Source: Alphaproteobacteria bacterium
GTDB taxonomy: Bacteria > Pseudomonadota > Alphaproteobacteria > Rs-D84
Assembly: GCA_024402765.1 (NCBI GenBank)
Contig: JAKSTC010000001.1
Coordinates: 133,785-197,784 of the forward strand
Reading direction: 5' to 3'
Length of the DNA stretch: 64,000 bases
Shown here: positions 1 to 64,000 of the stretch, one piece after another
Numbering within the stretch: the first letter of the stretch is position 1
Layout of the letters: each line of letters starts with the position of its first letter
Translations under genes and position numbers: made by a program
The notes under the pieces: generated by a model
Seen by the model: only the letters and a program-made list of their open reading frames with translations
What the model was told of the DNA's origin: nothing
Database searches by the model: none

Positions 1-210
1 AATTGCGCGTTTAATGTTATCATTTGGCATTGAATTCTTGCGCGCTTGTAGAATTGCCAAACGCAAACGCGGATTATTGTCTGGATTTGGGTCGCCCGTT
101 TTTGCCGACATTGTTATTTCACGCGCCAATTTGGTAAACAAACCACTACGCGCCGCATCAACCAAACCTTTCTTGTGTTGTATATTATGCCATTTACTGT
201 GTCCACTCAT
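1..210 (-). CDS. yebC: YebC/PmpR (TACO1) family transcriptional regulator, N-terminal fragment running off the window edge
   Basis: Reverse translation from 210 gives [70 protein letters not shown], the conserved family N-terminus. It is absent from the ORF track because it is truncated. Divergent from ruvA. Confidence 0.75.
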
Positions 211-260
211 ATTTGACCTTTTTATTTTATTAATGTAAAATTACCCTAAAAGGATAACAA

Positions 261-842
261 ATGATTGGAAAATTGCAAGGGCAAGTTGATTTTATTGGTG
301 AAGATTTCGTTATTTTAATGGCGGGACCCGTTGGGTACAAGGTGTATACCCCCGAAATACTGACCCCAAAGTCAACGGTAACGCTATGGATTGAAACGAT
401 TGTGCGCGAAGATTCCATACGTTTATTTGGCTTTTTAACCCAAAACACCCAAAATTTATTCAACCTATTAACAACTGTATCGGGCGTTGGACCAAAGGTT
501 GCAATGGCAATCCTGGGCACAATTAAAACCGACACATTACTATCTGCAATCGCAACAGGCGACGCAAAAACCATTAGTTCCGCCCCGGGCGTTGGTAAAA
601 AGGTTGCGGAAAAGATTATTGTTGAATTAAAGAACAAGGTTGGCGGTTCATCATTTGATTTTGCGTCAACCTCTGATTCATCTACCTCTGCCCTGCCCGA
701 TTTGTTGGCTGCGCTCGAATCATTGGGTTATCGCCGATTGGATATAATTGATATTGCACAAAAGATTGTGTCTGCGAATCCTGATTCAGATGTATCTAAA
801 CTTGTTCCAATCGCATTAAAAGAAATTAGTTCAGGAAAATAA
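261..842 (+). CDS. ruvA: Holliday junction branch-migration complex subunit RuvA
   Basis: N-terminus MIGKLQG..., HhH region GVGPKVAMAILG / APGVGKKVAEKII. Size is about 193 aa. Confidence 0.9.
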   Translation: MIGKLQGQVDFIGEDFVILMAGPVGYKVYTPEILTPKSTVTLWIETIVREDSIRLFGFLTQNTQNLFNLLTTVSGVGPKVAMAILGTIKTDTLLSAIATGDAKTISSAPGVGKKVAEKIIVELKNKVGGSSFDFASTSDSSTSALPDLLAALESLGYRRLDIIDIAQKIVSANPDSDVSKLVPIALKEISSGK

Positions 843-844
843 AA

Positions 845-2140
845 ATGAATAACGACACAATTTTTGCACTATCCAGTGGCTTTGGTAAATGTGGCGTATC
901 TGTCATTCGCGTCAGTGGTAACGACTTATCAGATATGTTTAAAACATTACTAGGTAAATCAAAATATGATGCGCGTCATGCATATTTCTGTAATTTGCGT
1001 GATAAAAATGGCGAATTAATTGACCAATCGGTTATTACATTTTTTAAGGGTCCTAACTCTTTTACCGGCCAAGATGTGATAGAGATTTATTCCCACGGTG
1101 CGCCCGCCGTTGTAAATGCGATTTTTGAATACCTTAAAACATTTGGGGCGCGACTTGCTAATCGGGGTGAATTTTCACAACGCGCATTTTATAACAGCAA
1201 AATGGATTTAACCGATGTTGATGGTTTGGCGGCATTGTTGGATGCACAAACAGACATGCAACGCAAAACCGCATTAAAATCTATGATGGGTGGCGATGGT
1301 AAAATTTACAACGCATGGCGTTCAAAAATGATTGAAATTGCTGCGTATAGCGCGGCTATACTTGATTATGATTCTGATGATTTACCCGTCAATATTGGCG
1401 ACAAAATCAAATCACAAACAAACGAATTATACACTGAAATATCAACCGCATTATCACATTATAAAAATTCACGCACCATACGAAGTGGTTTTAATATTGT
1501 ATTGGTGGGCGAAACAAATGTTGGTAAATCATCAATATTTAATTGTCTGGTTGGATCAAATCGTGCAATCGTATCAAACACCCCGGGCACAACACGTGAT
1601 GTCGTGTCGGCACAACTGGATATTGATGGATATTTGGTAAACCTGTCTGACACTGCCGGTTTGCGTGAAACAAACGATAATATTGAACAAATGGGTATTG
1701 AACGCACCCGTTCAGAAATTGAAAATGCAAATTTGGTATTACGTGTTGAAACACTTGATTTACAGGCAAAACCAAACGATAACGAAATTCTTGTTATAAA
1801 TAAATCAGATTTATTAAAGTCAAAAACTAACAAAGATGCGATTTATGTATCTGCAAAAACAGGCGATGGAATAAATGAATTAACCAACGCTATACGCAAT
1901 AAAATCCACAAATTATTAGATGGTTCGGAATCTGATTTGGTAATAAACGCACGCACATACGATTTATTATCAGAATGTCGCGATGAATTAAATAACGCAC
2001 TCACAAAATCAAATGACAACTATGACATATTTTCTGAACATGTCCGGCGCGCCGCGGACGCACTTGGAAAAATTTTAGGGTTAATAACCGCCGCCGATGT
2101 TATGGATGCAACATTTTCCCAACTATGTCTGGGCAAATAA
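845..2140 (+). CDS. mnmE: tRNA modification GTPase MnmE (TrmE)
   Basis: TIFALSSG N-terminus, G-domain GETNVGKSSIFN and DTAGLRET, C-terminal CLGK tetrapeptide. Confidence 0.92.
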   Translation: MNNDTIFALSSGFGKCGVSVIRVSGNDLSDMFKTLLGKSKYDARHAYFCNLRDKNGELIDQSVITFFKGPNSFTGQDVIEIYSHGAPAVVNAIFEYLKTFGARLANRGEFSQRAFYNSKMDLTDVDGLAALLDAQTDMQRKTALKSMMGGDGKIYNAWRSKMIEIAAYSAAILDYDSDDLPVNIGDKIKSQTNELYTEISTALSHYKNSRTIRSGFNIVLVGETNVGKSSIFNCLVGSNRAIVSNTPGTTRDVVSAQLDIDGYLVNLSDTAGLRETNDNIEQMGIERTRSEIENANLVLRVETLDLQAKPNDNEILVINKSDLLKSKTNKDAIYVSAKTGDGINELTNAIRNKIHKLLDGSESDLVINARTYDLLSECRDELNNALTKSNDNYDIFSEHVRRAADALGKILGLITAADVMDATFSQLCLGK

Positions 2141-2141
2141 T

Positions 2142-2164
2142 AAAGGCTAATTTTTTTAGCCTTT
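2142..2164. terminator. Bidirectional hairpin between the convergent mnmE and acyl-CoA ligase genes
   Basis: AAAGGCTAA-ttttt-TTAGCCTTT, perfect 9-bp stem flanked by A/T runs. Confidence 0.6.
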
Positions 2165-2170
2165 ATTTCT

Positions 2171-3751
2171 TTATTCATGTTTAATTGTATATTTACCATC
2201 AATTAAGTTTTGTTGAACCAGATGATGTTTAACCTTTTGCGTGCTTGTCATTGGCAAATCATCATTTGTCATTGCAAAGTGAGTAACCCATTTATATGGT
2301 GCAACTGCAATATTTTGTTTTGCAACCGCCGACGCCAATTTTTCAATTGTCATTGTGTTTTCCACACTAAACACTGCGTATACAACGGTTTTACCTTTTA
2401 CCTTATGTTCAAACACAGCAACATTTTTAACCCCATCAATTTCTGAATACAAGGCCTCTAATTCATCAGGATAAACATTTTTGCCAGAATCTAAAACAAT
2501 AACTTGCTTCTTGCGTCCTGCAAAATGATATTCACCGTTTTTATCCAAAAACACTAAATCACCAGTATTAAAGAATCCTTTATCATCAAACAATTCTTTA
2601 TTCGCTTCATCATTATCCAGATATCCATCAAAAACTTGATGACCACGCACCCACAAAACACCAACACCGTTTTCATCCTTATCGCGGATTTCACATTCGT
2701 TACATCCCATTGGTGCACCAAACGCAAATGGCACACGCTTTTTTACAGGTTTAGAGCAACACATTGGTCCAACCGTTTCTGTCATTCCATATCCCTGAAC
2801 AAAGGTCAGTCCCAATGATTCATAGAATCTTTCCACCTCTGGCTTGGTTGCTGCGCCACCCGCAATCAATAAATTTGCACGTCCACCAAAGACCTGTAAT
2901 ATAGGTTTTTGAACTTTTTTAACAATGTTGCCCAAACCAACCTTAGATAACATCTTTTGGCGTTTTAACACCCAAGATACAACCCACCACTTATGTTGTG
3001 CCTTGATGCCATCAATAATTTTATTGCGGAATATTTCCCATAAACGCGGGACCGCCGGTATTGTATGGGGTTTATAAACCTTGAAATCTTCCATAATCGC
3101 CTTTGGATTAACAGACGGCTGTAACAAAACCCCCAACCCATAATGCAGTGGTGCCAACACCCCCGTTGCAAAACCAAATATATGATACAATGGTAAAAAG
3201 CCATACATTATAGTATTTGGTTTAATCCATTCATTAAAATCTTCAAATGTATTTGCACACTCTATCAAATTAAAATGTGTTAATGGCACAACCTTGGGAT
3301 TACCGGTTGACCCCGATGTAAAAGACAAAATTGCAATATCGTTCGCCGCCAATGGATAATCTTCTAAATCTTCATCTGCTTTTGCGTCTTTCTTTTCTAT
3401 ATCAATAAATTTGAAACGCGCCTTGTCATAAAAGAACGATTTTTGTGCACACACAAATTTGCAGTTCACCCTATCTGTCATATTATCATATTCAAATGGT
3501 GTCAGGTTTGTATCCAACATTAAAACACGCCCCCCAACATACCAAATGCCAAACAAGGTTAATATAAATTCAGGCACATTATGTGATAACACACCAACAA
3601 CATCACCTGGTTTAACACCATTTTTAATCAGTGATGTCGCACGCGCCTTAACCATATCAACAAATGCAGAAAAACTAATATTTTCACGAATCAGAAACAA
3701 ATTGTCCGGAAAACGTTCTGCCGTTTGTTGTAAAAATTGAAACATATTCAT
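2171..3751 (-). CDS. AMP-dependent synthetase/ligase (long-chain fatty acid-CoA ligase-like), paralog 1
   Basis: AMP-binding motif SFTSGSTGNPKVV, plus YGMTETVG and GDLVFLDKNGEYHFAGRKK. 526 aa. Confidence 0.8.
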   Translation of the reverse strand: MNMFQFLQQTAERFPDNLFLIRENISFSAFVDMVKARATSLIKNGVKPGDVVGVLSHNVPEFILTLFGIWYVGGRVLMLDTNLTPFEYDNMTDRVNCKFVCAQKSFFYDKARFKFIDIEKKDAKADEDLEDYPLAANDIAILSFTSGSTGNPKVVPLTHFNLIECANTFEDFNEWIKPNTIMYGFLPLYHIFGFATGVLAPLHYGLGVLLQPSVNPKAIMEDFKVYKPHTIPAVPRLWEIFRNKIIDGIKAQHKWWVVSWVLKRQKMLSKVGLGNIVKKVQKPILQVFGGRANLLIAGGAATKPEVERFYESLGLTFVQGYGMTETVGPMCCSKPVKKRVPFAFGAPMGCNECEIRDKDENGVGVLWVRGHQVFDGYLDNDEANKELFDDKGFFNTGDLVFLDKNGEYHFAGRKKQVIVLDSGKNVYPDELEALYSEIDGVKNVAVFEHKVKGKTVVYAVFSVENTMTIEKLASAVAKQNIAVAPYKWVTHFAMTNDDLPMTSTQKVKHHLVQQNLIDGKYTIKHE

Positions 3752-3765
3752 CTATCTATTTCCTT

Positions 3766-5346
3766 TTATTCTTTTCTTGTAGGATACATGCCATCAATCA
3801 AGTTCTGACGCACAACATGATGTTTGACTTTTTGTGTACTTGTCATCGGCAATTCATCATTTGTCATTGCAAAGTGCGTAACCCATTTATAGGACGCAAC
3901 TTTTTTATTCGCATTCGCCACCTGTTCTGCCAACTTATCCAATGTCATATTTTTATCGACACTAAACACAGCATAAGTAACGGTTTTATCCTTAACCTTG
4001 TGTTCAAATACCGCAACACCCTTAACACCCGGTATTTCCATAAACATTGCTTCCAACTCATCTGGATAAACATTTTTACCAGAATCTAAAACAATAACTT
4101 GTTTTTTACGACCTGCGAAATGCAACTCTCCATTTTTATCCATATAAACCATGTCGCCGGTATTAAAGAACCCTTTATCATCAAAGACTTCTTTATTTAC
4201 CGCATCGTTATTCAGGTATCCACCAAACACCTGGTGACCACGAACCCACAAAACACCGATACCATTATCGTCTTTATCACGAATTTCACATTCATTGTTT
4301 GTCGTTGGTCCACCAACAGAAAATGCCATACGGCGTTTTCCTGGTTTTGAAATACAGATTGGTCCAACTGTTTCGGTCAATCCATAACCCTGAATAAATG
4401 TTAAACCAAGTGATTCATAAAACTTTTCCACCTCTGGCTTGGTCGCAGCACCACCTGCAATCAACAGACGTGCACGTCCACCAAAAATGTTTAATATAGG
4501 TTCTTGAATTTTACGTGTAACAAAGTCCAACCCCATCGATGACAATGTGCTTTGGTTTTTCAAAATAAATGAAACTATGCGCCACTTTTTCTGAGCTATT
4601 AAATTATCAATTATTTTATTTCTGAACATTTCCCACAAACGCGGCACCGCCGGAATAACATGTGGTTTAAACTTTTTAAAATCGTCCATAATATATTTTG
4701 GATTAATTGTTGGTTGCAATACCAAGCCACCACCAAAATGAACCGTCGCCAAAATACCAATTGCAAACCCAAATATATGATACAGTGGCAAGAAGCCATA
4801 CATAATATCGCCAGAGCCAAAATACTCACTCATATCTTCCAGCGAATACGCACATTCTACCAAATTATAGTGTGTTAATGGCACAACCTTTGGATTACCG
4901 GTTGAACCCGATGTAAAAGACAATGATGCAATATCTGTATCTTTGACCTTTGCCGGATATAAATCAGGATCTGTTTTTTCGTCATGCGCAGTAATGTCTA
5001 AGAATTTAAAATTTTGTGAATCAAAGAAAAAAGATGGCTCCGCACATACAAATTTACACCCTGCTATTTCTGTCATATTTTCGTATTCAAATGGTGTTAA
5101 ATTTGTATCCAACATCAAAACACGTGCACCCAAATACCAAATCGCAAACAGTGTCAACGGGAACTGTGGTATATTATGTGCCAAAACACCAACAACATCG
5201 TCTTTTTTTATACCAACATTTTTGAGTGTTGTTGCCCTTGCACGAACCATCGCCATAAAAGAAGCGTATGTTATATTTTCGCGAACCAGAAACAAATTTT
5301 CAGGCCATTGTGCAACTGCAACTTCCAACAAATTATTCATATTCAT
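3766..5346 (-). CDS. AMP-dependent synthetase/ligase (long-chain fatty acid-CoA ligase-like), paralog 2
   Basis: Same motifs (SFTSGSTGNPKVV, YGLTETVG). Also 526 aa and colinear with paralog 1 along the full length. Confidence 0.8.
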   Translation of the reverse strand: MNMNNLLEVAVAQWPENLFLVRENITYASFMAMVRARATTLKNVGIKKDDVVGVLAHNIPQFPLTLFAIWYLGARVLMLDTNLTPFEYENMTEIAGCKFVCAEPSFFFDSQNFKFLDITAHDEKTDPDLYPAKVKDTDIASLSFTSGSTGNPKVVPLTHYNLVECAYSLEDMSEYFGSGDIMYGFLPLYHIFGFAIGILATVHFGGGLVLQPTINPKYIMDDFKKFKPHVIPAVPRLWEMFRNKIIDNLIAQKKWRIVSFILKNQSTLSSMGLDFVTRKIQEPILNIFGGRARLLIAGGAATKPEVEKFYESLGLTFIQGYGLTETVGPICISKPGKRRMAFSVGGPTTNNECEIRDKDDNGIGVLWVRGHQVFGGYLNNDAVNKEVFDDKGFFNTGDMVYMDKNGELHFAGRKKQVIVLDSGKNVYPDELEAMFMEIPGVKGVAVFEHKVKDKTVTYAVFSVDKNMTLDKLAEQVANANKKVASYKWVTHFAMTNDELPMTSTQKVKHHVVRQNLIDGMYPTRKE

Positions 5347-5414
5347 ATCAAAAATCCTTGTTGTTTTTTTATCTGACTATGTGTATTATACCCCTTAGAA
5401 AAGAGATTGCAAAC

Positions 5415-6185
5415 ATGAAAATACTTACATTAAACATCAATTCAATTCGTGCCCATATTGAAAGTTTTATAGATATTTTGCGTTCTGGCAAATATGACAC
5501 AATTTTAGTCCAGGAATTAAAGGTAGAAAATGCGTCTTTTCCATTTAATGTCTTTGATGAATATGGTTATAATATCAAGGTTTTTGGTCAAAAAAGTTGG
5601 AATGGTGTTGCTGTATTTTCTAAAAATTCTATCGAAGATGTAACATTTGGTATACCAAATTACCCAGATATAAACGCGCGTTTACTAGAATGTGTTATTG
5701 ATGGTCATATTCGTATAATCAATGTATATATGCCAAACGGTGAAAGCATAGAATCACCAAAATTTCCATATAAATTGGAATGGATGAATGCGTTTACCAA
5801 ACACATATCTCAATACATTGATTCCGAAGAACCTGTTATAATTGCCGGTGATTTTAATGTCGCAATAGATGATAGGGATATTTGGAAACCTGCTATTTAT
5901 ATTGGTTCTTCGATTTCTGCACCAGCAGCACGCAAAATAATGCAAGACTGGCTAAATACTGGCTGGGTGGATGCTTGGCGCACACTGCACCCTGACACAG
6001 ACGATTACACATGGTATGGATATCGTGGTGGCGATACCGTTGGTAAAAAACAAGGATTACGTCTGGATTATTTCTTATGTAACAAAACCGCATATAAAAC
6101 AGTAAATAATTGCACGATTGATTTATCACCACGCATGGCGAACAAACCAACCGATCATTGCGGGCTAATTTTAGACATTGATTAA
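5415..6185 (+). CDS. xth: Exodeoxyribonuclease III
   Basis: MKILTLNINSIRAH start, QELK, GDFNVA, and C-terminal DHCGLILDID. Start moved to the ATG at 5415, because the upstream part of the tracked ORF overlaps the ligase gene on the other strand. Confidence 0.85.
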   Translation: MKILTLNINSIRAHIESFIDILRSGKYDTILVQELKVENASFPFNVFDEYGYNIKVFGQKSWNGVAVFSKNSIEDVTFGIPNYPDINARLLECVIDGHIRIINVYMPNGESIESPKFPYKLEWMNAFTKHISQYIDSEEPVIIAGDFNVAIDDRDIWKPAIYIGSSISAPAARKIMQDWLNTGWVDAWRTLHPDTDDYTWYGYRGGDTVGKKQGLRLDYFLCNKTAYKTVNNCTIDLSPRMANKPTDHCGLILDID

Positions 6186-8689
6186 TCGTCTATACGCGCC
6201 AAATCATCGTATGCACGATATTTTGGATCATTGTTTTCGTGATATTCGTATGCCGCGCAACCAACAGAATACATATTAAACAACCCCTTTACCTTATCAA
6301 TTGCCGCATCAATCATTTGCGCCGTATCATCTATATCATAAACAATCGGTTTTACATCAGAATTCTTTAATTGCAAAAACAGCATTATTGGCGTTTGTGA
6401 TTTTTCTGTTGTCTTTATTTTGAATCCACCCGATTGCAATATAAACGCTTCCAATGGTAATTGTGGCATATTACCATCCGTTAATTGCTTTTTACTGGGC
6501 GCATTACCTGTTTTAATATCCAACACACCACCATCCCAAATCCTATCGGCACGTGCACGAACATTTCGCCCTGCGATATTAACCACGCCACCAATTTCAG
6601 GAATACTGTTTTGCAACAAATCTTTTTCTTGTTCCAGCAAAACACTTATCTCAGAAAACCGTTTATGCCAAAAATGAAACAACAAATTATTTTCACCCAA
6701 AACCTGCTTTGCCAAACTATCCATTTGTGGAATTAAATATTGCACAGAAAAATCTTTACTATTTTCTATAACCGAATGAACCAGGTTGCCAAACGCACGC
6801 GCATCTGGACCAACCCAATAATCATCCATTGGTTTCAATCGTAATATATGCCGCGCATAAAAGGCATATGGGTTATGAATTAGCAACTCTAGTTCTGTAA
6901 CATAAACATCGGACCAATCTGACGGTGGTGTTGGTGCATTTAACACCAGTGGATTACTCTCAACATCATCACGTATACGCACGTTTTTAAGGACTTCTTC
7001 AGATGCACCTGTATCAAAATTACCACCACGTGCAATTACGCGTGATAAAAAGCGTGACATTGTTGTTTGAACACCACCCGATATACAACTGCGTAACCAA
7101 TATACTTCCTTGGCGCACGACAAATTTATAAAATCTAACGCCATCAAAGAAACTTTTTTATCACGCGATGGCAAACCTATTTTTTGTGCAATACTTATTG
7201 GCAACCATGAATTTTCATACCCCTGGGATGGAAACATGCCATCATTTAGCCCCGTCAGAATAACGACATCCGCAGTTTGCATACGCGCTTCCATTGTTCC
7301 TAATACAACAACATTGACATTTTCTTGTTGACGATTGCGCAATGTAATAGACGACAGACAATCAGATACAAATGCCCTAACCTCTGACACAGACAAATGC
7401 ATATCATACTGAACCAAAATATCCGACAGGTGTTTTAATTTTTCCCAAATCATAATTGCGTTTTCATCATCAATCATAAAGGCCGGCGAAAAACCATCTT
7501 TGTTATTCCAAACAAATTCTGACAAAGCATCAAATAAATTATAGTTTTTTGATTTGTATATATCGTCAAAAGAACAATCATGTTTTTCAATAAAATCATC
7601 AAACATATTTAATATCGCGCGTCCCAATTGCGACATAGTGGCGGATATACCACCCGAAAAATCTGCATCAATATTTCGCGCACTACATGCCGCCGCTATA
7701 CGCTGGTTTCCTGCCGCATCCGGTGTAATAACCATTACAGATTTATTTTGTGTGATTGCCATAGTGCATATTTCAGCAACGGCATTTGCTTCTTCACTTT
7801 CGCGCGAACATTGAACAAAATGGCAATATGAAATGTCGTGTTTTGGTGCATCTTTTGTTGTATCATTACCAAACGCAAAATTAAAGAAATCTATCTGACT
7901 GGTCCCAACATCAATTTCATTTATCTCATCTAACTTAACACCTATGCGTTGCAAAAATTTATACTCTGCATTATACGGATTTGTGTCCAAACAAAAATCG
8001 TCTATATCCCCATCTATCTTACCCGACAAAATAATTCTTCCATGTTTTGATTTTGCAACCGCCTCCATCAAATCTGCGGTGGCAGGCACACTCGCCGTGG
8101 AACCACAAACAATGACTAACTTATATTTATCTAAACATTTAATCCAATTATGAATACCACGATTACGCACAGCAGTTTGTGTTTCACGATTATTCAATAC
8201 CGTTGGTAATACAGATGTTAATAAGCCTAACATTTTCGCCTTGCTCTTAAAATGTTCTGCGTATTTATCATCTATTATATTTTGCCAATCAATATCTGTT
8301 ATTTGCTTACCTTCATTTTCAAGATAATCTGCCATACGCACGAAATCCTGGGCTACAGGCAACGCGTTTGCAATATTTCCTATATTTGCATCATTTGCCA
8401 GTAATTTTGCCAAAACAATCACGCGTTCTAATGTATCAACCGCCCCAGATTTATCATATTCAAAATCTTCATCTTCTAATTCTTCACCCAACGCAACAAG
8501 ATGTGGCAATAAAACCGCCCCATTGTTTTTTTGGACAAACATTTGTTCTGCGCTGCGAACCGCCCTGCGCGATGGTAAAAATATAAGAATATCCGACAAA
8601 GAAATATTTTCATGCAATACCAATTCATACAGCGCATCCAACATGCGTGCAGGGTTTGTCGCATAAAAAATATTTTTATTTAATGCCAA
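6182..8689 (-). CDS. addB: Double-strand break repair protein AddB-like (alphaproteobacterial type)
   Basis: 835 aa, with a C-terminal PD-(D/E)xK-like segment (RADRIW..GVLDIKTG). The overall architecture resembles AddB. Assigned by eye only. Confidence 0.55.
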   Translation of the reverse strand: MALNKNIFYATNPARMLDALYELVLHENISLSDILIFLPSRRAVRSAEQMFVQKNNGAVLLPHLVALGEELEDEDFEYDKSGAVDTLERVIVLAKLLANDANIGNIANALPVAQDFVRMADYLENEGKQITDIDWQNIIDDKYAEHFKSKAKMLGLLTSVLPTVLNNRETQTAVRNRGIHNWIKCLDKYKLVIVCGSTASVPATADLMEAVAKSKHGRIILSGKIDGDIDDFCLDTNPYNAEYKFLQRIGVKLDEINEIDVGTSQIDFFNFAFGNDTTKDAPKHDISYCHFVQCSRESEEANAVAEICTMAITQNKSVMVITPDAAGNQRIAAACSARNIDADFSGGISATMSQLGRAILNMFDDFIEKHDCSFDDIYKSKNYNLFDALSEFVWNNKDGFSPAFMIDDENAIMIWEKLKHLSDILVQYDMHLSVSEVRAFVSDCLSSITLRNRQQENVNVVVLGTMEARMQTADVVILTGLNDGMFPSQGYENSWLPISIAQKIGLPSRDKKVSLMALDFINLSCAKEVYWLRSCISGGVQTTMSRFLSRVIARGGNFDTGASEEVLKNVRIRDDVESNPLVLNAPTPPSDWSDVYVTELELLIHNPYAFYARHILRLKPMDDYWVGPDARAFGNLVHSVIENSKDFSVQYLIPQMDSLAKQVLGENNLLFHFWHKRFSEISVLLEQEKDLLQNSIPEIGGVVNIAGRNVRARADRIWDGGVLDIKTGNAPSKKQLTDGNMPQLPLEAFILQSGGFKIKTTEKSQTPIMLFLQLKNSDVKPIVYDIDDTAQMIDAAIDKVKGLFNMYSVGCAAYEYHENNDPKYRAYDDLARIDD

Positions 8690-9230
8690 TTATTGCCCTT
8701 AAATTTTCTATTCCTAAACCTGTTTCTGCCGATGTTTCTAAAACTTCTTGGGCCATTGCACCATGTTCATCGTGCGCGATTAAAATTTGTGACTTTTCGC
8801 GAATTTTTTTATCTTTTTTTGTATAAACGATTTGATATAAAATTCCATTTTCATCACAAAAGTCGAGTAATTCCAAATCAGATTTTTTTACCCCCACCCT
8901 TGAATCAATCAATATAAACAAACGTTTTAATTGTGTGCGCGACAATAAATATTTTTCCAATCTTTCCAACCACTGAACCGCGGTTTCTTTGGATGTTCGC
9001 GCATAACCATAACCCGGCAAATCGACCAACATTATTCTATCATCTATATTGAACATATTTATTTGTTGTGTTCGCCCCGGGGTATTTGATGTTCGTGCAA
9101 TAGTTTGTCCCACAATCGCATTTATTAATGAAGATTTACCAACATTACTGCGTCCAACAAAAGCATACTCATTAAATTGAGTATTCGGCAAAGATTCAAC
9201 AATATCAAAAGATCCAACAAATCGTATCAT
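8676..9230 (-). CDS. engB: Ribosome biogenesis GTP-binding protein EngB/YihA
   Basis: GRSNVGKSSLINAI P-loop, DLPGYGYA, TKKDK. Confidence 0.88.
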   Translation of the reverse strand: MIRFVGSFDIVESLPNTQFNEYAFVGRSNVGKSSLINAIVGQTIARTSNTPGRTQQINMFNIDDRIMLVDLPGYGYARTSKETAVQWLERLEKYLLSRTQLKRLFILIDSRVGVKKSDLELLDFCDENGILYQIVYTKKDKKIREKSQILIAHDEHGAMAQEVLETSAETGLGIENLRAIIGIK

Positions 9231-10022
9231 TTATTTTTTACCTTTCAGCAACCTGTTATATGCTTCTTTTTTTGAAATACCAGCACGCAGTGCCAAATCA
9301 GATGCCGCACTTTTGGTATTATCCGCCACAATATCATTAACCATTTCAGATATTTCACTATCCGACATTTTGTGTTCTGGGGCGGGTCCAATAACAATAA
9401 CAATTTCACCACGTGGTGGTTCTATACGCATTAAATCTGCGGCATAGCCAATTATAACACTCTCATAAATTTTTGTAATCTCGCGCACAATTGCAATTTT
9501 TCTTTCTGGCATAACACGTGCTAATGCAGATATAGTATTCATAATGCGTTTTGGGCTTTCGTAATATACAATCGTATGACGAATTTTATTGTCATCGCGT
9601 AATTTCTTTTCATCAAAGAAACCACAAAAAGTAAATCTGTCTGTTGGAAATCCAGATAATACCAATGCAGAAATCACCGCCGTTGGTCCCGGCACAATGA
9701 ACACAGGAATATTTGCCGCACGCGCCGCACTCACGATACGATACCCCGGGTCACTTACAGAAGGCATACCTGCATCAGAAACAAAAGCAATACTTTCGCC
9801 TGTCCCGATTCGTTTTATCAATTCTGGAACGACCTTTTGCTCATTATGTTCATGGCAAGAAATCCGTTTTGTTGTTATATCAAAATGTGCTGCCAATTTT
9901 CCAAAAACGCGCGTATCTTCACATGCAACAGCGTCAACATTGCGCAACACATCTATTGCACGTGGCGATAAATCCGCCAAATTTCCAATTGGTGTTCCAA
10001 CAATGTATAAGCCTGTTTGCAT
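9231..10022 (-). CDS. rsmI: 16S rRNA (cytidine1402-2'-O)-methyltransferase RsmI
   Basis: LYIVGTPIGNLADLSPRAIDVLRNVDAVACEDTR, the tetrapyrrole-methylase-fold N-terminus typical of RsmI. Confidence 0.88.
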   Translation of the reverse strand: MQTGLYIVGTPIGNLADLSPRAIDVLRNVDAVACEDTRVFGKLAAHFDITTKRISCHEHNEQKVVPELIKRIGTGESIAFVSDAGMPSVSDPGYRIVSAARAANIPVFIVPGPTAVISALVLSGFPTDRFTFCGFFDEKKLRDDNKIRHTIVYYESPKRIMNTISALARVMPERKIAIVREITKIYESVIIGYAADLMRIEPPRGEIVIVIGPAPEHKMSDSEISEMVNDIVADNTKSAASDLALRAGISKKEAYNRLLKGKK

Positions 10023-10058
10023 TTGTTATCCTTTTATAGTAAAATGATACAGAAATAA

Positions 10059-11627
10059 ATGGATTTTTCAATGTTTATAAAAAATTTTTTATACTTTATT
10101 GGACTTTTGGGTATCTTGGCTGGATGCAGTACACAAACAAAAACAGAACCAACATGGGACTATTCTGAAATAACTAATCCAACCCAATTACGTGGTATTC
10201 CAAATGCAGAATACGATACAAACGCACAACACAATGTTGTTGCTCTATTACCTTTAAGTGGTGAAAATGCTGATATTGGACGTAGCATACAATATTCTAT
10301 TGAATTAGCTGCATTAGAAGCACAACCAAATCCTATGTTTATCAAATTTTATGACACAGAAGGCGAATCGTCTTTAAACACTATTCAAGACGCCTTATCA
10401 ACCAACCCTGAATTTATAATTGGACCGGTATTTGCCCCCGAGGCACGCATTGTTCGTAACAAAAAATCTGACGACATACCAGTATTGTCATTTACATCTG
10501 ACAGAACTGCTATTGGCGATGGTGTAATGAGTATTGCCCTATTACCTATTAATTCAATAGAAGCAATCGTCCAAGAAATAACAAACGACAATGTCAAAAA
10601 TATAATTATTGTTGCGCCCGAAACAGATTCTGGTCACCTGATGGCAGGTGCGGCATTGACTGCCGCAGATATAAATGATATTGAAATATCTGGTATTTTC
10701 TTTTATTCAGAAAATGATTCCGAATCAATCAAGATGTCTATGTCGGATGCCTCTGCGCACGAAATTCGCTCCAAAGCAAACAACAAAGCACGCGAAATTT
10801 TATCCGACATATTAACAAACGAAACACTAACTGAGCTTGAAGATTCCAGTATATCTGTCCAACTGGACAAATTATCAAAAACCGAATATCTTGGAAAGTT
10901 ACCGTATAGCGCCGTTTTATTTTTAGGTAATGCAATCGATACAAAAAGTTTAGCATCTTTCCTTAGGTATTATGAGGTTGATTCGCGTTCTGTTCGTTTT
11001 TATGGAACGGCACTTTGGGATGATAGTGATATTGCATCAGACTTTACAATGTCTGGCGCAAAATACGCAACTTTACCAGAAACAGAAAAAACATTTTCTG
11101 CTGTATACGCACAAATCTCTGGGTTTCAGCCATCCAAGATTGCATCATTCGGATATGATGCAACCAAAATTGCATCATTGTTTTTAAACAAAAAAACAGG
11201 ACTAACAACCCCAAGTGGTTTTAACGGTGTAAATGGAATTGTCCGTTTTAATTCAAATGGCACCAATGAACGCGCAATGCGTATAATGTATTTGAACGCA
11301 TCTGGGACCCCACGCGAAATAAAACACGCAAAAACAAATTTCAAAACACAATTATATAAGCTAAGTTATGATGACATAGAGTCAGCAGACGGATATTCTT
11401 TATCAGAATATTCTGTAGACCCAATGGATTATATTTCCATACCTGAACGTTTTATAAAAAAATATAAGAAAACAAAATCTGATAAAGAGATGCTTCCACA
11501 AACCCAATCTGCAATAACAATTGTAAACACAGACACTGGCGACTCTCTAAAAGCATCTGATTACAAATCAGTCAAACACGAATCAATCAAACAAAAATTA
11601 ATAGATAGTGTTGAAATACAAGAATAA
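10059..11627 (+). CDS. LpoA/LppC-like lipoprotein (penicillin-binding protein activator family, periplasmic-binding fold)
   Basis: Lipobox LAGC at the N-terminus. Type-I periplasmic binding-protein-like body. Divergent from rsmI, as yraL/yraM (rsmI/lpoA) are in E. coli. Confidence 0.45.
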   Translation: MDFSMFIKNFLYFIGLLGILAGCSTQTKTEPTWDYSEITNPTQLRGIPNAEYDTNAQHNVVALLPLSGENADIGRSIQYSIELAALEAQPNPMFIKFYDTEGESSLNTIQDALSTNPEFIIGPVFAPEARIVRNKKSDDIPVLSFTSDRTAIGDGVMSIALLPINSIEAIVQEITNDNVKNIIIVAPETDSGHLMAGAALTAADINDIEISGIFFYSENDSESIKMSMSDASAHEIRSKANNKAREILSDILTNETLTELEDSSISVQLDKLSKTEYLGKLPYSAVLFLGNAIDTKSLASFLRYYEVDSRSVRFYGTALWDDSDIASDFTMSGAKYATLPETEKTFSAVYAQISGFQPSKIASFGYDATKIASLFLNKKTGLTTPSGFNGVNGIVRFNSNGTNERAMRIMYLNASGTPREIKHAKTNFKTQLYKLSYDDIESADGYSLSEYSVDPMDYISIPERFIKKYKKTKSDKEMLPQTQSAITIVNTDTGDSLKASDYKSVKHESIKQKLIDSVEIQE

Positions 11628-11638
11628 CAGGAAACGAT

Positions 11639-12535
11639 ATGTTTAAGTTTATAAAAAAATTATTTATTAAACCTACAACTAAAACAAACGGCGTGTCTGT
11701 TCGTGATTTTTATAATCAATCCCCAGAAAAAGAATTTGGTCGCACTACCCAAGATGCATCCCATATGCTTGAATTTCAGACTACTGAATATTTTTATAAA
11801 AAATATCTCAAAAAAGATATGAAAATATTAGATGCTGGTGGTGGCCCGGGGCGTTATACGGTTGATTTGGCAAAACAAGGTTATCATATGACCTTGCTTG
11901 ACATATCTGACAAAGAATTAGAGTTAGCAAAACGAAAAATCAGACAATATCGTGTTGATAAAAATGTTGATTCCGTTGATTTGGGTTCTATTACAGATTT
12001 ACCGTACAAAGACAATTCTTTTGATATGGTTTTATGTGTTGGCGGTCCTTTATCACATCTGCACACAGAACAAGAACGGAAAAAAGCAATTAAAGAACTG
12101 GTTCGTGTTGCAAAACCTGGGGCACCAATATTTATTTCTGTTATGGCGCGTCCTGCAGTATTAAATTTATGTGTCAAAGATTTTGCACAATATATTAAAA
12201 CTTACGGCCATAAAAACGAATATGATTTTTGGAAAGAAACAACTCTATTAACAACAGCCGGCGATGACAACTGGTTTATTGGTTGTTCTTATGCACATTT
12301 TTTCTGGCCAAGTGAATTGAAAGATTTGGTATTAAAAACAGCCAAGAACACAAAACTATTACATTATGTTGCCCTGGAATGGCCAAACCAAAACACACAC
12401 AAAGAATTTAACGAAATTGCAAAAAACAAACATCATTATAAAAAATGGTTAGATTTACATTTTTCTATATGTGAACATCCAGATATGTTATCCCTAAGTG
12501 CCCACATAATGATTGTTATTCAGAAAAAGAAATAA
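11639..12535 (+). CDS. Class I SAM-dependent methyltransferase
   Basis: Motif I ILDAGGGPGRYT. Post-I acidic residue LLDIS. Confidence 0.6.
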   Translation: MFKFIKKLFIKPTTKTNGVSVRDFYNQSPEKEFGRTTQDASHMLEFQTTEYFYKKYLKKDMKILDAGGGPGRYTVDLAKQGYHMTLLDISDKELELAKRKIRQYRVDKNVDSVDLGSITDLPYKDNSFDMVLCVGGPLSHLHTEQERKKAIKELVRVAKPGAPIFISVMARPAVLNLCVKDFAQYIKTYGHKNEYDFWKETTLLTTAGDDNWFIGCSYAHFFWPSELKDLVLKTAKNTKLLHYVALEWPNQNTHKEFNEIAKNKHHYKKWLDLHFSICEHPDMLSLSAHIMIVIQKKK

Positions 12536-12615
12536 AATTATATATGTTTGCACAATCTACTTGTTTTACCCAAACCACATCTATCAAAAATAAAAATACC
12601 CCATGTGCGGAGGTG

Positions 12616-12639
12616 TTTTTATTTTGGTGGGAGTGGAAG
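12616..12639. repeat. 24-bp direct-repeat copy of the tRNA-Tyr 3' end plus its flank (partner at 12865-12888)
   Basis: tttttattttggtgggagtggaag occurs identically at both positions. The second copy is the genuine 3' end of tRNA-Tyr. Confidence 0.8.
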
Positions 12640-12873
12640 CACCTTGATATACAATAATAAAAATCTATAAAAACTCTAATTAACAATATCCGTTTTTATG
12701 ATTTTTCTAATTATCTATCTGCGTAGTCGCTCGCGCGGCACATTATATGCGCCAGCTACGCGGCAATCGTAACGATTTTGCTTTCGCAAAATCTACTGCT
12801 TGTCGAACCAAAGGATTCAATCCAAACAACATCCAGCAAAATAAAAAACGACCATAAAGGTCGTTTTTTATTT

Positions 12874-12959
12874 TGGTGGGAGTGGAAGGAGTCGAACCTT
12901 CTCAAGCAAAGCTAACAGATTTACAGTCTGCCCCGGCTCTCCGACTCCGGCGCACGCCC
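12874..12959 (-). tRNA. tRNA-Tyr(GTA), class II with long variable arm, CCA encoded
   Basis: The reverse complement folds as a cloverleaf with anticodon loop CTGTAAA and T arm GAAGGTTCGACTCCTTC. There is one C:T mismatch in the acceptor stem, and position 8 is C. Confidence 0.85.
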
Positions 12960-13009
12960 AATCTTTTTGGTGCAAGCAATAACACTTTACCGCCACACAC
13001 CCAAATTCC

Positions 13010-13084
13010 TGGTGCGAGCAGCGGGAATCGAACCCGCATTTCAAGCTTGGAAGGCTTGCATTCTAGCCCTTGAACTATGCTCGC
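13010..13084 (-). tRNA. tRNA-Gly(TCC), CCA encoded
   Basis: Reverse complement is GCGAGCATAGTTCAAGGGCTAGAATGCAAGCCTTCCAAGCTTGAAATGCGGGTTCGATTCCCGCTGCTCGCACCA, a canonical cloverleaf. Confidence 0.92.
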
Positions 13085-13136
13085 AACAAATCTAAAGTAG
13101 TCAGATTATATAATATTTTTTATTAAACGCAAGCAT

Positions 13137-13709
13137 TTATTCTTTGACAGGCACAACCAATGGCAAACATTCGCCCCCATCATTCGGACAACACTTAAAT
13201 TCCATATTTCCAACATCCTTAAATCTTTCACCATCGCAACAACCGAACTTATTCGGTTTTGATTCATCCGGGCACAGCCCATTTGCGCGTAAATCTTGAA
13301 TTTGTTCTGGGGTTAATGGTTCCGATTCTGGTTCTGCTATCGCGACAACACACATCTTATCATACTGGGCCTGTAATTTTTCTATCTCTGCCTGCAAGGA
13401 ATCACAAGTCGGTATTTCTTCTGTTGCCACAGGTTGTTCTGTGACCACCGATGACGCGGTCCGAACAGCAGCAGTTCGTATTTTTGACGTTCTTTGCGTA
13501 ACACATTGTGTGTTATACGTATCCTGTAACGATTTTAATTTTGTGCTTTCTTCGTCTGTCAATGTATCAACGGCTTTTAATTCATCTATTTGTTTTTTTA
13601 CCTCACCACAATTTGGTCTATTAACCACAGCCGGTGTTACTTCTTCGGCCATACAAACACACGGCAACAAAAGAAAAACAGCAAATAATATTTTTTTCAT
13701 CTTAACCAC
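13137..13709 (-). CDS. Secreted Cys-rich hypothetical protein
   Basis: Signal peptide KKILFAVFLLLPCVCMA. Internally repeated C..(E/Q)I(D/E)(E/K)L..C segments, and a Cys-rich C-terminus (GCCDG, KCCPNDGGEC). Confidence 0.4.
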   Translation of the reverse strand: MVKMKKILFAVFLLLPCVCMAEEVTPAVVNRPNCGEVKKQIDELKAVDTLTDEESTKLKSLQDTYNTQCVTQRTSKIRTAAVRTASSVVTEQPVATEEIPTCDSLQAEIEKLQAQYDKMCVVAIAEPESEPLTPEQIQDLRANGLCPDESKPNKFGCCDGERFKDVGNMEFKCCPNDGGECLPLVVPVKE

Positions 13710-13711
13710 CT

Positions 13712-14245
13712 TTATTCATTTATAATTTTTTCCACCTCTAAGATAAAATCTATCGCAGGGTTCGTCAGGCGTTTTGCCTTATCAAACATTTCTTGGGCTG
13801 CCGCTTGCATTTGCAATTTTTTATAAGTTTCAACAACTGTTATTGTATCATCTTCACTTAACTTATCATCTGTTATCGCACGTGCAACCGCCAATTCTTG
13901 TTCTGCCAATTCTTTGTAATATGCGGTTTCATCCTCACAACCGCGTTCTGCAATTATCGCATAAATTTTAGCGTTGTTTATATGATCATCATAATCATAA
14001 GCATTCGGATTAACCCTTATCAACATTTCATCACGAACTTTTGTGCATATTGATTTGTTATTAACAACAATGTCGGCTTTTTTCATATTAATGACTTGTT
14101 CAGAAACATTTTCAATTTTTTGCACAACTGTTTTAGTTTTTGTTATAGCCAAGCCAACCATTAAACCACATGCAAACAACCCAAGCAACGCAACAACCGC
14201 TAATATGCGCTGACGAATAATATCTTTTTTTGAATATTTTTTCAT
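13712..14245 (-). CDS. Membrane-anchored hypothetical protein
   Basis: Single N-terminal TM segment (ILAVVALLGLFACGLMVGLAI). Tightly packed with its neighbours. Confidence 0.4.
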   Translation of the reverse strand: MKKYSKKDIIRQRILAVVALLGLFACGLMVGLAITKTKTVVQKIENVSEQVINMKKADIVVNNKSICTKVRDEMLIRVNPNAYDYDDHINNAKIYAIIAERGCEDETAYYKELAEQELAVARAITDDKLSEDDTITVVETYKKLQMQAAAQEMFDKAKRLTNPAIDFILEVEKIINE

Positions 14246-14266
14246 TTTGCTCTCTCCCTTATAATA

Positions 14267-14980
14267 TTACTTAACTATACCCTTCTTTATGGTTATAACC
14301 CTATCTGCCCTATTGGCGAGTCCCATATCATGTGTAACAAACAACATAGACATTTTATTTTTGCGCACCAATTCCAACAACATATCAAACACAACCGTTG
14401 CATGTTCCGGGTCCAGATTTCCTGTTGGTTCGTCTGCCAAAACAATTTCAGGATTATTTGCAATCGCACGCGCAACCGCAGTTCGTTGTTGTTCGCCACC
14501 CGACATTTCACCCGGCAAATGCCCCGCCCTGTGCAGGACATTAACCGACTTTAATAATTTTGCCGCCCTGGCATTTGCAACATCTTCGTCAACCCCATTT
14601 GCCATCATTGGCAATGTAACATTTTCAAGTGCAGTAAAATCAGACAATAAATTATGCCTTTGATAAACAAATCCGATTTTTTGACGGCGAAACAATGTTC
14701 TTTCTTCATCGTTCATTTTTTGCACCGGCACACCACAAATTAAAATACTGCCTGATGTTGGTTTATCCAACAATCCCACACATTGTAATAATGTTGATTT
14801 ACCCGACCCCGATTGTCCCACCAGTGCGATTATTTCACCACGATGCAAATCAAAACCACCGCCAGATAAAACACGTAATGGCTGACCACCTTCCATAAAA
14901 GTTTTTTTAATATCACGCACAGACAGAACGACTTCGCGTTTTTCAATCTTTGATAAAGAATTCAAAATTCCAGCCATCAC
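14267..14980 (-). CDS. lolD: Lipoprotein-releasing system ATP-binding protein LolD
   Basis: Walker A GQSGSGKST, signature MSGGEQQR, Walker B IVLADEPT. Lies immediately downstream of the LolC/E permease. Confidence 0.8.
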   Translation of the reverse strand: MMAGILNSLSKIEKREVVLSVRDIKKTFMEGGQPLRVLSGGGFDLHRGEIIALVGQSGSGKSTLLQCVGLLDKPTSGSILICGVPVQKMNDEERTLFRRQKIGFVYQRHNLLSDFTALENVTLPMMANGVDEDVANARAAKLLKSVNVLHRAGHLPGEMSGGEQQRTAVARAIANNPEIVLADEPTGNLDPEHATVVFDMLLELVRKNKMSMLFVTHDMGLANRADRVITIKKGIVK

Positions 14981-14988
14981 ACCAACCT

Positions 14989-16245
14989 TTATTCATTTCT
15001 TAATACATCAACCGGGTCTGTATTTGCCGCCTTCCATGCGGGATAAATTGTTGCCAAAAACGCCAAACCTATTGCCAAGGTTGCAATTCCAAACACCGTT
15101 CCAAATTCTAACTTAGACGGTAATTCAGATAAATAATATAATTCTGATGGGAATAAATCGCGTCCTGTTAACCATTGGAAAAACTGACGAATTGGTTCAA
15201 TATATGTTGCAACCAACACACCCAATATTGTTCCAGAAACCGCACCAATAACACCAATAGATGTCCCAGACAAAACAAATATTTTCATCATAGATTTACG
15301 CGACACACCAAATGTTCGCAGAACAGCAATATCTTTGGACTTATCCTTAACCAACATAACAAGTGATGATACAATATTAAATGCCGCAACAATTACAATC
15401 AGCATTAATATCAAAAACATAACATTTGATTCAACCTGCAGGGCGCCAACAAAACTGCGATTTAAATCACGCCAATCACGAACAACAAAACCATCTGGCA
15501 ATAATGTAACCAACGCATCACGCACAGCACGTGTTTCTTCGGGATTATCCAAAAACAAATCAATATGCGTTACAGAATTACCAATATTCAGATATTTTTG
15601 TGCTGTCCCCAGTGGCATAAATATATATCCTGAATCATATTCATACATTCCCATAAAGAAAGAACTCTTAACCGGATACGACATAATGCGTGGCATAGAA
15701 CCAAACGGTGTTGGTGTTGCACCATTTGCAGATATAAGCGACACATCATCACCCATTGTAACACCTAATGCGCGCGTTAACGCCGCACCTGCAACCAATT
15801 CACCATCCTGGACTTCTGATAATGCCTTGCCATATACACGGGTTCCAGAATGTGTTTTTGAAATAAGGTCCGACATATTAATACCGCGAATCATTGCACC
15901 TGTATTATTACCCTTGGCGGTCGCCATAACCTGACCTTCGGCTATTGGAACAATTGATTTAACATGCGCATTCACAATTTTATTTTGACGCATTTTATCA
16001 ATCAAAAAATCATAATCAGAAATTGCACCATCTTGGTAATACACAACAACATGACCATTCATACCAATTATACGCGACAATAATGTATCGTGAAAACCGC
16101 CCATAACCGACATAACAACAATTAATGTTGCAACACCCAACATAATACCAAGTAAAGACACCCACGAAACGACCGAACCAAATCCGCGTTTTTTTGCCCC
16201 CAGATATCTGAACGCAACCTTGCGTTCCATTTTTGAAAACAACAT
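14989..16245 (-). CDS. Lipoprotein-releasing system permease LolC/LolE (MacB/FtsX-like)
   Basis: 418 aa, N-terminal AFRYLGAKKRGF motif, large periplasmic loop, C-terminal FtsX-type TM bundle. Confidence 0.8.
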   Translation of the reverse strand: MLFSKMERKVAFRYLGAKKRGFGSVVSWVSLLGIMLGVATLIVVMSVMGGFHDTLLSRIIGMNGHVVVYYQDGAISDYDFLIDKMRQNKIVNAHVKSIVPIAEGQVMATAKGNNTGAMIRGINMSDLISKTHSGTRVYGKALSEVQDGELVAGAALTRALGVTMGDDVSLISANGATPTPFGSMPRIMSYPVKSSFFMGMYEYDSGYIFMPLGTAQKYLNIGNSVTHIDLFLDNPEETRAVRDALVTLLPDGFVVRDWRDLNRSFVGALQVESNVMFLILMLIVIVAAFNIVSSLVMLVKDKSKDIAVLRTFGVSRKSMMKIFVLSGTSIGVIGAVSGTILGVLVATYIEPIRQFFQWLTGRDLFPSELYYLSELPSKLEFGTVFGIATLAIGLAFLATIYPAWKAANTDPVDVLRNE

Positions 16246-16263
16246 CTTTTTTCCTTTATATCA

Positions 16264-17586
16264 TTACTCGCTTAAAAAAGCCCTCAATGCATCCCCCGAC
16301 AAATCACCGACATAGTTTTGCGCCTTTGTCCCTGAATCAACAATAGATATTATACGTGGCGACACAAATACAACCAATTCTGCAAACGGACTTATTAATG
16401 TTTCTGGTGTCGTAACAAACGAATGTGTTGGAATACCAATAATTACATAATTATCACCAACACTAGACGGTATTTCAAATGAAGATAACTCACCGTTGCT
16501 TGTTCTTAACACAACCTTGGCATCAATTTTATCATAACCACCAAAGTCACCATATTTTGCGGTTGCACCAATTATCAAATCTGTTTCTAAACGTTCTTCC
16601 TTACTGCATTGGCCAATATCAAATCTGGACTGCCATCCATTTGGAATTGCAAATGTTCCCTGGGATATCAACACCACATTAGATTGCTGGGACAAAAATT
16701 CCTGCAGGGTTTTTGTATTAATTTCGGGTCCCACCACCAGCGCACGCCCAACAACACCCGGGATAGACATCTTTACATTTTTTTCACCAAATGCAGGCAA
16801 TAAATTCATCCAAACAATCGGATTATCTGTGCGCGGATAAACGCGATATACATCAATATCCCATGCCACCATATATTTTTTTGACGATATATCTGCAATT
16901 ATTTGTGCCGCTTCACGTTCTGTTTGATAATTACCATCAAACACCAGGGTTTTATCCTGCCAGTTAATTAATAAATTACGCATATCTGCCCCACGCATAG
17001 CATCAACCAAGGCCATAATTATCGTTTCGTCTTTTGGCATTTTAATCATCCACTTTCCATGATAACTAAGGTGGATTTCACCAGAATCTTTATCATAAGT
17101 ATAATATGCGTGTCCCATTTTAGACATTAAATCAACCGCATCAGAAAGCGTCCCCGATGAAATAGTTCCGGAAATTTTATCAACCATTTCTTCATCTTCG
17201 ACAACGGCAATATCTGTTCCCATTAATAATTTGTCCAATGCCTGTTTAACGGTTAATTTTTTAAACTCATAATCATCAACACTTAAATCATCTGGCAAAG
17301 CAGCGCCGGTATTAAGGCGAACTATTTCAATTTTTTCTTCGGGCACCACAGAAACAACACTTTGATTATTCCAATCAACAGTGCACCGTTTTGGCAATTC
17401 TACAGAAAAGCGTTGTGCAGTATCCGTTGTTAATGCCGCCTTTTTTGGGAAAATAGGCACAGAATTTTCATCAATGACCAGATTATCAACCACCGTTACC
17501 GTATCATAAAGCGGAACATTGTTATTTTGGGTACAACCAAACAAACAAAACGCACACCCAAGAAACACTCCTAAATTAAACTTCAT
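16264..17586 (-). CDS. Secretin-like outer-membrane lipoprotein (PilN/BfpB type, type IVb pilus)
   Basis: Lipobox LFGC. The C-terminal region resembles a secretin domain (NVVLISQGTFAIPNG..., GDNYVIIGIP, ELVVFVSPRII). Confidence 0.5.
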   Translation of the reverse strand: MKFNLGVFLGCAFCLFGCTQNNNVPLYDTVTVVDNLVIDENSVPIFPKKAALTTDTAQRFSVELPKRCTVDWNNQSVVSVVPEEKIEIVRLNTGAALPDDLSVDDYEFKKLTVKQALDKLLMGTDIAVVEDEEMVDKISGTISSGTLSDAVDLMSKMGHAYYTYDKDSGEIHLSYHGKWMIKMPKDETIIMALVDAMRGADMRNLLINWQDKTLVFDGNYQTEREAAQIIADISSKKYMVAWDIDVYRVYPRTDNPIVWMNLLPAFGEKNVKMSIPGVVGRALVVGPEINTKTLQEFLSQQSNVVLISQGTFAIPNGWQSRFDIGQCSKEERLETDLIIGATAKYGDFGGYDKIDAKVVLRTSNGELSSFEIPSSVGDNYVIIGIPTHSFVTTPETLISPFAELVVFVSPRIISIVDSGTKAQNYVGDLSGDALRAFLSE

Positions 17587-17612
17587 ATCTTCACCTCTTG
17601 TGTATAAGGATA

Positions 17613-17939
17613 CTATATATTCATAATTTTTTCAAACTCTTCTAATGTCATTTCATAAATTGGTTTTTGTGATGGTGTAACCATAGACTTTACATCTTCA
17701 AATTGCGCAGTTAATCTTTCAATAACAGACGACACTTCTGACGGGACAACCACAGATTTATCCTGCATCAGACGACGGCCATATTCCACAATAAATTCTA
17801 AAACATCTGCGGCTAAAAAGCGTCCAACATAATTTTCCAACGGCAAACCACCCTTTTCCACACATATTGCAGACATAGTAGTAAGTAATTGATTATAAAA
17901 ATTTGCCAAACTTATAAAGTGTTCAACTGTTATTGCCAT
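17613..17939 (-). CDS. Hypothetical protein upstream of the secretin gene
   Basis: 108-aa ORF in an operon-like position. No recognisable motif. Confidence 0.35.
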   Translation of the reverse strand: MAITVEHFISLANFYNQLLTTMSAICVEKGGLPLENYVGRFLAADVLEFIVEYGRRLMQDKSVVVPSEVSSVIERLTAQFEDVKSMVTPSQKPIYEMTLEEFEKIMNI

Positions 17940-18015
17940 ACTCTTTCCTTTTTCTTTTTATACCACATTATAAAAACTATTGCCACCAGAACGCAATTAA
18001 ATTATAATAGGAAGT

Positions 18016-18396
18016 ATGAGAATGAAAATATTAGTTGTTTTATTGACCCTAACCGCGTGTGCATCCGTTAATCGTGGTAGTATTGATGATGCAACTGTTC
18101 TTAATTGGGAAAACGAAATGGTAACCACCGAACAATTTGTCCGTGATCATAAGTCTTGTTTGGGTATTACCTCAAACGAATACGCCCCACGGTCCCGTGT
18201 TGCAAAATTAATATCCCCAAACCAAAGTGCACAAATGCCCGATTGGGATGGATTGTGGGTAACATTTCAATCTAATGAATATCGGGATGTTGGTCAACGT
18301 GCCCTGCTTTCTGTTCCGCGTTCCCAAACATCAAAAACCGTTGGCGCATATCGCCGCTGCATGTTCAGACGCGGATACCTACTTCGCGCAATGTAA
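18016..18396 (+). CDS. Small lipoprotein, function unknown
   Basis: Signal peptide plus lipobox LLTLTAC. Confidence 0.4.
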   Translation: MRMKILVVLLTLTACASVNRGSIDDATVLNWENEMVTTEQFVRDHKSCLGITSNEYAPRSRVAKLISPNQSAQMPDWDGLWVTFQSNEYRDVGQRALLSVPRSQTSKTVGAYRRCMFRRGYLLRAM

Positions 18397-18438
18397 GCAC
18401 AAAAATTTGTTATTTCTAAATAATATGATATAATACAA

Positions 18439-19149
18439 ATGGAAATGAGAAAAACAATTTGGTTTTGGCTGTGTTTTGTATGCGCTATTGTTTTGGCGAT
18501 ATATTTTTCTGCGCGTATAGTAATGATAAAAATGAATTACGGCAAACCTGTTCTCGTTCACAATATATCTATTGTCGCAGATCGTTCTGATGTTGATTTA
18601 TCCCCCCTGCGCGATGCGGTTTCGGTATCATCTGGCACACCACTATATAGCGTAAACCTTGAATCAATAAACAACCACATTGCTTCTGTTGCTGGCGTTA
18701 AAAAATCGTCTATTCGCCGCCTGCCCAATGGCACGATCAGTGTGCATGTTCAAATGCATAATGTATTGGGACTATATCAGCAATCTGACGGTATGTATTA
18801 CCCGATTTCTGATGACGGTTTTATTGTTAATGATCCATCCGTTGAGCGTCAACCAAACACCATATTATTTCGTGGTGCAAAACCAAAAAACATTACAAAA
18901 ATCACACAATCTGTAACGCCACTAACACCATTTATTGATTATATTGAATGGATAGAAAACAGACGTTGGAATATATACACAACAACTGGCATAACTATTT
19001 TACTGCCCGAAGATGTTGTTGGAACACCCGAATACGAACCTAATGATGCTATTGTTAAATTAAACAATTTAAATCAGGAAAAAAGCATATTATCACGCGC
19101 AATCAAGGTTATAGATTTACGTGACAACAAACGTATTTTGGTTCAATAA
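18439..19149 (+). CDS. ftsQ: Cell division protein FtsQ
   Basis: N-terminal TM segment, POTRA-like region, and position immediately 5' of ftsA (stop and start abut). Confidence 0.7.
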   Translation: MEMRKTIWFWLCFVCAIVLAIYFSARIVMIKMNYGKPVLVHNISIVADRSDVDLSPLRDAVSVSSGTPLYSVNLESINNHIASVAGVKKSSIRRLPNGTISVHVQMHNVLGLYQQSDGMYYPISDDGFIVNDPSVERQPNTILFRGAKPKNITKITQSVTPLTPFIDYIEWIENRRWNIYTTTGITILLPEDVVGTPEYEPNDAIVKLNNLNQEKSILSRAIKVIDLRDNKRILVQ

Positions 19150-20925
19150 ATGAATTTACTGGATACGCAGTTTTTGTGTTTAGATATTGGAACAAGTTGT
19201 GTTCGTGGCATTGCACATCGTATTCAAAGTGGCAATATTACAAATTCTGCAACAGCTATCTGCGAAAGTCTTGACACAATCTTTGCAATTAAAACTGTGG
19301 TTAATGAACTGGAACATACACTTGGACGGCATTTTGACAATGCATATATAACAGGAAATTTTGGCCAATCAGAATTTAATATCTATCAAAAACACACTAA
19401 ATGGAATGGCGAACACAAAATTTCTGTTCCAGACATCCATGCCCAATTATCACAAATCAATATCCCAGATGGTTTTTATCCGATGCATATAATTCCATTG
19501 GTTTATAACACGCCCAGGGCACGTGATATAAAATCACCAATCGGACATACTGATTATGAATTAATATCTGCATTTGGTGCAATTATGTATGACCAGACGC
19601 GCAAGGATGAAATCTTGGCAACATTACATCGTTGTCATATCCAGGCCATATCTTTTTTTGACCCGCATTTTGTTCAAAATTCCATATTAAACAAGGACAA
19701 GAAAACGACACTGTTTCTGGATATGGGTGCCCAATTCACAACAGCATCAATTTGGACAAATCGTGGTTGTGTTTGGCATATAAAAATCAAGGAAGCAATG
19801 TCTGATATAACCTCGGAAATCGCTCAAAATTTAAACATAGATTTTGAAGAAGCAGAAAGGATTAAACGCAATGTCGCAAATTTAATTTCCCAGGAAAACG
19901 ATCATTTTACCCCCGCAGATAGTGCATATGATTTTTCCAGGTCAGATGTAAACGATATTCTAATTCCAATGGTTGTTAATATAATTGGTCGCATCAAAGA
20001 ATTGTCTATTGGGGCGATTGAAAAATATAAACCAACTCAAATTATACTTACTGGTGGTGGTTCAGAAATCGAAGGCACACTTGATTTTTTTGAAAATGCT
20101 TTTGGACTGCCCGGTCAAAATTTACACCCAGATGCAACCATCAATTCTTTAAGTAATTATATTTGGAAAGCCGAAGAAGATCATTGTAAAATTTTTGACA
20201 TGCGTCAAAAAAGATTAAAATCTATTAGTGCAAAAATAACTAAATTATTTTCCAGAAAACCAAAAAAACAAAAACAAAAATTTATTCCGATTTTACCTAG
20301 CACACTATGTTTCAATATGCAACGCCCAGAAACATATAACCTATTTAACACTAATGGTATATCAATGATACATGTTGATATTATGGATGGATTATATGTT
20401 AATAAAATAGCAGGCAGCATCGCCGAATTAAAAACAATTCGTTCACATACGCGTGCGCATTTACATGTTCATTTGATGACAGAATCACCATCTATTTGGG
20501 CCAAAGATGTTATTAATGCTGGTGCTGATACTGTTATAATTTCAACAAATACATCGGGTGTAAAAAATGCATTGCGTGAAATAAAGGCATCTGGACACCG
20601 TTGTGGAATCGCATTAAATCCAGAATCAGATGTCAGTATTTTAAAACCTATTTTACGCGACATAGATGAAGTTATGGTAATGGCGGTAAAACCAGGTGCC
20701 GCTGGCCAGCAATTTAATCCTGATGTTTTAAGGAAAATAAGTGTACTAGCAGCCACACGCAAAAAATACGGATTAAAATTTTTAATTTCTGTTGATGGTG
20801 GTATTAATGACAAAACAGCCCAGATGTGCTGGCATGCCGGTGCTGATTTACTGGTCAGCGGTTCTTATCTTGCTCGCTCTAATGATTTTTCTGATGCAAT
20901 TCAGAGTATGTTAAAGAAATCATAA
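19150..20925 (+). CDS. FtsA-like actin-fold cell division protein fused in-frame to ribulose-phosphate 3-epimerase
   Basis: Residues 1-~370 are FtsA-like (LDIGTSCVRG, ILTGGGSEIEG, C-terminal amphipathic LKSISAKITKLFSRK). From about residue 378 there is a full Rpe domain (ILPSTL, HVDIMDG, HVHLM, MAVKPG..GQQF, VDGGI). No stop codon lies between the two parts. Confidence 0.75.
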   Translation: MNLLDTQFLCLDIGTSCVRGIAHRIQSGNITNSATAICESLDTIFAIKTVVNELEHTLGRHFDNAYITGNFGQSEFNIYQKHTKWNGEHKISVPDIHAQLSQINIPDGFYPMHIIPLVYNTPRARDIKSPIGHTDYELISAFGAIMYDQTRKDEILATLHRCHIQAISFFDPHFVQNSILNKDKKTTLFLDMGAQFTTASIWTNRGCVWHIKIKEAMSDITSEIAQNLNIDFEEAERIKRNVANLISQENDHFTPADSAYDFSRSDVNDILIPMVVNIIGRIKELSIGAIEKYKPTQIILTGGGSEIEGTLDFFENAFGLPGQNLHPDATINSLSNYIWKAEEDHCKIFDMRQKRLKSISAKITKLFSRKPKKQKQKFIPILPSTLCFNMQRPETYNLFNTNGISMIHVDIMDGLYVNKIAGSIAELKTIRSHTRAHLHVHLMTESPSIWAKDVINAGADTVIISTNTSGVKNALREIKASGHRCGIALNPESDVSILKPILRDIDEVMVMAVKPGAAGQQFNPDVLRKISVLAATRKKYGLKFLISVDGGINDKTAQMCWHAGADLLVSGSYLARSNDFSDAIQSMLKKS

Positions 20926-20927
20926 AA

Positions 20928-21326
20928 TTATTTTATAACAATTTTTCGACCATCACCATATTCAGATAAATATATATGTATTGTATTTTGTGGTAAAATA
21001 TCAGATGCAATATCAGGCCATTCAATCAAAGTAATATCATTATCAATCGCGTACGGTAAACCAATCTCAACCAATTCAGATGCATCTGCAACACGATATA
21101 AATCAAAATGTGAAATACCATCGTAATTTTGCACAATTGTAAATGTTGGACTGGGAACAATGGTATCTTTACCACGCAGTGTGCGAATTATTTGACGCGC
21201 GATTTCAGACTTTCCCATACCCAAATCACCATGTAAAGCGACCGTTACAGGCGCATGCAGCGTTTTTGCAAATTCTGTTGCCCACGCACGTGTCGCATCT
21301 ATATTTGGTAATATTATCTCTGACAT
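20928..21326 (-). CDS. tsaE: tRNA t6A37 biosynthesis protein TsaE (YjeE ATPase)
   Basis: LHGDLGMGKSEIAR P-loop, SPTFTIVQNY, HFDLYR. Confidence 0.8.
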   Translation of the reverse strand: MSEIILPNIDATRAWATEFAKTLHAPVTVALHGDLGMGKSEIARQIIRTLRGKDTIVPSPTFTIVQNYDGISHFDLYRVADASELVEIGLPYAIDNDITLIEWPDIASDILPQNTIHIYLSEYGDGRKIVIK

Positions 21327-21556
21327 AATAACTTAGCGCCCTTTATATAATTTATTGCGTATGTTGGAGTCATTATATGTTTATTTTCTTGTATTTGTTT
21401 CAATGCAAGTTGTGCTTTATTTTCTGTGTCATATGCACATCTTACACGAACCGCACCACCATCTATAATTTGTATAAAATCTATTGCCCAATAATCTTTC
21501 CATAACTGGGAATGATATATATAGTTTCCAACTTCTATAATATTTTTAAACAACAT
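21314..21556 (-). CDS. Small hypothetical protein (paralog of 21558-21806)
   Basis: 80 aa. Shares R.xY.T.N.A.LALK pattern and length with its neighbour. Confidence 0.35.
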   Translation of the reverse strand: MLFKNIIEVGNYIYHSQLWKDYWAIDFIQIIDGGAVRVRCAYDTENKAQLALKQIQENKHIMTPTYAINYIKGAKLLCQR

Positions 21557-21557
21557 A

Positions 21558-21806
21558 TTATTTTACCTTTGTATTACCAACTATGTAAACCTTTTGTGGC
21601 AAATCAGAATGTGGCATTAATTTACTGTCGCGTTTTTTTAATGCTTCAACCGCCTTTAATGCCAAATTTTTTGTTCTATATTGATAACGAACCAATAATG
21701 TAAACACTCCGCGTTCAACCAAAATATCCGCGCCAAATGCTTCTTTTTTCAAATTTTCAGGAATATAAATTCCTTCAACTGCTGTAATTTCTCTAAAATC
21801 AACCAT
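21558..21806 (-). CDS. Small hypothetical protein (paralog of 21314-21556)
   Basis: 82 aa, with VRYQYRTKNLALKAVEALKK versus VRCAYDTENKAQLALKQIQE in the neighbour. Confidence 0.35.
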   Translation of the reverse strand: MVDFREITAVEGIYIPENLKKEAFGADILVERGVFTLLVRYQYRTKNLALKAVEALKKRDSKLMPHSDLPQKVYIVGNTKVK

Positions 21807-21817
21807 CGTTTTTACCT

Positions 21818-23809
21818 TTATTCCAATATTAATAAATCATCTTCTAGTTTGTGTATTGTGTCGCGTATTGCGGCCGCTTCTTCAAACTCAAGATTTTCTG
21901 CCGCCTTTCTCATTTTAACCGTTAGCGACTTAATCTCTTTACGAATCGATTCGGCATCCATGACACCATCTTTATTATACACAAATTTGCGTTTGTTATC
22001 AGTTTTTTTACCGACAACCTCACTAAACACAGCCTTGGTAATAGTTTGCGGAACAATACCATGTTCATTATTATATGCCATTTGTTTTTCGCGTCTGCGT
22101 GCTGTTTCGTCCAGCGCAATTTTCATAGATTCAGTAATACTGTCAGCATATAAAATTACACGACCATTTGCATTACGTGCCGCGCGCCCAATTGTCTGAA
22201 TCAAACTTCGCGCAGAACGCAGAAAGCCTTCTTTATCTGCATCCATAATTGCAACCAATTCGCATTCTGGGACATCTAAACCTTCACGCAATAAATTAAT
22301 ACCAACCAAAACATCATACACACCTGTGCGTAAATCACGCAACAATTCAATTCGTTCCAGTGTATCAATATCGCTGTGCATATAGCGTGCACGGATGCCA
22401 TTTTCGGTTAAGTAGTCTGTTAATTGTTCTGCCATTTTTTTGGTAAGTGTGGTAACCAGCACCCTGCCCTTTACCTGTTTTAATTCATCCAGCAAATCAT
22501 CAACCTGGTGTGCAATTGGACGAACATCACAAACCGGATCTAATAAACCCGTTGGTCTAATAACCTGTTCGGATACAATTCCACCCGATTGTTCCAATTC
22601 CCAATTTGCAGGTGTTGCAGAAACAAAAATACTTTGCGGACGCAACTTATCCCATTCATCAAAAGTGAGCGGTCTGTTATCAACACACGATGGCAACCTG
22701 AAACCATATTGCGCAAGCGTTTCCTTGCGCGCCCTATCCCCACGCGCCATTGCACCAATCTGTGGCACCGTAACATGGCTTTCATCAACGAATAAAAGTG
22801 CATCTTTTGGCAGGTATTCAAACAGAGTCGGTGGTGGCTCACCCGGGGCCCGTCCTGTTAAATACCGTGAATAATTTTCAATACCGCGACAGGTTCCTGT
22901 TGCCTCCATCATTTCTATATCAAAATTAACCCGTTCTCTCAGGCGCTGTTCTTCGATATATTTCATATTATCATGAAAATATTTTAACCGTTCGTCTAAA
23001 TCGATTCTAATTTGTTCTATTGCCTGTAACACCGACGGCATAGGCGTTGCGTAATGTGAATTAGGGTATATAACGATTCTATCTAATTTTTGTAATTTTG
23101 CGCCGGTTAGTGTATCAAATTCCCAAATATCTTCAACTTCGTCACCAAAGAAAGACATTTTCCACGCCCTGTCTGCCATATGTGACGGGAACACATCCAA
23201 CACATCACCACGCACACGAAAATCACCACGCACTGATGCCACATCATTGCGTTTATATTGAATATCAACCAGATAATGCATAACATCAGCCATTGATATT
23301 TTATCACCTGTTTTGATAGAAAAACGCATATTTGAATATTCTTCGGGTGAACCCATACCATAAATAGAAGATACCGACGAAACAACAATAACATCACGTT
23401 CTTCCAGCATTGCACGCGTTGCACTATGGCGCATACGGTCCAGTTGTTCATTTATGGATGCATCTTTATCAATATATGTATCTGTGGTTGGGACATACGC
23501 TTCGGGCTGATAATAATCATAATACGACACAAAATATTCGACATGGTTTTCTGGGAAAAAAGATTTCATTTCCGTATATAACTGTGCCGCCAAGATTTTA
23601 TTTGGTGCCATTATAAGTGCCGGTCGCGACAATTTGGCGATAACATTTGCCATTGTAAAAGTTTTTCCCGATCCCGTAACTCCTAATAAAACCTGAGATT
23701 TTTTGCCACAACTTACCCCATCAACCAATTCTGCAATTGCTGTTGGCTGGTCCCCCATTGGGGCATAAGGACTTTGAAGATTAAATATACTTTTTTTGTT
23801 CACAAACAT
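21818..23809 (-). CDS. uvrB: Excinuclease ABC subunit B
   Basis: [12 protein letters not shown] Walker A, DESHVT, helicase motifs, C-terminal UVR domain ([10 protein letters not shown]). Confidence 0.95.
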
Positions 23810-23849
23810 TAATATAATATTTTATAATAAAAAAACAAGGGAGGAGAAA

Positions 23850-26324
23850 ATGCGTGTAAAGCCACGACACAAAAGACGTATTTTATGGACATCTATATCA
23901 TTATGTGGCGCCATATTGGCGGCATACATCATTGTTCCGCCCATAATTAACCTGAATCGACTAAAGCCACGCATAGAAAACACCATTTCTGAACAAACTG
24001 GAACAAGTGTAAAAATCAATGGTGATGTCAATATTAGTTTACTTGGCCATGCCACAATTGTTGCACATGATATTGATATTGGTTTTGGCAATATATCAAA
24101 TATGATATTCTCTATTCCGTTACATTATTTGTTTAATCTGGATAACGCACCATTAAATAATGATATTGATATATACGGTGGTAATTTTAACATAGATTCC
24201 GTTGAACCGTTTTTGTTTAAGTACAATATAACGGTAAATAATAGTAATGTTCAATTTTTAAACAAAACCTATAACATATCACGTGCGGTTATTTCAAACG
24301 GTGATTTTACTGGGACGGTCAGAACCAATCAGCATAAATATGATATTGTTGTATCAGATGGTAATTTTATTGTAAAAAACAATAACAACAACTTGGACAT
24401 ATACGGCCATCTATTTCCTGACGGCACCGCAAATGGCCACCTGTACATAGAAACGGACAACGTGAATAAATGGTTTGAATTTAGCGAACCACAAATACAA
24501 TCACATATTATCACATCTTTGGATTTTAATTGGGATGGCAAATACGGATTTGAATTTACAAACATTCATGCAAATGACATAACCGGAAAAATTGTTCTAT
24601 ACCCTGATGGCAGCCGCAGTGTAACACTACGTTCTAATAACCTTAATTACGATATGTCGTTTTTAATGAACCAAAATAATTTATTTTACGAAACTGATTT
24701 TGATTTAGATTTTTACGGCAATATAAAAATAGGGAAACATACGTTTAAACATTTATTGGTTAAGGGTAATGGCGGAACAAACACAATAAACATAAATAAT
24801 ATTATTGCTGATAACATTCATTTGTCTGGTGGAACTATAACTAATAATGGCGCAGAAAATGTAAATCTTGTAATATCTAAAAACGATTACGACACATCAT
24901 GTTTGTTTTCTGGGACACCACAAAACTGGGGTTGTAACAAATTTACATACAGGGACATATCTGGTGTTCTAACGGTAAAAAACGATTATTTTACTGCGGA
25001 AATTTCATCATCTGAAAATATGCCACCAATTGAATCTTTAAAAAAAGCCTTCAAGTCCTTAGGGAACAATGGCATAATACATTTTTCTTTTTCTGACCGT
25101 TCTGGTATAATACAAATAAACAAAAACAACATCAATACGACATACACATTTGCTAAAGATGTATCTTTGACCGACATTGGTATAAATATTGATTTTTTGC
25201 CAGAATTTATGAAATATGGTAAAGGAAATTTTACATCAGAAAATGGTGCAATTACATTTATTCCACAAACCCAAGATTGGTCCATAAAAATAGACAATCA
25301 CGCCTTTTATATTACTGGTAATAATTTTAAACAATGGCTGCCAAATATTAATTTAGATTTTATAAAAAACATGCCTTACACCGCATCTGGTAAATTTAAT
25401 AAAGACAACATCGCAGATTTATATATATTAATAAATGAACATGTGTTTAATGGTTCTGCCACACGCGCTGCAATTACACTAACAACAGAAAATCTAGACC
25501 TCGATAAATTTATAAATGATGAATTTATAGAAAATTTCCAAGAATTATCTTTTACTCATCAGCACCCAATCGCGACGTTATTTGATATTCCCATAGAAAT
25601 ATCATTATCTGCGAATAAATTTATATATGATGGCATAGAATATAATAATTTTATCTACGCCACAAAACCAAACATGCAAACAATATCTATTTCTGATAAT
25701 GCACGCGGTAATTTGTTAAGTATAATAAACAAAGACAAAAACGAATATGCAATTACCGCACAAATTAACAAATTTTTACTCGACAGTGGTTTATTAACAT
25801 ACGATATGCCATTAAATGTTTATAACTCAACCGTTACTGGTGATATAATATTAAAAACGAATGGTAAAATTGCAGATGATATTTATTACAATATGAAAGG
25901 CAACATTAATCTAACATTCGAAGGCGGTGAATTAATCGGTTTTTCATTTGATGATTTATATGCTTCAACTAACAGTTTAACCAGTACCAATGCAGAATTT
26001 GCAATTTCAAATATTTTATCAGGTGGGTTATGTAACCTAAAAAAATTGCATATTATTGGATCATACAAGGACGGTATCTTTAAAACAACAACCCCTCTTA
26101 CACTAACAACACGTCACACAGAAACAACAGGTATATTAACAATAGCAGACAATCAAATTAATGGAATATTTAACATTATTCTGCGCGGAACATCGCCCAA
26201 TCCGACACCGATACAATTAACATTAAATCCTGATGGATCACGTAATTATTCACTATCTGAAATTATGATGAATTTTGATACTGGGTTTATGCAAACATTT
26301 ATTCAAACACATAACCAGTTCTAA
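23850..26324 (+). CDS. AsmA-family outer-membrane biogenesis protein-like
   Basis: Basic N-terminus plus a single TM (ILWTSISLCGAILAAYIIV), then a long Asn-rich beta-rich body. Start moved to the ATG at 23850, behind the RBS gggaggag. Confidence 0.4.
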   Translation: MRVKPRHKRRILWTSISLCGAILAAYIIVPPIINLNRLKPRIENTISEQTGTSVKINGDVNISLLGHATIVAHDIDIGFGNISNMIFSIPLHYLFNLDNAPLNNDIDIYGGNFNIDSVEPFLFKYNITVNNSNVQFLNKTYNISRAVISNGDFTGTVRTNQHKYDIVVSDGNFIVKNNNNNLDIYGHLFPDGTANGHLYIETDNVNKWFEFSEPQIQSHIITSLDFNWDGKYGFEFTNIHANDITGKIVLYPDGSRSVTLRSNNLNYDMSFLMNQNNLFYETDFDLDFYGNIKIGKHTFKHLLVKGNGGTNTININNIIADNIHLSGGTITNNGAENVNLVISKNDYDTSCLFSGTPQNWGCNKFTYRDISGVLTVKNDYFTAEISSSENMPPIESLKKAFKSLGNNGIIHFSFSDRSGIIQINKNNINTTYTFAKDVSLTDIGINIDFLPEFMKYGKGNFTSENGAITFIPQTQDWSIKIDNHAFYITGNNFKQWLPNINLDFIKNMPYTASGKFNKDNIADLYILINEHVFNGSATRAAITLTTENLDLDKFINDEFIENFQELSFTHQHPIATLFDIPIEISLSANKFIYDGIEYNNFIYATKPNMQTISISDNARGNLLSIINKDKNEYAITAQINKFLLDSGLLTYDMPLNVYNSTVTGDIILKTNGKIADDIYYNMKGNINLTFEGGELIGFSFDDLYASTNSLTSTNAEFAISNILSGGLCNLKKLHIIGSYKDGIFKTTTPLTLTTRHTETTGILTIADNQINGIFNIILRGTSPNPTPIQLTLNPDGSRNYSLSEIMMNFDTGFMQTFIQTHNQF

Positions 26325-26328
26325 AAAA

Positions 26329-26350
26329 ACGACCCACTTAAATGGGTCGT
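26329..26350. terminator. Bidirectional hairpin between the AsmA-like gene and aspS
   Basis: ACGACCCA-cttaaa-TGGGTCGT flanked by A-run and T-rich sequence. Confidence 0.65.
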
Positions 26351-26354
26351 CTTC

Positions 26355-28124
26355 TTATCCTTTCTTGCGGATTTGTATATGTGTTTCACGCAACTGTTTT
26401 TCGGTAATTTCTGTTGGTGCCCCCATCATCAAATCCTGACCGCGTTGGTTTGTTGGAAACAACACAACCCCGCGCAAATTTGGTTCCCCCCGCATAATTT
26501 GGACAAGTCTATCCAAACCAAACGCACACCCACCGTGCGGTGGTGCACCATATTGGAACGCGTTATACATACCACCAAACTTTTCCTTAACGGTTTCTTC
26601 ATTGTAGCCCGTAATATCGAAACATTTAATCATTATTTCAGGGTTATAATTACGCAAACCACCACTACAGATTTCATTACCATTTAATACCATATCAAAC
26701 TGTGCCGCCTTAATCGACAACGGATCTTTGGTATTTAATTCTTCCAATGTTGCCATAGGGAACGAAAACGGATTATGCGTAAATGCGATTCCTGTTGGTG
26801 ATTCTGGGTCGGCTTCAAAGAATGGGAATTCTTCAATCCAACACAACTTAAATTCTTTTTCATCAATCAAGCCTAAATCTTCACCTAACTTAATACGTAA
26901 TTTACCTGCGGCTTTGGCTGCTTTTTCAACATCGTCACAAATAAAGAACAACGAAGAATTGCCCCCTGCGATTTCATGCAATTTTGCGATTCTTGCCTCA
27001 TCTAACTTTTTTGCAACCGGTCCTTTTGCTTCATCTGCAAAAACGATATATCCCAATCCGCCCAGTTCCAATTCTTTGACGGCATATTCGCCCAACTTAT
27101 CAAACCAAGAACGTGGTTTATCAGATGAATTTGGTGCAGGAATTGCACGAACAACCGCCCCATTTTCAATTGAATTTGCAAAGATTCCAAAATCAGAACC
27201 ACGGAAAATTTCTGTAACATCAGAAATAATAATTGGATTACGTAAATCTGGTTTATCCGTTCCATATTTCAACATAGCATCATCAAATGCAATATGTGGA
27301 ATATCCGAACAAATCTTTGCATCAGGGACAAATTCACGAATCATCTCTGGAATCAAAGTATTACCAATCGCCTGAATATCTGGCAAATCAACAAAAGACA
27401 TTTCCATATCTAACTGATAAAATTCTATCAATCTATCTGCACGCAAATCTTCATCGCGAAAACAAGGTGCAATTTGGAAATATCTATCAAACCCAGAAAT
27501 TTGAATCAACTGTTTAAATTGTTGTGGTGCCTGGGGCAATGCATAAAACATTCCATGATGAATACGCGATGGAACGATAAAATCACGTGCACCTTCGGGA
27601 CTCGATGCTGTCAAAATTGGGGTTTGAAATTCAGAAAATCCATATTCCCACATTTTATCACGAATAAATTTCATAACACGGTTACGAAACAAAATATTTT
27701 GATGCAACGATTCACGACGCAAATCAATATAGCGATATTTTAAACGCAAATCTTCGGCAACCGTGCCATCATCACCAAACACTTGGAATGGCAATACATC
27801 TGCATTGGTAAGTATTTCCCACGATTTTGCCTGCACTTCTATGGCACCTGTTGTTATTTTATCATTAACCGCGTCCGCATCACGTGCAACAACCGTACCT
27901 GTAATTTTAATCACAGATTCAGGACGAATTTTTTCAAGATTTTCATCCCCACCATCAAACACACACTGTGTAATACCATAGTTATCGCGTAAGTCCACAA
28001 ACAATAATGCACCATGGTCGCGTTTACGATGAACCCAACCGGACAAAACAACCGTTTCACCAACGTTTTTTTCTGTCAATTCACCACAAGTATTTGTTCT
28101 ATACTTTGATTTTAACGATATCAT
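26355..28124 (-). CDS. aspS: Aspartate--tRNA ligase
   Basis: Class IIb motifs (FRDEDLRADR, GGLRNY, PPHGGCAFGLDR). Start set at MISLKSKYRTNTCGEL, since the tracked ORF has an implausible 35-aa extension. Confidence 0.93.
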   Translation of the reverse strand: MISLKSKYRTNTCGELTEKNVGETVVLSGWVHRKRDHGALLFVDLRDNYGITQCVFDGGDENLEKIRPESVIKITGTVVARDADAVNDKITTGAIEVQAKSWEILTNADVLPFQVFGDDGTVAEDLRLKYRYIDLRRESLHQNILFRNRVMKFIRDKMWEYGFSEFQTPILTASSPEGARDFIVPSRIHHGMFYALPQAPQQFKQLIQISGFDRYFQIAPCFRDEDLRADRLIEFYQLDMEMSFVDLPDIQAIGNTLIPEMIREFVPDAKICSDIPHIAFDDAMLKYGTDKPDLRNPIIISDVTEIFRGSDFGIFANSIENGAVVRAIPAPNSSDKPRSWFDKLGEYAVKELELGGLGYIVFADEAKGPVAKKLDEARIAKLHEIAGGNSSLFFICDDVEKAAKAAGKLRIKLGEDLGLIDEKEFKLCWIEEFPFFEADPESPTGIAFTHNPFSFPMATLEELNTKDPLSIKAAQFDMVLNGNEICSGGLRNYNPEIMIKCFDITGYNEETVKEKFGGMYNAFQYGAPPHGGCAFGLDRLVQIMRGEPNLRGVVLFPTNQRGQDLMMGAPTEITEKQLRETHIQIRKKG

Positions 28125-28387
28125 TTTTTTTAGCCTTTGTTTATTTCGGCACAGAAAAACAAGAATTTTTCGGCACCCAAAAACAATCTTAAAACACAGG
28201 GGCGCTAAGATTTTTTCGCGCGGTGCCACCCTGATTTTATACTTTTGGCTTGGACTTGAATATTCCGTGGTTGTTGATCACATCATCACATTCGCACCCA
28301 AATACAACAAAATAATAAACCCATAACTTCCAATTTGCAAGTAATATAAAAATTTGATAAAATATTTCCTCTCGAAAGGAGAATATT

Positions 28388-28675
28388 ATGAATCCTATTT
28401 TTGGTGAATTTTTTGGTTATGTCTCAGGCCTATGCACCGCCATCGCCTTTCTGCCCCAGGCAATAAAATCCATTATTACAAAAAATATATCTGGGCTATC
28501 GCGGTCTATGTATATTATATACTGTATCGGCTTGGTCTGTTGGATTTTATACGGGATATATTTACACTCTATTCAGATAATTTTCTTTAATTCTATTACA
28601 TTGGTATTTAATACGATAATTCTGTATATGATTTGCACCGCAACAAAATCAGGTAAATCAAAAAAGAAGAAATAA
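28388..28675 (+). CDS. SemiSWEET / PQ-loop small transporter
   Basis: 95 aa, three predicted TM helices, AFLPQ motif. Preceded by the RBS aaaggag. Confidence 0.6.
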   Translation: MNPIFGEFFGYVSGLCTAIAFLPQAIKSIITKNISGLSRSMYIIYCIGLVCWILYGIYLHSIQIIFFNSITLVFNTIILYMICTATKSGKSKKKK

Positions 28676-28679
28676 CAAG

Positions 28680-28700
28680 GCGCCCATTTGGGCGCTTTTT
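28680..28700 (+). terminator. Rho-independent terminator of the SemiSWEET gene, abutting the island boundary
   Basis: GCGCCC-attt-GGGCGC followed by ttttt. Confidence 0.75.
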
Positions 28701-28703
28701 ATT

Positions 28704-28712
28704 CTGGTGCCC
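28704..28712. repeat. att core copy A (left end of composite island)
   Basis: CTGGTGCCC is identical to the copies at 34672-34680 and 46244-46252. It shares a 10th base (C) with copy B. Confidence 0.65.
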
Positions 28713-28890
28713 CTAGTTCATAATAGTTGGGACAACTGGAATACATTTTATACCGAAATAATCAAAAACGCAAGAATTATCAAGGAAAGCGGTATATCTA
28801 ATGTTTTGCGTGTCGCTAACGGTGGTTTTGTGCCAAATCGCAAGAATCCTAAACCTTAACACCAGGGAAGAATAGGAATGTATATTTATA

Positions 28891-29697
28891 TTAACAAACC
28901 TTTTCGCAATTTGCAGTTTCCTCAGCATTAAACTCTGGAACACGTGCCACTTCGGCAGGTTGTTCAAAGTATGTTTTTATATGACGATAAACATCTTCCA
29001 CAAAGCCCTTGCATTGTTCTGTATTTTCTGTCTGAACCGAAAATGTATTATCATTGTTTTTTCTAATTGATGCTATTGCCACATTGCCACCAATGTAAGC
29101 AGAAGAAACTTCAATTGCGTGGTCGACAGTCCAATAAGCCAGATTAACCGCATTAGCAACATTTGGTATAGAATCTATTTGTATAATCTTTTTTATTAAA
29201 TGAATCGAGGGCATACCATTTGTAAAACCAGAGCCAATAATTGTGTACCACATACCAGAAGATTGAATTGGTGATATCATAAGCCCTGTTATCTTATACA
29301 AATAAAATTCACCACAATGATAAAAACCTATTACTGATACAAATTGAATCTGTTGTAAAAAATCATTGTGTAATTTTTGTATTAATAACCCTTTTGTATG
29401 CTCTGGAACTTTTGTTATCATTAATTCGTTGATAAAGTTATAAAAACCTTTTGTTATATCAGAAATAATAGCATCCGCTGTTCTATCTGGAACATCAAAC
29501 TGAAAATCTTCAAATTTTAAATTCAAAAAATTTAAGAAAAAACGCAAATAATTATCTGCACCAGCACAACAACAAACTATTCTGTTTTTTACTATGTGTG
29601 TTTTCAAATTATCAACACCAACTTGGTCAACAGAACACATTCCGTCAGAAGCAATCACTACACCATCTCTGCATAAAACCCCAATACCAATAGTCAT
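28891..29697 (-). CDS. Proteasome beta/HslV-like Ntn-hydrolase fold protein (candidate toxin or effector)
   Basis: N-terminus M-TIGIGVLCRDGVVIASD, with Thr directly after Met, Asp at mature position 17 and Lys near 31. GSG motif in YTIIGSGFTNG. Lies 6 nt downstream of the Panacea gene. Confidence 0.6.
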   Translation of the reverse strand: MTIGIGVLCRDGVVIASDGMCSVDQVGVDNLKTHIVKNRIVCCCAGADNYLRFFLNFLNLKFEDFQFDVPDRTADAIISDITKGFYNFINELMITKVPEHTKGLLIQKLHNDFLQQIQFVSVIGFYHCGEFYLYKITGLMISPIQSSGMWYTIIGSGFTNGMPSIHLIKKIIQIDSIPNVANAVNLAYWTVDHAIEVSSAYIGGNVAIASIRKNNDNTFSVQTENTEQCKGFVEDVYRHIKTYFEQPAEVARVPEFNAEETANCEKVC

Positions 29698-29703
29698 ATA
29701 AAA

Positions 29704-30150
29704 TTACTCCTGAATCAAAACGCTATTAACTTTCATTTCAGGAAATTCGTCATAAATTGCGAAACACAATTCACGAAAACTCTTTTTTAAAACGAAAGGA
29801 ATTAATGTGCACTGAATATAATCTCTTTCTGCTTTTGTTAAAAAATTGGCTGTGTCAGCACGTTTAACAATTTTATAAAGTGATAAATTGTTGTGTTTTT
29901 CAATTTCCATTTTTTCGTCTTTTACCAATTCATTTATAACAGCTTTCAATTCTGAATCATATGGTCCATATAAATATGGTTGAAAATTGAAATACGTGCC
30001 GTTTTGTCCCAACCTTTTTTCAATCAAAAAAAACAATTTTTGCACCTTTATCGGTGACAAATAAGGATGGTCAGCCGGCAACAAACTAAAAACGTTTAAA
30101 ACAAATTCTTTTCTATCCATAGGTCTATTCTTTACTAAAATATTTACCAA
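29704..30150 (-). CDS. Panacea (DUF4065, SocA/GepA-like) domain protein, candidate antitoxin
   Basis: SPIKVQKLFFLIEKRLG...FQPYLYGPYDSEL matches the KLqKLlY...W.yGPv signature of the family. Confidence 0.65.
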   Translation of the reverse strand: MVNILVKNRPMDRKEFVLNVFSLLPADHPYLSPIKVQKLFFLIEKRLGQNGTYFNFQPYLYGPYDSELKAVINELVKDEKMEIEKHNNLSLYKIVKRADTANFLTKAERDYIQCTLIPFVLKKSFRELCFAIYDEFPEMKVNSVLIQE

Positions 30151-30254
30151 ACATTAATTATTATTGCAACAACAATATAATAAAAACAACGGTTTTGTAT
30201 GTTTGTATTATACCATAAAGCACCATAAAATGAAAGAAAAAACAACTTTCTATA

Positions 30255-30283
30255 TTGCAAAATGGCTTTTTCTGGCATATAAT
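30255..30283 (+). promoter_or_regulatory. Near-consensus sigma70 promoter
   Basis: TTGCAA (30255-30260), 17-nt spacer, TATAAT (30278-30283). Confidence 0.65.
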
Positions 30284-30289
30284 CATAAA

Positions 30290-30532
30290 CAGAGTCGTAA
30301 AACAATTCGGCTTCAGAATCCAAGAGATTGGGTTCGGGGCTATCTCAAGCCCAGTTCATTCGGTGCGAAAGCATCGTTAATCTGATGTGATGGTGTTTTT
30401 GCACCGTTATCATCCCTGACTTATGGTCGGGGGGCTGTTGGTTATAAAATACGGGAAACTGGAAAGCCAATGGAATCAATAATGAACTGATTTGAGAAGT
30501 CCCCGACCGCTCTTTCTTGGGCGGTCTTTTTA
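30290..30532 (+). promoter_or_regulatory. Roughly 240-nt structured leader with mutually exclusive antiterminator and terminator (riboswitch- or attenuator-like)
   Basis: CCCTGAC (30414-20) pairs with GTCGGGG (30426-32). GGTCGGGG (30425-32) pairs with CCCCGACC (30501-08). Terminator GACCGCTC (30505-12) pairs with GGGCGGTC (30519-26), followed by ttttta. The RBS aaaggag and the ATG at 30550 come directly after. Confidence 0.55.
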
Positions 30533-30549
30533 TACAAAGGAGCTCAAAA

Positions 30550-30894
30550 ATGTCAGAAAAAGTCAGTGTAAATCAACAAAGCAATAAAAAAGAAAGAAAT
30601 GTTATTATTTCAGGATATGCTTGGTGGCTAGTAGTCATTGGAGCATTGTTTTCTGGATGTCTTAATGGTTATGATATGCGTTTTGGTATTCAAAATGAAG
30701 ATATAATGTTTTGGTCAACAATTTTGATTGGTTTTATTATGGGCTTAATTCCCGTATGTTTGGCAACATTTCTTGAAAAGAAACATCGTGCATATATTTA
30801 TTGGCTTAGTTTCTTTTCTGTTTGGATGCCACTAGGTATATTTGTTTGGGCGATTGCTGTAATTTGGGCGATTTTTGATAAAAAACGTATATAA
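30550..30894 (+). CDS. Small multi-pass membrane protein
   Basis: Start at MSEKV behind the RBS aaaggag. Three hydrophobic segments (WWLVVIGALF, WSTILIGFIMGLIPVCLA, WMPLGIFVWAIAVIWAIF). Confidence 0.5.
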   Translation: MSEKVSVNQQSNKKERNVIISGYAWWLVVIGALFSGCLNGYDMRFGIQNEDIMFWSTILIGFIMGLIPVCLATFLEKKHRAYIYWLSFFSVWMPLGIFVWAIAVIWAIFDKKRI

Positions 30895-30904
30895 AGGATT
30901 AAAT

Positions 30905-31150
30905 ATGAAAAAAACATTAGTAATAATAACTGCTTGTTTGGTGCTATCTGCTTGTTCTCATACTCATATAACTGAAGATATAATAGGTTATAACGAAACA
31001 GGTAAAGCCTTGGTTAGAGTGTGTAAATCGTCCGGCATTGGTGCCAATGCTAAGGCATTTGGGTCATCGTGCTTAATTGAATTGAGAGATTATGGAAAAA
31101 TTTCTAATACAGCAAATACCATAAATGTGATTTCTAATGACGACAGATGA
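30905..31150 (+). CDS. Small lipoprotein
   Basis: MKKTLVIITACLVLSAC lipobox, RBS aaaggat. Confidence 0.5.
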   Translation: MKKTLVIITACLVLSACSHTHITEDIIGYNETGKALVRVCKSSGIGANAKAFGSSCLIELRDYGKISNTANTINVISNDDR

Positions 31151-31164
31151 AAAAGGATATAAAA

Positions 31165-31821
31165 ATGAAAAAAATAATATTTATAATTATATGCTGTCTA
31201 AGTGTTAATATTTGTCAGGCACAAACATTTAAATCTATGTCAGAACTAGAAGAAGGCTTTATGGCTTTATGTGCTATTGTTGTATTTTTTATAATACTGA
31301 TAATTATAGGTATTCAAAACAATTTACAACAAAAACCGCGTGCAGATAAACCTGTATCGCAACAAGTAAAATTACCTAAAAAAGCAGAGCACGGGGCTAT
31401 GTGGCGATTATTGTTGGGTGGAAGTGAACAGATACCAGAGTTTGATACGATAGTATGTTTTAATAGGGTTCTTGGAAAACCAACTTTGTTCGAATATGAT
31501 GGTGACCTGAATAAGATAAAGAATCTGGCAAACAACCACGGTTTATTAAACTGGCTATGTGATATACGTCAACAATGGTTTGGTCTATTAAAAAACACAA
31601 AAAACATCCCCGTATCAACAATGACATTTTTCTTGTTTGATGCAAAAGGTAACATTTTAGGAATGGCGGCATTGTGGGAAGAAAAAACTTTTGGTAGAGA
31701 CTTCACGCCTTTTAGAATTCCATTAGAGGTTATAAAAGATACTTCATACGATTATCAAAAACTGAAACAAATGTCAGAAAGAAACCGGAAAGCGTTTTTA
31801 GAGGTTGTTGGGGGCAAGTAG
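31165..31821 (+). CDS. Signal-peptide and TM-anchored hypothetical protein
   Basis: MKKIIFIIICCLSVNICQA signal, second TM FMALCAIVVFFIILIIIGI, soluble C-terminal domain. An alternative start exists at 31147. Confidence 0.45.
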   Translation: MKKIIFIIICCLSVNICQAQTFKSMSELEEGFMALCAIVVFFIILIIIGIQNNLQQKPRADKPVSQQVKLPKKAEHGAMWRLLLGGSEQIPEFDTIVCFNRVLGKPTLFEYDGDLNKIKNLANNHGLLNWLCDIRQQWFGLLKNTKNIPVSTMTFFLFDAKGNILGMAALWEEKTFGRDFTPFRIPLEVIKDTSYDYQKLKQMSERNRKAFLEVVGGK

Positions 31822-32116
31822 TAAAAAATACTAGTTTTTGTGGTAATTTTTTTGGACTAGGTATAAAAATGTATGCTTAAAATCACCCAAAAAGCATACT
31901 TTTTTATCACAAATAAGTTAATTAGTGATAATAACGACTTTTATTATTTTGCTCGCAACACCACGGATTTTATGGTGTTGAGCCGTTTTTGATGCGAATA
32001 AAAGTCACAAATAAGCGTTTTTGTCGTAATTTATAAAAACAAATAATTTTGCCCAAAAAGTGTGTATGCGAATACTAACATACATTTTTGGATTAAAAAA
32101 TTTTTTACCAAAACAC

Positions 32117-32161
32117 TTTACATTCTGTTTTTGTATGATAATATTACATATGTGTAATATT
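32117..32161 (+). promoter_or_regulatory. Promoter with overlapping palindromic operator
   Basis: TTTACA (32117-22), 16 nt, TAATAT (32139-44). AATATTACA-tatg-TGTAATATT (32140-32161) overlaps the -10 element and the likely transcription start. Confidence 0.5.
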
Positions 32162-32174
32162 TTATGAGTGTAAA

Positions 32175-32921
32175 ATGACAGACAAGAAAACAAAACACAT
32201 ATTCGATTCTCGTGAATCTTTGCAAGGATGGTCTTTTGATACAGGTTTCAACAAACTAACCTTTAAAAACGCGAAATACGAAATGACTTTTGATGGGCAA
32301 GAATTACAAGAACTTTTGCAAGAAATGTCCACATTAAAAAAAATTATATCCAACGAACCCCAACAAGAATATCCTGGGCAATATCTGGTATCAAATAAAT
32401 CCAAACTAGCACACGTGATACTTACCCAAGAATCAATGGATGTGTTTATGTCTGCATCGGATAATTTGTCAGATAAAAAATACTTACAAGAATTACACGA
32501 CAAAAAGTTTCACAAACAGGATATTCCTATCAGCAGTCGTAATCTGAACGATTGGATACATACACAAAAGTTGCTACCAGACGACCGCACAAACACTGAA
32601 CAATGGCACACCTTTTCCAAAATAGACATCGCATATATTTATGTTCTAAAAGCCTGTCGCGAGTTTGGAATATCACTTCGTTTCTTACATAATGCCAAAG
32701 AATCTTTGCTTACCCGGATACCACAAAGCAAATTCTGTCTGCTTGAAATCGCATACACTTGTTTTGATAAAAGTAAAGAATCTAGGGACATCTTTCTTTA
32801 TATGGATTCCACTGGACATTGCAATATTGCACGTATAGACGATATTGTCCTGATGGCAAAAGAAAAAATGATTAACAAAAATTTCATACTTAACCTTAGT
32901 GAGGTCTGGCGTGAAATATAA
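32175..32921 (+). CDS. MerR-like HTH domain protein (regulator or excisionase-like)
   Basis: Central segment ISSRNLNDWIHTQKLLPDDRTNTEQWHTFSKIDIAYIYVLKACREFGISL follows the MerR HTH/wing pattern. Confidence 0.45.
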   Translation: MTDKKTKHIFDSRESLQGWSFDTGFNKLTFKNAKYEMTFDGQELQELLQEMSTLKKIISNEPQQEYPGQYLVSNKSKLAHVILTQESMDVFMSASDNLSDKKYLQELHDKKFHKQDIPISSRNLNDWIHTQKLLPDDRTNTEQWHTFSKIDIAYIYVLKACREFGISLRFLHNAKESLLTRIPQSKFCLLEIAYTCFDKSKESRDIFLYMDSTGHCNIARIDDIVLMAKEKMINKNFILNLSEVWREI

Positions 32922-33023
32922 GAACCAACCACTTTTACAATGCATCGCACAAACCGATATAAAAGTGGTTTCACTTAACCCTGTTTTTGCTTACGCACAA
33001 TCCGAAGCCAAAACGCAACCAAT

Positions 33024-33212
33024 ATGGTGGATGCGATGGCGACGTTGTCTGTGGCAGAATGCAGAAAACATCTGGGCAACACAAGTTTGACAGACAAACA
33101 AATCGAAACTATCAGGGATAACCTGACGGTAATGATAAACACAATATTTAACAAGGTGCTAAACAATGCAAATAACAAAAGCGGTATGTTATATAAGGGT
33201 ATCAAGCGATAA
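33024..33212 (+). CDS. Small conserved ORF immediately 5' of integrase 1 (candidate directionality factor or regulator)
   Basis: LTDKQIETIRDNLTVMINTIFNKVL aligns with IDTQRAQIISSYLTNIFNTIFNCIL of the ORF at 44400-44567. Overlaps the integrase start. Confidence 0.45.
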   Translation: MVDAMATLSVAECRKHLGNTSLTDKQIETIRDNLTVMINTIFNKVLNNANNKSGMLYKGIKR

Positions 33213-34779
33213 GCAAGTCAGTGATGGCAACGGGTTAGAAACCCAACAATGGGCTTGCCAATCCTGGGCAAAACGTAATGAATACACGATTGAACGCTTT
33301 TTTGTAGATGCCGCTAAAACGGGCACAAAGACCGAGGGTCGCGATAAACTTGCCGAAATGATAGATTACCTGGCAAAGACAAAAGAATCCAGATTAGTAT
33401 TGTTTTATGACATAAGTCGTCTGGCACGTAACGCTGGTGATTTTCTTAAACTTCGTAAATCTATGGAAAAGAGCGGACACAGATTAGCAACCTGTAAAGG
33501 CGTTTTGGAAACAAGCCCTGTTGGAAAATTTATGGCAACGATAGAAGCAGCCCAAGCGGAATTATTTGCAGACCAAAATCGAGAACGCACAGTTGCTGGT
33601 ATGCGTGAAGCCGCAAGGAATGGATATTGGATAACACATCAACCGCCGGGATACCAGTTTGTAAAAGTTGGAAGTCGCAAAGAATTGAAACGACAAGAAC
33701 CCTTGGCGAGTATTATACAAACAGCCCAAGAAGATTTTGCAGATGCTAAGTTATTTTCACAAACTGACGTTGCAAATTTTTTGACCCAAAAGATGCGTTG
33801 CGCTGGATTAGAAACCCCAAAGAACATCTTTGATTTCGTAAAGCGCATTTTGACAGACCGGAAATACACGGCAATTTTTGCATATCCAAAATATGATATA
33901 CCCGTGCAAAAGTGGCATATAGAACCATTGATTAGCACTGAAACTTTTGAGTTAATTCAAGACAGGTTGCACGGTATCAATCGGGTAAAGCATAGAAAAT
34001 ATAACAAGCACGACGAAAGGTTTCCGTTAAAGGGACTGATTATTTGCCCAACGTGTGGTCGTCCATTGACAGCCAGTATGACAAAACGTGGTAAATATCC
34101 ATACTATCAATGTCAAAACAGAAAGTGCCCCGACAAAAAATTAGCAAACGTGTCCCCACAGATATTACACAAAGAATTCGAAACAGAAATCTTGGATAAA
34201 ATCGCCCCATCCGAGAATTTGATTGCGTTAACCCGGGCGATAGCAACAAAAGAATATTCTGAACGCAACAAGTTATCCAGTGCAAATAATGAAGAAAAGA
34301 AAAAGCGTATTAGCGAAATTGAACAAGAACAGTCTAAAATTGCCGATGCTTATATCGGGGCAAGCGATATAATGAAAAAATCGCTTAACCAAAAGATTGA
34401 TGCGCTGGAATCCGAGAAGTTAACATTACAAGACGAAGTTGATAACTACGAACCAGAACTTATGCCATTTGACGAAGCGTTTAATTATGTTGCGGACTTT
34501 TTGAATCGACCAATTGAGGCGTGGCGTAATGGCGATTATGGTATAAAACAAATGGTCCTAAATTTGTGTTTTGCTGATAAAATTTCTTATAACAAAGAGC
34601 AAAAATTTGGGACTCCTAAATTATCCCAGATTTTCAATATGTTCAGCGGTTTTTTACAGGGGAATTCTTGTCTGGTGCCCCAGATGATTTCTCAAGAGGA
34701 CCACATGACTAGATTCTATAACTTGGTTATGGATATGTCAACACAATTGGGTTATATATGCAGAGCTTTTGGTGATTAA
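33166..34779 (+). CDS. Large serine recombinase (integrase 1). The ORF crosses att core B and ends in element-2 sequence.
   Basis: Catalytic N-domain (CYIRVSSDKQ, SRLARN), recombinase domain, zinc ribbon CPTCG...CQNRKC, coiled coil. Colinear with integrase 2 up to NSCLVP. Confidence 0.85.
   Translation: MQITKAVCYIRVSSDKQVSDGNGLETQQWACQSWAKRNEYTIERFFVDAAKTGTKTEGRDKLAEMIDYLAKTKESRLVLFYDISRLARNAGDFLKLRKSMEKSGHRLATCKGVLETSPVGKFMATIEAAQAELFADQNRERTVAGMREAARNGYWITHQPPGYQFVKVGSRKELKRQEPLASIIQTAQEDFADAKLFSQTDVANFLTQKMRCAGLETPKNIFDFVKRILTDRKYTAIFAYPKYDIPVQKWHIEPLISTETFELIQDRLHGINRVKHRKYNKHDERFPLKGLIICPTCGRPLTASMTKRGKYPYYQCQNRKCPDKKLANVSPQILHKEFETEILDKIAPSENLIALTRAIATKEYSERNKLSSANNEEKKKRISEIEQEQSKIADAYIGASDIMKKSLNQKIDALESEKLTLQDEVDNYEPELMPFDEAFNYVADFLNRPIEAWRNGDYGIKQMVLNLCFADKISYNKEQKFGTPKLSQIFNMFSGFLQGNSCLVPQMISQEDHMTRFYNLVMDMSTQLGYICRAFGD
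34672..34680. repeat. att core copy B (junction between elements 1 and 2)
   Basis: CTGGTGCCC encodes LVP inside integrase 1. The left flank (ttttacaggggaattcttgt) is homologous to the left flank of copy C (ttttacacatcaactcttat). Confidence 0.6.
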
Positions 34780-34788
34780 ACCAATTAT

Positions 34789-34826
34789 ATTTGATTTAGA
34801 CATAGAAAATAATGTCCAAATCAAAT
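34789..34826. repeat. Imperfect inverted repeat, candidate res/crossover site for the adjacent resolvase
   Basis: ATTTGATTTAGACAT-agaaaata-ATGTCCAAATCAAAT: 15-bp arms with 1 mismatch, 82 nt upstream of the resolvase ATG. Confidence 0.45.
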
Positions 34827-34908
34827 CATTAATAGCTTGCTTTTTGGACACTTTCACGTCAGTGTACAGCTATATTTAAAGGTTTCAATTATACAAAAGG
34901 ATATTCAT

Positions 34909-35472
34909 ATGGTAAAAATTCTATATGTAAGGGTTTCAACTATTACCCAAAATGAAGATAGACAGGTTCAGGAAGCAGATAATTATGACAAAGTATTTTT
35001 AGATAAGTGTTCAGGGAAAGATGTAAATAGACCAGCCTTGCAAGAAATGCTTTCTTATGTAAGAGATGGCGATGAAGTATATGTGCACGAACTATCAAGA
35101 TTAGGAAGAAATACATTTGATTTACTAAAATTGGTAAGAACCTTACTTGATAAATCTGTTAGTGTGCATTTTATAAAAGAAAATCTGCATTTTAACCCAG
35201 ATAAAGCAGACCCTGTATCCAATATGACTTTTGAAATATTTTCAGCAGTTGCAAGCTTTGAACGACAACTTATAAACCAAAGATGCCAAGAAGGTAGAGT
35301 TCTGGCAAAAGCAGCCGGTAAATATAAGGGCTCTAAAAAGCACCTATCTAATGAACAAATTGCTGAACTCAAAGAATTGGTAGCACAAAACAGAAAAGTA
35401 TGGACACCTACTGCTTTGGCTAAAAGATACAGCATATGCAGAGCAAGCGTTTATAATTATCTAAAAATGTAA
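34909..35472 (+). CDS. Small serine recombinase (resolvase/invertase, Hin/Tn3 type)
   Basis: ILYVRVSTITQNEDRQ catalytic Ser region, SRLGRN, C-terminal HTH LAKRYSICRASVYNYLK. Start at 34909 behind the RBS aaaagga. Confidence 0.85.
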   Translation: MVKILYVRVSTITQNEDRQVQEADNYDKVFLDKCSGKDVNRPALQEMLSYVRDGDEVYVHELSRLGRNTFDLLKLVRTLLDKSVSVHFIKENLHFNPDKADPVSNMTFEIFSAVASFERQLINQRCQEGRVLAKAAGKYKGSKKHLSNEQIAELKELVAQNRKVWTPTALAKRYSICRASVYNYLKM

Positions 35473-35558
35473 ATTCAAAATTTAGTCATGTTTAATCCAG
35501 ACAAATAAGTAATGAAGATAGAATCTTCATTAACAATAATAACCAAAAGGGTTAAACC

Positions 35559-35996
35559 ATGGCAAAGATAAAAAGAAAGAAGCTGGTAAAGCTAATTAAT
35601 AGAACAAAAAACGAACAAATAGACAATATCTGGTTACACATTGGATTTCTGGGTACTAACATAGATGGCTGTCTAGGCAGACTGATTCCTACAGATTCTA
35701 TGTTTACAGAAGATGAAAGGTTTCCAGATACTTTATCTGAGATACAAAACTTTCTTGGTCATGTAATGACTGTTAAAAGATTAATGTTAATCAGACAATG
35801 TAGTGTTAATCCAGAAATAGTTCATATGATACACCAATTAGAAGAAAACCCTCAAAATATTTGGCAAATCTTTAATGAACATAGGCATATCTTTGATATA
35901 AAAAAGAAGTCAAATAATCAATCTAAAGAAGATGATAAAGAAAAATATAATACTATTAAAAAAGTTGTTGAAAAATGGCTTTCAAAAGAAGAATAA
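35559..35996 (+). CDS. Hypothetical protein
   Basis: 145-aa ORF with the RBS aaaaggg. No recognisable motif. Confidence 0.35.
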   Translation: MAKIKRKKLVKLINRTKNEQIDNIWLHIGFLGTNIDGCLGRLIPTDSMFTEDERFPDTLSEIQNFLGHVMTVKRLMLIRQCSVNPEIVHMIHQLEENPQNIWQIFNEHRHIFDIKKKSNNQSKEDDKEKYNTIKKVVEKWLSKEE

Positions 35997-36041
35997 ATAT
36001 AAACCCACGATTATTAGCCGTGGGAGTTATACAATTTGTAA

Positions 36042-39000
36042 TTATTTGAAATAAATATTCAATATTTCTGTTACTGAGTCCCTTATAGATTCTTGTTCTT
36101 TGGATATACTATCTATTTCTTGCTCTAATGGGCTAATTAAATCTATAATTTTGTTTTGGTCAGAAAGGTTATGTAAATCAATTTGCAAAGCATATGCATC
36201 GTTTCTGTTCAAACCTCCAGAGCCTAATCCTTTATTCAAAGATTCTAAATTTAACCTTTTTAAAACAAAATACACATAGTCTATCAAAACAGAATTATTC
36301 TTTATATTAACATAATAAGTTGTATCTATAGGGGTATTGTTCATTGATATTTTATTAACCTTGCCAACAGAACCTTTTCTGCCCACTATTATAGAAGGAC
36401 CTTTAATAAGGTATTTATCATGATACCCTATTATGCCATTAGCACCAACAACAGGATATTCACCATCATTTCGTTTTTGTTTTGGAAGAGGTACACCATA
36501 TTCCAAAGAAATAATATCTCCTAATCTTTTTTTATCTGTTGAAGTAAAAGATTTAAATATATCAAACTCTTCTTGAAGAAGTTTTTTCTTCTTTAAAAGT
36601 AAACTACTTTGCTTATCGTATAGTATGTGCAATTTTTCTATAATATTTTCTTGGTCTTTTTTTGGAAGAACAGGTATTTTTATTTTTAGTATATTGGTTT
36701 TAGACAATCCGCCCTGTGCTGCACCAGAAACAACAGATTTCATCATATTTTGACCGTAATCAGAATATAAAAAAGCAAACAAATATTCTTGTAAAATTTT
36801 ATTTGTTTTAGCACGTAAAATAAAAACATGTTCGTTAACAGAGCTTTTGCTATACGGATACCCAGAATCTAACAATGCAACTTTCCCTGTTAAAGCTCCA
36901 TCTTTACACAACAAAATGTCATTTGGTTTTATAATACCATGTGACATTCTATCAAATTCATCCTCTGTTATGTATCTCATATTTGAAAAAACAACTTTAC
37001 CATCTAAACCTATATGTTCACCACCTAAACTAGGTATTCCAGTCTTTTGTCGTTCTTGGCCAATTTTACTGTTTCTGCTGCCCGTTTGTATGGTTTCTAA
37101 CAAATTACCAAGTTGTTCCAAAGGATATGTTGTATCAAACTCTATTTTTTTTTTAGCATTTAAATTAAGAGATTTATTAAATTGCACCGTATCAAACGAT
37201 ATTAAATCAGATAAATTTAGATAATCTATATGTTCATGTAAACTATGGTCTGGATTATTTTTGATACTCACAACTTCTTTTGCTACATTCACATTCTGAA
37301 AATTATTCAATATATATGTATTTAGCTTACAACCGTTATATTTATTCAAACAATCAAATAATTTAGTCTTTATATTGTTATCGGCATCTCTATATATTTG
37401 AATACCCTCATGTCCCCTGCGATTTGAAAATTCATAGCCATAGAAAGCCTTTTCTGTATCTTTGTCTTTGGAATCAGCTAAAACTATTTTTTGTGTATAC
37501 GTCAATGCAAAATATGTTAATTTTTCTTTCTCTATTTCAATCACTTCAGAAACAGGAATATCTTTATATTCCTTACAAAAATCACTATTCATATCACAAG
37601 TTGACTTATTGTTTTTTAGAAAATTAACATAATCTTCAAATTTTAAACTGTCCCAAACAGAATTAATATATAAAGAAACACAATTTTTTATTCCATTTAT
37701 TGATACATCTTCGTATGTTTCAAAGAACTTTTCTGTTGCCGATTTTATTTCTTCAAAAACAAAAGATGCTCTTTTTCTCATAAACAAAATAACAGTTTTT
37801 GTATTGGTTGCTGCAAATGCCTGTCCGCCCAAAGCAACAATTGCTTTGAATTCAAAATTCTTTAACAAAATTTCTCTGGCTTTTTCATAAATACCGTTAT
37901 TAGTTAATACAGATATCGGTAATACTATTGCAACAATACCATTTTCTCGTACTAATTGTTTTGCTCTTTCTATAAATAAACATTCTATTTCAGAACTGTT
38001 ATCTGTTAAATCCTTATATAAATCAAAAGAATTAATACCATCATTTAAAGTGTTTTTAAATGCTCTGACGGCATAAGGTGGGTTTGATATTAAGACATCA
38101 AATTGTTCATTATCTTTGGTGTTTTTTAGACTTTTTAATTTATCTTTATACACTGTGCTTTTAGAAAAACTATCTAAGCCATCCGCATGAATAATATTTG
38201 CCAAACCATCGCCATTTAGGAAACATGCAATTTTTGTGGTTTTTACCAAACGATAATCTAAATCAATACCATAAACATATTTTTCTGCCCAAGCGAAATC
38301 ATTTATTTGCCAAGATTCTACCTCTTTTTTTAGAGAGGTTTTAGCGATCTTACTGGTGTCAACAGTTTTAATGATTTTATTATATTCATCCATAACTTCT
38401 GTTAAAAAATGTCCAGATCCCATGGCATAATCTATAGTGTATGGTAATATATCATCTTTTTTGTTTTGAATGTTATCATAAATAATTTCTCTTAATGGTA
38501 TACTATTTATTATAAACTGTGTTATTGGTACAGGTGTAAAAAACTGTCCGGACTCTTGCTTAATACTATCTTTTAAAAGACTTTCAAAAAAATCACCTAA
38601 AAATTGTTGTTTATGAGAATAGCGTAGTTGTTTGTCTTGTAATAATTCTACAATTTCACGAACAACTTTTGCATTATCTTTAAAAGATTGCTTGTCAAAA
38701 ACTTCTCTAAAACCAAAAACATTGTCTTTATACAATCTTAACTGTCTATAGGCATCGATTAATTCTTGATTGTTAGCTCTGTTAGCAATAGATTGAAAAT
38801 CCTGAAGAGTAATATCTTCAATGTCCTTATTTAGGTAATATTTCATGCCGTTCATATACAAATCAGATAAATCTAGCAATAAATCTTCATCTGATTTTTC
38901 GTTGGTACCACTACGAGTTTGAAATTTCAATTCTTCATCGTCGTTTGTATCTTCATCATAAATTTTGCATAAAAACAAATTAATAATTTTATTAAAAGCA

Positions 39001-39752
39001 TTTGATTTATCTGAAATAACATTATGTCTTAATATTTCAGCAAATTTATTGTATATGTTATCACCATCAACTTTATTTAATGGTTTTAAATCCATTTTTG
39101 TTAATGCTTTAGATTGCAAATTGTAAGGTTTAACCCAAGATTCAAAAATGCCGTTGTCTTCAAATTTGCCCAACCACCTATTGTATCTATCTTCTTGATT
39201 TAAATCTGCCCAATCTTTATGATTATAAACAATGGAAGTTTTGTATTCTTGGGTATCTGGATTATATGTATATAAACATATGGCTTCTGTTGTTTTGGGT
39301 TCCTGTTGCAAATAACTAAAAATTTGTGAACCATTTTTAGATTTATTTAAGGTGTTTTTAATCTCTGTTTCAAAATCTTTTCCCCAAACTTTGCATTCAA
39401 TCATCAAAAACGCCATACCATGCAAATCTTTAACAAGAATATCTAGAAAACCCTTGCCGTTATGCCCCAGATTCCATGTTTTTTCTAACTCTATACTTTC
39501 TGGTTTATAACCTTTTTCTAAAAGCCTATTAACACACTCTAAAACAACAAAACTTTCTGTTTGGTGAAAATTACACGTTGTTTTACGACCTGTTTTTATT
39601 TTTGTACCATAATCAATAATAGAATTCTGTGGGCAAATGCAATCATACTTTATGGTAATTTCATATCCATTATAACACTTAGCCCAAACATTAGTTTGTC
39701 CTGATTTTGGTGAAAAACCAATGGATTCAATAAGTTGTATAAAATTACTCAT
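36042..39752 (-). CDS. Single-polypeptide restriction-modification-specificity enzyme (Type IIB/IIG, AloI/CjeI-like)
   Basis: N-terminal PD-(D/E)xK (FLDILVKD...FLMIECK). Gamma-class N6-adenine methyltransferase motifs DYAMGSGHFL and NPPY (LISNPPYAV). Two C-terminal HsdS-like target-recognition domains separated by a coiled-coil spacer. 1236 aa. Confidence 0.75.
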   Translation of the reverse strand: MSNFIQLIESIGFSPKSGQTNVWAKCYNGYEITIKYDCICPQNSIIDYGTKIKTGRKTTCNFHQTESFVVLECVNRLLEKGYKPESIELEKTWNLGHNGKGFLDILVKDLHGMAFLMIECKVWGKDFETEIKNTLNKSKNGSQIFSYLQQEPKTTEAICLYTYNPDTQEYKTSIVYNHKDWADLNQEDRYNRWLGKFEDNGIFESWVKPYNLQSKALTKMDLKPLNKVDGDNIYNKFAEILRHNVISDKSNAFNKIINLFLCKIYDEDTNDDEELKFQTRSGTNEKSDEDLLLDLSDLYMNGMKYYLNKDIEDITLQDFQSIANRANNQELIDAYRQLRLYKDNVFGFREVFDKQSFKDNAKVVREIVELLQDKQLRYSHKQQFLGDFFESLLKDSIKQESGQFFTPVPITQFIINSIPLREIIYDNIQNKKDDILPYTIDYAMGSGHFLTEVMDEYNKIIKTVDTSKIAKTSLKKEVESWQINDFAWAEKYVYGIDLDYRLVKTTKIACFLNGDGLANIIHADGLDSFSKSTVYKDKLKSLKNTKDNEQFDVLISNPPYAVRAFKNTLNDGINSFDLYKDLTDNSSEIECLFIERAKQLVRENGIVAIVLPISVLTNNGIYEKAREILLKNFEFKAIVALGGQAFAATNTKTVILFMRKRASFVFEEIKSATEKFFETYEDVSINGIKNCVSLYINSVWDSLKFEDYVNFLKNNKSTCDMNSDFCKEYKDIPVSEVIEIEKEKLTYFALTYTQKIVLADSKDKDTEKAFYGYEFSNRRGHEGIQIYRDADNNIKTKLFDCLNKYNGCKLNTYILNNFQNVNVAKEVVSIKNNPDHSLHEHIDYLNLSDLISFDTVQFNKSLNLNAKKKIEFDTTYPLEQLGNLLETIQTGSRNSKIGQERQKTGIPSLGGEHIGLDGKVVFSNMRYITEDEFDRMSHGIIKPNDILLCKDGALTGKVALLDSGYPYSKSSVNEHVFILRAKTNKILQEYLFAFLYSDYGQNMMKSVVSGAAQGGLSKTNILKIKIPVLPKKDQENIIEKLHILYDKQSSLLLKKKKLLQEEFDIFKSFTSTDKKRLGDIISLEYGVPLPKQKRNDGEYPVVGANGIIGYHDKYLIKGPSIIVGRKGSVGKVNKISMNNTPIDTTYYVNIKNNSVLIDYVYFVLKRLNLESLNKGLGSGGLNRNDAYALQIDLHNLSDQNKIIDLISPLEQEIDSISKEQESIRDSVTEILNIYFK

Positions 39753-39897
39753 ATAGTATATCTTTTCTTATATTTTAACATATAATTGGCATAAATTCAC
39801 CAAAAATATTAAAAAAAATCCACATAAAAATCAATAATATTTTAAATATTAGTAATTTTTATTAGAGTGGATTATGTAATAAAAAACAATAAATACA

Positions 39898-40620
39898 TTA
39901 TTTTTTTGGTTTTTTGCTCATTTTTTCACCTGTTTCAGCAAAAAAAGCATCGTCACTATTTATTGCTCCAGATGTAATAATGAATATAGCATCTCCTGTA
40001 TTCATTACAAAATCTTTGTATTTTAAATCTTTGCACCTGTTTCTAAAAAGCCGTAGTTGTGTTGAATCTTCTTGTGTTGTATAAAACCCAAGTTTTACAG
40101 TAAATAAGTACCCAACCAAATCTTCAACTAAATTAAGGTCAGAAGAATCACACATTGCAAAGCAATTAATGAAGCTTTCTAATCTTATATACGATAATAA
40201 ATTGACTGTTTCTTCTGGATAATCAAACAATAATTGTCCTATGTCAGGAATTACATATACTATATTTCTGTTTATTCCTAATGTTTCCAGATGTTTTATA
40301 CTATCAAAGAATTCTTCTTCTGATTTGATGAGATTGAAATGTTTTGTGTGTTCTGGAAAAATTGATAACCATTCAATTTCTCCCTTATCTAAAATATACA
40401 CACGTGAAGTATCTTTGTTTGTTGTATCAAAAAATAATTTCATATGATCTATTAACCAGTTTTTTTCTATTTCAAAAGAAATAGATTTTTCACCTGTAAA
40501 TAAAATTGTCTGAAAACTTAAAGGTGTACAGTTTTTCAATACATCATTATCGTCAAATACACATAAAGATTTATGTAATAAATTTTCATTACATCTTGCA
40601 AAATTTGCTGCTATTTTCAT
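39898..40620 (-). CDS. Hypothetical protein downstream of the prim-pol gene
   Basis: 240-aa ORF with the RBS aaggag. No recognisable motif. Confidence 0.35.
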   Translation of the reverse strand: MKIAANFARCNENLLHKSLCVFDDNDVLKNCTPLSFQTILFTGEKSISFEIEKNWLIDHMKLFFDTTNKDTSRVYILDKGEIEWLSIFPEHTKHFNLIKSEEEFFDSIKHLETLGINRNIVYVIPDIGQLLFDYPEETVNLLSYIRLESFINCFAMCDSSDLNLVEDLVGYLFTVKLGFYTTQEDSTQLRLFRNRCKDLKYKDFVMNTGDAIFIITSGAINSDDAFFAETGEKMSKKPKK

Positions 40621-40742
40621 TTTTTACTCCTTATTTATACATATATTTATCAAATGTAAACAAACATAAAAATTTACTTTTGCATATGTAAAAAAAACTA
40701 AATATCTAAACTTTTTGCTAAAAGGTAAATTTCAATAAATAA

Positions 40743-40768
40743 TATATTAAGTAGTACTACTTAATATA
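40743..40768. repeat. 26-bp perfect palindrome between prim-pol and the 240-aa ORF
   Basis: TATATTAAGTAGT|ACTACTTAATATA. Confidence 0.7.
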
Positions 40769-40799
40769 AATTTTTTTTATTTTACCTTTGACAGACATG

Positions 40800-42596
40800 T
40801 TATCTATATGCAGGTCTATCATATATTTCAGGGTGAATTTCTTTCACCACATTTTTTCGTGTGATTTCATAATTTATAGTATCTATTTCTCCTGCTGGTC
40901 TAAAACAATCTATGTTTTCCTTGAAAGACACGATAACTGTTTTTAACACCTGTAAATCTTTTATTCTGGTATATTTAATCACATTGCTAAAATTTAAAAT
41001 ATTTTGAGCAACTATATTAAATATATTTTTCCCTAAAATACAATTATAATTACTGTCCAAGATAACAAATCTTGCACACATTACACCTGGGATATAATAA
41101 TTACCTTGTTGGTCTATAACTAAATATAATCCATATAAATTAGATATGAATGCATTTATTTTTCTAACTATCCCTGTTGTTTCACCACTTATATTGATTA
41201 TTCTATTAATGTAAACAGTTCCCAGGTTGCCACATAGATTATTATATTTTGTTGAATCTTGTATTTTTATATAATTATTAAAGAAGTTATTAACTATATC
41301 ATTAATATTATCTTCTGATAGTTTGTGCTTTCGTGCTTTTTTATTATATTCATTTAAAAAATAATTTATGGCAAATTTTTCTGCTAATAAAACATCTGTT
41401 TTATTAACATCCGGTAAATAATCGTGCCAGTCTTTGACTTCTTCAACAAACTCTCTTTTGTTTATTTTAAGTCCTTTTACAAGATATTCTACTTGGGATG
41501 TTAATTGATCTGTGTTTGATAAAATATCTGCATTACCACCAAGTTTTTTTATTGTATTTACTATTTCAGGGACATTACTCATAAAATCACTAATGTTAGG
41601 GTTCTTTTGTTTTTCTTGGTGAATTATATATGGCACTAATTGAGATAGTTCTTCATATGAATTGCCACGTGATAGACCTTGGGAAAATATTTTTTGTCCA
41701 ATTTCTATGTTAGATTGACCATTCGTTATTGCAGATGCTTCTTTTTGTGCCTTGTTATCCTCAGTGTGTTTTTGGGGATGATTTGACTGTGAAACTGTGT
41801 GCCGCTCTTCAAAAATACTTTCGTCTATTGACAATGAATTTTGCTTTAATGTTAAAATTGCATCAGAAAAAGCTTCATATACATCATATTCTGAATAATA
41901 TGATTTTCTATATTGTAATGTCCCAGGAACCCTAAACCATGCTTTGGGCATATCAATAATTTTCTGACATACAGGTAATTCTATTTTCAATAGCTGAGAT
42001 GCCACATTTTGTAAATATTTTTGAACCATACGTCTTTGTTTAGAAGTCATATCCTTATCACAAAAAATCCACATATGTGTGCCCATTCCATTGTTTTTAT
42101 TTTCATAAACAGAATTGTTTCTGAATGAATTAATAAAAGCAGATTGTATTTTGGTGTATTGGTCTTTTAATGATTCTTCATGACAATCTAAATCTATCCA
42201 CAATACCCTTGAATACTCTTGCTGAATAAACCCATAGTTATCAAAATTATTTTGAATATATCTCAGTTTGTTAAAATAGTTATCTTGGTTTTTAAATTTA
42301 CAAGGACGACCTTTTTGTTTGGCATATTGATTTGAATAAAAACTTAAAACCTTATTGGTTTTTGGGTCTTTATAACCAACAAAATGAATGTTATAACCAA
42401 ATTCTTTCAGAATATATCTTTTTAATTCATATGTTTTTTGATTACGTCTCTTTAATGCTTTTTTTATACCAAAAAATAGTTTTTTTTCTTTGTTTGATAA
42501 TGTTTTTATGTCTTTTGATAAAAGTTCTTTAACTTTTTCATCGTCTAAAGAAATTCCATGATAATAATTATATGTAGAATTCATGATGAGCCTCAT
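40800..42596 (-). CDS. Primase-polymerase (AEP/prim-pol) type replication protein
   Basis: Motif I VLWIDLDCH (DxD), motif II GMGTHMWIF (sxH), motif III WFRVPGT. The long C-terminal domain has no obvious Walker A. Confidence 0.55.
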   Translation of the reverse strand: MRLIMNSTYNYYHGISLDDEKVKELLSKDIKTLSNKEKKLFFGIKKALKRRNQKTYELKRYILKEFGYNIHFVGYKDPKTNKVLSFYSNQYAKQKGRPCKFKNQDNYFNKLRYIQNNFDNYGFIQQEYSRVLWIDLDCHEESLKDQYTKIQSAFINSFRNNSVYENKNNGMGTHMWIFCDKDMTSKQRRMVQKYLQNVASQLLKIELPVCQKIIDMPKAWFRVPGTLQYRKSYYSEYDVYEAFSDAILTLKQNSLSIDESIFEERHTVSQSNHPQKHTEDNKAQKEASAITNGQSNIEIGQKIFSQGLSRGNSYEELSQLVPYIIHQEKQKNPNISDFMSNVPEIVNTIKKLGGNADILSNTDQLTSQVEYLVKGLKINKREFVEEVKDWHDYLPDVNKTDVLLAEKFAINYFLNEYNKKARKHKLSEDNINDIVNNFFNNYIKIQDSTKYNNLCGNLGTVYINRIINISGETTGIVRKINAFISNLYGLYLVIDQQGNYYIPGVMCARFVILDSNYNCILGKNIFNIVAQNILNFSNVIKYTRIKDLQVLKTVIVSFKENIDCFRPAGEIDTINYEITRKNVVKEIHPEIYDRPAYR

Positions 42597-42654
42597 TTTA
42601 TATTATGGTTAATATGCCCCTTGAAAAAATTTTTCCAAGGGACACGTGTGTTAG

Positions 42655-43728
42655 TCACGCCGTTGGCATGGTTTCAATTAATTGTTTTACAAGACCAGGT
42701 AAGAAACATTCCCCTATACAGGTCCTAATTAGATTTTCTGAACACCAATCTGGCACTGGATAATCATCTGGTAATCCTGTTAACCTCAATATTTCTAACA
42801 AAGATAGAACACGAGCGTCGCTGTAAAGACCGTCTGGCATAAGGCGACCAGGATGACCTGTTGATTGAGAGCCCCAACTTCCATTGTTTGTCGTGATTGT
42901 CGGGGCTGGTTTATCCCAAGAAATCCTTGAATACGATTGCCGGAAAGATTTCACTCTAGAACCATCTGCTTTTCGTGGATAAAAGAATTTGTTATCCTGT
43001 GAACAGCCCCCTGAAGGTGTGTGTCTCATAGTAATAACATGTCTTTCTGGTAAAGATGGGGCTTTATGATATTTTATTCCACTATCTTCACCTGCTTCTA
43101 TACTGGGTAAATCACCAATGACATCAATTACTCTGATTTGGCGATCACGCTTTTGTGGTGCTGGCCAAAAGCCATGTTTTGATGCTAGTACAATGGCTCT
43201 TTTTCTGTGTTGTGGAATTCCAAAATCTGCTGCATCTAGTACAACTATATTAACATTATATCCTAAACCTGTTAATGTCTCGTCAATAAGTTTTCTTATC
43301 TGGATTTTTGCATCGCCAACTTGGATATGTGCTGTCAAAAATTGAGGCACATTTTCTATGATAACATATTCAGGATCAGTCCTACGTATGATATCTAAAG
43401 TTGGTAGAATCAAAAATTGTCTCTGATCATTTTGCTTGTTTCCAGTAGTATTAACAGGGGCAAAACTTTGGCACGGGGGTGTTCCTAGAATCATTTTGCA
43501 TCCGAGTTCTTCATATTGTTGCACAATTTGGTTTTGAACATTTGGATCCGTGACGTCGCCACAAATCATTTTTACATCTGGATATATTGCTTCATACAAT
43601 TTTGCCCTTGATGAGTTTATTTCATTAGCCAATGCTACTTGAACATTTGTGTTTGCCAAATAGTATTCACTTATACCAGCACCCGAACAAATCGAGCAGA
43701 CATTAATGCCTTTCAAAGAATTCGACAT
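42655..43728 (-). CDS. DNA (cytosine-5)-methyltransferase
   Basis: Motif I CSICSGAGIS, IV GTPPCQSF, VI ENVPQF, VIII QHRKRAIVLA. Confidence 0.88.
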   Translation of the reverse strand: MSNSLKGINVCSICSGAGISEYYLANTNVQVALANEINSSRAKLYEAIYPDVKMICGDVTDPNVQNQIVQQYEELGCKMILGTPPCQSFAPVNTTGNKQNDQRQFLILPTLDIIRRTDPEYVIIENVPQFLTAHIQVGDAKIQIRKLIDETLTGLGYNVNIVVLDAADFGIPQHRKRAIVLASKHGFWPAPQKRDRQIRVIDVIGDLPSIEAGEDSGIKYHKAPSLPERHVITMRHTPSGGCSQDNKFFYPRKADGSRVKSFRQSYSRISWDKPAPTITTNNGSWGSQSTGHPGRLMPDGLYSDARVLSLLEILRLTGLPDDYPVPDWCSENLIRTCIGECFLPGLVKQLIETMPTA

Positions 43729-43894
43729 TTTATAGTCCCTTTTTTTACAAAGATCCCTAAAAAAGAACCTTTTGGGTTAAATTTTCCAAAAAACTGGGGC
43801 ACTAGCACATTTTGATATATGTGCTTTAAACCCCTGTTTTTTGGGACTTTTGATAAAAAAAGAAGAAAAATTTTTTTAAAATTTTAAAAAAAAC

Positions 43895-43922
43895 TTTACA
43901 AATGTCATTTCTGCACTATAAT
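43895..43922 (+). promoter_or_regulatory. Near-consensus sigma70 promoter of the sRNA candidate
   Basis: TTTACA (43895-43900), 16 nt, TATAAT (43917-43922). Confidence 0.55.
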
Positions 43923-43928
43923 CTCACT

Positions 43929-44030
43929 TACGGACGTGAATAATAAGTACAGAAAAATCTTTGCGTTTTTCTTCTTTTATTCTCAAAAAAAGGAGGACGG
44001 ATTTCGATCCGTCTCTCCCTCTTTTGTTTG
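43929..44030 (+). ncRNA. Candidate roughly 100-nt small RNA (promoter to terminator, no ORF)
   Basis: Runs from the promoter above to the GC-rich hairpin GGAGGACGGAT-ttcg-ATCCGTCTCTCC (43992-44018) plus a U-rich tail. There is no start codon with an ORF in between. Confidence 0.45.
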
Positions 44031-44140
44031 AAAAATAGTATAACACGAAAATAATAAATTTCAAATGTTTTTTCTAAAAAATCAAAACAAATTTTTTTCT
44101 TGTCTTTTTCAAAAACACGACGTTTTCTGGCTTATTTATA

Positions 44141-44183
44141 AATTATTATGTAATATTAATTATATTAATATTACATAATAATT
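44141..44183. repeat. 43-bp perfect palindrome (20-bp arms, 3-nt spacer), candidate ori or operator
   Basis: AATTATTATGTAATATTAAT-tat-ATTAATATTACATAATAATT. Contains the TGTAATATT/AATATTACA half-sites also found at 32140-32161. Confidence 0.8.
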
Positions 44184-44399
44184 ATAAAATAATTTGTTAA
44201 AAAAATTAGAAAAATTCAAATCTTTGTTGGTTGTGCATCTGTCTTATGTTTGCTGTTTTTTTGTTTGTTATGCCCTATAAACCGATTCGTTTTTGATAAA
44301 TTTTTTCACCTTAAAAAAGATTTTATGTAAGATAATTTTATTATTGAAATTTCATAATTGATGACGGTATTAATTTTATATTAATGAAAGGGTTATATT

Positions 44400-44567
44400 A
44401 TGGAAAAAATTAATTTTACCAGAAACAAAGAAGCACCTGCAAATTTATCAAATGATAATGACATTGTTAAAAGTTTAGAAAATTTACAAATAGACACTCA
44501 ACGTGCACAAATTATAAGTAGTTATTTAACTAATATTTTTAATACTATTTTTAATTGTATTTTATAG
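44400..44567 (+). CDS. Small conserved ORF (55 aa) immediately 5' of integrase 2, not in the ORF track
   Basis: MEKINFTRNKEAPANLSNDNDIVKSLENLQIDTQRAQIISSYLTNIFNTIFNCIL. The C-terminal 25 aa align with the ORF at 33024-33212 (9 identities, including NTIFN). Confidence 0.45.
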   Translation: MEKINFTRNKEAPANLSNDNDIVKSLENLQIDTQRAQIISSYLTNIFNTIFNCIL

Positions 44568-44584
44568 TGGTGGGGGGGATTATT

Positions 44585-46255
44585 ATGAAGTGTGTTATTT
44601 ATTGTAGGGTTTCAACAGAAAAACAAATAAAAAATGGTTCTGGTATAGAAAGCCAAAAGATAGCTTGTATAAAACATGCTGCATTTTATGGCTATGAAGT
44701 TATACATATCTATGAAGATAAGGCAAAATCCGGTAAAAATACGGATAGAGATGCTTTACAACAGATGTTACAGTTTTTGAAACATTCTCAAGAACCTGTT
44801 GTAGTGCTTGTATATGATTTATCGAGGCTTTCTAGGGAGCTGTCTGATTTTTCAAGTATTAAAAAAGAAATTTTTAACCACAAACACAGTTTAGCCACAG
44901 CTAATAATGGCACCTTTAATGATACACCTGAAAGCAATATGATGGCAAATATGCAATTATCGTTTGCCCAATATGAAAGAGAATATGGGGCAGAAAGAAG
45001 TAAAAAAAATATGAAATTATTTGCTGAACAGGGTTATTGGATGTTTCAAATGCCACCTGGTTATAAAAGAGGCAAAAATGCTAGAAAAAACCATCTGTTA
45101 AGAGATGAACCCCTTGCTACAATACTAGAAAATGCCTTAAATAAATTTGCATCTGCTGAATTATTGCTTCAAAAAGATGTTCAAGATTATTTGATACAAC
45201 AATTTACTCTTAACCATATGGATATACCTAAAAACATACAGGATTATACCAAAAGGTTGTTAATGCAGGAAAAATATACTGGTTATGGTTCTTATTCCAA
45301 GTGGAACATACCGTATCAAAAATGGTATATAGAACCTTTAATAAGTGTTTATACATATGAACAAATACAAAAGAGATTACACAAAATCACTAGGGTTACA
45401 AATGCTTCTTATAATGAAACAGATCCAAGATTTCCTTTAAGGGGGCAAATAAGGTGTCCTTATTGCGGGGGGCTTATTTCTGGTAGTATGACAAAAAGTG
45501 GAAAATATCCATACTATTATTGCAATAAAACAGGGTGTAAAGGAAAAGCTCAAATCAACGTCACGCCAGATAGATTGCATAAAGATTTTGAAAATTTGTT
45601 AAGTTCTATTTCTACAAAATATCAGTTTGTAAATGTGTTTAGGGATTTAGCTCATAAATTATATTTGAATCATATAGATAAAAGTGCTAGCAACATAAAA
45701 TATCTGCAAGCAAAGTTCAATGATATTACAAAAGAAATAGAAAAAACTTTTGCGACGTTGAATGAAGCAACAAACGATTTGGTAAAGAAATATACAGAAG
45801 AACAACTCAATGGTTTGTTGCAACAACAAGAATCTATAAAAGAGCAGATACGTCGTCCGCAAAAAGAAGTTATGAATTTTGATACTGCATTTGATTATCT
45901 ATTACAGGTTATCAATAATCCTGTATATATGTGGCGTAATGGTGATTATTATATTAGAAAACAGTTATGTGATATAATCTTCATAAAAAAGCCAAAATAT
46001 AGAAAAAGCACCCTTTTTTATGACTATGAATTAGCACCAATATTTTATGAACTAGACAGTATGTATTCTTTAATGGTTGATATTTTAGGTAAAGATATAG
46101 CAAAAGTCATATCCACAGCACCCGAGGACTTATTGGTCCTACATGACACAGATTGCACACAAGATATTTTTACAGATTGTAGGACCACAGCAAAACCACA
46201 GATTTCTGGGAAAAATAGTCCTGTTTTACACATCAACTCTTATCTGGTGCCCTAA
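44585..46255 (+). CDS. Large serine recombinase (integrase 2). The ORF ends at a stop supplied by tRNA-Thr sequence.
   Basis: VIYCRVSTEKQ, SRLSRE, zinc ribbon CPYCGG...CNKTGC, coiled coil. Start set at MKCVIY behind the G-rich RBS. Terminates ...NSYLVP* inside att core C. Confidence 0.85.
   Translation: MKCVIYCRVSTEKQIKNGSGIESQKIACIKHAAFYGYEVIHIYEDKAKSGKNTDRDALQQMLQFLKHSQEPVVVLVYDLSRLSRELSDFSSIKKEIFNHKHSLATANNGTFNDTPESNMMANMQLSFAQYEREYGAERSKKNMKLFAEQGYWMFQMPPGYKRGKNARKNHLLRDEPLATILENALNKFASAELLLQKDVQDYLIQQFTLNHMDIPKNIQDYTKRLLMQEKYTGYGSYSKWNIPYQKWYIEPLISVYTYEQIQKRLHKITRVTNASYNETDPRFPLRGQIRCPYCGGLISGSMTKSGKYPYYYCNKTGCKGKAQINVTPDRLHKDFENLLSSISTKYQFVNVFRDLAHKLYLNHIDKSASNIKYLQAKFNDITKEIEKTFATLNEATNDLVKKYTEEQLNGLLQQQESIKEQIRRPQKEVMNFDTAFDYLLQVINNPVYMWRNGDYYIRKQLCDIIFIKKPKYRKSTLFYDYELAPIFYELDSMYSLMVDILGKDIAKVISTAPEDLLVLHDTDCTQDIFTDCRTTAKPQISGKNSPVLHINSYLVP
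46244..46252. repeat. att core copy C (right end, inside the tRNA-Thr 3' end)
   Basis: CTGGTGCCC is the reverse complement of the acceptor 3' strand GGGCACCA(G). Confidence 0.65.
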
Positions 46256-46318
46256 GCAAGAATCGGACTTGCGACTCGTCCTTACCAAGGACGTGTTTTA
46301 CCACTAGACTATTAGGGC
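46245..46318 (-). tRNA. tRNA-Thr(GGT), CCA encoded
   Basis: Reverse complement is GCCCTAATAGTCTAGTGGTAAAACACGTCCTTGGTAAGGACGAGTCGCAAGTCCGATTCTTGCTTAGGGCACCA. Perfect acceptor and anticodon stems. The T-loop is TCCGATT (C at position 55), and the D stem has one mismatch. Confidence 0.85.
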
Positions 46319-46426
46319 CGTGTTTCAATCATTATATATACCCCCAACAAAAAATCAACATATAATTAAATACTTTGGTTTATGTGCAAAATATGATAAA
46401 ATTACCACACATATACAGGCAGAGAG

Positions 46427-48208
46427 ATGACAAAAAAAACAGACACCAGCAATCAAACATTACCTAAATCTTTATGGAAATTTTATTTTCAATATGCTGC
46501 TAAACCAATGATATGGTTTTTGGGAGCGTGGGCATTTTTGGCGATAGTTTGGGATATTGGCAATTCTACGTGGTGGCCAATGTCACAACGTAAAATTGTG
46601 GAGTTGTTTGAAAACGGTATTACTGGTGCCGGATTTTTTGAACACGGTTTGTGGACAATCGCCCTTATAATTTGTGCATTTTTAATGTTTGACGTTATGT
46701 GTACGGTGCAAGAATATATGAGCGCACACTGGCGTCCGTTGGCGCGTAAAAGAATAAGTGAAACTTTGACTAATTATGTGCATACCCAATCAATGTCTTT
46801 CTTTAATAATCGTATTCCCGGAAAAATTAACAGCCAAATCAATTATGTAAGTCAAGGATTTGAAACACTATATGATTTTGTTACTATCACGTCCACATTG
46901 GGTGTGATCGTATTAAACATGGGGTTGGTGTTAAGTATAAATAAATATGTCGCATTGGTATTGTTGGGGTCATTTATATTCCGTGTTTTATACTCGGTCC
47001 TAATGATGAAACCTGTGACACGTGCATCCAAGACAACATCTGAATCTTCATCCCACCTATCGGGGCATATTGTTGATTCCATATCTGGGTTTTCAATTGT
47101 AAAACTTTTCAATGGCGCATCACGCGAAAGCAGATACTTAGAACCCCTGCGCACAAAAAACGTCAAAGATCAAATCCATTCGTCTTTCTTGCAACGTATT
47201 ATGTGGGTTATTCCTATATTTTTGTGGGATTTCTTATTCGGTGCCGTATTGGTTTTAATGTTGGTATTATATATACACGGCAATATTAAGGTTAGTGAAA
47301 TAGTATTTACCCTTTCTGTATACCAAGTTGTGCAGGGAAATATCGGACATATTGCACGAACAATACCACGAATTGTTGACACAATCGGTTCTGCAGTGCA
47401 CTCGTATAAAGAAATCAATCAACCAATTGATATTATGGATGCCGATGATGCAGCATCATTGGTTGTAAGTCATGGAAAAATTGAATTCAAAAATATATCT
47501 TTTAAATACAAAAAGAAGTATGTTTTGCGTGATTTGAACCTGACTATTAAGCCGGGTGAAAGTGTTGGTTTGGTCGGAACATCGGGTGCCGGCAAAACAA
47601 CATTGGTAAATTTGTTAATGCGACTTTATGATCCAACACATGGGCAAATACTGATAGACGGACAAGATATAAAACATGTAACACAAAACTCATTACGTGA
47701 TGCGATATCATTTATCCCCCAGGATCCAATGATGTTTAATCGCACACTGCGTGAAAATATCGCATACGGTAAGCCAGATGCCACAGATTCTGAAATTCAT
47801 GCCGCTGCACACAAGGCCGCCGCAGATGGCTTTATAAACGCGTCAGAGAAAAAATATGAATCTACCGTTGGCGACCGTGGAATAAAATTGTCTGGTGGGC
47901 AACGGCAACGCGTGGCGATTGCGCGTGCTTTCTTGAAAAATGCACCTGTTTTAATATTGGATGAGGCAACATCGGCACTTGATAGCGAGACCGAGGTTGC
48001 AATTCAAAATTCTTTTGAAAAGTTGTCAAGCGGCCGCACGACAATCGCTATTGCACACCGCCTGTCAACATTGCGCAATATGGACAGAATTATAGTGTTA
48101 GATAAAGGGCATATTATTGAATCTGGGACCCATCAATCATTATTACGCAAGAAAGGCCACTATGCAAAATTGTGGAAAATGCAATCCGGTGGCTTCTTGC
48201 AAGAATAA
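46427..48208 (+). CDS. ABC transporter permease/ATP-binding fusion (MsbA-like exporter half-transporter)
   Basis: Six-TM domain followed by Walker A GTSGAGKTT, LSGGQRQR and ILDEATSALD. Confidence 0.85.
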   Translation: MTKKTDTSNQTLPKSLWKFYFQYAAKPMIWFLGAWAFLAIVWDIGNSTWWPMSQRKIVELFENGITGAGFFEHGLWTIALIICAFLMFDVMCTVQEYMSAHWRPLARKRISETLTNYVHTQSMSFFNNRIPGKINSQINYVSQGFETLYDFVTITSTLGVIVLNMGLVLSINKYVALVLLGSFIFRVLYSVLMMKPVTRASKTTSESSSHLSGHIVDSISGFSIVKLFNGASRESRYLEPLRTKNVKDQIHSSFLQRIMWVIPIFLWDFLFGAVLVLMLVLYIHGNIKVSEIVFTLSVYQVVQGNIGHIARTIPRIVDTIGSAVHSYKEINQPIDIMDADDAASLVVSHGKIEFKNISFKYKKKYVLRDLNLTIKPGESVGLVGTSGAGKTTLVNLLMRLYDPTHGQILIDGQDIKHVTQNSLRDAISFIPQDPMMFNRTLRENIAYGKPDATDSEIHAAAHKAAADGFINASEKKYESTVGDRGIKLSGGQRQRVAIARAFLKNAPVLILDEATSALDSETEVAIQNSFEKLSSGRTTIAIAHRLSTLRNMDRIIVLDKGHIIESGTHQSLLRKKGHYAKLWKMQSGGFLQE

Positions 48209-48218
48209 AAGGTAAAAA

Positions 48219-48944
48219 ATGAAAATAAGTGTAAGACCAATGACCTTAGAAGAAGTGTGGGAGTTTGTGCTTGACATACACCACTCTTTTCATACACATT
48301 TGAAACATTTTGGGTACACAATAAATAGTTTTGTTCCAAAACCAAAACATCCGATAATCCAAGAAATGTTTGCAAAAGAAGCCCTTAATGATGCAGATAT
48401 AAACAAATACTATAATTTTTTCAAAAACGAAATATACGATGTCACGCATTTAACAAAGTACCAAGAAACACTAACATCATATATTGCACCCACAATGGAT
48501 CGTTGTATTAACGAAAAATTGGTTCCTTTGCTAAAATCTTGGAATACCACAATGCCACAAGAATTAGAAATTTTATGTACGTATGGTGCTGGAGCTTCAT
48601 ATAGCAGAAAATCAGATGATAAAGCAAAAATTATATTCCGCATGTCCAGATATCCTGATGATAAAGAGGCCATGTTAAACACAATGCTACACGAATTTAT
48701 TCATCTTTTAATAGAAGATTCAATTATCCAAAAATATAATGTTCCACAAAATTTCAAAGAACGTATTGTTGATATTATAGGCACGGAATTTTTTGGTAAA
48801 CATATTCAAGAAAGATTTATAAACCCGTTTGTTGATAAATATATAACCCCAGAAAATATCAAAAAAGATTTACCCTGTAGCATTGCTAAAATGATGGCAG
48901 ATTATTTGACACTACAAACAATAAATCAAGCAAATAAAAGGTAA
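48219..48944 (+). CDS. Hypothetical protein with HExxH motif (possible metallopeptidase)
   Basis: MLHEFIHLLIED contains HEFIH. The gene is wedged between the two ABC genes with gaps of 10 and 3 nt. Confidence 0.35.
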   Translation: MKISVRPMTLEEVWEFVLDIHHSFHTHLKHFGYTINSFVPKPKHPIIQEMFAKEALNDADINKYYNFFKNEIYDVTHLTKYQETLTSYIAPTMDRCINEKLVPLLKSWNTTMPQELEILCTYGAGASYSRKSDDKAKIIFRMSRYPDDKEAMLNTMLHEFIHLLIEDSIIQKYNVPQNFKERIVDIIGTEFFGKHIQERFINPFVDKYITPENIKKDLPCSIAKMMADYLTLQTINQANKR

Positions 48945-48947
48945 AAA

Positions 48948-50693
48948 ATGAAAGATTTTCCGAAAACAGTTCGTGGTTTTTATTGGTTGGTTATAAAAAA
49001 ATTTCCATTTTATTTTGGAACAATATTCACTATTGGTATTGTCGGTAATGTTTTCAATATGATTTTTGAGCCACTTTCATCTAAATGGATGATGCAAATT
49101 TTTGAGAATGCTTTTAATACAGATTGGTTAACCGTTTTGAAATTATTTGCATTATTGGGTGGAATGTATTTTTTTACCGTATTTTTAAATATGTTTTCAT
49201 CTATACTTCATGGTCACAAGCAACAAATATTTAATCGGTATAAGTTATACTTACTATATAAAAGAATATATTCAAACGATATTGCGTTTTTTATTGACAC
49301 CCCCAGTGGTCAAATCGTTTCCCAATCACAAGAAATATCTATGCGCTTAGATTTTTTGATGGACACCTTTTGGACTGAACTTATTGGTTCTATTATTGGT
49401 TTCTTGTTCATCATTGGTTCTATGTTCACAATGAACATCTGGCTTGTTGTGCTTTTATTATCATACGGTGCTATAAAGGTTGTATGGGAATGGTCTGTGC
49501 AAAAACGAATAAAAGAAAATTCCCAAGCAGAAATGGAAGAAGATTCTAAATATAGTGGATTGCGTAGCGACAGTTTAAATAATGCACTAACCGTCAAATA
49601 CTTTGCAAATCAAGAATACGAAAATATGTATATTTACAAAGGACGTGCAAATCTGATTAAAATTTTCCAAAAAAGATATTATTTAAACCGGTTGCAATCG
49701 TTACCAACAAGCACATTGTGGACAATCGTAAGGTTGGTAATGTTGGCATTGTGTTTTGTTCTTATAAAAAATGGTAGTTTACAAATATCTGATGCTGTGT
49801 TTGTTGTGTCTGCTGCAACATCTATAAATGTTGCTTTTAACAAAATAAATCTCTCTCTGCGCAGATATTCAACAACATCGGCACGTGCCGCCAAAGCATA
49901 TGAAAGCGTTATTGCACCAATTAAAATCCAAGACAAAGAAAATGCCAAAAACCTGCGTATAAAAAAAGCAACGGTTGAATTTGAAAATGTTTCTTTTGCT
50001 TATGGTAAAAACAAAGTATTTCACAACTTTAACCTGAATATAGGCAATGCTGAAAAGGTTGGAATTGTCGGTCTATCTGGTGCAGGTAAAACAACACTGT
50101 GTAATCTATTGCTACGTATGTATGATGTTGATAGCGGTGCTATTAAAATTGATGGAAACGATATACGCGACATAAAGCAAGATTCACTATTGAAAAACAT
50201 TTCATATGTTCCCCAAGAAACAACTCTGTTTAATCGCACTATTCTGGAAAATATAAAATATGCAAAACCATCTGCAACGAAAAAAGAGGTAATTGCCGCT
50301 GCCAAAAAAGCAAACATTCATGACTTTATTATCAAACTACCCAACGGATATAATACTTTGGTTGGTAATAACGGTATAAGATTGTCTGGTGGTCAACGGC
50401 AACGCGTATCTATTGCACGTGCATTGCTCAAAAATGCACCGATTTTGATGTTAGACGAAGCAACATCTGCCCTGGATTCACAAAACGAACAAATGATTCA
50501 GAAATCCCTTGCAATTGCAATGCACGGTAAAACAACACTGGTCATCGCACACAGGTTATCGACACTTAAAAACATGGATAGAATTGTTGTTATTAAAAAC
50601 GGTAAAATCATAGAAACAGGAAATCATAATCAACTGCTACGCCAAAACGGTGAATATAGCAAATTATGGTGTATCCAGACCAAGAAAAAATAA
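48948..50693 (+). CDS. ABC transporter permease/ATP-binding fusion (exporter half-transporter)
   Basis: TM domain followed by GLSGAGKTT, LSGGQRQR and MLDEATSALD. Confidence 0.85.
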   Translation: MKDFPKTVRGFYWLVIKKFPFYFGTIFTIGIVGNVFNMIFEPLSSKWMMQIFENAFNTDWLTVLKLFALLGGMYFFTVFLNMFSSILHGHKQQIFNRYKLYLLYKRIYSNDIAFFIDTPSGQIVSQSQEISMRLDFLMDTFWTELIGSIIGFLFIIGSMFTMNIWLVVLLLSYGAIKVVWEWSVQKRIKENSQAEMEEDSKYSGLRSDSLNNALTVKYFANQEYENMYIYKGRANLIKIFQKRYYLNRLQSLPTSTLWTIVRLVMLALCFVLIKNGSLQISDAVFVVSAATSINVAFNKINLSLRRYSTTSARAAKAYESVIAPIKIQDKENAKNLRIKKATVEFENVSFAYGKNKVFHNFNLNIGNAEKVGIVGLSGAGKTTLCNLLLRMYDVDSGAIKIDGNDIRDIKQDSLLKNISYVPQETTLFNRTILENIKYAKPSATKKEVIAAAKKANIHDFIIKLPNGYNTLVGNNGIRLSGGQRQRVSIARALLKNAPILMLDEATSALDSQNEQMIQKSLAIAMHGKTTLVIAHRLSTLKNMDRIVVIKNGKIIETGNHNQLLRQNGEYSKLWCIQTKKK

Positions 50694-50694
50694 C

Positions 50695-51480
50695 CTATCG
50701 TTTTAACAAAACAAACGCAGTATCAACTGTTCCAGCGACATCTATATTATTGCCTGTGTCAGATTTCACAAAATGTGCCAGGTATTCTATATTTCCACTG
50801 CCCCCTGTAATTGGTGAATATGTTAAGCCCGCACACACAAAACCAATCTGAACAAAACCATTTATTACATCTGTAATAACATTTTTATGAACATCTTTAT
50901 TTAACACAACACCGCGATATTTTTCTGATAACTCTGGTCCACATTCAAACTGTGGTTTTATTAAACAAATCACATCGCGTAAGTTTGGTAATGTCTTTAA
51001 CTTATCCAATATTTTTAGTACCGAAATAAAAGATACATCTATTGTTGCGATATCTGAACACGCAATAATATCATCAGAAATCGTTCTAAAATCTGTTTGT
51101 TCATACAAATCTATTTTTGGATTCCTGCGCAGTGATGGGTGCATTTGATCTGTTCCTGTATCAATTGCAACAATATGCCCAACACCCCTTTGCAACGCAC
51201 AATCTGAAAAACCACCAGTGGACGAACCAATATCAACCATACTGCGCCCAGATAAATCAACATTAAATACATTCAATGCCTGTTCCAATTTTAATCCGCC
51301 CCGCGACACATACGGCATTTTTTCACCCCGCACAGACAACAAATCAGTATTTTCAATATCAAAACTGGGTTTTGTTATCTGTTTATCACCATAAAACACG
51401 ATTCCAGATAATATTGCATCCTTGGCACGCGAACGTGTTTCAAACAAATTTGATTCAACCAAAGCAACATCTATTCTCAT
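50695..51480 (-). CDS. tlyA: TlyA-family rRNA 2'-O-methyltransferase (hemolysin A-like)
   Basis: S4 domain MRIDVALVESNLFETRSRAKDAI. FtsJ-like DIGSSTGGFSDCALQRG. Start set at MRIDVAL. Confidence 0.82.
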   Translation of the reverse strand: MRIDVALVESNLFETRSRAKDAILSGIVFYGDKQITKPSFDIENTDLLSVRGEKMPYVSRGGLKLEQALNVFNVDLSGRSMVDIGSSTGGFSDCALQRGVGHIVAIDTGTDQMHPSLRRNPKIDLYEQTDFRTISDDIIACSDIATIDVSFISVLKILDKLKTLPNLRDVICLIKPQFECGPELSEKYRGVVLNKDVHKNVITDVINGFVQIGFVCAGLTYSPITGGSGNIEYLAHFVKSDTGNNIDVAGTVDTAFVLLKR

Positions 51481-51563
51481 AATTGTAATTTTTACACACG
51501 AAACAAAAAAGTCAACCAACGCTTAGGCAAGTCCATTCACCATATCCCCATTACCAAAAATCA

Positions 51564-51584
51564 AACCCCGATAAAATCGGGGTT
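51564..51584 (-). terminator. Terminator downstream of tRNA-Met/Ile2
   Basis: AACCCCGA-taaaa-TCGGGGTT with a T-run on the minus strand. Confidence 0.6.
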
Positions 51585-51591
51585 AAATTTT

Positions 51592-51665
51592 TGGTAGCGG
51601 CGAAGGGATTTGGACCCCTGACCAAAGGATTATGATTCCTCTGCTCTACCACTGAGCTACGCCGC
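51592..51665 (-). tRNA. tRNA with CAT anticodon (elongator Met or lysidine-modified Ile2, not initiator-like)
   Basis: Reverse complement is GCGGCGTAGCTCAGTGGTAGAGCAGAGGAATCATAATCCTTTGGTCAGGGGTCCAAATCCCTTCGCCGCTACCA. The 1:72 pair is G:C and the anticodon stem lacks a GGG/CCC run. The T-loop is TCCAAAT. Confidence 0.85.
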
Positions 51666-51770
51666 CAATGTGGGCACATTATAACAAACAAAATTACAAT
51701 TGCAAGTAACAATTGCCGAAACCCAAATTCCTATTTGGAACCAATGGAAAATTATGATATAATCCTGGTT

Positions 51771-52352
51771 ATGAAAAAAATAAAATTATTATTCTTGCTA
51801 TTTATACCAACAGTTGCTTTTGGTGAACAACTACAGGTATGCAGCCCTAATATGAAAAACCCCTTTATGGGGACATATCAAAATCAGTTTGCCTTTGGCA
51901 TAGGCCAGGGTTTTGACACTGGTATTCTTTTTCCACCACCTGTGCGACCTGTCCCTTTTTATATTGGGACATTTCAATATTCTCAGCCGACTAGCTTTTT
52001 CAGGGTTCCTGCTCGTCGTTCTATAAACATATCAGAAACCGTTGGTTTTGGTGAAAAAAACGGTTGGAAATGGCAAGATTACTCAATTCCAATGATATAT
52101 TTCACCGAAGAAGTTGCCCTATTTCGTTATAACCGCCTGTATGGTGGTATTGGTGCTGGTGTTGGTTTGCAAGCAAAACAGAATGAGCGTTTGGGTGCAA
52201 AATTGTTATTTCAATTCAAGGTAACCTTTGGCTATAACATAAATAAAGAATGGGCAACAGAATTATTTATCCAACATTTTTCCAATGCTAATACTGCGGA
52301 CGAAAATAATTCCTATGCATTTTATGGGCTTGGTGTGACATATAATTTCTAA
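51771..52352 (+). CDS. Acyloxyacyl hydrolase / PagL-like lipid A deacylase outer-membrane protein
   Basis: Signal peptide MKKIKLLFLLFIPTVAFG. C-terminal HFSNAN (HxSN catalytic motif) and terminal aromatic YNF. Confidence 0.55.
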   Translation: MKKIKLLFLLFIPTVAFGEQLQVCSPNMKNPFMGTYQNQFAFGIGQGFDTGILFPPPVRPVPFYIGTFQYSQPTSFFRVPARRSINISETVGFGEKNGWKWQDYSIPMIYFTEEVALFRYNRLYGGIGAGVGLQAKQNERLGAKLLFQFKVTFGYNINKEWATELFIQHFSNANTADENNSYAFYGLGVTYNF

Positions 52353-52357
52353 AAAAC

Positions 52358-53020
52358 TTACCAAACTATTGGTGTTTTGTTGTGTGCAATTAAATATTCA
52401 TTTGCACGACTAAAATGATGATTTCCAAAAAATCCCCGATGCGCAGATAGTGGTGACGGATGCACACTTTTTAGAACCAGGTTTTTTGAAGCATCAACAA
52501 ATTCTGCCTTTTTCTGTGCATAACTGCCCCACAACATATAAACAACATTATCCTGTTTTGCAACCGCGCGTATTACCGCATCTGTAAATTGTTCCCATCC
52601 CTTACCCGCATGTGATGCAGCATTATGCGCCATAACCGTCAGGGTTGAGTTTAACAACAACACACCCTGATTTGCCCAATCTGTTAAATCACCATGTGTT
52701 TTGCTTTTACATCCTAAATCAGATTCTATTTCTTTATAAATATTTACTAGTGATGGTGGCAGCGTAATACCATTTGGCACAGAAAAGCATAGTCCCATTG
52801 CCTGGCCCGGTTCGTGATAGGGATCTTGACCGATGATAACAACCTTTACTTTGTCCAATGGACATAAATTAAACGCATTAAAAATATTTTTTGGTGCAGG
52901 ATAAATTGTTTTACCAGATAAATATTCTTGTCTAACAAAATCAGTTAGTTTAATAAAGTAATCTTTATCAAACTCTTCACTTAATGCCCTATTCCAAGAT
53001 TCTTCTATTTTTACATTCAT
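52358..53020 (-). CDS. ung: Uracil-DNA glycosylase (family 1)
   Basis: GQDPYH and HPSPLSA motifs. Start set at MNVKIEESW. Confidence 0.9.
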
Positions 53021-53664
53021 AATTTTATTAATCCTTGTTGACACGATTTCCATAAAACAACATCAATATATCCGCGTGGCAAACCTGTCTCGTCCACCAA
53101 ATGCGTGAACATATTATCACATGCACATTTTATATCGCTACATAAATGTCCATTATCTATTTTATCATATAATGCCGGATTTCCTGCGTATAGCACGCCC
53201 AAGCGCTGAATCCAAATATCATATTTAACAACATCCACCCCCAGATTACGCGCCAAATGATTTGCAGTAATTTTACCAATATGTGGAAGCGTAGATAAAA
53301 ATGCAATTTTTTCATCATCTGTTTTAACAGAATAATATTTTTCACACAAATTTTCTTTATTATTCCAAATTTTACAAATTGCATTTATTTTATTTTTATT
53401 TGCAAACATTTTTAATAAATCTTGGGGGCTTGCACCATTTTCAAAAATAAAATTCATTATTTTAGAATAAATTTTTTTTGCTGTTTTTTGTGAAAAACCA
53501 CCCGCCAGAATTACATAAGCACAATTTGATGCAAATTCTGACGGGGTATTTTTTTTGGGGTGTGATAAGTTATCTTTAATTTCGTCAAAACTTTGCGCAT
53601 CAGAGTCCACACCCATTTCACGCAAAGTCTTATCCAGATTTTCAAACCACACCCTATCAAACAT
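53017..53664 (-). CDS. HhH-motif DNA glycosylase-like protein (endonuclease III superfamily-like)
   Basis: [29 protein letters not shown] helix-hairpin-helix segment. Start set at MFDRVW, so the gene no longer overlaps gyrB. Confidence 0.4.
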
Positions 53665-53665
53665 T

Positions 53666-56086
<2,421 letters not shown>

Positions 56087-56140
56087 CTATGTAAAACATA
56101 GCAATTTATGATATAATTATCAAGAAAAAAGGAGATTTTT

Positions 56141-56419
56141 ATGCAGGAAACAAATAAAACAGCAAAAACAAACAAAGCAAATTGTTTAACATGGAAAAAA
56201 TTTGCAAAAGACAATCAATTAGATCCAGAAAAAGCACTAGAAATTGCAAAATACTTTTATAAAAATCACCTAGTGATTCCATCCAATATTCTAGCGGAAC
56301 GTAAACCTATTGTTTATATGTCTAAAGCAAGCCATCATTCTGATGGTTATATAATTCATCAACTAGCAAAAGATATATTTCTGGCTAAATATAAAGAAAA
56401 ATACGGACAAAAGGATTAA
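56141..56419 (+). CDS. Hypothetical protein (first gene of a two-gene cassette)
   Basis: 92-aa ORF with the RBS aaaggag. No motif recognised. Confidence 0.35.
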   Translation: MQETNKTAKTNKANCLTWKKFAKDNQLDPEKALEIAKYFYKNHLVIPSNILAERKPIVYMSKASHHSDGYIIHQLAKDIFLAKYKEKYGQKD

Positions 56420-56422
56420 AAA

Positions 56423-56992
56423 ATGAAATTTAAACTATTGTATTTTGGAGATATTTTTGTAAACCCCAAAAAACGCGCACAACATATTGCCGATATTCGT
56501 ATGCAATTTCATCCACAATTAAAACGCCTGATTGAGCTGCAACCATGGAACAATTTGACAAAATACATGGTTCCCGATGCAACCAAAAGCCCGATTATCA
56601 CCCGTCACATTGGTGGTATTGATTGGAATCCGATTATTACCCCAAGCTTAAAAATGATTGCAGAATTAGACATTTTGTTAATGCACCCAGAAATTGTAGG
56701 GGTTGCACATTCAGACATTGATAATCGTGTCAAAACAATTATGGACGGTCTGCGTTGCCCACAAAACGAACATGAAATTGGACAAAACACACCAAATGAT
56801 ATTGGACCAATCTATACTTTACTTGACGATGATCATTTGGTTACTAAATTAAATGTTAATACCAGCCACCTTTTGGCGAACGATATGCTACCAACCGGCG
56901 TAAAAATTTCGCCCGACTCTGTATTTATGTTAATCGATGTTAATGTCAGGTTGACAGAGGGTAATTTAGAAAACCTGCCCTTTATGGTATAA
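56423..56992 (+). CDS. Hypothetical protein with a RusA-like D-x-D-N-x2-K-x3-D-x-L ... DD motif
   Basis: SDIDNRVKTIMDGL...LLDDDHLV resembles the RusA resolvase core (RDLDNLQKAAFDAL...WLDDAQV). The protein is longer than RusA, with an insertion. Confidence 0.3.
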   Translation: MKFKLLYFGDIFVNPKKRAQHIADIRMQFHPQLKRLIELQPWNNLTKYMVPDATKSPIITRHIGGIDWNPIITPSLKMIAELDILLMHPEIVGVAHSDIDNRVKTIMDGLRCPQNEHEIGQNTPNDIGPIYTLLDDDHLVTKLNVNTSHLLANDMLPTGVKISPDSVFMLIDVNVRLTEGNLENLPFMV

Positions 56993-56995
56993 AAT

Positions 56996-57022
56996 AAAAA
57001 AACGCCGTTTTGGCGTTTTTTT
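56996..57022. terminator. Bidirectional terminator
   Basis: AAAAAACGCC-gtttt-GGCGTTTTTT. Confidence 0.75.
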
Positions 57023-57024
57023 AT

Positions 57025-58095
57025 TTAAGTTAACATTGTTGTTATCTGGTCCTGCATTTGGAATGTTCCCAACACAACCCAAGCAATTATGGCAGACACC
57101 AATAAAATACCAATACTATTTAACGTATTTGATATTGTTTCCATTTTTCGCACAGATTCCTGTTGATAGTCCGTTGCGAGTTGCGAAACATTGCGACTAA
57201 AATCTGTCATTTCAGAATAAATGGTCAAATCGCCAATAATATCCTGATTTGGAAAATCTGTCTTTGTATTAGCCAGTGCAACACCCAAATTATCACCATT
57301 TGCGATAAAACGTAGCGCAGATTCCAAAATTGTCCGCAAATACCTATTCGCATTATCTGCGAGCATTCGCATTGCATCTGGCACTGTAACACCTGCCGCC
57401 ACCATTGCCGCCAAAGACATCAGCCAACCAACCGATGTATGTAATTTATAAATATTCCATGGTGGCAATTTATCAAATTTCGTGCGCAGATGCCCCGTCC
57501 AATTCGCCAAACTGAACCATATTAACAAAACAGCCCCCGCAAATACAGTTGCGACAATGGGCCAATATTTTATAGAAAAATCTGAAACTACAATCAAAGA
57601 TTTTGCAATACCGTTCCATTCGACATCACTTCCTACAACCTCTATCAATGGTGGCACCAGATAAATACCAACCATAACAATAATTAAAAAAGTAAGTGCC
57701 AACAAAAACAGAGGGTATGTTATTGCATTACGCATCGCGCGCTTTATACGCTCAACACCATCAACAACCTTATCAATACTTTCCAATGCCACAACCAAAT
57801 TCGCAATATCCGCAGATGTTACCAGTAATGTTTCCTCTGGCGGCAACCAACCACGCGTTGCATCAGAAAAACTCATACCCTGCTCCAGGTTCTGTTGCCA
57901 CTGGCGCATTGCAATAGCATAGGGTTCATTTGGGCGCGTTCCATTATAAGATTCTATTTTTTCCAACCGGCTTAACGCATCCATCAAAGAAAAATCATTA
58001 CGCAGTAATGACGCCAACTTACGCGCCATTGCCATACGACGCTGGGTATTCAACTTAAACGCTATCTTTGCATATAGTATTTCAAGTTTATCCAT
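57025..58095 (-). CDS. Type IV pilus / T2SS platform protein (GspF/PilC family; R64 PilR / BfpE-like)
   Basis: 356-aa polytopic membrane protein immediately downstream of the GspE-family ATPase. Confidence 0.6.
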   Translation of the reverse strand: MDKLEILYAKIAFKLNTQRRMAMARKLASLLRNDFSLMDALSRLEKIESYNGTRPNEPYAIAMRQWQQNLEQGMSFSDATRGWLPPEETLLVTSADIANLVVALESIDKVVDGVERIKRAMRNAITYPLFLLALTFLIIVMVGIYLVPPLIEVVGSDVEWNGIAKSLIVVSDFSIKYWPIVATVFAGAVLLIWFSLANWTGHLRTKFDKLPPWNIYKLHTSVGWLMSLAAMVAAGVTVPDAMRMLADNANRYLRTILESALRFIANGDNLGVALANTKTDFPNQDIIGDLTIYSEMTDFSRNVSQLATDYQQESVRKMETISNTLNSIGILLVSAIIAWVVLGTFQMQDQITTMLT

Positions 58096-58097
58096 AA

Positions 58098-59720
58098 TTA
58101 ATACACCCCTGGCCTATCCAGTAACCCAACCCAACGTTCCAGTTCATCAACACCGATGATACCCTTTAACATTAACTCGGTTGCAGATTCCTTTAATGTT
58201 CTGCCGTCCATTTCTTCAAGCCAGTATTTAACCGCGCCATCGGTATTCCCCGCGAGTGCAAGGCGCAAAAATTCACTATTTGTGATAATTATTTCACCCG
58301 CCTTGATACGCCCAAATGTTCCACTGCCATTACATTCTTTGCACCCTGGACCACGAACAAACACCTGCCGTAGTCCAACATCACCGAATGCATCCTTTAC
58401 ACGCTGATATGCTGGGTTTTCAGGATGTTCTGATAAAGGCTGTCTGCAATGTGGACACAGTTTTTTAAACAAACGCATAGAAACCAGCCCCCGCATCAAT
58501 GTTTCTTCTTTTAATTTAAAACCCTCTACCCCCATATCCAACAAACGGGTTAATGCCGCCATTGCAGAATTCGCATGCAGTGTTGTCCAAACATTATGCC
58601 CAGACAATGCACCACGCACCGTTAATTGTGCTGCCGCCAAAGTTCGTATTTCACCAACCATCAAAGTATCAGGGTCACTACGCAACGCCGCCGCCAATGC
58701 TTCGGTATACTTTTCATCACGTTGTTCTTCGCTTGTTGCGTTTGTAACCGGCATTTGATGTGCACCAAATATTTTCTGTTCAACCGGATTTTCCACCGTA
58801 ATCATATTAATTTCATAATTGCGTTCTTTTAACATCAGCGACATATTACGCACCAGGGTCGTTGATTTACCTGAACTCGTTGGACCTGCAACAATCACCA
58901 AACCTGTTGGAAATGAACGCAAACGCATCAACAATCTTTGTTCATACGGACTAAACTCTTGCTCTGTTTTAATGCCTTCGGTTGGGTTATCGTACAACAG
59001 ACGCATAACGACATAACGTGAACCAAACGCAATCGGGTTAAATTGCATACGAATACTTAACACACCCGATGGCAAATATAAATCACGCGTTCCACGCAGT
59101 GGTGTGCGACCGTCTTTCTGGGCAGATTGATATTCATTTTGTGCATAATTAGTATTAGAAATATCCGAAGATGCAAATGCCGCCCTGACAAAAGATTCGC
59201 CCCATGAAGAATTATATTCCAATACTGGTTGCATACTACCATCTATACGGAAATAAATTGTTGTTTGATCGGCAACCTCTATATGAATATCAGATACCTT
59301 TTGTGCCGCCGCACGTGCGATAATATCAACAAAATCTTTCTGCATCTGGTTATCATAATCTGCAATCGGACGCGCAACCCCACCCATTTTTGATTCGTAT
59401 GTTTTGTATATTGCAGAAACCAAACCTAAATCTGAATAAAAAGGCTCCCTCATTGGCCAATCACGCTTACGCAACAAATCAAGGAAAGCCAACACACGAC
59501 CATCATAACGATGTGTACGCGAAATAATAATTTCCCCACCTGAAAAATATGCAATCAGACTTTGTGTATCCTTGGATAATTCCATCTTGGCACCGGTTGC
59601 GGTCATCAACCGATTACCATTTGAAAACAAATAATCAAGGATATCCTTAACCTCTGCGTTTTCCATACCCACAGGGATTGATGGTTTTTGATTATTTAAA
59701 ATTGTATTTTGTTCTGCCAT
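58098..59720 (-). CDS. Type IV pilus / T2SS assembly ATPase (GspE/PilB family; R64 PilQ / BfpD-like)
   Basis: Walker A GPTSSGKST, Asp box DPDTLMVGEIR, His box GHNVWTTLHAN, tetracysteine CPHC...CKEC. Confidence 0.85.
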   Translation of the reverse strand: MAEQNTILNNQKPSIPVGMENAEVKDILDYLFSNGNRLMTATGAKMELSKDTQSLIAYFSGGEIIISRTHRYDGRVLAFLDLLRKRDWPMREPFYSDLGLVSAIYKTYESKMGGVARPIADYDNQMQKDFVDIIARAAAQKVSDIHIEVADQTTIYFRIDGSMQPVLEYNSSWGESFVRAAFASSDISNTNYAQNEYQSAQKDGRTPLRGTRDLYLPSGVLSIRMQFNPIAFGSRYVVMRLLYDNPTEGIKTEQEFSPYEQRLLMRLRSFPTGLVIVAGPTSSGKSTTLVRNMSLMLKERNYEINMITVENPVEQKIFGAHQMPVTNATSEEQRDEKYTEALAAALRSDPDTLMVGEIRTLAAAQLTVRGALSGHNVWTTLHANSAMAALTRLLDMGVEGFKLKEETLMRGLVSMRLFKKLCPHCRQPLSEHPENPAYQRVKDAFGDVGLRQVFVRGPGCKECNGSGTFGRIKAGEIIITNSEFLRLALAGNTDGAVKYWLEEMDGRTLKESATELMLKGIIGVDELERWVGLLDRPGVY

Positions 59721-59725
59721 TTGTT

Positions 59726-60379
59726 TTATCTGTTTGAAATATTAAGCATTTGTGTTTCGCCATCTTTTTCAAAAACAACACCTTCATCCAAAGATATAGA
59801 TTTCACAGTAAAGCCCGCAATAGTTTTACCAACACTAACACGTTTATTTTGACCGGTTGATAAATCTTCGAGTGTTGCCTGTAATTGCGACCCTGCACCC
59901 AAAACATTTACCAATTTATAACTATCGGCTATACCATTTTCCGGCGTAGATTTCGCCTGTTTTTGTGCAACCGTTTTCGTATTCGTATCAGCGACAGATT
60001 GATTCGCCAAATTTTCGCGTTCTCTTTGGATTTTTTCTACTTCGGCCTCTAAGCGTGCGCGTTCAACATCTAACTCTTTCTGTTGTTGTTCTGACCGCCC
60101 AGACAATGTATCAATTTCCATACTTAATTTAATTTTTTCTGCGGCCAATCTATCCAAATCTAAATCAAGTTGTGCGCGTTCTTTTTCAAGTTGCATTAGA
60201 ACCTTTTCTTGTTCCAACGTTGTTATCTGTTGAAACATAGAACCTGTTTCATCATATTCCTCTACCGCGTCCGCAGACAGGTTTTCTAAATCTTCCTGTG
60301 CAACAACATCTTCGGCATGAACAGACGAAAAACAAAACAGACCCAAAATTACAAACAATAAATATTTTTTACTTTGCAT
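59726..60379 (-). CDS. PilP-like pilus biogenesis protein (signal peptide, coiled coil, C-terminal beta domain)
   Basis: Signal peptide, long coiled coil, and a C-terminal YKLVNVLGAG...VSVGKTIAGFTVKSISLDEGVVF resembling the PilP/GspC HR domain. Confidence 0.4.
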   Translation of the reverse strand: MQSKKYLLFVILGLFCFSSVHAEDVVAQEDLENLSADAVEEYDETGSMFQQITTLEQEKVLMQLEKERAQLDLDLDRLAAEKIKLSMEIDTLSGRSEQQQKELDVERARLEAEVEKIQRERENLANQSVADTNTKTVAQKQAKSTPENGIADSYKLVNVLGAGSQLQATLEDLSTGQNKRVSVGKTIAGFTVKSISLDEGVVFEKDGETQMLNISNR

Positions 60380-61622
60380 AGATTATCACCTCATAGTTCC
60401 AGATACGATTTGTCATATTCCACACACAACGGGTCATATAAACACCGTCAAATGTGTCAAATATTTCCATAAAGTTCACAGGCATTAATTTAGACTGTGC
60501 TTGAATTTCAATAACATTTACATTAACAGAATCAACACCATTTGTAATTGTATCAACAACTGTATTTATCTCTACCGATGTATTTAACATTTGAAAAAGT
60601 GTTGTTACATCACGAACCACAGATTCAACATCGCGTTCATCAATCGAAGCATATGTTTCCAATTTAGGTAATACCGCTGTTACAACAACATTATCTTCAT
60701 CGCGTTCTTGAACAAAAGAATGTGGCATGGCATCGGCCGCCAACAAATAAAAATCACCTAATGTTCCAAATTTTCTTTTTATCTGGGCAATTGCATACTT
60801 ATCATTACATTCAACCGATGTTTGATTCCAACCGGCCACTGGTTGCATTAAAAACGCAATCGCCTTATAACACAACTCTGCCCGTTCTTTTGGATTTGGC
60901 AAATTATCATATGGTAATACAATTGGTTGGATTTCTTTTTTAACAATTTCGTATTGTGCATCCAGTTCTTTATTTTTTTCTTCTATTCTTTTTTTATACT
61001 CTGCTGCCAATTCTGGATTAATGTTAGAGGTCTTATTTTTACCCATTTGTTTTATCGGTTCACGAAAAAAAACCATCAAGACCATAACAAATATCAACAA
61101 AACAACTATTGGCCACAATGTAGTTCTAAGTCTACTAATAGCATGTAACATAATCCGTGGGGTTACTGATACAACCTTTGTAATATCGCGTTCAATTGCA
61201 CGTGGCATTGCCCATTCTTCAGGTGCAATAAACACCCCCCAATCTGGCAATTGTGCCAACTTGGCATATTCTTGACGCGCCTCTACTTGGTCTATAAAAA
61301 ACTTATCCTGCAGAATAACACCATTTCTGACCGCCACCATATAAAAGCCATTATCAACAACAAATGATGCCAAAAAAGATGAATATTCAGACAAACCGTT
61401 CATAACCTCTGCGGCGGCCACAGGCATATTTAATCTATGTCCCAAACCATGCCCACCCAAACCGACCATCGCGCGCGCTTCGGTATATAAATTTAATTTT
61501 TTATCAATATTTTTTGATAAAGAATGCGCATAAGCACGCCCAGAAAAACCAGACCCAACCGGTTGCCATAACAAGCCAACCGCATATTTTTTCTTGTTAA
61601 TATGTATTACTTGATTTACCAA
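60369..61622 (-). CDS. PilO-like (R64 type) pilus biogenesis protein
   Basis: 417 aa with one central TM. Position and size match PilO in the R64 order pilO-pilP-pilQ-pilR. Confidence 0.35.
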   Translation of the reverse strand: MVNQVIHINKKKYAVGLLWQPVGSGFSGRAYAHSLSKNIDKKLNLYTEARAMVGLGGHGLGHRLNMPVAAAEVMNGLSEYSSFLASFVVDNGFYMVAVRNGVILQDKFFIDQVEARQEYAKLAQLPDWGVFIAPEEWAMPRAIERDITKVVSVTPRIMLHAISRLRTTLWPIVVLLIFVMVLMVFFREPIKQMGKNKTSNINPELAAEYKKRIEEKNKELDAQYEIVKKEIQPIVLPYDNLPNPKERAELCYKAIAFLMQPVAGWNQTSVECNDKYAIAQIKRKFGTLGDFYLLAADAMPHSFVQERDEDNVVVTAVLPKLETYASIDERDVESVVRDVTTLFQMLNTSVEINTVVDTITNGVDSVNVNVIEIQAQSKLMPVNFMEIFDTFDGVYMTRCVWNMTNRIWNYEVIIYAK

Positions 61623-61694
61623 TTTTCTCTCTCGTTGGACTCATTATATCACAAATGAATTATCTTTGGCAAATACAGAATAACAAAATCTTAT

Positions 61695-62021
61695 TTATTT
61701 TTCAGGACAATCATAAACACTGACATTTATGATAAATGTGTTTTTGGGGCCCAATATTGCACTGGGGTTTGATTTTGTTTTTTCTTGGGTTACCAGGAAA
61801 GAATTCCCACCACGCTCATTATCCGCAATAGCATTTTTAACATACCTGTGTGCATCTTCAGAATCATAAACTGCGATTGTTGATTCTTGTTTATACAGGA
61901 ATTCACAATTTTTTGGCTCACTATATAATTGTTTTATATTTTCAGCATTTTCGTTTGTTTTTACAAAACCGTTACATGCAACCAACACAACAGGCAAAAT
62001 TAAAAATAATATTTTTTTCAT
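61695..62021 (-). CDS. Small lipoprotein upstream of the pilus operon
   Basis: MKKILFLILPVVLVAC lipobox. Confidence 0.4.
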   Translation of the reverse strand: MKKILFLILPVVLVACNGFVKTNENAENIKQLYSEPKNCEFLYKQESTIAVYDSEDAHRYVKNAIADNERGGNSFLVTQEKTKSNPSAILGPKNTFIINVSVYDCPEK

Positions 62022-62031
62022 CTCTTGTCTC

Positions 62032-62958
62032 CTATTCTATTATTTCATAGTTTTCTGGGTCACTAAATAATTTACGCAAAACTAAATTGTTCAACGCATG
62101 GCTACCCTTATACGACACAATATTAGCATTTATAATGCCACCACTGGTAAACATATCACCAACCAAATCAACAATTTTATGACGAACAAATTCGTTTTTC
62201 CACAACACAGGATTAAGTGTTCCGTCCCCATCGTTATTAAGTGCAATTACATTATGTTCATTTGCACCCCGCCCCATTCCATGTTTTTTCAAATATTCCC
62301 ATTCAGAATATTTTCCAAAAGTCCTTGCTCGTGCAACATTATCAATGAAATCTTTCTGTGATTTTTTTGTCCCATTATATTTATAAGAAAAACTTTGATT
62401 ACCTACGATTTTTTCTGGATATATCAATGTTGCACTTATATTTAATTCTTTTCCGTTATTTGGTGATAATTTAACATAACCACTTGTTTTGCGTCCTGCT
62501 AATTTATTCAATATACAATATTTTGCTTTTATTAAAAAAGGTACTTTTATATCACTTGATTTAGCGATTATTTCTTTCTTAACAATAATTTGTTTTAATT
62601 TAGATGATGTAATACCCGCATCAATAAAAGCATGAATAAATTCGTACGCACTGCCATCCAGTATCGGTGTCTCTGGACCATCTATTTCAACAATCGCACT
62701 ATCAATTCCAGTAATAAAAAAAGCAGCCATTAAATGTTCAATTGTTTGAACATGTGCGCCACCAATATCACCTATTGTTGTATTACGCATTTTTGTTTCA
62801 CCAACATTATCAAAACTCGCAACAATCGGCTCACTATTAATATCGGTTCTACAAAAAACAATACCTTTATTTTTTGATGGTTTAACAACCATCTTTACAG
62901 TATTTCCAGAATGAATTCCAACCCCAGAAATTTTAACAACTTTTTTTAAAGTTCCCAT
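62032..62958 (-). CDS. lpxC: UDP-3-O-acyl-N-acetylglucosamine deacetylase
   Basis: ISGVGIHSG, TIEHLMAA, HKIVDLVGD, GSHALNN motifs. Confidence 0.92.
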   Translation of the reverse strand: MGTLKKVVKISGVGIHSGNTVKMVVKPSKNKGIVFCRTDINSEPIVASFDNVGETKMRNTTIGDIGGAHVQTIEHLMAAFFITGIDSAIVEIDGPETPILDGSAYEFIHAFIDAGITSSKLKQIIVKKEIIAKSSDIKVPFLIKAKYCILNKLAGRKTSGYVKLSPNNGKELNISATLIYPEKIVGNQSFSYKYNGTKKSQKDFIDNVARARTFGKYSEWEYLKKHGMGRGANEHNVIALNNDGDGTLNPVLWKNEFVRHKIVDLVGDMFTSGGIINANIVSYKGSHALNNLVLRKLFSDPENYEIIE

Positions 62959-62961
62959 TTT

Positions 62962-63867
62962 TTAGTTAACCCTTTCCTTTAACCAATCAAAAAACTTATC
63001 TTCTATTTTTGTATCTAATTCGGCATATTTAATTTTATCTTGTGCATATTGTGGCAGTCTCACCCAATCTTTTTCTGTTGTAATTAATTTAGCACCATGT
63101 TTATCTGCCAAATCTAATAATTCCTTTATATCTTTATCGGTATATTGATAATGGTCAGGATATGCGCGTTTTACAACAACATTCGTCAAGCAATCAAAGA
63201 ATTTTTCAGGATATCCAATTCCTGCAAACGCAACTAACTTTTGTTCTTTGTTATATGGCACAGTTGTAGTGTTTCTCGCAAAGAACATAGGTTTGTTAAC
63301 TGGTAGTTCTAAAATTACCTTTTTATTATTAGATCTAATTATAACGAACGCATCTGCCCGTGCTAATGCACTGCGTGGTTCACGTAGTGGTCCCGCTGGC
63401 AATAATAATTTATTTCCCATACCAATAGATTCGTCAAACACAACAATAGACACATCTTTATATATAGATGAATTTTGAAATCCATCATCCATAACAATCG
63501 GTGTTTTGTCGTTTTTTTGTTTGTTTAATAAAATTAAATTACTTTTTCTATTACCTGTATGAACCTGCAAACCACTACGCGCCAACATAACCGCTTCGTC
63601 ACTAGTACGTCCATTTTTAATATCTTGCTTATATCCACGCATAACAACAGGCGAATCAAAAAAGGTTGCAATTTCACGCACAATTGGTGTTTTACCAACA
63701 CCGCCCGCCAGAATATTACCAACACAAATCACAGGACGATTTGATTTATATGGGTGCATACCTTTAATTTTAAACACCAAACACGACACACCATAATACA
63801 TGATTGAAAGTGGCCATAAAATCAGGGCCATCGGTGTTTTTTTAAAAAACCAATGTGGTGTTTTCAT
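62962..63867 (-). CDS. lpxK: Tetraacyldisaccharide 4'-kinase
   Basis: VICVGNILAGGVGKTPIV P-loop, VVMRGY, MDDGFQN. Confidence 0.9.
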   Translation of the reverse strand: MKTPHWFFKKTPMALILWPLSIMYYGVSCLVFKIKGMHPYKSNRPVICVGNILAGGVGKTPIVREIATFFDSPVVMRGYKQDIKNGRTSDEAVMLARSGLQVHTGNRKSNLILLNKQKNDKTPIVMDDGFQNSSIYKDVSIVVFDESIGMGNKLLLPAGPLREPRSALARADAFVIIRSNNKKVILELPVNKPMFFARNTTTVPYNKEQKLVAFAGIGYPEKFFDCLTNVVVKRAYPDHYQYTDKDIKELLDLADKHGAKLITTEKDWVRLPQYAQDKIKYAELDTKIEDKFFDWLKERVN

Positions 63868-64000
63868 TTCTTTTGATGCTCTTCACGCATTTTCTTTTTA
63901 AATTCATCAGAATTCAGACCTTCTTCAACCTTAAACAGATTAAACATTCCGTCCAATCTGCGTAATTGTTTGATCATGATATCATCTATATTATTTTTTG
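63864..64000 (-). CDS. C-terminal fragment of an unidentified gene overlapping the lpxK start (ATGA overlap)
   Basis: Reverse translation gives ...KNNIDDIMIKQLRRLDGMFNLFKVEEGLNSDEFKKKMREEHQKK*. Runs off the window edge. Synteny would suggest waaA, but the sequence gives no support for that. Confidence 0.4.
   Translation of the reverse strand, partial: KNNIDDIMIKQLRRLDGMFNLFKVEEGLNSDEFKKKMREEHQKK

Follow-up and report, generated by a model that had tools for sequence, protein, structure and literature searches.

Attachment sites that lie within a gene, such that integration alters the product, are found for the SSV-type archaeal integrases and in mycobacteriophage integration-dependent immunity, cases that involve tyrosine integrases or a repressor gene. 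The streptococcal element IME_Spy2096_SNF2 carries a recombination site within its own serine integrase gene (PMC5357655). Serine recombinases have also been linked to tRNA genes: according to the passage of PMC4471427 that cites Askora 2011, the Ralstonia filamentous phages phiRSM1 and phiRSM3 use one at the 3' end of tRNA-Ser, with a 13-bp core, and actinomycete integrative conjugative elements of Mycobacterium with serine recombinases were placed at tRNA-Leu by genome analysis, such integration being called rare (PMC3218068). The Tycheposons of Prochlorococcus are small cargo elements, often with replication genes; most of the islands that hold them adjoin a tRNA or tmRNA gene from a set of seven that includes tRNA-Thr(ggt), and in their tandem arrays newcomers displace older elements outward and decayed remnants stay. 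Tyrosine recombinases are present in 910 of 937 Tycheposons, partial tRNA copies are left, and a large serine recombinase is found only in the remainder (10.1101/2020.12.28.424599).

The locus described here lies in a 64-kb window, the whole stretch of DNA that was analysed, and the host of both of its elements is an uncultured gut alphaproteobacterium. The window very likely contains two separate small integrative elements, A and B, in tandem at the 3' end of tRNA-Thr(GGU), each with its own large serine recombinase and with attP inside the recombinase ORF (Table 1). The domain set of the recombinases (resolvase catalytic domain, recombinase domain, zinc ribbon and coiled coil), their best structural matches and the very short identity of attP and attB are shared with the large serine integrases of phiC31, Bxb1, A118/LI and TP901-1. 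However, those enzymes target protein-coding genes or intergenic DNA, whereas in this clade the target is the CCA end of a tRNA or tmRNA gene; also unlike those systems, attP here lies within the integrase ORF, a conserved C-terminal tail would be removed upon integration, and attB shows no conservation in its tRNA-distal half. As with the phiRSM1/phiRSM3 integrase, a serine recombinase is found at a tRNA gene 3' end with a short core, but the phage enzyme, as presented in that source passage, is of the small resolvase/invertase type with attP between genes, and the enzymes here are large, with attP in the ORF. The Mycobacterium elements likewise combine a serine recombinase with a tRNA gene; they are actinobacterial and conjugative, and neither an overlap of integrase and attP nor a tail swap is described for them (PMC3218068). 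The likeness to Tycheposons and cryptic elements, which is one of description, lies in small cargo elements that form a tandem array at a tRNA gene; in contrast to the Prochlorococcus elements, the host is a gut alphaproteobacterium and the recombinases are large serine enzymes. In common with the SSV, mycobacteriophage and IME_Spy2096_SNF2 cases, integration would physically change the coding sequence of the element gene that spans attP. IME_Spy2096_SNF2 is a single element in a protein-coding gene (PMC5357655), whereas here the arrangement is clade-wide and involves a conserved tail that is under purifying selection.

Table 1. Features of the tandem elements and of their tRNA-Thr target, in window coordinates
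Feature	Position	Strand	Evidence or remark
Chromosomal left arm of attB (B arm)	28677..28703	+	SemiSWEET terminator hairpin and T-run; terminator scan, sequence reading
Core copy 1, attL of element A (B arm, core, P' arm of A)	28704..28712	+	9-mer search
Element A	28713..34680	+	5,968 bp including one core
P' arm of element A	28713..28859	+	Encodes circle-form C-terminal tail of recombinase A, LVHNSWDNWNTFYTEIIKNARIIKESGISNVLRVANGGFVPNRKNPKP then stop
Proteasome-like protein (element A cargo)	28891-29697	-	
Antitoxin-like 148-aa protein (element A cargo)	29704-30150	-	
Small conserved ORF, 62 aa	33024..33212	+	INTIFN motif; overlaps recA start
Recombinase A (recA), 537 aa as now encoded	33166..34779	+	Pfam Resolvase 5e-31, Zn_ribbon_recom 5e-10
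Core copy 2, hybrid junction (P arm of A, core, P' arm of B)	34672..34680	+	9-mer search
Element B	34681..46252	+	11,572 bp including one core; GC 0.25-0.35 (1-kb windows)
P' arm of element B	34681..34779	+	Encodes B-type tail QMISQEDHMTRFYNLVMDMSTQLGYICRAFGD then stop, now appended to recA
Small serine recombinase, resolvase/invertase type	34906..35472	+	Pfam Resolvase 3.7e-35
Type IIG restriction-methylase fusion, two specificity domains (cargo)	36042..39752	-	PADLOC REase_MTase_IIG 4e-213; Pfam N6_Mtase, Methylase_S
Archaeo-eukaryotic-primase-like domain protein	40800..42596	-	Pfam AEP-TOTE 24.8 bits, under cut-off 27
C5 cytosine DNA methyltransferase (cargo)	42655..43728	-	Pfam DNA_methylase 4e-43; PADLOC MTase_II 1e-100
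Small conserved ORF, 55 aa	44400..44567	+	FNTIFN motif; immediately 5' of recB
Recombinase B (recB), 556 aa from MKCVIY...	44585..46255	+	Ends ...NSYLVP
Core copy 3, attR of element B (P arm of B, core, tRNA)	46244..46252	+	9-mer search
tRNA-Thr(GGU), intact	46245..46318	-	Rfam 63 bits; overlapped by core copy 3 at its 3' end

The 9-mer CTGGTGCCC occurs at exactly the three positions given for it in the initial annotation and nowhere else on either strand of the 64 kb (three copies versus 0.12 expected), and none of 100 shuffled sequences contained three or more copies. Its description as the reverse complement of the tRNA-Thr acceptor 3' strand plus CCA holds for eight of the nine bases, which are CCA, the discriminator A and the last four acceptor-stem bases, but not for the leading C, which lies just downstream of the tRNA. 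The T preceding the core is common to all copies, and the repeat is thus a 10-mer, TCTGGTGCCC. The similarity reported for the 5' flanks is real, but it is of two kinds: copies 2 and 3 are preceded by homologous codons, which encode N-S-C/Y-L-V-P, and copy 1 by the T-run of a terminator. Copy 1 directly follows the terminator of the last core gene, whose hairpin at 28677-28698 ends 5 nt before the copy and is followed by the T-run. This left, tRNA-distal arm of attB varies between hosts, which is unexpected for enzymes that normally read both half-sites. Convincing inverted-repeat half-sites were looked for in the att sites and none were seen. The tRNA-Thr(GGU) gene of the window matches its counterpart at the relatives' empty sites in 74 of 74 bases.

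Recombinases A and B are 38% identical over 488 aa. Two homologous large serine recombinases of about 540 aa had been proposed to point at the right-hand cores; both are present, but their ORFs run through the cores. Core copy 2 forms codons 503-505 of recA, the protein being encoded by element A up to residue 505 and by the left end of element B from residue 506 to 537, and core copy 3 forms the final three codons of recB, whose TAA stop codon is supplied by the tRNA gene. Close homologues of recombinase A (505-509 aa) terminate precisely at L[VM]VP, and the B-type relatives P0023-P0028 end ...SY[LV]VP beside tRNA-Thr. The Foldseek matches of recombinase A are full-length large serine integrases, the best being the complexes 9y66, 9iu2 and 9rah; its AlphaFold model has pLDDT < 50 at residues 469-537 and is uninformative there. 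A tyrosine recombinase match was sought in the 17 ORFs scanned in the interval and found in none, in agreement with the earlier view that only serine recombinases are present, and a third, small serine recombinase lies in element B. The interval is also more AT-rich, as had been noted, with a GC content of 0.25-0.33 inside versus ∼ 0.35-0.40 outside.

In related gut alphaproteobacterial genomes tRNA-Thr adjoins the aspS leader without an element. Such unoccupied sites, for which the initial annotation had proposed a search, were found in L002, L003, L005, L007 and L038, where an identical tRNA-Thr precedes aspS by 180-345 bp, and the occupied L006 and the empty L005 have a common flank up to GGGCACCAG. 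Moreover, single A-type or B-type elements with the same flanking core are present at tRNA-Thr in L116, L104, L114 and L103. L116 carries an A-type element alone, and its window match ends at 34680 and restarts at 46245, which indicates that element B is a precise extra insertion. In L114, whose recombinase is 96% identical, the match also ends at 34680 and the core leads directly into the tRNA; homologues of element A fill the same site in L116, L006 and L114. At the distal end, the window match of the A-type left ends in L004, L006, L009 and L116 breaks off exactly at core copy 1. The empty sites, the single-element sites and the base-precise A-only arrangement of L116 support the proposal that two related serine-integrase elements were inserted successively at tRNA-Thr. 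The interval could instead be viewed as one composite island with two paralogous recombinases, the middle 9-mer being common L-V-P coding sequence and no junction. Copies 2 and 3 do lie at homologous codons of homologous genes, and therefore their identity by itself is no proof of recombination there. This view is nevertheless largely refuted, and is scarcely credible, given the lone A-type elements with a right-end core abutting tRNA-Thr (L116, L114 and L104), the B-type element that sits by itself in L103, the absence of exactly 34681-46244 from L116, and the B-type P' arm and tail after copy 2 with an A-type tail after copy 1.

The location of attP inside the recombinase gene was absent from the initial annotation and is new here. 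Just inside the left end of each of the two elements, the DNA specifies a conserved C-terminal tail that continues the reading frame of ...LVP. The element A tail is kept in L004, L006, L009, L104 (two copies), L116 and L083, and in L103 and L014 the far ends of B type likewise start CAGA... and encode ...W-x-EFY/C-x-EII tails. A tail HMM gave two matches only in the window, at copy 1 (E=5e-25) and copy 2 (E=2.6e-11). The pN/pS of the tail was 0.10-0.38 in 14 of 15 pairs and its differences were distributed 53/65/138 by codon position, a third-position bias. In L110, a 3,932-bp contig from a distant relative, recombinase and tail form a single ORF with the tRNA-end core inside; no tRNA was found on this contig, which is read as circular from a 30-bp terminal assembly overlap alone. 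The contiguous recombinase-tail form was recovered from 12 of 138 representatives by a regular expression, and no contiguous recA-plus-tail protein was retrieved by a k-mer-seeded search. An alternative is that the left-end frame constitutes a small gene of its own, such as one for a directionality factor, and no extension of the recombinase. A 50-aa ORF (28707-28859) begins at a GTG in the core, and the frame persists in recombinase-less remnants (L009 and the left unit of L104). However, a ribosome-binding site is not evident upstream, where the sequence belongs to the host and is different in each genome; moreover, the frame is always continuous with the recombinase L-V-P codons, and recombinase and tail are one protein in L110 and in at least 12 database representatives. 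A separate gene is very unlikely on these grounds.

Taking the frame as a recombinase extension, the sequence comparisons suggest the following mechanism. The natural attB of the clade would be a tRNA or tmRNA gene at its CCA-proximal end, and strands would be exchanged inside the 8 bp TGGTGCCC, which correspond, on the complementary strand, to CCA, the discriminator and four bases of the acceptor stem. The bases around this sequence segregate with their arms in L104 and L116 (in L116, c/core/c on the left and a/core/t on the right), so that the exchange, and with it the crossover dinucleotide, should fall inside those 8 bp. Because the exchanged bases are the same in attP and attB, the tRNA would stay intact and a very short direct repeat would remain. 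The attP site would lie within the 3' end of the recombinase gene, the ORF of the circle crossing the core into a tail of 32-49 codons; since in the integrated state the tail stands at the element's far end, integration would part it from its gene. In the window, recombinase B stops at LVP-TAA inside the tRNA and recombinase A carries the tail of element B in place of its own; a tail would rejoin its recombinase gene only in the excised circle. Loss or swap of the tail may have a functional consequence.

Element A is most likely the older; element B, which has the lower GC and restriction-modification cargo, most likely came later at the tRNA-proximal junction, displacing A outward. Entry of B into attR of A would require an attP x attR-like reaction, which counts against the preferred reading; such a reaction is, to our knowledge, not a normal activity of the characterised large serine integrases. 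Had B been first at tRNA-Thr and A then entered attL of B, at the distal junction, the arrangement of the ends would be identical, with a core at both junctions. This reversed order is nonetheless unlikely, as the tRNA half is the only conserved attB half in the clade and attL of B is without it, A occupies the site alone in several relatives, the composition of B looks recent, and decayed units are tRNA-distal in the L104 array, as described for Tycheposon arrays (10.1101/2020.12.28.424599).

With A as the older element and B as the newcomer, both copies in the window may still be mobile. Somewhat doubtful, though a possibility that carries weight, is the alternative that both are fixed, immobile relics, their truncated or foreign-tailed recombinases being inactive or repurposed. 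The divergence of element A is about that of host genes across relatives, and A may therefore be vertically inherited, with its mobility lost; recombinase-less remnants are common at the site (L009, L001, L014 and the left unit of L104), recB is without its tail, and no attP junction from A or B was found. Against this, neither recombinase ORF is disrupted, the catalytic and zinc-ribbon residues invariant in 37 aligned homologues are retained in both, the tail frames are unbroken at both left ends, the GC content of element B (0.25-0.30 versus ∼ 0.37 for the host) argues for recent arrival, and truncation upon integration is the normal state clade-wide.

A tRNA end had been called an unusual target for this family, which is true of large serine integrases in general but not of this clade: among 22 metagenomic relatives, 15 have a tRNA or tmRNA positioned at the recombinase 3' end or overlapping it. 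The recombinase ORF runs into the tRNA or tmRNA in all 14 frame-checked relatives, with one common frame in the 13 tRNA cases. An antisense T-arm peptide end, defined as G[FILVM]EP within the last 45 aa (background 0.0007), was found in 69 of 138 full-length database representatives, and 568 recombinase clusters scored E<=1e-30. The clade targeting tRNA ends is widespread, and tRNA/tmRNA 3' ends are its norm.

In addition to the cargo listed in Table 1, element A encodes small membrane proteins, lipoproteins and a 248-aa protein of unknown function. The small serine recombinase of element B is probably a multimer resolvase of the circular form, and the B-type element of L103 likewise has a small resolvase. 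The primase-like protein is probably, by a weak assignment, the replication initiator of the excised circle. The small ORF that overlaps the recA start is a candidate accessory or directionality factor, and counterparts of weak similarity lie 5' of recB and of the recombinases of L103, L109 (Legionella) and L110.

The 9-mer CTGGTGCCC, for which the initial annotation had listed three copies, does occur three times in the 64-kb window, all on the + strand, against an expected number of 0.12; neither strand of the window holds a further match, and three copies were reached in 0 of 100 shuffles. ARAGORN places a tRNA-Thr(ggt) gene on the minus strand at copy 3, and Rfam concurs. The claim that copy 3 is the complement of the tRNA acceptor 3' strand plus CCA holds for eight of its nine bases: TGGTGCCC is the complement of GGGCACCA, which consists of CCA, the discriminator A before it and the final four bases of the acceptor stem. 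The ninth base, the leading C, is not part of the tRNA but immediately follows its 3' end. As proposed, copy 1 follows the terminator of the last core gene (it starts 5 nt beyond the terminator that closes the SemiSWEET gene), and the interior is richer in AT, with GC down to 0.25–0.33. The tRNA-Thr at the array is intact (74 of 74 bases match relatives), and the opposite end bears a displaced fragment of it, of 8 nt only; this is the Islander-type signature. However, Islander-type islands carry a tyrosine-family integrase, whereas this array has serine recombinases only, and the displaced tRNA fragments of tyrosine-integrase islands are far longer than the 8 nt found here.

When AspRS, encoded by aspS, was used as the query of a scan, the host was recognised as an uncultured alphaproteobacterium of the gut; its relatives are metagenome-assembled genomes that bear the labels Alphaproteobacteria, Rickettsiales or Candidatus Enterousia. 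Comparison with these relatives supports two successive insertions of related elements, as had been claimed, and supplies the empty site. Five loci (L002, L003, L005, L007 and L038) have an identical tRNA-Thr, 180–345 bp upstream of aspS, with no element beside it. In L005, ∼70 bp stand in place of window 28238–46241, and the aspS-leader flank that it has in common with the occupied locus L006 runs up to GGGCACCAG and splits exactly there. Contig L116 has the gene order of the window (AsmA, aspS), followed by c-TGGTGCCC-c and an A-type element with an 87% identical recombinase of 505 aa, the right end of which reads a-TGGTGCCC-t into tRNA-Thr. Similarity between L116 and the window stops at 34680 and restarts at 46245; element B is therefore a discrete extra insertion. 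In L114, the closest relative (recombinase 96% identical), the core passes directly into the tRNA, and L103 contains a lone B-type element adjoining tRNA-Thr(ggt). A single composite element is rejected, as A-type (L116, L114) and B-type (L103) elements each occur alone at tRNA-Thr.

The P' arm, the left-end element side of attP, starts with CTAC, CTAG, CTGC or CTCC in A-type elements and with CAGA in B-type elements. Copy 1 therefore joins the B arm (the chromosomal side of attB) to P' of A, copy 2 the P arm of A to P' of B, and copy 3 the P arm of B to the tRNA, and this junction order matches that predicted for a tandem array. In L104 and L116 the base left of TGGTGCCC is c with the host arm and a with the P arm, and the base to its right is c with P' and t with the tRNA. 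Because these flanking bases segregate with their arms, strand exchange appears to fall within TGGTGCCC, and sequence bounds it no further than these 8 bp. A scan of the reconstructed attB and attP for inverted repeats and half-site symmetry gave no consistent centre and no clear half-site symmetry; the attB half distal to the tRNA differs between hosts.

Coordinates of the features of the tandem array and its relatives, with reconstructed junctions
Feature	Record	Coordinates	Sequence
Core copies 1, 2, 3 (start, + strand)	window	28704; 34672; 46244	
Element A	window	28713–34680	
Element B	window	34681–46252	
Recombinase gene of A (recA)	window	33166–34779	
Recombinase gene of B (recB)	window	44585–46255	
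Small resolvase	window	34906–35472	
B-type tail	window	34681–34779	
SemiSWEET gene	window	28388–28675	
SemiSWEET terminator	window	28677–28698	
aspS leader (minus strand)	window	28230–28330	GTGATGATATGACTGACAACCATGGA ... GGGTGGCACCGCGC ... GCGCCCCTG
tRNA-Thr(ggt) (minus strand)	window	46245–46318	
ABC-transporter block	window	46319–51550	
Conserved non-coding segment	window	30316–30570	
sRNA-Xcc1 match (+ strand)	window	30425–30516	
Small upstream ORF	window	33024–33212; 44400–44567	
Small upstream ORF	L103	8857–9009	
Small upstream ORF	L109	5505–5657	
Small upstream ORF	L110	1486–1644	
Cores of the lone B-type element	L103	899; 10693	TGGTGCCC
2.5-kb unit between two cores	L104	3918–6406	
2.5-kb unit between two cores	L107	144–2632	
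Distant relative at tmRNA	L100	11545–11943	
attP of A, reconstructed	window		GGGGAATTCTTGTCTGGTGCCCCTAGTTCATAATAG
attP of B, reconstructed	window		CATCAACTCTTATCTGGTGCCCCAGATGATTTCTC
Composite A+B circle junction, reconstructed	window		CATCAACTCTTATCTGGTGCCCCTAGTTCATAATAG
Restored attB, reconstructed	window		GGGCGCTTTTTATTCTGGTGCCCTAAGCAAGAATCGG
A-only junction, reconstructed	window		GGGGAATTCTTGTCTGGTGCCCTAAGCAAG

Both sides of the tRNA-Thr are variable, because the SemiSWEET gene is not at the corresponding position in any relative examined and other sequence replaces the ABC-transporter block between tRNA-Thr and tRNA-Met. An exact look-up of the SemiSWEET protein returned no record. The aspS leader, ∼100–120 nt upstream of aspS, is kept in all relatives (L002, L003, L005, L006, L007 and L038) with its three conserved blocks and matched no Rfam family at E ≤ 0.01; the aspS ORF with the listed GTG start at 28229 extends too far, into this leader.

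Each segment had been said to carry a homologous large serine recombinase, with serine recombinases the only ones present, and both statements stand. The products of recA and recB both have Resolvase and Zn_ribbon_recom domains and are 38% identical over 488 residues; a third, small resolvase is also encoded, and a scan of 17 ORFs in the interval found no tyrosine recombinase (Phage_integrase). The catalytic domain (PF00239) is matched at 5e-31 in recA and 1.8e-31 in recB using Pfam, with R11-V12-S13 and Q17 invariant in 37 homologues. The Recombinase domain (PF07508) scores 16.9 bits, under the cut-off of 21.1, and is present in many homologues; the AlphaFold model of recombinase A (mean pLDDT 68) is confident at residues 163–270. 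The zinc ribbon (PF13408, 5e-10) has invariant C294, C297, C316 and C321, and predicted helices 361–398 and 401–426 (pLDDT 80–92) make up a coiled coil at 361–426. Foldseek aligned ∼500 columns with full-length integrases, the best matches being 9y66, Bxb1 (9iu2) and phiC31 (9rah); a sequence search of the PDB matched catalytic domains only. Recombinase A thus appears to have the architecture of a large serine integrase.

An ORF of 50–62 aa lies immediately 5' of the recombinase gene or over its start, in distant clade members too, and has the loose common pattern ...L.GL.L..EE...I...I..NTIFN. This small ORF may encode a candidate directionality or regulatory factor.

Close homologues of 505–509 aa have the C-terminus L[VM]VP exactly, and the C-termini of distant homologues (25–52% identity, including a Legionella pneumophila protein) are translated antisense tRNA, for example VVGLEPTT and AAGIEPAS. 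The RNA genes hit at metagenomic loci comprise one tmRNA gene and tRNA genes for Thr, Val, Leu, Glu and Arg (three different ones for Arg); in each of the 14 cases checked, the recombinase ORF extends into the RNA gene, and the 13 tRNA cases do so in one frame relative to CCA. An exhaustive HMMER search yielded 568 clusters (defined at 50% identity) at E ≤ 1e-30, and 69 of 138 full-length proteins from the top 150 contain G[FILVM]EP in their last 45 residues, compared with a background of 0.0007 per 45 residues. For locus scans alignment A2 of the family was used, alignment A1 being too diverse. The tRNA had initially been described as an unusual target for a serine integrase. This agrees with the literature, which knows rare exceptions, but not with the present clade, in which 15 of 22 metagenomic loci have an opposite-strand tRNA or tmRNA gene that adjoins or overlaps the 3' end of the recombinase gene. 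Targeting of tRNA genes, judged from these comparisons, is a property of the clade.

Three further observations concern the ends of such elements. Far-end repeats found by exact k-mer search in L087, L090 and L083 were 9–10 nt long, compatible with chance and lacked a tail, and were discarded. In L100 a distant relative (24% identity) adjoins a tmRNA gene, and its candidate repeat at the far end is similar to ∼28 nt from the 3' end of the tmRNA, a longer stretch than in the tRNA-Thr elements. In the Legionella pneumophila loci L108 and L109 (homologue P0033) the recombinase ORF enters a 28-nt tRNA 3' fragment with no intact tRNA after it, and the region downstream is a defence island that encodes AlpA, DndB and restriction enzymes. 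This points to a mixed array, with the tRNA fragment displaced by another island.

In published work tRNA targeting is treated as a trait of tyrosine integrases, with rare exceptions. One review of integrative mobilisable elements locates those with a serine integrase in protein-coding genes (PMC5704250), and a large survey of large serine recombinases nowhere mentions tRNA (PMC10083194). Among the precedents are the small phiRSM recombinase at tRNA-Ser (PMC4471427) and eight recombinases of Mycobacterium conjugative elements at tRNA-Leu, which were called rare (PMC3218068); a minority of the tycheposons and cryptic elements of Prochlorococcus have a large serine recombinase (10.1101/2020.12.28.424599). 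The tRNA-Thr(ggt), tandem layout, remnants and restriction-modification cargo of the present array would fit a tycheposon-like element, and the match of its primase-like protein is below the Pfam cut-off. One streptococcal element has its recombination site inside its own serine integrase gene (PMC5357655). The literature covered gave no account of a clade-wide preference for tRNA/tmRNA 3' ends together with a conserved tail across attP; an earlier report, for instance in the TIGER work (Mageeney 2020), is possible.

Core copy 2 forms codons 503–505 (L-V-P) of recombinase A, the ORF of which continues for 32 codons, and core copy 3 forms the final three codons of recombinase B, with the stop TAA in the tRNA. 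The reading frame set by L-V-P also continues just inside the left end of A-type elements, as a tail with the consensus L[LV]H.SWDNWN.FY.EII..ARIIKESGI... (window, L004, L006, L009, L116 and both L104 copies). The tail is also found in L083 and L082, at other threonine tRNAs and with recombinases only 45–52% identical, and the B-type tails (L103, the L014 remnant and the window) are related. Over 28 codons, pN/pS of the tail was 0.10–0.38 in 14 of 15 pairs, the exception being the two L104 copies (0.72), and differences at codon positions 1, 2 and 3 numbered 53, 65 and 138. The low pN/pS and the codon-position bias show that the tail frame is translated. The tail region of the AlphaFold model is below pLDDT 50, and therefore no structural inference is made for it.

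In the integrated state the tail frame is one whole element distant from the recombinase gene, and the two would be contiguous only in the excised circle. The 3,932-bp contig L110, which has an exact 30-bp terminal overlap and no tRNA, is read as a putative circular assembly; its recombinase, a ∼32% identical relative, is a single ORF reading ...LVE-LITRNWNQYVQDIIRMAESLETLAA, and the tRNA-end core TGGTGGAGC sits within that ORF. Such a contiguous recombinase-tail layout was found in at least 12 of 138 representatives, distant contiguous tails being counted by regular expression and by eye, as the narrow tail HMM does not reach them. A k-mer-seeded search gave no contiguous recA-plus-tail protein, and the later exhaustive search gave contiguous forms in distant relatives. 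Integration in the window has truncated recB and put the tail of B on recA.

It is possible, though on balance unlikely, that the attP split of the recombinase gene acts as a built-in state switch via the tail. A full-length, tailed recombinase would then be made solely from the excised circle, an integrated copy would give a tail-less recombinase, and a copy in an array would give a recombinase with its neighbour's tail. Were the tail to alter coiled-coil behaviour, protein stability or expression, it could decide between integration and excision with no dedicated directionality factor, and tail exchange would couple the behaviour of neighbouring elements in tandem arrays.

The contiguous-tail relative P0214 lies on contigs of 23–26 kb (L111–L113), and the nearest 10 kb contain no tRNA. 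Encoded nearby are a tyrosine integrase, a TrwB-like protein, a relaxase, a TIR-NACHT protein and a second recombinase fragment, and these contigs may represent a plasmid, a conjugative element or a tandem array.

Products encoded by element B include the small resolvase, a Type IIG restriction-methylase, a C5 methylase and a primase-like protein (a weak match, below the Pfam cut-off); those of element A include small membrane proteins and two larger ones, one proteasome-like and one antitoxin-like. The scanned ORFs contained no relaxase, coupling-protein, type IV secretion or mating-pore domains, a scan that very short or novel mobilisation genes could escape, and Pfam detected no genes for a capsid, a terminase or other virion or packaging functions. 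A viral contig collection contained no relatives of the recombinase, and a phage origin is therefore unsupported. A and B are small cargo islands, neither conjugative elements nor prophages, and are probably able to replicate as circles. The divergence of element A is close to that of host genes, and element B is foreign in composition; in other arrays the decayed units are distal to the tRNA (the L104 left unit, L009, L001 and L014). The simplest history would have A in residence first, with B arriving afterwards on the side of the tRNA. Placing B beside A requires recombination at a site whose left half is the P arm of another element.

For inserting large DNA in one direction, large serine integrases are the principal tools. 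Integrases acting at tRNA ends could provide landing sites that are native to many bacteria, making pre-installation of attB needless. A clade of 568 clusters whose natural attB is a conserved tRNA/tmRNA gene end would blur the distinction between tyrosine and serine integrases. Moreover, repeats of merely ∼8–11 bp are left, and methods that rely on displaced tRNA fragments could therefore miss such islands. An attP within an ORF, together with a tail under purifying selection, constitutes a testable hypothesis of an integrase that senses its integrated or free state, and the integration-dependent change of the recombinase C-terminus is the feature most worth testing.

A 2.5-kb unit between two cores in L104 (also in L107) includes a tail-coding P' arm of its own; its sole cargo is a UvrD-like helicase, and it lacks a recombinase. 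This unit and a complete A-type element are arranged in tandem, and it is either an element in decay or a passenger moved by its neighbour's recombinase. Within element A, a non-coding segment is conserved at 85–86% in L009 and L116 and is inverted in the L001 remnant. This segment gives a sub-threshold Rfam match to the sRNA-Xcc1 family (41 bits versus a gathering score of 53, E=2.7e-4).

Follow-up and report, generated by a model that had tools for sequence, protein, structure and literature searches.

Can a Panacea-domain protein and a proteasome-like hydrolase together form a toxin-antitoxin or defence module? The question is raised by two adjacent genes, here called geneA and geneB, in a 64,000-nucleotide stretch of alphaproteobacterial DNA (the window; contig JAKSTC010000001.1, positions 133,785 to 197,784). 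In the PanAT toxin-antitoxin systems described by Kurata et al. (2022) and Ernits et al. (2023), an antitoxin carrying the Panacea domain (DUF4065) is combined with toxins of various kinds (PMC8832971, PMC10440598). The original prediction for our locus, made from the sequence alone, was that the upstream gene encodes an antitoxin of this kind and the downstream gene a threonine protease effector; no description of such a pairing was known to its author. Our results suggest that geneA and geneB may constitute an undescribed toxin-antitoxin or anti-phage module. We found no mention of a Panacea protein paired with a proteasome-like protein in the main text or text supplements of the two Panacea studies (PMC8832971, PMC10440598), and none in PADLOC, in the survey of proteasome homologues published in 2021 or through full-text literature searches, which agrees with the original impression.

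Organization of the gene pair

Both genes lie on the minus strand, geneA (29704-30120) upstream of geneB (28891-29697), and are separated by exactly 6 nucleotides (29698-29703), as was originally described. The motifs quoted at that time, KVQKLFFLIE and YLYGPYDSEL for the upstream protein, M-TIGIGVLCRDGVVIASD and YTIIGSGFTNG for the downstream one, are all present. The upstream protein had been given 148 residues. A mechanical reading frame of this length does exist from a TTG start (30150..29704, minus strand), but the product is probably 138 residues long, since the relatives of geneA (136-146 residues) start at a methionine equivalent to the likely ATG at position 30120.

Several expression signals can be read around the pair. 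A Shine-Dalgarno sequence for geneB, AGGAG, lies inside the last codons of geneA (29707-29711, minus strand), so that the putative ribosome-binding site of geneB is overlapped by the end and stop codon of geneA, an arrangement in keeping with translational coupling. About 85 nucleotides 5' of the geneA ATG, a candidate extended -10 element, TGGTATAAT, occurs on the minus strand at 30207-30215 and is likely to be the promoter of the geneA-geneB operon. This element is unchanged in the orthologous locus of genome UBA3635; a simple two-hexamer promoter scan did not call it. At the other end of the pair, a GC-rich hairpin at 28677-28698, between the pair and the convergent upstream gene, shows terminator-like sites on both strands and is possibly a bidirectional terminator, with a weak T-run on the minus strand.

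Homologues exist for both genes, and both are under purifying selection, with dN/dS values of 0.08-0.10 for geneA (informative comparisons) and 0.07-0.24 for geneB. Positive selection on geneB was considered and rejected, since dN/dS is just 0.2-0.3 even in the variable region 56-150.

A proteasome-like Ntn hydrolase

Does the 268-residue product of geneB adopt the Ntn-hydrolase fold that was predicted for it? Its AF2 model (pLDDT 78.7, pTM 0.78) forms an alpha-beta-beta-alpha sandwich of proteasome type, and a Foldseek comparison of this model with the PDB returned 1119 matches at E<=0.001, with 20S subunits at the top (E ~1e-9, TM 0.5-0.68). When a profile of the geneB family was compared with the archaeal proteasome beta subunit 3h4p (1.6e-11), the initial MT of the family was aligned to Thr1. 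Pfam family PF00227 is matched by 69 of 75 geneB family members (best 3.8e-13); the window protein itself scores 21.8 bits, 0.6 bits below the cut-off of 22.4. Records in the geneB clusters are named just 'hypothetical protein' or '20S proteasome alpha/beta subunit'. The likeness to HslV, Anbu or BPH that had also been proposed was not borne out. Like geneB, these are bacterial proteasome-fold proteins, but the nearest solved relatives of geneB are 20S beta and alpha subunits: the best 60 PDB profile matches all belong to this group, and an identity of geneB with any of the three other families was rejected.

The catalytic residues announced for this protein were all located: a threonine at residue 2 as the first mature residue, an aspartate at residue 18 (mature 17), a lysine at residue 32 (mature 31) and a GSG motif at residues 155-157. 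Among 70 unique paired geneB sequences, T2, D18, K32, G46 and G155 are invariant (100%), K32 and G46 being the equivalents of Lys33 and of the oxyanion Gly47, respectively. Every one of these 70 relatives starts with (M/V/L)T and lacks a propeptide, so removal of the initiator methionine alone should expose the catalytic Thr1, giving a predicted N-terminal-threonine hydrolase without propeptide processing.

The additional length of geneB, first described as a C-terminal extension of some 60 residues, is real but only partly C-terminal. In the model, one portion of it is a helix of about 16 residues inserted after H2 (residues 99-114); the remainder is C-terminal, namely helix H5 (227-245) and a predicted disordered tail of about 23 residues. 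A C-terminal hPxhP[KR] motif is conserved in the family.

In their 2021 survey, Fuchs, Alva and Lupas reported 22 new proteasome homologues from bacteria and archaea (including PHI, WPH, PHD and PMI), for which they found neither an informative genomic context nor an AAA+ partner (PMC8665760). The geneB family resembles these orphan homologues in its length (about 250 residues), its Thr1/Asp17/Lys33 set, the absence of a propeptide, an insertion after H1/H2 and the C-terminal H5, as well as in having 20S subunits as closest relatives and a broad but sparse distribution. The helix after H2 and the C-terminal helix are reminiscent of the published description of PHI (cluster representative WP_012956871.1; PMC8665760). 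Unlike the orphan homologues, geneB has a near-obligate partner gene.

A divergent Panacea-domain protein

The assignment of geneA is less direct. A DUF4065/Panacea signature had been predicted for it, and this holds at the level of the family: PF13274 (SocA_Panacea) is matched at E<=0.1 by 41 of 50 geneA relatives (34-55% identical to geneA), and its cut-off of 25.7 bits was passed by four of the ten relatives tested (P0192, P0244, P0245 and P0262), with 26.2-30.0 bits over positions 1-109 of the 113-position model. The window protein, however, whether taken as 148 or 138 residues, matches no Pfam family at E<=1, PF13274/DUF4065 included, and its Panacea membership thus rests on transitive homology. 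Other matches of geneA or its family comprise the NCBIfam SocA_antitoxin model (family, 1.7e-4), the DarG models of NCBIfam and PADLOC, PADLOC PDC-M19A and the PDB chain 7yk3_B (DarG). A literature search on 'PDC-M19' and 'YwgA' returned nothing useful.

The GPV motif of Panacea domains was reported to be critical for neutralisation (PMC8832971). The probable counterpart in the geneA family is a YGP(Y/F)D signature, which retains G-P and has Y or F in place of V: over 50 relatives, no variation occurs at Y51, G52 or D55, and P53 is conserved in at least 90%. The AF2 model of geneA has a pLDDT of 89, and Foldseek searches of the PDB and BFVD returned weak winged-helix matches alone (E at least 0.04), which did not place the fold. 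Sequence comparison supports the view that geneA represents a divergent family of stand-alone Panacea-domain proteins, similar to SocA and PanA and to the C-terminal part of DarG.

Conservation of the pair

One check suggested with the original prediction was to look for the association in other genomes. Around geneA relatives, a relative of geneB is found 0-32 nucleotides downstream in 85 of 95 loci (about 90%). Conversely, when loci are anchored on geneB, a sample of about six independent lineages, geneA is upstream wherever there is enough room. Protein distances within the two families are correlated (Mantel r = 0.77, a value reached by 0 of 999 permutations). The two genes are inherited together and diverge together. 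Panacea proteins had been presented as partners of many toxin folds; the present subfamily departs from this picture in being dedicated to a single partner. No third gene recurs across the loci: the small open reading frames located 5' of geneA in the window and at two other loci (L001 and L002), which were examined as a possible conserved third gene, are unrelated or have lost their frame.

The association is not symmetrical. At several loci (L099-101, L037, L061 and L077) geneA occurs without geneB or beside a truncated or split copy of it, and no geneB without geneA was seen among the loci inspected. Orphan geneA without orphan geneB is the asymmetry expected of an antitoxin and its toxin. 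Mean pairwise identity is 45% for geneA versus 38% for geneB.

The unit is present in many uncultured bacteria and in some phages, with a patchy and rare distribution. A locus search with the close-family alignment identified one GTDB species genome, UBA3635, and tblastn searches with geneB, either the copy of the window or one from the main family, gave no match among INPHARED phages or PLSDB plasmids. The family has probably been missed so far because it occurs almost entirely in uncultured bacteria and is absent from INPHARED, PLSDB and PADLOC.

Genomic context

The pair had been placed at the very edge of a mobile element. It does abut a 15.7-kb low-GC island (about 30571-46244) lying between the pair and a tRNA-Thr gene, but it is not part of this island, since a related genome devoid of the island still has the pair. 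Its genes include three for serine recombinases and one each for type IIG restriction-modification and a C5 methyltransferase, as well as an AEP primase-like gene; we found no att-like direct repeats around it. The pair itself shows 85% nucleotide identity, versus 69-73% for the flanking core genes, and dS follows a mosaic pattern across the pair, which we count as a sign of recombination.

Elsewhere, the pair is accompanied by genes of the same general kind. In a sister genome, Mrr and a genuine DarT/DarG pair, separate from geneA-geneB, occupy the same hotspot; other neighbours include transposases and RhuM, and IMG/VR contigs bearing the pair encode a type I R subunit, a SacI endonuclease, TerL and a P22 portal protein. 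These settings are accessory, mobile or defence-like. Neither HslU/AAA+ genes nor those of the Anbu operon (transglutaminase, ATP-grasp, alpha-E) were found in the pair neighbourhoods inspected.

Possible functions of the pair

What could a Panacea protein do with a proteasome-like hydrolase? The reading that we favour, and to which we give an even chance, is that geneA-geneB is a self-contained, horizontally mobile operon functioning as a toxin-antitoxin or abortive-infection module of PanAT type with a proteasome-like effector. As in PanAT systems, a small stand-alone Panacea gene directly precedes a larger effector gene, and the two make up a bicistronic unit that is mobile and patchily distributed; PF13274 is matched across the entire domain in the geneA family, where a GP-containing signature is conserved. 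The differences from PanAT are that the partner is a proteasome-like Ntn hydrolase, that the motif is GP(Y/F) rather than GPV, that this Panacea subfamily serves a single partner and that the geneA of the window falls below Pfam detection.

A second point of comparison is DarTG. DarG binds DarT through its C-terminal domain, and this is the part of DarG that the geneA family resembles, with a QKL...F.P..YGP motif common to both. Unlike DarTG, our pair has neither a macrodomain nor DarT, and the similarity to DarG is remote (E 1e-8 to 0.09). Direct binding to the toxin was shown for Panacea antitoxins (PMC8832971, PMC10440598), and DarG likewise binds and inhibits DarT directly (PMC8832971).

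GeneA comes first in the shared transcript and, by analogy, would bind geneB directly, in the manner of PanA and the DarG C-terminal domain with their toxins. Bound geneB would be kept inactive, either through a block of its active site or through prevention of an oligomerisation needed for activity. A trigger, for instance phage infection or loss of the element, would then remove or alter geneA; the freed protease would assemble and degrade cellular or phage proteins, leading to growth arrest or aborted infection. The antitoxin role of geneA, the toxin role of geneB, the toxicity and the phage phenotype are all inferred. Somewhat short of an even chance, in our estimation, is the more specific proposal that no earlier toxin-antitoxin or abortive-infection family has used such an effector: a threonine protease of proteasome type, potentially self-compartmentalising and held by a dedicated Panacea sensor-inhibitor.

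Some observations count against a toxin-antitoxin module. GeneA is more conserved than geneB, when the usual antitoxin evolves fast; its subfamily keeps to a single partner, in contrast to PanA, which is hyperpromiscuous; and the window genes themselves fail the Pfam models, geneB by 0.6 bits. PADLOC contains no model for geneB, which is thus without a defence precedent. Moreover, SocA is a protease adaptor and not an inhibitor, which makes an adaptor role for geneA a live alternative.

Under this alternative, which we regard as rather unlikely, geneA would be a dedicated adaptor or assembly factor of a regulated geneB protease, delivering or selecting substrates or serving as a chaperone or gate, and the two proteins together would have a specific role in proteolysis that is not toxic. 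The founding member of the Panacea group, SocA, delivers SocB to ClpXP (PMC8832971), and relatives of geneA match the NCBIfam model of SocA. The type VI system SocAB thus offers a Panacea protein working with a compartmentalised protease, with the difference that proteolysis there falls to housekeeping ClpXP, while SocB acts as the toxin. The tight one-to-one pairing and co-divergence, the stronger conservation of geneA and a C-terminal hPxhP[KR] motif that resembles a docking peptide would all suit an adaptor, and the lack of AAA+ partners among the new proteasome homologues (PMC8665760) makes another type of partner plausible. Against such a role speak the patchy, rare occurrence of the unit in variable mobile, restriction-modification or phage neighbourhoods, the absence of a recurrent substrate-like third gene, and the decayed geneB copies beside intact geneA at several loci.

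Very unlikely, in our opinion, is a non-degradative or inverted role for geneB, as a specific Ntn transpeptidase, ligase or amidohydrolase similar to connectase, or as a protease-like antitoxin acting on geneA in the way of the ImmA-type RmrA. Connectase is a monomeric ligase and a proteasome homologue (PMC8665760), and the helix modelled after H2 of geneB may block ring assembly, as discussed for the PHI and PMI families; but the S3-S4 insertion and the loss of H1/H2 that go with connectase are not seen in the geneB model. Antitoxins with a protease domain are known (PMC10440598), whereas Panacea domains have so far been met only as antitoxins or adaptors, and the existence of tolerated geneA-only loci argues against geneA being the toxin. 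Slightly less probable again is a mere winged-helix transcription factor controlling geneB or the operon without protein-protein contact: the best Foldseek matches of geneA are MarR, MecI and Sso10a (weak, E ~0.06-0.5, TM 0.3-0.4) and family members weakly match PadR, RTP and TrmB, but these matches are below significance and cover the central hairpin alone, the full-length match being Panacea, Ernits et al. argued that Panacea is not a DNA-binding autoregulator (PMC10440598), and the invariant QKL...YGP(F/Y)D...PEM motifs are common to geneA and the DarT-binding part of DarG.

With this pair, an orphan family of bacterial proteasome relatives gains its first genomic context, and a near-obligate Panacea partner provides the first testable functional hypothesis for one such family, in a simple two-gene system. 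If the toxin-antitoxin module is real, the proteasome fold would have been turned by bacteria and phages into a weapon for suicide or against phages, and at least one orphan family of bacterial proteasome homologues would have a function. It would also add a new class of effector, a propeptide-less N-terminal-threonine protease whose activity probably depends on assembly, and a Panacea subfamily that is not promiscuous but devoted to one partner. The pair could further reveal whether Panacea restrains its partner by occluding the active site or by preventing assembly.

A candidate RNA upstream of the pair

Divergent from geneA, we observed a candidate structured small RNA of about 245 nucleotides on the plus strand (30290-30535). 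A promoter-like TTGCAA-17-TATAAT lies at 30255-30283, and 30505-30526 form a terminator. No Rfam family matched at its gathering threshold anywhere in the window; sRNA-Xcc1 (RF02221) produced a sub-threshold match at 30425-30516(+), where it scored 41.2 bits and the gathering score is 53. The 20-nucleotide conserved core of the candidate was not found in IMG/VR, and where distant copies of the pair occur, Rfam gave no sign of the RNA beside them. A link to the geneA-geneB module would be speculative. The predicted fold has an MFE of -104.6 kcal/mol (z = -8.4) and contains many G-U pairs that are valid on the plus strand only. Seven base pairs show compensatory changes, and in the alphaproteobacterial clade the RNA is co-conserved with the pair.

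A conserved gene pair

The two co-oriented ORFs of the original prediction, said to lie 6 nt apart, were both found on the minus strand of the window, together with every sequence motif quoted for them: geneA, the upstream Panacea-like gene (30150..29704, 148 aa counted from a TTG), and geneB, the downstream proteasome-like gene (29697..28891, 268 aa). In the window sequence the spacer is 6 nt, and the AGGAG ribosome-binding site of geneB is embedded in the final codons of geneA. Since relatives of geneA are 136-146 aa long and start at the Met equivalent to 30120, its product probably has 138 residues, not 148. Both are genuine coding genes, with homologues and purifying selection: dN/dS over four related loci is 0.08-0.10 in geneA (informative comparisons) and 0.07-0.24 in geneB.

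The key result is that this pairing is conserved. A geneA profile gave 100 loci (80 metagenomic, 17 from IMG/VR and 3 others), 95 of them with room downstream; in 85 of these 95, a same-strand ORF of the geneB family begins 0-32 nt past geneA, as the predicted pairing required of other genomes' neighbourhoods. Among geneB-anchored loci, every one with room has geneA upstream, in about six independent lineages. Over 68 pairs, the distance matrices of the two proteins are correlated (r=0.77, Mantel 0/999), and no third gene family recurs beside the pair in the neighbourhoods compared. The exceptions are one inverted geneB, convergent with geneA (locus L031, 2080-2946), one tandem duplication giving two geneA paralogues without geneB (L096, 5986-7217), truncated geneB remnants, as at L099-L101 (~6430-6490), where such a remnant (MTAIVGVLCE...) adjoins a phage terminase and an intact geneA, and a few orphan geneA copies; geneB is split in three further loci.

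geneB as a proteasome-type hydrolase

Against Pfam PF00227 the window protein scores 21.8 bits, slightly under the 22.4 cut-off, and 69 of 75 sampled family members match this model. In an exhaustive profile search (E<=1e-3) the family comprises 718 representatives (50% identity level), nearly all of 240-280 aa. When 75 members are combined into a profile, its match to the archaeal proteasome beta subunit 3h4p (1.6e-11) places the initial Met-Thr on Thr1; the best 60 PDB matches of this profile are all 20S subunits, and no Anbu, HslV or BPH chain is among these 60. The proteasome-like Ntn-hydrolase fold proposed for the 268-aa protein agrees with its AlphaFold2 model (pLDDT 78.7), where strands and helices follow the expected order and for which Foldseek returns 20S subunits (E ~1e-9, TM ~0.6). 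Additional elements of the model are a helix that follows H2 (residues 99-114), another at the C-terminus (227-245), and a disordered tail. T2, C9, D18, K32, G46, G155 and P178 are 100% conserved (70/70) among the unique full-length relatives adjoining a geneA relative, where the N-terminus is always (M/V/L)-Thr. Sequence and model together place geneB among the proteasome-type Ntn hydrolases, its active site being intact. As the family lacks a propeptide, removal of the initiator Met alone should expose the nucleophile Thr. Cys9 is invariant in the family.

Most family members end, after a variable linker, in a short hPxhP[K/R] motif, whose central Pro is kept in 64/70 sequences (loci L009-L108); the clade of the window has it reduced to VPEF or IPDL (window residues 250-257). 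The protein probably belongs to a cluster named in the 2021 survey of proteasome homologues, where no informative genomic context was found for the new homologues (PMC8665760); by description, it shows features like those of PHI, one of the homologues treated there.

geneA as a divergent Panacea-domain protein

The DUF4065/Panacea identity proposed for geneA holds through its relatives, but not by direct comparison: the window protein has no Pfam match, whereas 41/50 relatives match PF13274 (SocA_Panacea) at E<=0.1, and 4/10 tested pass the curated cut-off across essentially the whole model. This transitive homology supports assignment as a divergent Panacea-domain protein. Relatives number at least 2043 in a profile search (length ~141 aa) and also match the NCBIfam SocA antitoxin model. 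The window protein itself matches PADLOC PDC-M19A (4.8e-11); it also matches DarG in its C-terminal part, at 4e-7 with the PADLOC model and 8e-5 with the NCBIfam one. Its sole solved sequence relative is the DarG chain 7yk3_B, with which it has a QKL...F.P..YGP motif in common. The structural model is confident (pLDDT 89), and fold searches with it gave weak winged-helix matches and nothing else.

geneA-family proteins also match the N-terminal half of the defence-candidate protein PDLC04505 (PDC-M19A), down to 8.5e-15, and a domain attached C-terminally to a type I restriction specificity subunit in PDLC03184 (Specificity_I, 2.5e-8). Related Panacea-like domains are thus present in further defence contexts.

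Possible modes of action

The best-supported reading of the pair is a module resembling PanAT, the toxin-antitoxin systems with a Panacea antitoxin. geneA would be translated first, coupled to geneB, and would bind geneB and hold it back; loss or alteration of geneA would free the protease. The C-terminal domain of DarG, the antitoxin of DarT, is the part that binds DarT. Panacea domains bind toxins directly (PMC8832971, PMC10440598), and direct binding established for both domains argues for a PanAT-like module. So do the bicistronic layout with the antitoxin first, the asymmetry between orphan geneA and decayed geneB, and the mobile, defence-type settings; since geneB has no propeptide, control would have to act after translation, which points the same way.

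The main rival is that geneA serves as an adaptor or assembly factor for geneB. SocA, the founding Panacea protein, works as an adaptor (PMC8832971); the pairing is dedicated and one-to-one, geneA is more conserved than geneB, and the C-terminal motif of geneB is docking-like. A purely transcriptional role for geneA, non-degradative, connectase-like chemistry in geneB, or a reversal of roles between the two are less likely.

No proteasome or Ntn partner is mentioned in the accessible text of the Panacea and NetFlax papers (PMC8832971, PMC10440598), supplements included; PADLOC has no model for geneB, and a literature search found nothing combining 'proteasome' with DUF4065 or Panacea. Given these results and the survey, we rate the pair as having PanAT-type architecture, with an effector of a new class and a Panacea subfamily dedicated to this partner.

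Genomic setting and recombination

In its host, an uncultured alphaproteobacterium, the pair occupies a variable hotspot flanked by tRNA-Thr and aspS, as comparing the locus with four metagenomic contigs and a related MAG, UBA3635, shows. Between the pair and tRNA-Thr (46245-46318, minus strand) lies a low-GC (27-33%) island of 15.7 kb (~30571-46244), ending at the tRNA gene and missing from the orthologous UBA3635 locus; a search for flanking direct repeats found none. It carries three serine recombinases (33166-34779, 34837-35472, 44555-46255), a type IIG restriction-methyltransferase (36042-39752), an AEP/TOTE-like primase (40800-42596) and a C5 DNA methyltransferase (42655-43728) beside a 240-aa ORF (39898-40620). 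In the sister contig L109 (2751-6849), an Mrr_cat nuclease and a DarT/macrodomain-DarG pair lie between geneA-geneB and aspS, so the hotspot gathers defence and toxin-antitoxin modules. Elsewhere the pair neighbours transposases and RhuM or, on IMG/VR contigs, a type I restriction subunit, a SacI endonuclease, a large terminase and a P22-type portal. By tblastn, geneB was not found in the cultured-phage (INPHARED) and plasmid (PLSDB) collections; patterns of the close family found 1 species genome among 185,579 GTDB species genomes.

Nucleotide identity between species is 85-92% for the pair together with its non-coding flanks, against 69-73% for flanking core genes, and synonymous divergence (dS) forms a mosaic across the two genes (window versus L008, L109 and L111, all related loci); together these point to recombination or transfer. 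Relative to L111, geneA of the window is nearly identical (dS 0.013) while dS reaches 0.70 in geneB, whose C-terminal third is nearest L109 (dS 0.12, versus ~1.0 in the N-terminal part). Such a mosaic indicates recombination inside the module between lineages.

Adjacent RNA and small ORF

Divergent from geneA, a candidate structured RNA of ~245 nt (30290-30535, plus strand) follows a promoter-like site (30255-30283) and ends in a Rho-independent terminator. It folds with an MFE of -104.6 kcal/mol (z = -8.4); identity with UBA3635 is 92%, and compensatory changes occur at seven base pairs (6 loci). Its match to Rfam sRNA-Xcc1 is sub-threshold (41.2 bits, threshold 53), and searches of IMG/VR and of the neighbourhoods of distant pair copies did not recover it. 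Convergent with geneB is a candidate 50-codon ORF with a GTG start (28707-28859, plus strand), conserved in every alphaproteobacterial relative (80-84% amino-acid, ~88% nucleotide identity). Because the Mrr insertion parts it from geneB in L109, this ORF is part of the flank and not of the pair.

Follow-up and report, generated by a model that had tools for sequence, protein, structure and literature searches.

A multicopy family of promoter-to-terminator leader RNAs in small-genome gut Alphaproteobacteria and its possible role as a c4-type termination switch

The stretch at positions 30255-30532 of the window (the whole 64,000-nucleotide stretch of DNA analyzed, from contig JAKSTC010000001.1 of assembly GCA_024402765.1) is a real promoter-to-terminator leader RNA and a member of a large family, which is present in gut bacteria with tiny genomes. 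We consider it somewhat better than an even bet (a probability of about 0.55) that this region represents a self-contained transcription-termination switch, which is built on a c4-type antisense module and is off by default because its lock is closed. Whether transcription ends ahead of a set of membrane-protein genes probably depends on the pairing of the folded core with two addresses located on the same molecule.

In an earlier reading of this DNA from the sequence only, the region was proposed to be a conditional terminator controlled by a ligand, a protein, a tRNA or a translation event. This proposal is supported in part: the region is a conserved cis-acting leader with covarying alternative pairings. 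The c4-like architecture, the loops that match their own RNA, the mixed set of downstream genes and the lack of a leader ORF point to RNA-RNA pairing instead of a small ligand, a tRNA or the translation of a leader peptide, although a ligand or protein may act as a cofactor.

The leader RNA, its family and the downstream genes

The host is an uncultured gut alphaproteobacterium close to Candidatus Enterousia with a genome of 0.92 Mb. This genome harbors at least six copies of the leader, the flagged one included, and the family was found in 47 of 61 related genomes with a maximum of 49 copies per genome. Outside of these relatives it occurs sporadically elsewhere in Alphaproteobacteria. A blastn search of the leader against phage sequences gave no match.

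The sequence-only reading had listed a promoter, a 1:2 / 2:3 / 3:4 chain of alternative pairings, a terminator and two upstream hairpins. All of these are present in the sequence at the positions given for them, and the terminator indeed lies directly before the ribosome-binding site and the start codon of a three-gene operon (Table 1). It had further suggested folding the RNA and inspecting homologs for covariation. The 246-nt RNA folds at -104.6 kcal/mol, far below the shuffled controls (-66.0 ± 4.6 kcal/mol; z = -8.46), none of 200 shuffles being as good, and the covariation described below is equally in favor of the predicted stems.

Table 1. Features of the leader RNA and of the operon behind it (positions in the window).
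Feature	Position	Strand	Description
Sigma-70-type promoter	30255-30283	+	TTGCAA 30255-30260, 17 nt, TATAAT 30278-30283; 10/12 match
P0, extra 5' hairpin	30292-30313	+	GAGUCG / CGGCUU; predicted folds
Pa hairpin	30316-30335	+	GAAUCCAA-GAGA-UUGGGUUC; predicted folds
Pb hairpin	30337-30352	+	GGGCU-AUCUCA-AGCCC; predicted fold; address site a1 in loop and 3' arm
Address site a1	30343-30348	+	UCUCAA; pairs with J3/1 segment a'
Address site b1	30352-30360	+	CAGUUCAUU; directly 3' of Pb; complementary to P3 loop
Pc, long hairpin	30361-30406	+	CGGTGC...GCACCG; predicted fold
Anti-P1 hairpin	30414-30432	+	CCCUGAC 30414-30420 with GUCGGGG 30426-30432; 9-pair hairpin; sequesters P1 5' strand
c4 / sRNA-Xcc1-like three-way junction	30425-30508	+	RF02221 match below gathering threshold, 41.2 bits, E = 5.8e-6, over 30425-30516
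P1	30425-30432 with 30501-30508	+	GGTCGGGG with CCCCGACC; strands complementary
P2	30435-30441 with 30467-30473	+	internal loop UUAUAAAAUA / GAAAG; GAAA-capped tip
P3	30474-30478 with 30488-30492	+	hypervariable loop
Address b' (hypervariable, P3 loop)	30481-30489	+	AAUGAACUG; complementary to b1 30352-30360
Address a' (variable, J3/1)	30492-30497	+	UUGAGA; complementary to a1 30343-30348
Intrinsic terminator	30505-30531	+	GACCGCUC-UUUCUU-GGGCGGUC then UUUUU; in DNA GACCGCTC 30505-30512 / GGGCGGTC 30519-30526, then TTTTT; hairpin search
Operon	30537-31821	+	Shine-Dalgarno sequence AAGGAG 30537-30542, ATG 30550; three orphan genes
114-aa membrane protein gene	30550-30894	+	ORF list
81-aa lipoprotein-like protein gene	30905-31150	+	ORF list
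224-aa signal/TM protein gene	31147-31821	+	ORF list

The orthologous locus L016 carries an identical promoter, and a match of at least 10/12 is reached in 21 of 36 copies in comparison to 4% of shuffled sequences. In the paralogs, the spacing between promoter and first conserved hairpin is constant. Judged from the sequence, transcription would start at about 30289-30291. Within the 5' domain, P0 is restricted to the flagged locus and its orthologue; it is absent in most paralogs and lies outside of the family core. The sequence of the Pa stem varies, yet by eye it stays paired in five copies of the own genome, and Pc carries a UGC-GAAA-GCA sub-motif common to many copies.

In most copies the start codon is located about 36-50 nt past P1 and about 15-25 nt past the terminator. 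This short gap leaves no room for a promoter belonging to the downstream genes themselves. The three genes of the flagged operon were compared with Pfam, PHROG and PADLOC, and the sole match was a weak one to LPAM_1 (lipobox). Behind the other family copies mostly unrelated genes for signal-peptide, TM or lipoprotein products are found, in addition to a GT2, an HTH protein and others. These genes are heterogeneous, with secreted, membrane and accessory functions and without a common metabolic or transport theme. Serine recombinases are present near the leader.

The only ORFs of at least 40 aa on the plus strand at the leader (30164-30385 and 30255-30380) both start upstream of the putative transcript start. 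No ORF with a ribosome site was found to start inside of the transcript, and inspection by eye revealed no short ORF conserved among the paralogs; a leader-peptide attenuator was therefore rejected. A T-box was dismissed as well, since a permissive Rfam scan of the window gave no match. The same holds true for a retron, an IS element or a bridge RNA, because neither a reverse transcriptase nor a transposase adjoins the RNA and the copies precede unrelated genes.

Mutually exclusive structures and the address pairing

The pairing chain is conserved throughout the family. The anti-P1 hairpin is kept in 67 of 69 copies, and a terminator that overlaps P1 and carries a U-tract is present in 60 of 69. 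The first four nucleotides of the terminator are the last four of the 3' strand of P1, so junction and terminator are mutually exclusive. In divergent copies the three partner strands have changed jointly, to CTCCAAC / GGTTGGAG / CTCCAACC and to TCCCGAC / GGTCGGGA / TCCCGACC. For the junction itself, an alignment of 37 copies revealed that 98.5% of the cells pair and that double changes occur at 18 of the 20 pairs. The unpaired invariant nucleotides are UAUAAAA / GAAAG in P2 and AACU in J3/1, and the invariant internal loop of P2 could be a site for a ligand or a protein.

Within this almost invariant scaffold the addresses are hypervariable, and the column entropy of b' amounts to 1.63 bits compared to 0.07-0.45 bits for the P3 stem. 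The P3 loops fit the 5' domain of their own RNA, with a pairing energy of -10.0 kcal/mol in comparison to -6.0 kcal/mol for permuted partners (z = -13.8; 0/20000 permutations as good). The same was observed for J3/1, which pairs with its own 5' domain at -5.65 kcal/mol and with permuted partners at -3.96 kcal/mol (z = -9.5; 0/20000). This signal recurs inside one single genome, where 36 copies display 28 distinct P3 loops. Many copies extend the complementarity into the 3' arm of P3. In the flagged copy, 7 of 9 nucleotides in the loop belong to the covarying part of b1:b', so that about 2 nt stay free on the 5' side. Geometrically, P3 could remain intact and stack on a loop helix of 7 bp; such an arrangement would place the address pairing in the on state.

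The exact b1 9-mer of the flagged leader has one sole other occurrence in the genome, which is the complement at b'. When the b1 sequences of copies A, C and D were searched genome-wide for exact matches, only their own leaders were returned and no second copy, and no orphan 5' domain was found in the own genome. Based on this, targets in trans or separate 'key' RNAs encoded in the own genome were rejected. A second target pair a2/b2 at the downstream ribosome site, as known from c4, was rejected as well: own regions were indistinguishable from permuted ones (z = 0.0 and -0.7; likewise in the genome G019), and the partial matches that copies A and C show on visual inspection do not exceed chance.

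Relation to Rfam families

At the gathering threshold, Rfam detects only tRNAs in the whole window. Permissive scans gave sRNA-Xcc1 (RF02221) below the threshold as well as noise matches to GcvB, Spot 42 and the Phe leader. In line with the sequence-only reading, which could not match the region to any riboswitch class it knew, no riboswitch was found by these scans. Its label of an orphan riboswitch or attenuator candidate has to be revised, since the sensor is a sub-threshold relative of sRNA-Xcc1 with c4 / c4-a1b1 architecture. The flagged copy scores 41.2 bits against a gathering threshold of 53, which it does not reach, and its alignment spans model positions 1-87. Other copies score 30-44.5 bits, all of them below 53, compared with 86.1 and 79.6 bits for true members. 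A search of the Xcc1 consensus against plasmids gave one partial match only.

The C4 and c4-a1b1 models (RF01695 and RF03163; clan CL00128) gave no match at E <= 10 on the window and at E <= 0.5 on 20 loci. In phage P1, the same scan detected both C4 and c4-a1b1, with scores of 68.8 and 51 bits. Conversely, phage P1 c4 scores 6 bits with a covariance model built from the leader family. The kinship of leader and C4 is, by this analysis, an architectural one, and covariance models provide no link.

Proposed mechanism and alternative explanations

A constitutive-looking promoter would give rise to a leader of ~240 nt, whose 3' half is able to fold into a c4 / sRNA-Xcc1-like junction. The anti-P1 hairpin would capture the 5' strand of P1 as soon as it is made, and the junction would likewise be blocked by a long-range self-lock between its variable segments and the 5' domain of the leader (b' of the P3 loop with b1, a' of J3/1 with a1). 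With the lock closed, which we take as the default, the terminator would form and the three genes for membrane or secreted proteins would be off. If a1/b1 or a'/b' were occupied or unpaired, P1 could displace the anti-P1 hairpin and RNA polymerase would read through. We infer the off state of the lock, the conditional nature of the termination and the nature of the lock opener. The preferred candidate for the opener would be an RNA that carries this address, such as a product processed from the locus itself, in analogy to IsrK or the P4 CI RNA; a protein or a growth-dependent RNA processing might serve as well.

The assignment of the lock to the off state is based on nearest-neighbor energy models, which cannot score pseudoknots and in which the terminator state is favored over the P1 state by 11.2 kcal/mol on average, with 59 of 60 copies following this order. 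Self-lock, anti-P1 hairpin and terminator are compatible in these models and form jointly, a combination preferred in 59/60 copies, and the nested locked fold is the minimum free energy structure in 47/60. In the pre-terminator transcript, P1 is present in only three of the 60 copies, one of which (L016) is a natural chimera with non-matching addresses. Masking of a1/b1 in silico raised the number of P1-forming copies to 27/60, and no further.

The same pairings would also fit an opposite wiring, in which a1:a' and b1:b' are tertiary contacts docking the 5' domain on the intact junction. This would stabilize P1 and lead to read-through, and the anti-P1 hairpin and the terminator would form once docking is lost, either by failure or by competition. 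The 7 of 9 loop nucleotides covered in the flagged copy, with about two left on the 5' side, display a classic H-type pseudoknot geometry, b' of phage P1 pairs from an 11-nt loop with no need for P3 to open, and the conserved GAAA loop of Pc and the conserved internal loop of P2 could form a tetraloop-receptor contact. However, the complementarity reaching into the 3' arm of P3 in many copies does not suit an intact P3, and in L012 a 5-nt loop would need to make an 8-bp helix. Furthermore, a1 takes up nearly the whole 6-nt loop of Pb together with one base of the stem, which requires Pb to open. Together with the predominance of the nested locked fold, these points, although not decisive, make the opposite wiring appear rather unlikely. 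A small molecule or ion, which binds to the junction or to the P2 internal loop, stabilizes P1 and blocks termination, would turn the leader into a true riboswitch with merely structural address pairings. The layout is indeed classic for a riboswitch, as the P1 of an aptamer overlaps a terminator and is faced by a competing upstream strand. Invariant unpaired nucleotides in P2 and J3/1, modular expression platforms (the terminator here, an anti-SD in L084) and high copy numbers, as for the c-di-GMP-I riboswitch in some genomes, fit to this as well. On the contrary, no Rfam riboswitch class matches, and the same P2 loop is found in phage sRNA-Xcc1 members with complete antisense target sets at their ribosome sites. 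The secreted and accessory genes behind the copies share no metabolic theme, hypervariable copy-specific addresses are not a feature of riboswitches, and a ligand-free state about 11 kcal/mol below the P1 state is a large gap for ligand binding. We therefore regard a riboswitch as quite improbable.

Improbable to a similar degree is, in our view, a stand-alone sRNA, which acts in trans on targets elsewhere, has a constitutive terminator and is located before genes only incidentally. By report, sRNA-Xcc1 was originally published as such a trans-acting sRNA by Chen et al. in 2011. The unit is equipped with a promoter and a terminator of its own, and c4 also acts as a processed RNA (PMC5320573). 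However, copies A, C and D have exact b1 sequences that are confined to their own leaders, targets are not enriched at the downstream ribosome site, the closely following start codons would leave the downstream genes promoterless, and the conserved anti-P1 hairpin would be without a role.

Returning to the termination switch with its closed lock, an extension can be envisaged in which each leader is an RNA-only, locus-specific memory switch sustaining itself via positive feedback. Here, the processing of an occasional read-through transcript, for instance by RNase P at the GGU that begins P1, would set free a c4-like RNA, whose two-part address would fit only a1/b1 of its own locus. Bound to the nascent a1/b1, this RNA would leave the junction free to form, and read-through would be sustained. 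We consider this extension a long shot.

Relevance

To our knowledge, sRNA-Xcc1 has been an Rfam family without a worked-out mechanism since 2010. It now gains a mechanistic frame, as two phages carry the complete c4 target logic (a1b1, and a2b2 at the ribosome site). In the gut Alphaproteobacteria of the Rs-D84 / Enterousia type, a c4-type device appears re-wired: the downstream target is lost, and the anti-P1 hairpin and the P1-overlapping terminator are gained. This device has expanded, reaching up to 49 copies in a genome of ~1 Mb, most copies having their own two-part address.

If the switch is real, it would represent a major layer of gene control in organisms with very few classical regulators as well as a natural library of orthogonal RNA-RNA switches. 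The proposal made by Citron and Schuster in 1990 that a1/b1 compete for c4, as quoted in PMC2864571, would then become testable. If the memory extension is also true, 10-50 orthogonal copies per cell could hold operons for surface proteins and accessory functions heritably on or off without any change of the DNA. This would be an RNA analogue of phase variation, which is derived from a phage immunity device.

Comparison with known systems

sRNA-Xcc1 is the only Rfam family matching the 3' domain of the leader. It shares the P1/P2/P3 layout and the conserved AUA(C/A)AA...GAA loop of P2 and, like the leader, it is located upstream of a gene (symE, ORF6N or ant) in Xanthomonas integron cassettes, APSE, Aaphi23 and Stx-type phages. 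In the members from the phages Aaphi23 and P13374, a complete c4 target set is present, including a2/b2 at the ribosome site. These two members carry an IsrK-like terminator between a1b1 and the junction, whereas the leader has a non-terminating hairpin in this position, Pc, which lacks a U-tract. The a2/b2 pair of these two members overlaps the ribosome site; in contrast, the leader has no a2/b2 and its terminator overlaps P1. Within the literature that could be searched, no paper stating the c4 target logic for sRNA-Xcc1 was found.

The double address layout of c4 is present in the leader as a1/a' and b1/b'. The c4-a1b1 region of phage P1 has two 5' hairpins as well, the first of which resembles Pa; the second carries a1 in its loop and is directly followed by b1 on its 3' side. 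In its c4, P2 ends in a tetraloop, the P3 loop carries b' and J3/1 carries a', and in the phages P1 and P7 all parts are likewise present on one transcript before the regulated genes. The P1 stems of C4 overlap terminators sometimes, which was noted together with a possible cis role in the supplement of Weinberg et al. 2010 (PMC2864571), whereas the leader family regularly combines an anti-P1 hairpin with a terminator that overlaps P1. Furthermore, the leaders differ from C4 by the conserved internal loop of P2 and do not have the a2/b2 pair, whose b2 covers the ribosome-binding site in the phages P1, Aaphi23 and P13374. C4 serves one antirepressor operon, in contrast to tens of chromosomal leader copies before surface-protein genes.

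The C4-like 'Group 1' sRNAs of Acinetobacter baumannii comprise 21 chromosomal copies, in which the scaffold is conserved and the a' loop varies; their processing apparently takes place at GGW, where P1 has its 5' end (PMC5320573). P1 of the leader starts with GGU, as at the processing site of c4 and 'Group 1'. An RCCA tail after P1, which is expected for processing by RNase P, is frequent in one sample of copies; in G019 it is mostly GCAU. Unlike the leader, the 'Group 1' RNAs reach the Rfam C4 model, and they are described as sRNAs without the anatomy of a terminator switch or matched upstream addresses. In L084, a relative in another family, the terminator is replaced by sequestration of the ribosome site via the anti-P1 strand, a variation of the output stage that is expected of a modular switch.

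For P4 immunity, a processed leader-derived RNA has been described, the CI RNA, which pairs with upstream and downstream sites of the same transcript class, seqA and seqC, and causes premature termination (as summarized in PMC4825925). This is a mechanistic analogy by description. P4 has one locus and the downstream site seqC, whereas the leader has upstream sites only and its pairing may be purely intramolecular.

For a lock in cis that is opened in trans, experimental precedent is provided by IsrK of Salmonella Gifsy-1 (isrK-orf45-anrP), whose Rfam model overlaps the a1b1 region of phage P1. Here, a cis helix between an a1b1-type region and a downstream segment of the read-through transcript yields the inactive structure A, and the short terminated form converts its own long form in trans to structure B (PMC4825925). 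For the leader, such a trans action is proposed only. IsrK controls the translation of orf45/anrP at a single prophage locus, whereas the leader is predicted to control termination at a terminator that overlaps P1.

The Leader RNA of the Window

The three genes downstream of the leader (promoter to terminator, ~30255-30531) encode orphan membrane, lipoprotein-like and signal-peptide proteins. The 5' domain of the RNA contains the hairpins Pa and Pb together with the address sites a1 and b1, and the 3' module is a three-way junction of the helices P1, P2 and P3. Here, the complement of b1 (b') lies in the P3 loop and that of a1 (a') in J3/1, the segment joining P3 to P1, and the anti-P1 hairpin captures the 5' strand of P1. 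The promoter, the pairing chain, the terminator and the ribosome site with its ATG, as described in the sequence-only reading, are all found at the positions it had assigned.

Features of the window leader (window coordinates)
Feature	Position	Sequence	Remark
Promoter	30255-30283	TTGCAA-17-TATAAT	10/12 match
Pa hairpin	30316-30335		
Pb hairpin	30337-30352	UCUCAA (30343-48)	complement of J3/1 UUGAGA (30492-97)
b1 site	30352-60	CAGUUCAUU	directly 3' of Pb; complement of P3 loop AAUGAACUG (30481-89)
Anti-P1 pairing	30414-30420 / 30426-32	CCCTGAC / GTCGGGG	
P1 pairing	30425-32 / 30501-08	GGTCGGGG / CCCCGACC	
Terminator	30505-30526	then TTTTT	AAGGAG and ATG (30550) downstream

The 246-nt RNA has a folding energy of -104.6 kcal/mol compared to -66.0 +/- 4.6 kcal/mol for dinucleotide shuffles (z = -8.46), and its G+C content of 0.41-0.47 stands against 0.23-0.29 just upstream and 0.38 genome-wide. 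The ORF listing of the region holds no ORF with a ribosome site starting within the leader transcript.

Conservation of the Alternative Pairings

The chain of three alternative pairings is kept across the family. The anti-P1 hairpin is present in 67 of 69 copies, and in 60 of 69 a hairpin followed by a U-tract begins within the final four bases of the 3' strand of P1. Over 37 copies, 98.5% of the junction cells (P1/P2/P3) are paired and 18 of the 20 pairs have changed on both sides, in comparison to 31-56% paired in slid controls; this alignment is model-fitted and therefore biased toward the structure, P2 nevertheless showing many independent pair types. Where the P1 5' strand varies (GGTTGGAG, GGTCGGGA, GCGGGGA), both partner strands have changed to match. 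The leader is genuine and conserved, and its design is regulatory.

Hosts and Genomic Setting

Of 61 related genomes, 47 contain the motif according to a covariance model that was built on the 3' module of four copies, with up to 49 copies per ~1-Mb genome (G019; 25 in G058 and 20 in G013). In a class-level sample it occurs in 8 of 201 genomes, six other families holding 1-3 copies. The own assembly (0.92 Mb, 38% G+C, 94.8% complete) harbors further copies on contigs C12, C18, C8 and C20 and at C1:132.2 kb. Its AspRS groups the host with uncultured gut Alphaproteobacteria: identity is 85-88% with several MAGs and 76% with one named Candidatus Enterousia sp.; this group is the reduced-genome order Rs-D84 (PMC12306168).

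In most copies the downstream ORF starts 36-50 nt past P1, and most of these ORFs open with a signal-peptide, TM or lipobox sequence; the set also includes a GT2 and an HTH protein, among others. Promoter-like sites of at least 10/12 precede 21 of 36 copies compared to 4% of shuffles, the -10 element usually ending 23-28 nt ahead of the Pa/Pb junction.

At C1:132242-132316 (L007), ~1.5 kb ahead of the window start, a strongly diverged copy has the P1 GGUUGGAGG / CCUCCAACC along with an anti-P1 strand and a terminator of its own, and a signal-peptide protein gene follows. Copy B on C12 of the own genome (L002 / L011) has no U-tract terminator past P1; the stretch from its leader to the next gene (~92.43-92.53 kb) contains a GGUGGCGUA...GCGCCACC hairpin in two near-identical versions, and a similar hairpin is found downstream of copy L013.

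At L017, L025, L027 and L034 the leader has a tRNA gene no more than a few hundred bases away, which points to some leader-plus-cargo units bordering tRNA-integrated islands. In the window, two genes lie ~1.3 kb past the controlled operon (33166-35472), the first for a 537-aa large serine recombinase with Resolvase, Recombinase and Zn-ribbon domains and the second for a small resolvase/invertase, and the leader with its cargo is probably part of an integrative island. Divergent to the leader promoter, a Panacea/DUF4065-like gene (PADLOC PDC-M19A and DarG-like matches, phrog_14939) and a proteasome-like Ntn-hydrolase gene form a pair (28891-30150, minus strand). In G019, at least six leaders (L077-L081, L070; contigs C3, C4, C6, C13, C22, C32) lie ~36-400 nt from a contig end. 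The conserved leader has probably broken this assembly, and copy numbers in fragmented MAGs may therefore be undercounts.

Address Pairing

In five own-genome copies compared by eye, the address pairs are all different and all matching. For 33 copies from many genomes, pairing with the own 5' domain was compared with permuted partners. The P3 loop pairs at -10.0 versus -6.0 kcal/mol (z = -13.8) and J3/1 at -5.65 versus -3.96 kcal/mol (z = -9.5), with 0 of 20000 permutations as good in either case; the two partner sites adjoin each other in the order expected. Within G019, 36 copies carry 28 distinct P3 loops and pair at -9.35 (own) versus -5.76 (cross); of the copies listed, those with a common loop have different J3/1 segments, save for one duplicated pair. 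The addresses are hypervariable (column entropy 1.63 bits for the P3 loop) and the scaffold is near-invariant (0.28 bits for P1, 0.07-0.45 bits for the P3 stem). For copies A, C and D, the exact b1 sequence does not occur elsewhere in the own genome, which also contains no orphan 5' domains.

Probable Switch Mechanism

Growing transcripts were folded with a nearest-neighbour energy model, which cannot score pseudoknots. For the window copy, P1 does not appear in the MFE of any transcript, enforcing it costing 21.5 kcal/mol. The anti-P1 hairpin comes first, b1:b' pairs once the P3 loop exists, a1:a' follows with a GGGG:CCCC extension, and the terminator is last. In 59 of 60 family copies the terminator state has the lower energy (by 11.2 kcal/mol on average), and it is the MFE in 47. 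In transcripts ending before the terminator 3' arm, P1 is part of the MFE in only 3 of 60 copies, a number rising to 27 if a1/b1 pairing is forbidden in silico. The preferred model is therefore a default-off switch with two locks, with moderate confidence in the mechanism. Here, read-through would require address pairing to be prevented.

One of the three copies predicted to form P1 before the terminator is L016 (G020:C14:124834-127933, leader ~1501-1600, minus strand). It is another species' orthologue of the window locus, sharing the promoter and the extra 5' hairpin P0 and preceding a related gene. The leader of L016 is a chimera, a1/b1 mismatching a'/b', and it may represent a natural unlocked variant.

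Address pairing might instead belong to the read-through fold, a reading for which the inability of the model to score pseudoknots leaves room. The invariant P2 loop might also bind a ligand or protein. The leader may be processed by RNase P, the sole hints being the GGU start of P1 and an RCCA-like tail that is common in some genomes but not in G019.

The default-off two-lock model has two precedents in phage regulation. A cis helix gives the inactive form of IsrK, which the short RNA opens in trans (PMC4825925), and in P4, as summarised there, pairing of CI RNA with seqA and seqC causes termination. A passage of Weinberg et al. (PMC2864571) has some C4 P1 stems overlapping terminators and possibly acting in cis. 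L084, a relative from a different alphaproteobacterial family whose genome measures 1.9 Mb (G148:C1:533273-536376; 1501-1604 plus flanks), has no terminator, and its anti-P1 5' strand CUCCUCG is complementary to the ribosome site CGAGGAG, 10 nt past P1. It is a predicted translational expression platform, another output stage for the same P1 decision.

Comparison With c4 and sRNA-Xcc1 RNAs

No Rfam family matches the leader at the gathering threshold. In a permissive scan, sRNA-Xcc1 matches 30425-30516 in an end-to-end alignment that scores 41.2 bits against a threshold of 53 (E = 5.8e-6), other family copies reaching 30-44.5 bits. The RNA noted as an orphan riboswitch or attenuator candidate is a novel form within the c4 / sRNA-Xcc1 class and not a riboswitch class of its own. 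In the literature searched, sRNA-Xcc1 is located ahead of symE or an ORF6N gene, and no mechanism is given.

In the annotated immI record of phage P1, a promoter and two hairpins are followed by an IsrK-type terminator, the c4 RNA, and a2 and b2 ahead of icd; a1 (TTGACAG) lies in the second hairpin's loop and b1 (GTTAGTGC) just 3'. The c4 RNA itself consists of P1, a UUCG-capped P2 and P3, with b' in the P3 loop and a' in J3/1. The window RNA follows this plan with Pa, Pb carrying the J3/1 complement UCUCAA, and the P3-loop complement CAGUUCAUU directly 3' of Pb. In contrast to the phage systems, the leader family lacks the second target pair a2/b2, since the 110 nt past P1 show no preference for the own RNA (z = 0.0 and -0.7).

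The Rfam sRNA-Xcc1 consensus matches members in Aaphi23, Stx-type and other phages. In Aaphi23 (86.1 bits, directly upstream of ant), the sequence presents UCGAAA in a hairpin loop and CAAACAG just 3', then a terminator and a junction with the loop CUGUUUG and the J3/1 UUUCGAA; both sites are repeated downstream, where CAAACAG extends into the GGAG of ant. The same layout, with CUCAAAA and GCAAGUAG, is present in P13374 (79.6 bits). In this phage (L045, HE664024.1 11787-14252 reversed), a 147-nt CDS annotated 'antB2 antirepressor' (1151-1297) lies almost wholly on the sRNA-Xcc1 RNA (1186-1269) and is probably a mis-annotation, and a separate IsrK and C4 module lies ~0.9 kb upstream. With a1b1 and a2b2 sites in these two phage members, sRNA-Xcc1 itself obeys c4 logic, which makes the Enterousia-type leaders a re-wired branch of a c4 / Xcc1 class.

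Follow-up and report, generated by a model that had tools for sequence, protein, structure and literature searches.

Two large serine integrase genes in the window (the whole 64,000-nt stretch of DNA analyzed) belong to tandem elements whose attP site very likely lies inside the integrase gene itself, so that integration splits the gene and the form of the protein follows the integration state of the element. We place attP within int because a conserved, selected tail of 30-50 residues is found at the distal end of the elements, in frame with the codons of the core. The anatomy of the array, the family-wide conservation of the tail and the purifying selection acting on it are documented below; by inference, the function of the tail being untested, the two isoforms are likely to be unequal in activity, directionality or stability.

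The 9-mer CTGGTGCCC occurs exactly three times on the plus strand of the window (cores A, B and C in Table 1) against 0.12 copies expected, and none of 100 shuffles contained at least three. The gene for tRNA-Thr(GGT) lies on the minus strand and its 3' end reads GGGCACCA(G); the core is thus the reverse complement of this end and spans the end of the acceptor stem, the discriminator base and CCA. The three copies delimit two tandem elements at the tRNA gene, which is still called as an intact tRNA-Thr at the junction, i.e., the gene is restored after integration at a tRNA/tmRNA 3' end. Both elements are small defence islands. The cargo of element 1 includes, besides the DarG/PDC-M19A-like match, other proteins of unknown function. 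The chromosomal B arm to the left of core A is the terminator of a SemiSWEET gene.

Table 1. Features of the tandem array, in window coordinates
Feature	Position	Strand	Remarks
Core A	28704-28712	+	attL of element 1; left flank is the chromosomal B arm
Element 1	28713-34671		~6.0 kb; single-copy relative in L018
Orphaned int1 3' segment	28713-28859	+	48 codons plus stop, in frame with core LVP
DarG/PDC-M19A-like match	29704-30150		Element 1 cargo
MerR_1-like homologue	32175-32921	+	248 aa; related protein near int in distant relatives
Int1 ORF in the array	33166-34779	+	537 aa; body 1-505, then 32 element 2 codons
Core B	34672-34680	+	Element 1 P arm meets element 2 P' arm
Element 2	34681-46243		~11.6 kb
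Element 2 tail	34681-34779	+	32 codons plus stop, fused to Int1
Small resolvase	34837-35472		Element 2 cargo
Type IIG restriction-modification enzyme	36042-39752		Element 2 cargo
AEP-primase-like protein	40800-42596		Element 2 cargo
C5 cytosine methylase	42655-43728		Element 2 cargo
Int2	44585-46255	+	556 aa, ATG at 44585; cut off at LVP
Core C	46244-46252	+	attR of element 2, right junction, on the tRNA
tRNA-Thr(GGT)	46245-46318	-	Integration target; same target in L001-L008, L010 and L018

Int1 and Int2 are bona fide large serine integrases. Both match the Pfam families Resolvase (PF00239; E = 5e-31 for Int1 and 2e-31 for Int2) and Zn_ribbon_recom (PF13408), while the score for PF07508 (16.9 bits) stays under the 21.1 cut-off, a point on which the present family differs from canonical integrases. 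Across 32 sequences, R11-V12-S13 (with the nucleophilic serine S13) and Q17 are invariant, as are the zinc-ribbon cysteines C294, C297, C316 and C321. AlphaFold models the body with pLDDT > 80 and a long coiled coil at 350-426 (helices 350-396 and 401-426), and the top Foldseek matches are the full-length SPbeta, Bxb1, phiC31 and LI integrases (E = 3e-20). With the canonical enzymes (phiC31, Bxb1, SPbeta SprA, Listeria LI/A118) the family shares its domain architecture and a short common core.

The original prediction held that both integrase ORFs read across the att core, and they do: LVP is encoded at core B in Int1 (residues 503-505) and at core C in Int2. Beyond LVP, Int1 runs on into element 2 for the 32 codons that had been proposed (QMISQEDHMTRFYNLVMDMSTQLGYICRAFGD, then a stop), and Int2 ends right after the core at a TAA (46253-46255) that lies inside, and belongs to, tRNA-Thr, again as proposed. 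The description of the two proteins as colinear up to NS(C/Y)LVP was looser: both reach NSxLVP, but their 38% identity extends only to about residue 490 of Int1 and 487 of Int2, and Int2 has ~55 additional residues between the homologous region and NSYLVP. The idea that this 55-residue insertion, present in Int2 and P0023-like proteins, is a captured old tail is unsupported, because hhalign gave no similarity.

After core A, the integrase frame stays open into element 1, as had been claimed, although for 48 codons (28713-28856, stop at 28857-28859) rather than 50; the encoded peptide, LVHNSWDNWNTFYTEIIKNARIIKESGISNVLRVANGGFVPNRKNPKP, bears the conserved motif SWDNWNTFYTEIIKNARIIKESGI...VANGGF and has homologues in L001-L005, L007, L009, L018 and P0121-P0124. 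Gene callers sometimes annotate the orphan tail as an ORF of 51-59 aa. The D-x4-F-Y match noticed between the two window tails is real and belongs to a family-wide motif, the consensus of the tail being W-x2-F-Y-x-E-I-I-x-N-A-R-I-I-K-E-S-G-like. The element 2 tail is a divergent copy, in which R-F-Y-x2-V-M is kept and W and K-E-S-G are absent. This divergence counts against our explanation, as does the lack of close Int2 relatives against which the element 2 tail could be tested. A Pfam search with the reconstructed C-termini gave no match in the tail.

Among relatives with as little as about 30% identity, from MAGs of gut Alphaproteobacteria and from Legionella, the integrase ORF abuts the 3' end of a tRNA or tmRNA, in four target classes (Thr-GGT, Thr-TGT, Arg-ACG and a tmRNA-like end). 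At the distal junction, 18 elements that cover all four classes carry a homologous tail in the reading frame of the core codons (elements 1 and 2 of the window, L001-L005, L007, L009-L011, L013, L014, L018-L020 and two in L022); every relative examined at its far end has one, except P0032 (L016/L017), whose junction is unclear. Alignment of homologues, suggested earlier as a check, bears out the tail as a conserved family feature. Close homologues either stop at xVP (505, 508 or 509 aa) beside tRNA-Thr or read on, gaining tRNA-derived peptides such as VVGLEPTTY and AARIGLAPRPYQ. Homologues that end at LVP without a tail had been named as what would refute the idea; they are indeed seen, but their xVP ends result from having been sequenced while integrated, and so represent the expected truncated form. 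L022 holds a second, independent tandem array, in which the integrase (P0221) is fused to the tail of the next element. The common core varies between 4 and 13 bp across lineages, and comparison of the cores places the crossover no more precisely than within G-T-G(-C/G) of the Val codon; a dyad-symmetry scan for the central dinucleotide was weak and inconsistent.

Open frames alone are weak evidence for a coding tail, because such lengths are not rare: in shuffled sequence, at least 32 open codons are found at 11% of positions and at least 48 at 3%. The significance of the observation comes from the comparative data. The variable columns of the tail number 2/3/12 at codon positions 1/2/3; its first 28 residues are identical in six elements, with synonymous changes present; and dN/dS between the window and L018 is 0.10 for the tail and 0.05 for the body. 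On these codon-level measures, the tail is under purifying selection. The linker varies in length by whole codons (+2 in L007, +13 in L010), and tail conservation reaches ~125 nt from the core (VANGGF), far past a 50-bp att site. A minus-strand ORF overlapping the tail (28713-28967) was considered and rejected: its frame is not kept open in relatives, and no conserved minus-strand frame was found in their tail regions.

Part of the tail conservation may nevertheless act at the DNA level, because the first ~8 codons overlap the presumed P' half-site. In each of the two P' arms the D codon falls within a GGAC motif equally far from the core, at nt 21-24, vs. nt 16-19 in the B' (tRNA) arm, and L010 shows an exact 5-bp shift of the 8-mer ATCGGACT. 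This 5-bp offset of the P' arm, like the arm motifs in general, is consistent with the zinc-domain register shift of canonical large serine integrases, as reported from the att sites of phiC31 (preprint 10.1101/2025.05.02.651858), although the summed offset statistic is not clean. One could therefore suppose, given the GGAC motif, the commonness of open frames and the calling of the orphan tail as a small ORF, that attP just overlaps the 3' end of int by incidental read-through, and that what is conserved is a half-site or an unrelated small gene. The synonymous pattern, the whole-codon indels, the ~125 nt of conservation and the phase with int in every lineage already disfavor this account, to the point that we consider it highly improbable. 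A separate small gene also lacks the expected signals: the chromosomal B arms of different hosts are unrelated and provide neither a conserved start codon nor a conserved ribosome-binding site, and the orphan distal segment has no consistent start codon.

We propose that the 9-bp core is the attP/attB crossover region for two related large serine integrases whose target is the tRNA-Thr(GGT) 3' end, and that attP would lie inside the integrase gene ~25-55 codons ahead of the natural stop. On integration, the catalytic and DNA-binding body would remain proximal to the tRNA, closed by the tRNA stop or by a few tRNA-encoded residues, and the 3' segment encoding the conserved, helix-forming tail would move to the distal end of the element. 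The excised circle, of which no junction has been found, would then encode full-length integrase and a single integrated copy the truncated form; in a tandem array, the resident integrase would carry the tail of the newcomer, here Int1 with the element 2 tail. The original prediction had assigned each integrase a tail of its own encoded across attP, an assignment to which the in-frame distal tails of relatives and the purifying selection lend weight; comparison likewise supports its reading of the tandem state, with Int1 wearing the element 2 tail, Int2 tail-less and the element 1 tail orphaned. We infer that the full-length isoform is produced and is of consequence, since a tail translatable only in a free or tandem int is nonetheless conserved. 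Through any difference between the isoforms, the integration state of the element would become physically readable to the element itself. The model does not explain how a second insertion into an already occupied site (attR) could be carried out by a canonical serine integrase, which counts against it.

The predicted junctions read ...GGGGAATTCTTGTCTGGTGCCCCTAGTTCATAATAG... for attP of element 1, ...CAACTCTTATCTGGTGCCCCAGATGATTTC... for attP of element 2 and ...GCGCTTTTTATTCTGGTGCCCTAAGCAAG... for the empty attB; the free form itself was sought in public data. No full-length integrase with its own tail and no circular junction was present in a set of 5.8 billion proteins, and none of the matches listed for 10 clusters (at most 40 members each) was an own-tail integrase. 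The one tailed integrase among those listed, P0221, was considered as a circular form and proved instead to be the tandem array of L022. A degenerate attP DNA pattern had no match in JGI metagenome contigs or IMG/VR, nor did a general P'-arm pattern in JGI metagenome contigs; a protein-pattern scan of IMG/VR for the intact attP form yielded nothing, and the phage genomes searched for that form gave only distant relatives (<30% identity). A tail-only protein search returned four orphan ORFs and nothing else.

A coupling of the tail to integrase activity or directionality, suggested in the original prediction, is plausible and untested. AlphaFold places a low-confidence helix (512-530, pLDDT about 50) after a disordered linker and shows no confident docking of the tail, in a run without alignment depth over the tail; the hydrophobic moment indicates moderate amphipathicity, with significance that is not consistent. 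The conserved portion is this internal helix, not the C-terminus. A MerR_1-like protein (~270 aa) recurs 1-3 small ORFs upstream of int in L011, L014, L016/L017 and L020, from which we infer that the 248-aa protein of element 1 is a candidate regulator or directionality factor; the elements otherwise offer only small ORFs as candidates for such a factor.

One tentative possibility is that the tail is a directionality switch, the full-length enzyme integrating and the truncated one permitting attL x attR recombination, alone or with the MerR-like neighbor; as part of the same tentative scheme, the tail would act on the hinge between the coiled coil and the zinc domain, where directionality factors bind. 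The C-terminal position of the tail beyond a disordered linker and the scarcity of other candidate factors suit this proposal, as does the location of the extreme C-terminus of phiC31 integrase at the directionality-factor binding channel (preprint 10.1101/2025.05.02.651858). A directionality factor fused to the phiC31 C-terminus through a 32-residue linker works, and such a fusion served for the phiC31 structures of that preprint; engineered fusions with a flexible linker are reported to reset directionality (PMC5737554). They append a whole directionality-factor protein, whereas the natural tail has 25-55 residues and an unknown effect. Functional data are absent, AlphaFold shows no docking, and the MerR-like gene, being conserved, may encode a directionality factor of the usual type, in which case no tail-based switch would be needed.

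Alternatively, the tail may be essential and the truncated enzyme dead, in which case an element could not excise unless complete integrase were supplied by a newcomer or by a tail regained in tandem. This is the logic of the archaeal "suicidal" integrases (PMC8371274); nearly all database copies are truncated among the matches listed, and tandem arrays do give a tail back to the resident integrase. We nonetheless think it unlikely, as truncated ORFs remain intact in >150 database members with few clear fragments among the matches listed, and in the AlphaFold model the body does not need the tail to fold confidently. In several MAGs, moreover, related integrases sit at the same tRNA while the cargo differs and the left ends are reassorted, implying continuing mobility.

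By analogy with phage repressors, the tail might also be a degron, making the free-form integrase short-lived and the integrated form stable. In the integration-dependent immunity of mycobacteriophages BPs/Brujita and of Mycobacterium abscessus prophages, a gene with attP close to its 3' end yields, once integrated, a product 20-35 residues shorter and closed by a junction stop, often at a tRNA 3' end (PMC8092301, PMC6109161). That system shares a state-dependent isoform with the present family, but there a tyrosine integrase is at work and it is the repressor gene that is split and loses an ssrA-like degron, whereas here the split gene is a serine int and the removed piece a conserved helix. 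C-terminal LAA (L014), LVA (L017), KAA (L011) and RAA (L022 element Y) would fit a degron; AA-type ends are confined to these four and absent from the window, both window tails and the entire Thr-GGT group ending otherwise (KP, PK, KE, YI, KN), and conservation resides in the internal helix. We rate this account as quite improbable.

The split gene we favor sets the family apart from other recombination systems. In canonical serine integrases attP lies outside the int ORF, one protein serves in both states and a separate directionality factor is used. In SSV1 the gene is split close to the N-terminus, which disrupts the catalytic protein, whereas here the C-terminal tail alone is removed and the catalytic and DNA-binding body stays whole. 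SSV1-type integrases share the att site inside int, the partition on integration and the tRNA target, but they are tyrosine enzymes, described in a 2021 review as an archaea-exclusive "suicidal" class (PMC8371274), while the present family is of serine enzymes in Alphaproteobacteria and Legionella. Large serine integrases usually target protein-coding genes, not tRNA 3' ends (PMC6109161). Islander-type islands share integration at a tRNA 3' end with restoration of the gene; they differ in using a tyrosine integrase and displacing a tRNA fragment of tens of bp, where we find a serine enzyme and a 9-bp repeat. Recombination can also change transcription of the recombinase gene: in Tn4451 the tnpX promoter is formed on the circle, and in the present family it is the coding sequence itself that changes. 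For ICEKp1, int promoter switching is reported, with the junction altering the output of the recombinase gene (PMC13023037). Our full-text literature search brought up no serine integrase gene described as split by attP, so the novelty supposed for large serine recombinases holds as far as that search reaches (cf. PMC8371274).

These results extend the arrangement of att inside int from archaeal tyrosine integrases to bacterial serine integrases, and define a clade of integrases targeting tRNA 3' ends that mobilizes small defence islands (cargo including restriction-modification, PARIS and DarG-like systems) in gut Alphaproteobacteria and Legionella. Database entries for these integrases are systematically the truncated form, so cloning from annotations would test an incomplete protein, and pipelines keyed to PF07508 would likely miss them. 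Directionality is the central question for large serine integrases, which are widely used as genome-engineering tools, and a natural clade with a state-dependent C-terminus offers two isoforms on which the influence of the C-terminal region on integration versus excision can be tested directly. It is conceivable, though we hold it doubtful at present, that integration state is written into the integrase, with the circle's enzyme integrating, the tail-less form excising or being silenced, and the tail of a newcomer re-arming the resident. If true, a serine integrase would have a natural, cis-encoded control of directionality without recourse to a separate factor, and adjacent islands could influence each other's mobility.

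Int1 and Int2, the integrases of tandem elements 1 and 2, both match the Pfam Resolvase and recombinase zinc ribbon families, and neither the catalytic serine nor any of four cysteines varies within their integrase family. AlphaFold models the body of Int1 confidently (pLDDT above 80 as far as residue ~500), with a long coiled coil, and the model's top structural matches are the full-length SPbeta, Bxb1, phiC31 and LI integrases. Both proteins are large serine integrases. They are 38% identical up to residue 490 (Int1) and 487 (Int2), but the colinearity claimed up to NS(C/Y)LVP is interrupted by ~55 extra Int2 residues before NSYLVP. An insertion of this size ahead of the core is seen in Int2 (residues ~488-556, window 46046-46252) and in the homologues P0023, P0024, P0026, P0028, P0030 and P0126; the version in the P0023 group has an LVP within it and a second stretch P-x-I-F...NSYLVP, like a duplicated C-terminal end. 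Profile comparison revealed no similarity between this insertion and the tail family described below.

The core CTGGTGCCC occurs three times on the plus strand (cores A, B and C, at 28704, 34672 and 46244; 0.12 expected, with no shuffle reaching three). Core C and the 3' end of tRNA-Thr(GGT) overlap, and the core is therefore the reverse complement of the acceptor-stem end, discriminator base and CCA; only about 10 bp are common to the core surroundings. The window holds two elements, delimited by the three cores. The cargo of element 2 (34837-43728) resembles a module for defence and replication. The 148-aa protein of element 1 adjoins a 268-aa protein that has only a sub-threshold proteasome-subunit match; the two (28891-30150) possibly form a small toxin-antitoxin or defence pair.

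Features of the tandem elements in the window, and tails beyond the core in the window and in loci of relatives (L numbers)
Feature	Coordinates	Strand or length	Remarks
Left chromosomal flank of the two elements			aspS and SemiSWEET gene with its terminator
Element 1	28713-34671		terminal gene Int1
Protein, element 1	29704-30150	148 aa	PADLOC matches to PDC-M19A (5e-11) and DarG (4e-7)
Int1	33166-34779	537 aa	LVP read across core B, then 32 codons inside element 2
Element 2	34681-46243		terminal gene Int2
Small resolvase/invertase	34837-35472		directly after element 2 tail
Type IIG restriction-modification enzyme	36042-39752	1236 aa	two specificity domains; PADLOC E = 4e-213
AEP-primase-like protein	40800-42596		element 2
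C5 cytosine methylase	42655-43728		element 2
Int2	44585-46255	556 aa	stop is a TAA supplied by the tRNA
tRNA-Thr(GGT)	46245-46318	minus	
Right chromosomal flank of the two elements			tRNA and ABC transporter
Tail, L001-L005 and L009			LLHKSWDNWNRFYNEIMRNARIIKESGI...VANGGF
Tail, window core A			LVHNSWDNWNTFYTEIIKNARIIKESGISNVLRVANGGF...
Tail, L018			LLHRSWDNWNRFYTEIIRNARIIKGSGI...; single element 1-type element, integrase 87% identical
Tail, L007			as L018, with a two-codon insertion; 52% identical
Tail, L010			...AQWQEFYKEIIQMGFIIKNSGI...
Tail, L011			HLMRGSWNQFMQEMTQTAQMIENSGL...
Tail, L013			HLGLKTWNTLLADIIHTAKILENTGV...
Tail, L020			VRNSWKSLLPEIIKTAKYIKATSLL...
Tail, L019			...REIYRYAEYISNSNIL...
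Tail, L014 (Legionella)			VSSHNWNRFNSHILEWGKELLGLAA

At 71-96% identity, the nearest relatives of Int1 have lengths of 505, 508 or 509 aa and terminate exactly at ...NSL(M/V)VP, and the cluster member lists give the same lengths almost without exception. Other homologues continue into translations of tRNA genes (e.g., VVGLEPTTY, AARIGLAPRPYQGRVLPLYY, AAGIEPAS and WRTQKDSNPQ). In eight of nine loci of uncultured gut Alphaproteobacteria, Candidatus Enterousia included, the int ORF adjoins tRNA-Thr(GGT), and it is closed by the TAA of the tRNA in seven of these and after 20 tRNA-encoded codons in L007; in the ninth, L009, it leaves the contig end. Other subfamilies adjoin tRNA-Thr(TGT), tRNA-Arg(ACG) or, in Legionella pneumophila, a tmRNA-like 3' end. 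The form held in databases is the truncated integrase.

At L014:11499-11563, the L. pneumophila int ORF enters a ~28-nt piece resembling a tmRNA 3' end, near which no tRNA or tmRNA gene was called; the genes that follow (AlpA-like, DndB, restriction enzymes) are typical of another island, and the locus is probably an array of composite islands. The 654-aa integrase P0182, from the cluster of P0009, diverges just ahead of the core and enters sequence lying beyond tRNA-Thr in L002 and L004, reflecting either a deletion of the tRNA end or a misassembly. A tRNA-Arg 3'-end fragment (TGGCGCGCCCAGAAGGATT..., L020:6748-6790), 186 bp upstream of that element's left core, is possibly a scar left when this site was used for integration before.

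Homologues ending at LVP without a conserved tail would have refuted the proposed splitting of int; the close ones do end at VP, but a homologous tail lies at the far junction. There the core recurs in each element, followed by a homologous segment in frame with the core codons. The open frame noted beyond core A is present, at 48 codons rather than 50. Tail substitutions concentrate at the third position of codons (2/3/12 variable columns by codon position), the first 28 tail residues are identical in six elements despite synonymous differences, and dN/dS between the window and L018 is 0.10 for the tail and 0.05 for the integrase body. Core-to-motif lengths differ by whole codons in all cases, conservation extends ~125 nt from the core, well past an att site, and no conserved minus-strand frame covers the tail. 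These lines of evidence show that the tail belongs to the int gene as conserved coding sequence. The element 2 tail, now on Int1, aligns with the family (R-F-Y-x2-V-M...) but no longer has the tryptophan or K-E-S-G; no close Int2 relatives were found by which to judge this divergence.

The integrase bodies of L002 and L004 are nearly identical (dS 0.009), whereas their distal tails (at 4036 and 5416, respectively) have diverged strongly at synonymous sites (dS 1.2), indicating reassortment between the int-bearing and distal ends of these elements, for which tandem arrays are a possible route. A second such array, with a Thr-TGT-type core, lies at L022:6702-15589 and encodes one tail-bearing cluster member, P0221 (551 aa). 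The own tail of this resident integrase is at the distal core, and its ORF continues through the proximal core and takes in the tail of the downstream element, whose cargo includes a fused PARIS AriAB system (E = 6e-131). Chromosomal arms are wholly different between hosts, save 2-3 nt adjoining the core. The element-side P' arms are conserved. Because the chromosomal arm is apparently unconstrained, a newcomer may take the resident's P arm instead and insert beside the tRNA; this inferred step would explain how a resident integrase gains the newcomer's tail.

Comparison of the cores across lineages (CTGGTGCCC, CTGGTGC, TGGTGC and GTGG) confines the putative crossover to the Val codon G-T-G and the next base. 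In the P' arms of L010 and the two window elements, GGAC occupies nt 21-24 after TGGTG, versus nt 16-19 in the tRNA arm, and the 8-mer ATCGGACT in L010 is displaced by exactly 5 bp. The phiC31 zinc-domain motif is reported to undergo a register shift between attP and attB (preprint 10.1101/2025.05.02.651858); the likeness of the 5-bp displacement to this shift is suggestive only, as the summed statistic is noisy. Given the GGAC displacement, the D of the tail motif D-x4-F-Y is possibly constrained at the DNA level.

The best-supported statement is a genetic one: attP lies inside int, and integration state determines which isoform is produced. Tail function has not been shown; a directionality switch, suicidal integration and a degron rank as rival readings. 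In the AlphaFold model, the core codons fall within a disordered linker (residues 502-511), followed by a helix (512-530) with pLDDT of about 50 and no docking. The tail was modeled without alignment depth, is moderately amphipathic and has no Pfam match. In the Legionella/tmRNA and Thr-TGT lineages, the last tail residues are LAA, LVA, KAA or RAA (L014:3927, L017:~2500-2590, L011:4776, L022:11547), resembling ssrA-type degradation tags, but the Thr-GGT tails, those of the window among them, lack degron-like ends. In element 1 and four distant relatives, a MerR_1-like gene precedes int at a distance of one to three small ORFs and could be a conventional directionality factor. Searches of the protein collection, of JGI contigs and of IMG/VR found neither an excised circle nor a full-length integrase with its own tail, which is absence of evidence in assemblies and not proof that excision fails.

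The arrangement resembles the archaeal SSV-type "suicidal" integrases, although those are tyrosine enzymes, called exclusive to archaea by a 2021 review (PMC8371274). It also resembles integration-dependent immunity, where attP instead splits a repressor gene and the integrase is again a tyrosine enzyme (PMC8092301), and engineered C-terminal fusions of integrases to directionality factors. Full-text literature searches found no serine-integrase precedent for a gene split by attP. A large computational survey of large serine integrases, whose main text does not mention tRNA, selected proteins by the Recombinase domain PF07508, below which the window's family scores (Int1, 16.9 bits versus a Pfam cut-off of 21.1; Int2, no match); surveys of large serine recombinases choosing by this domain would likely miss these integrases. 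The system is of substantial interest because purified isoforms allow direct testing.
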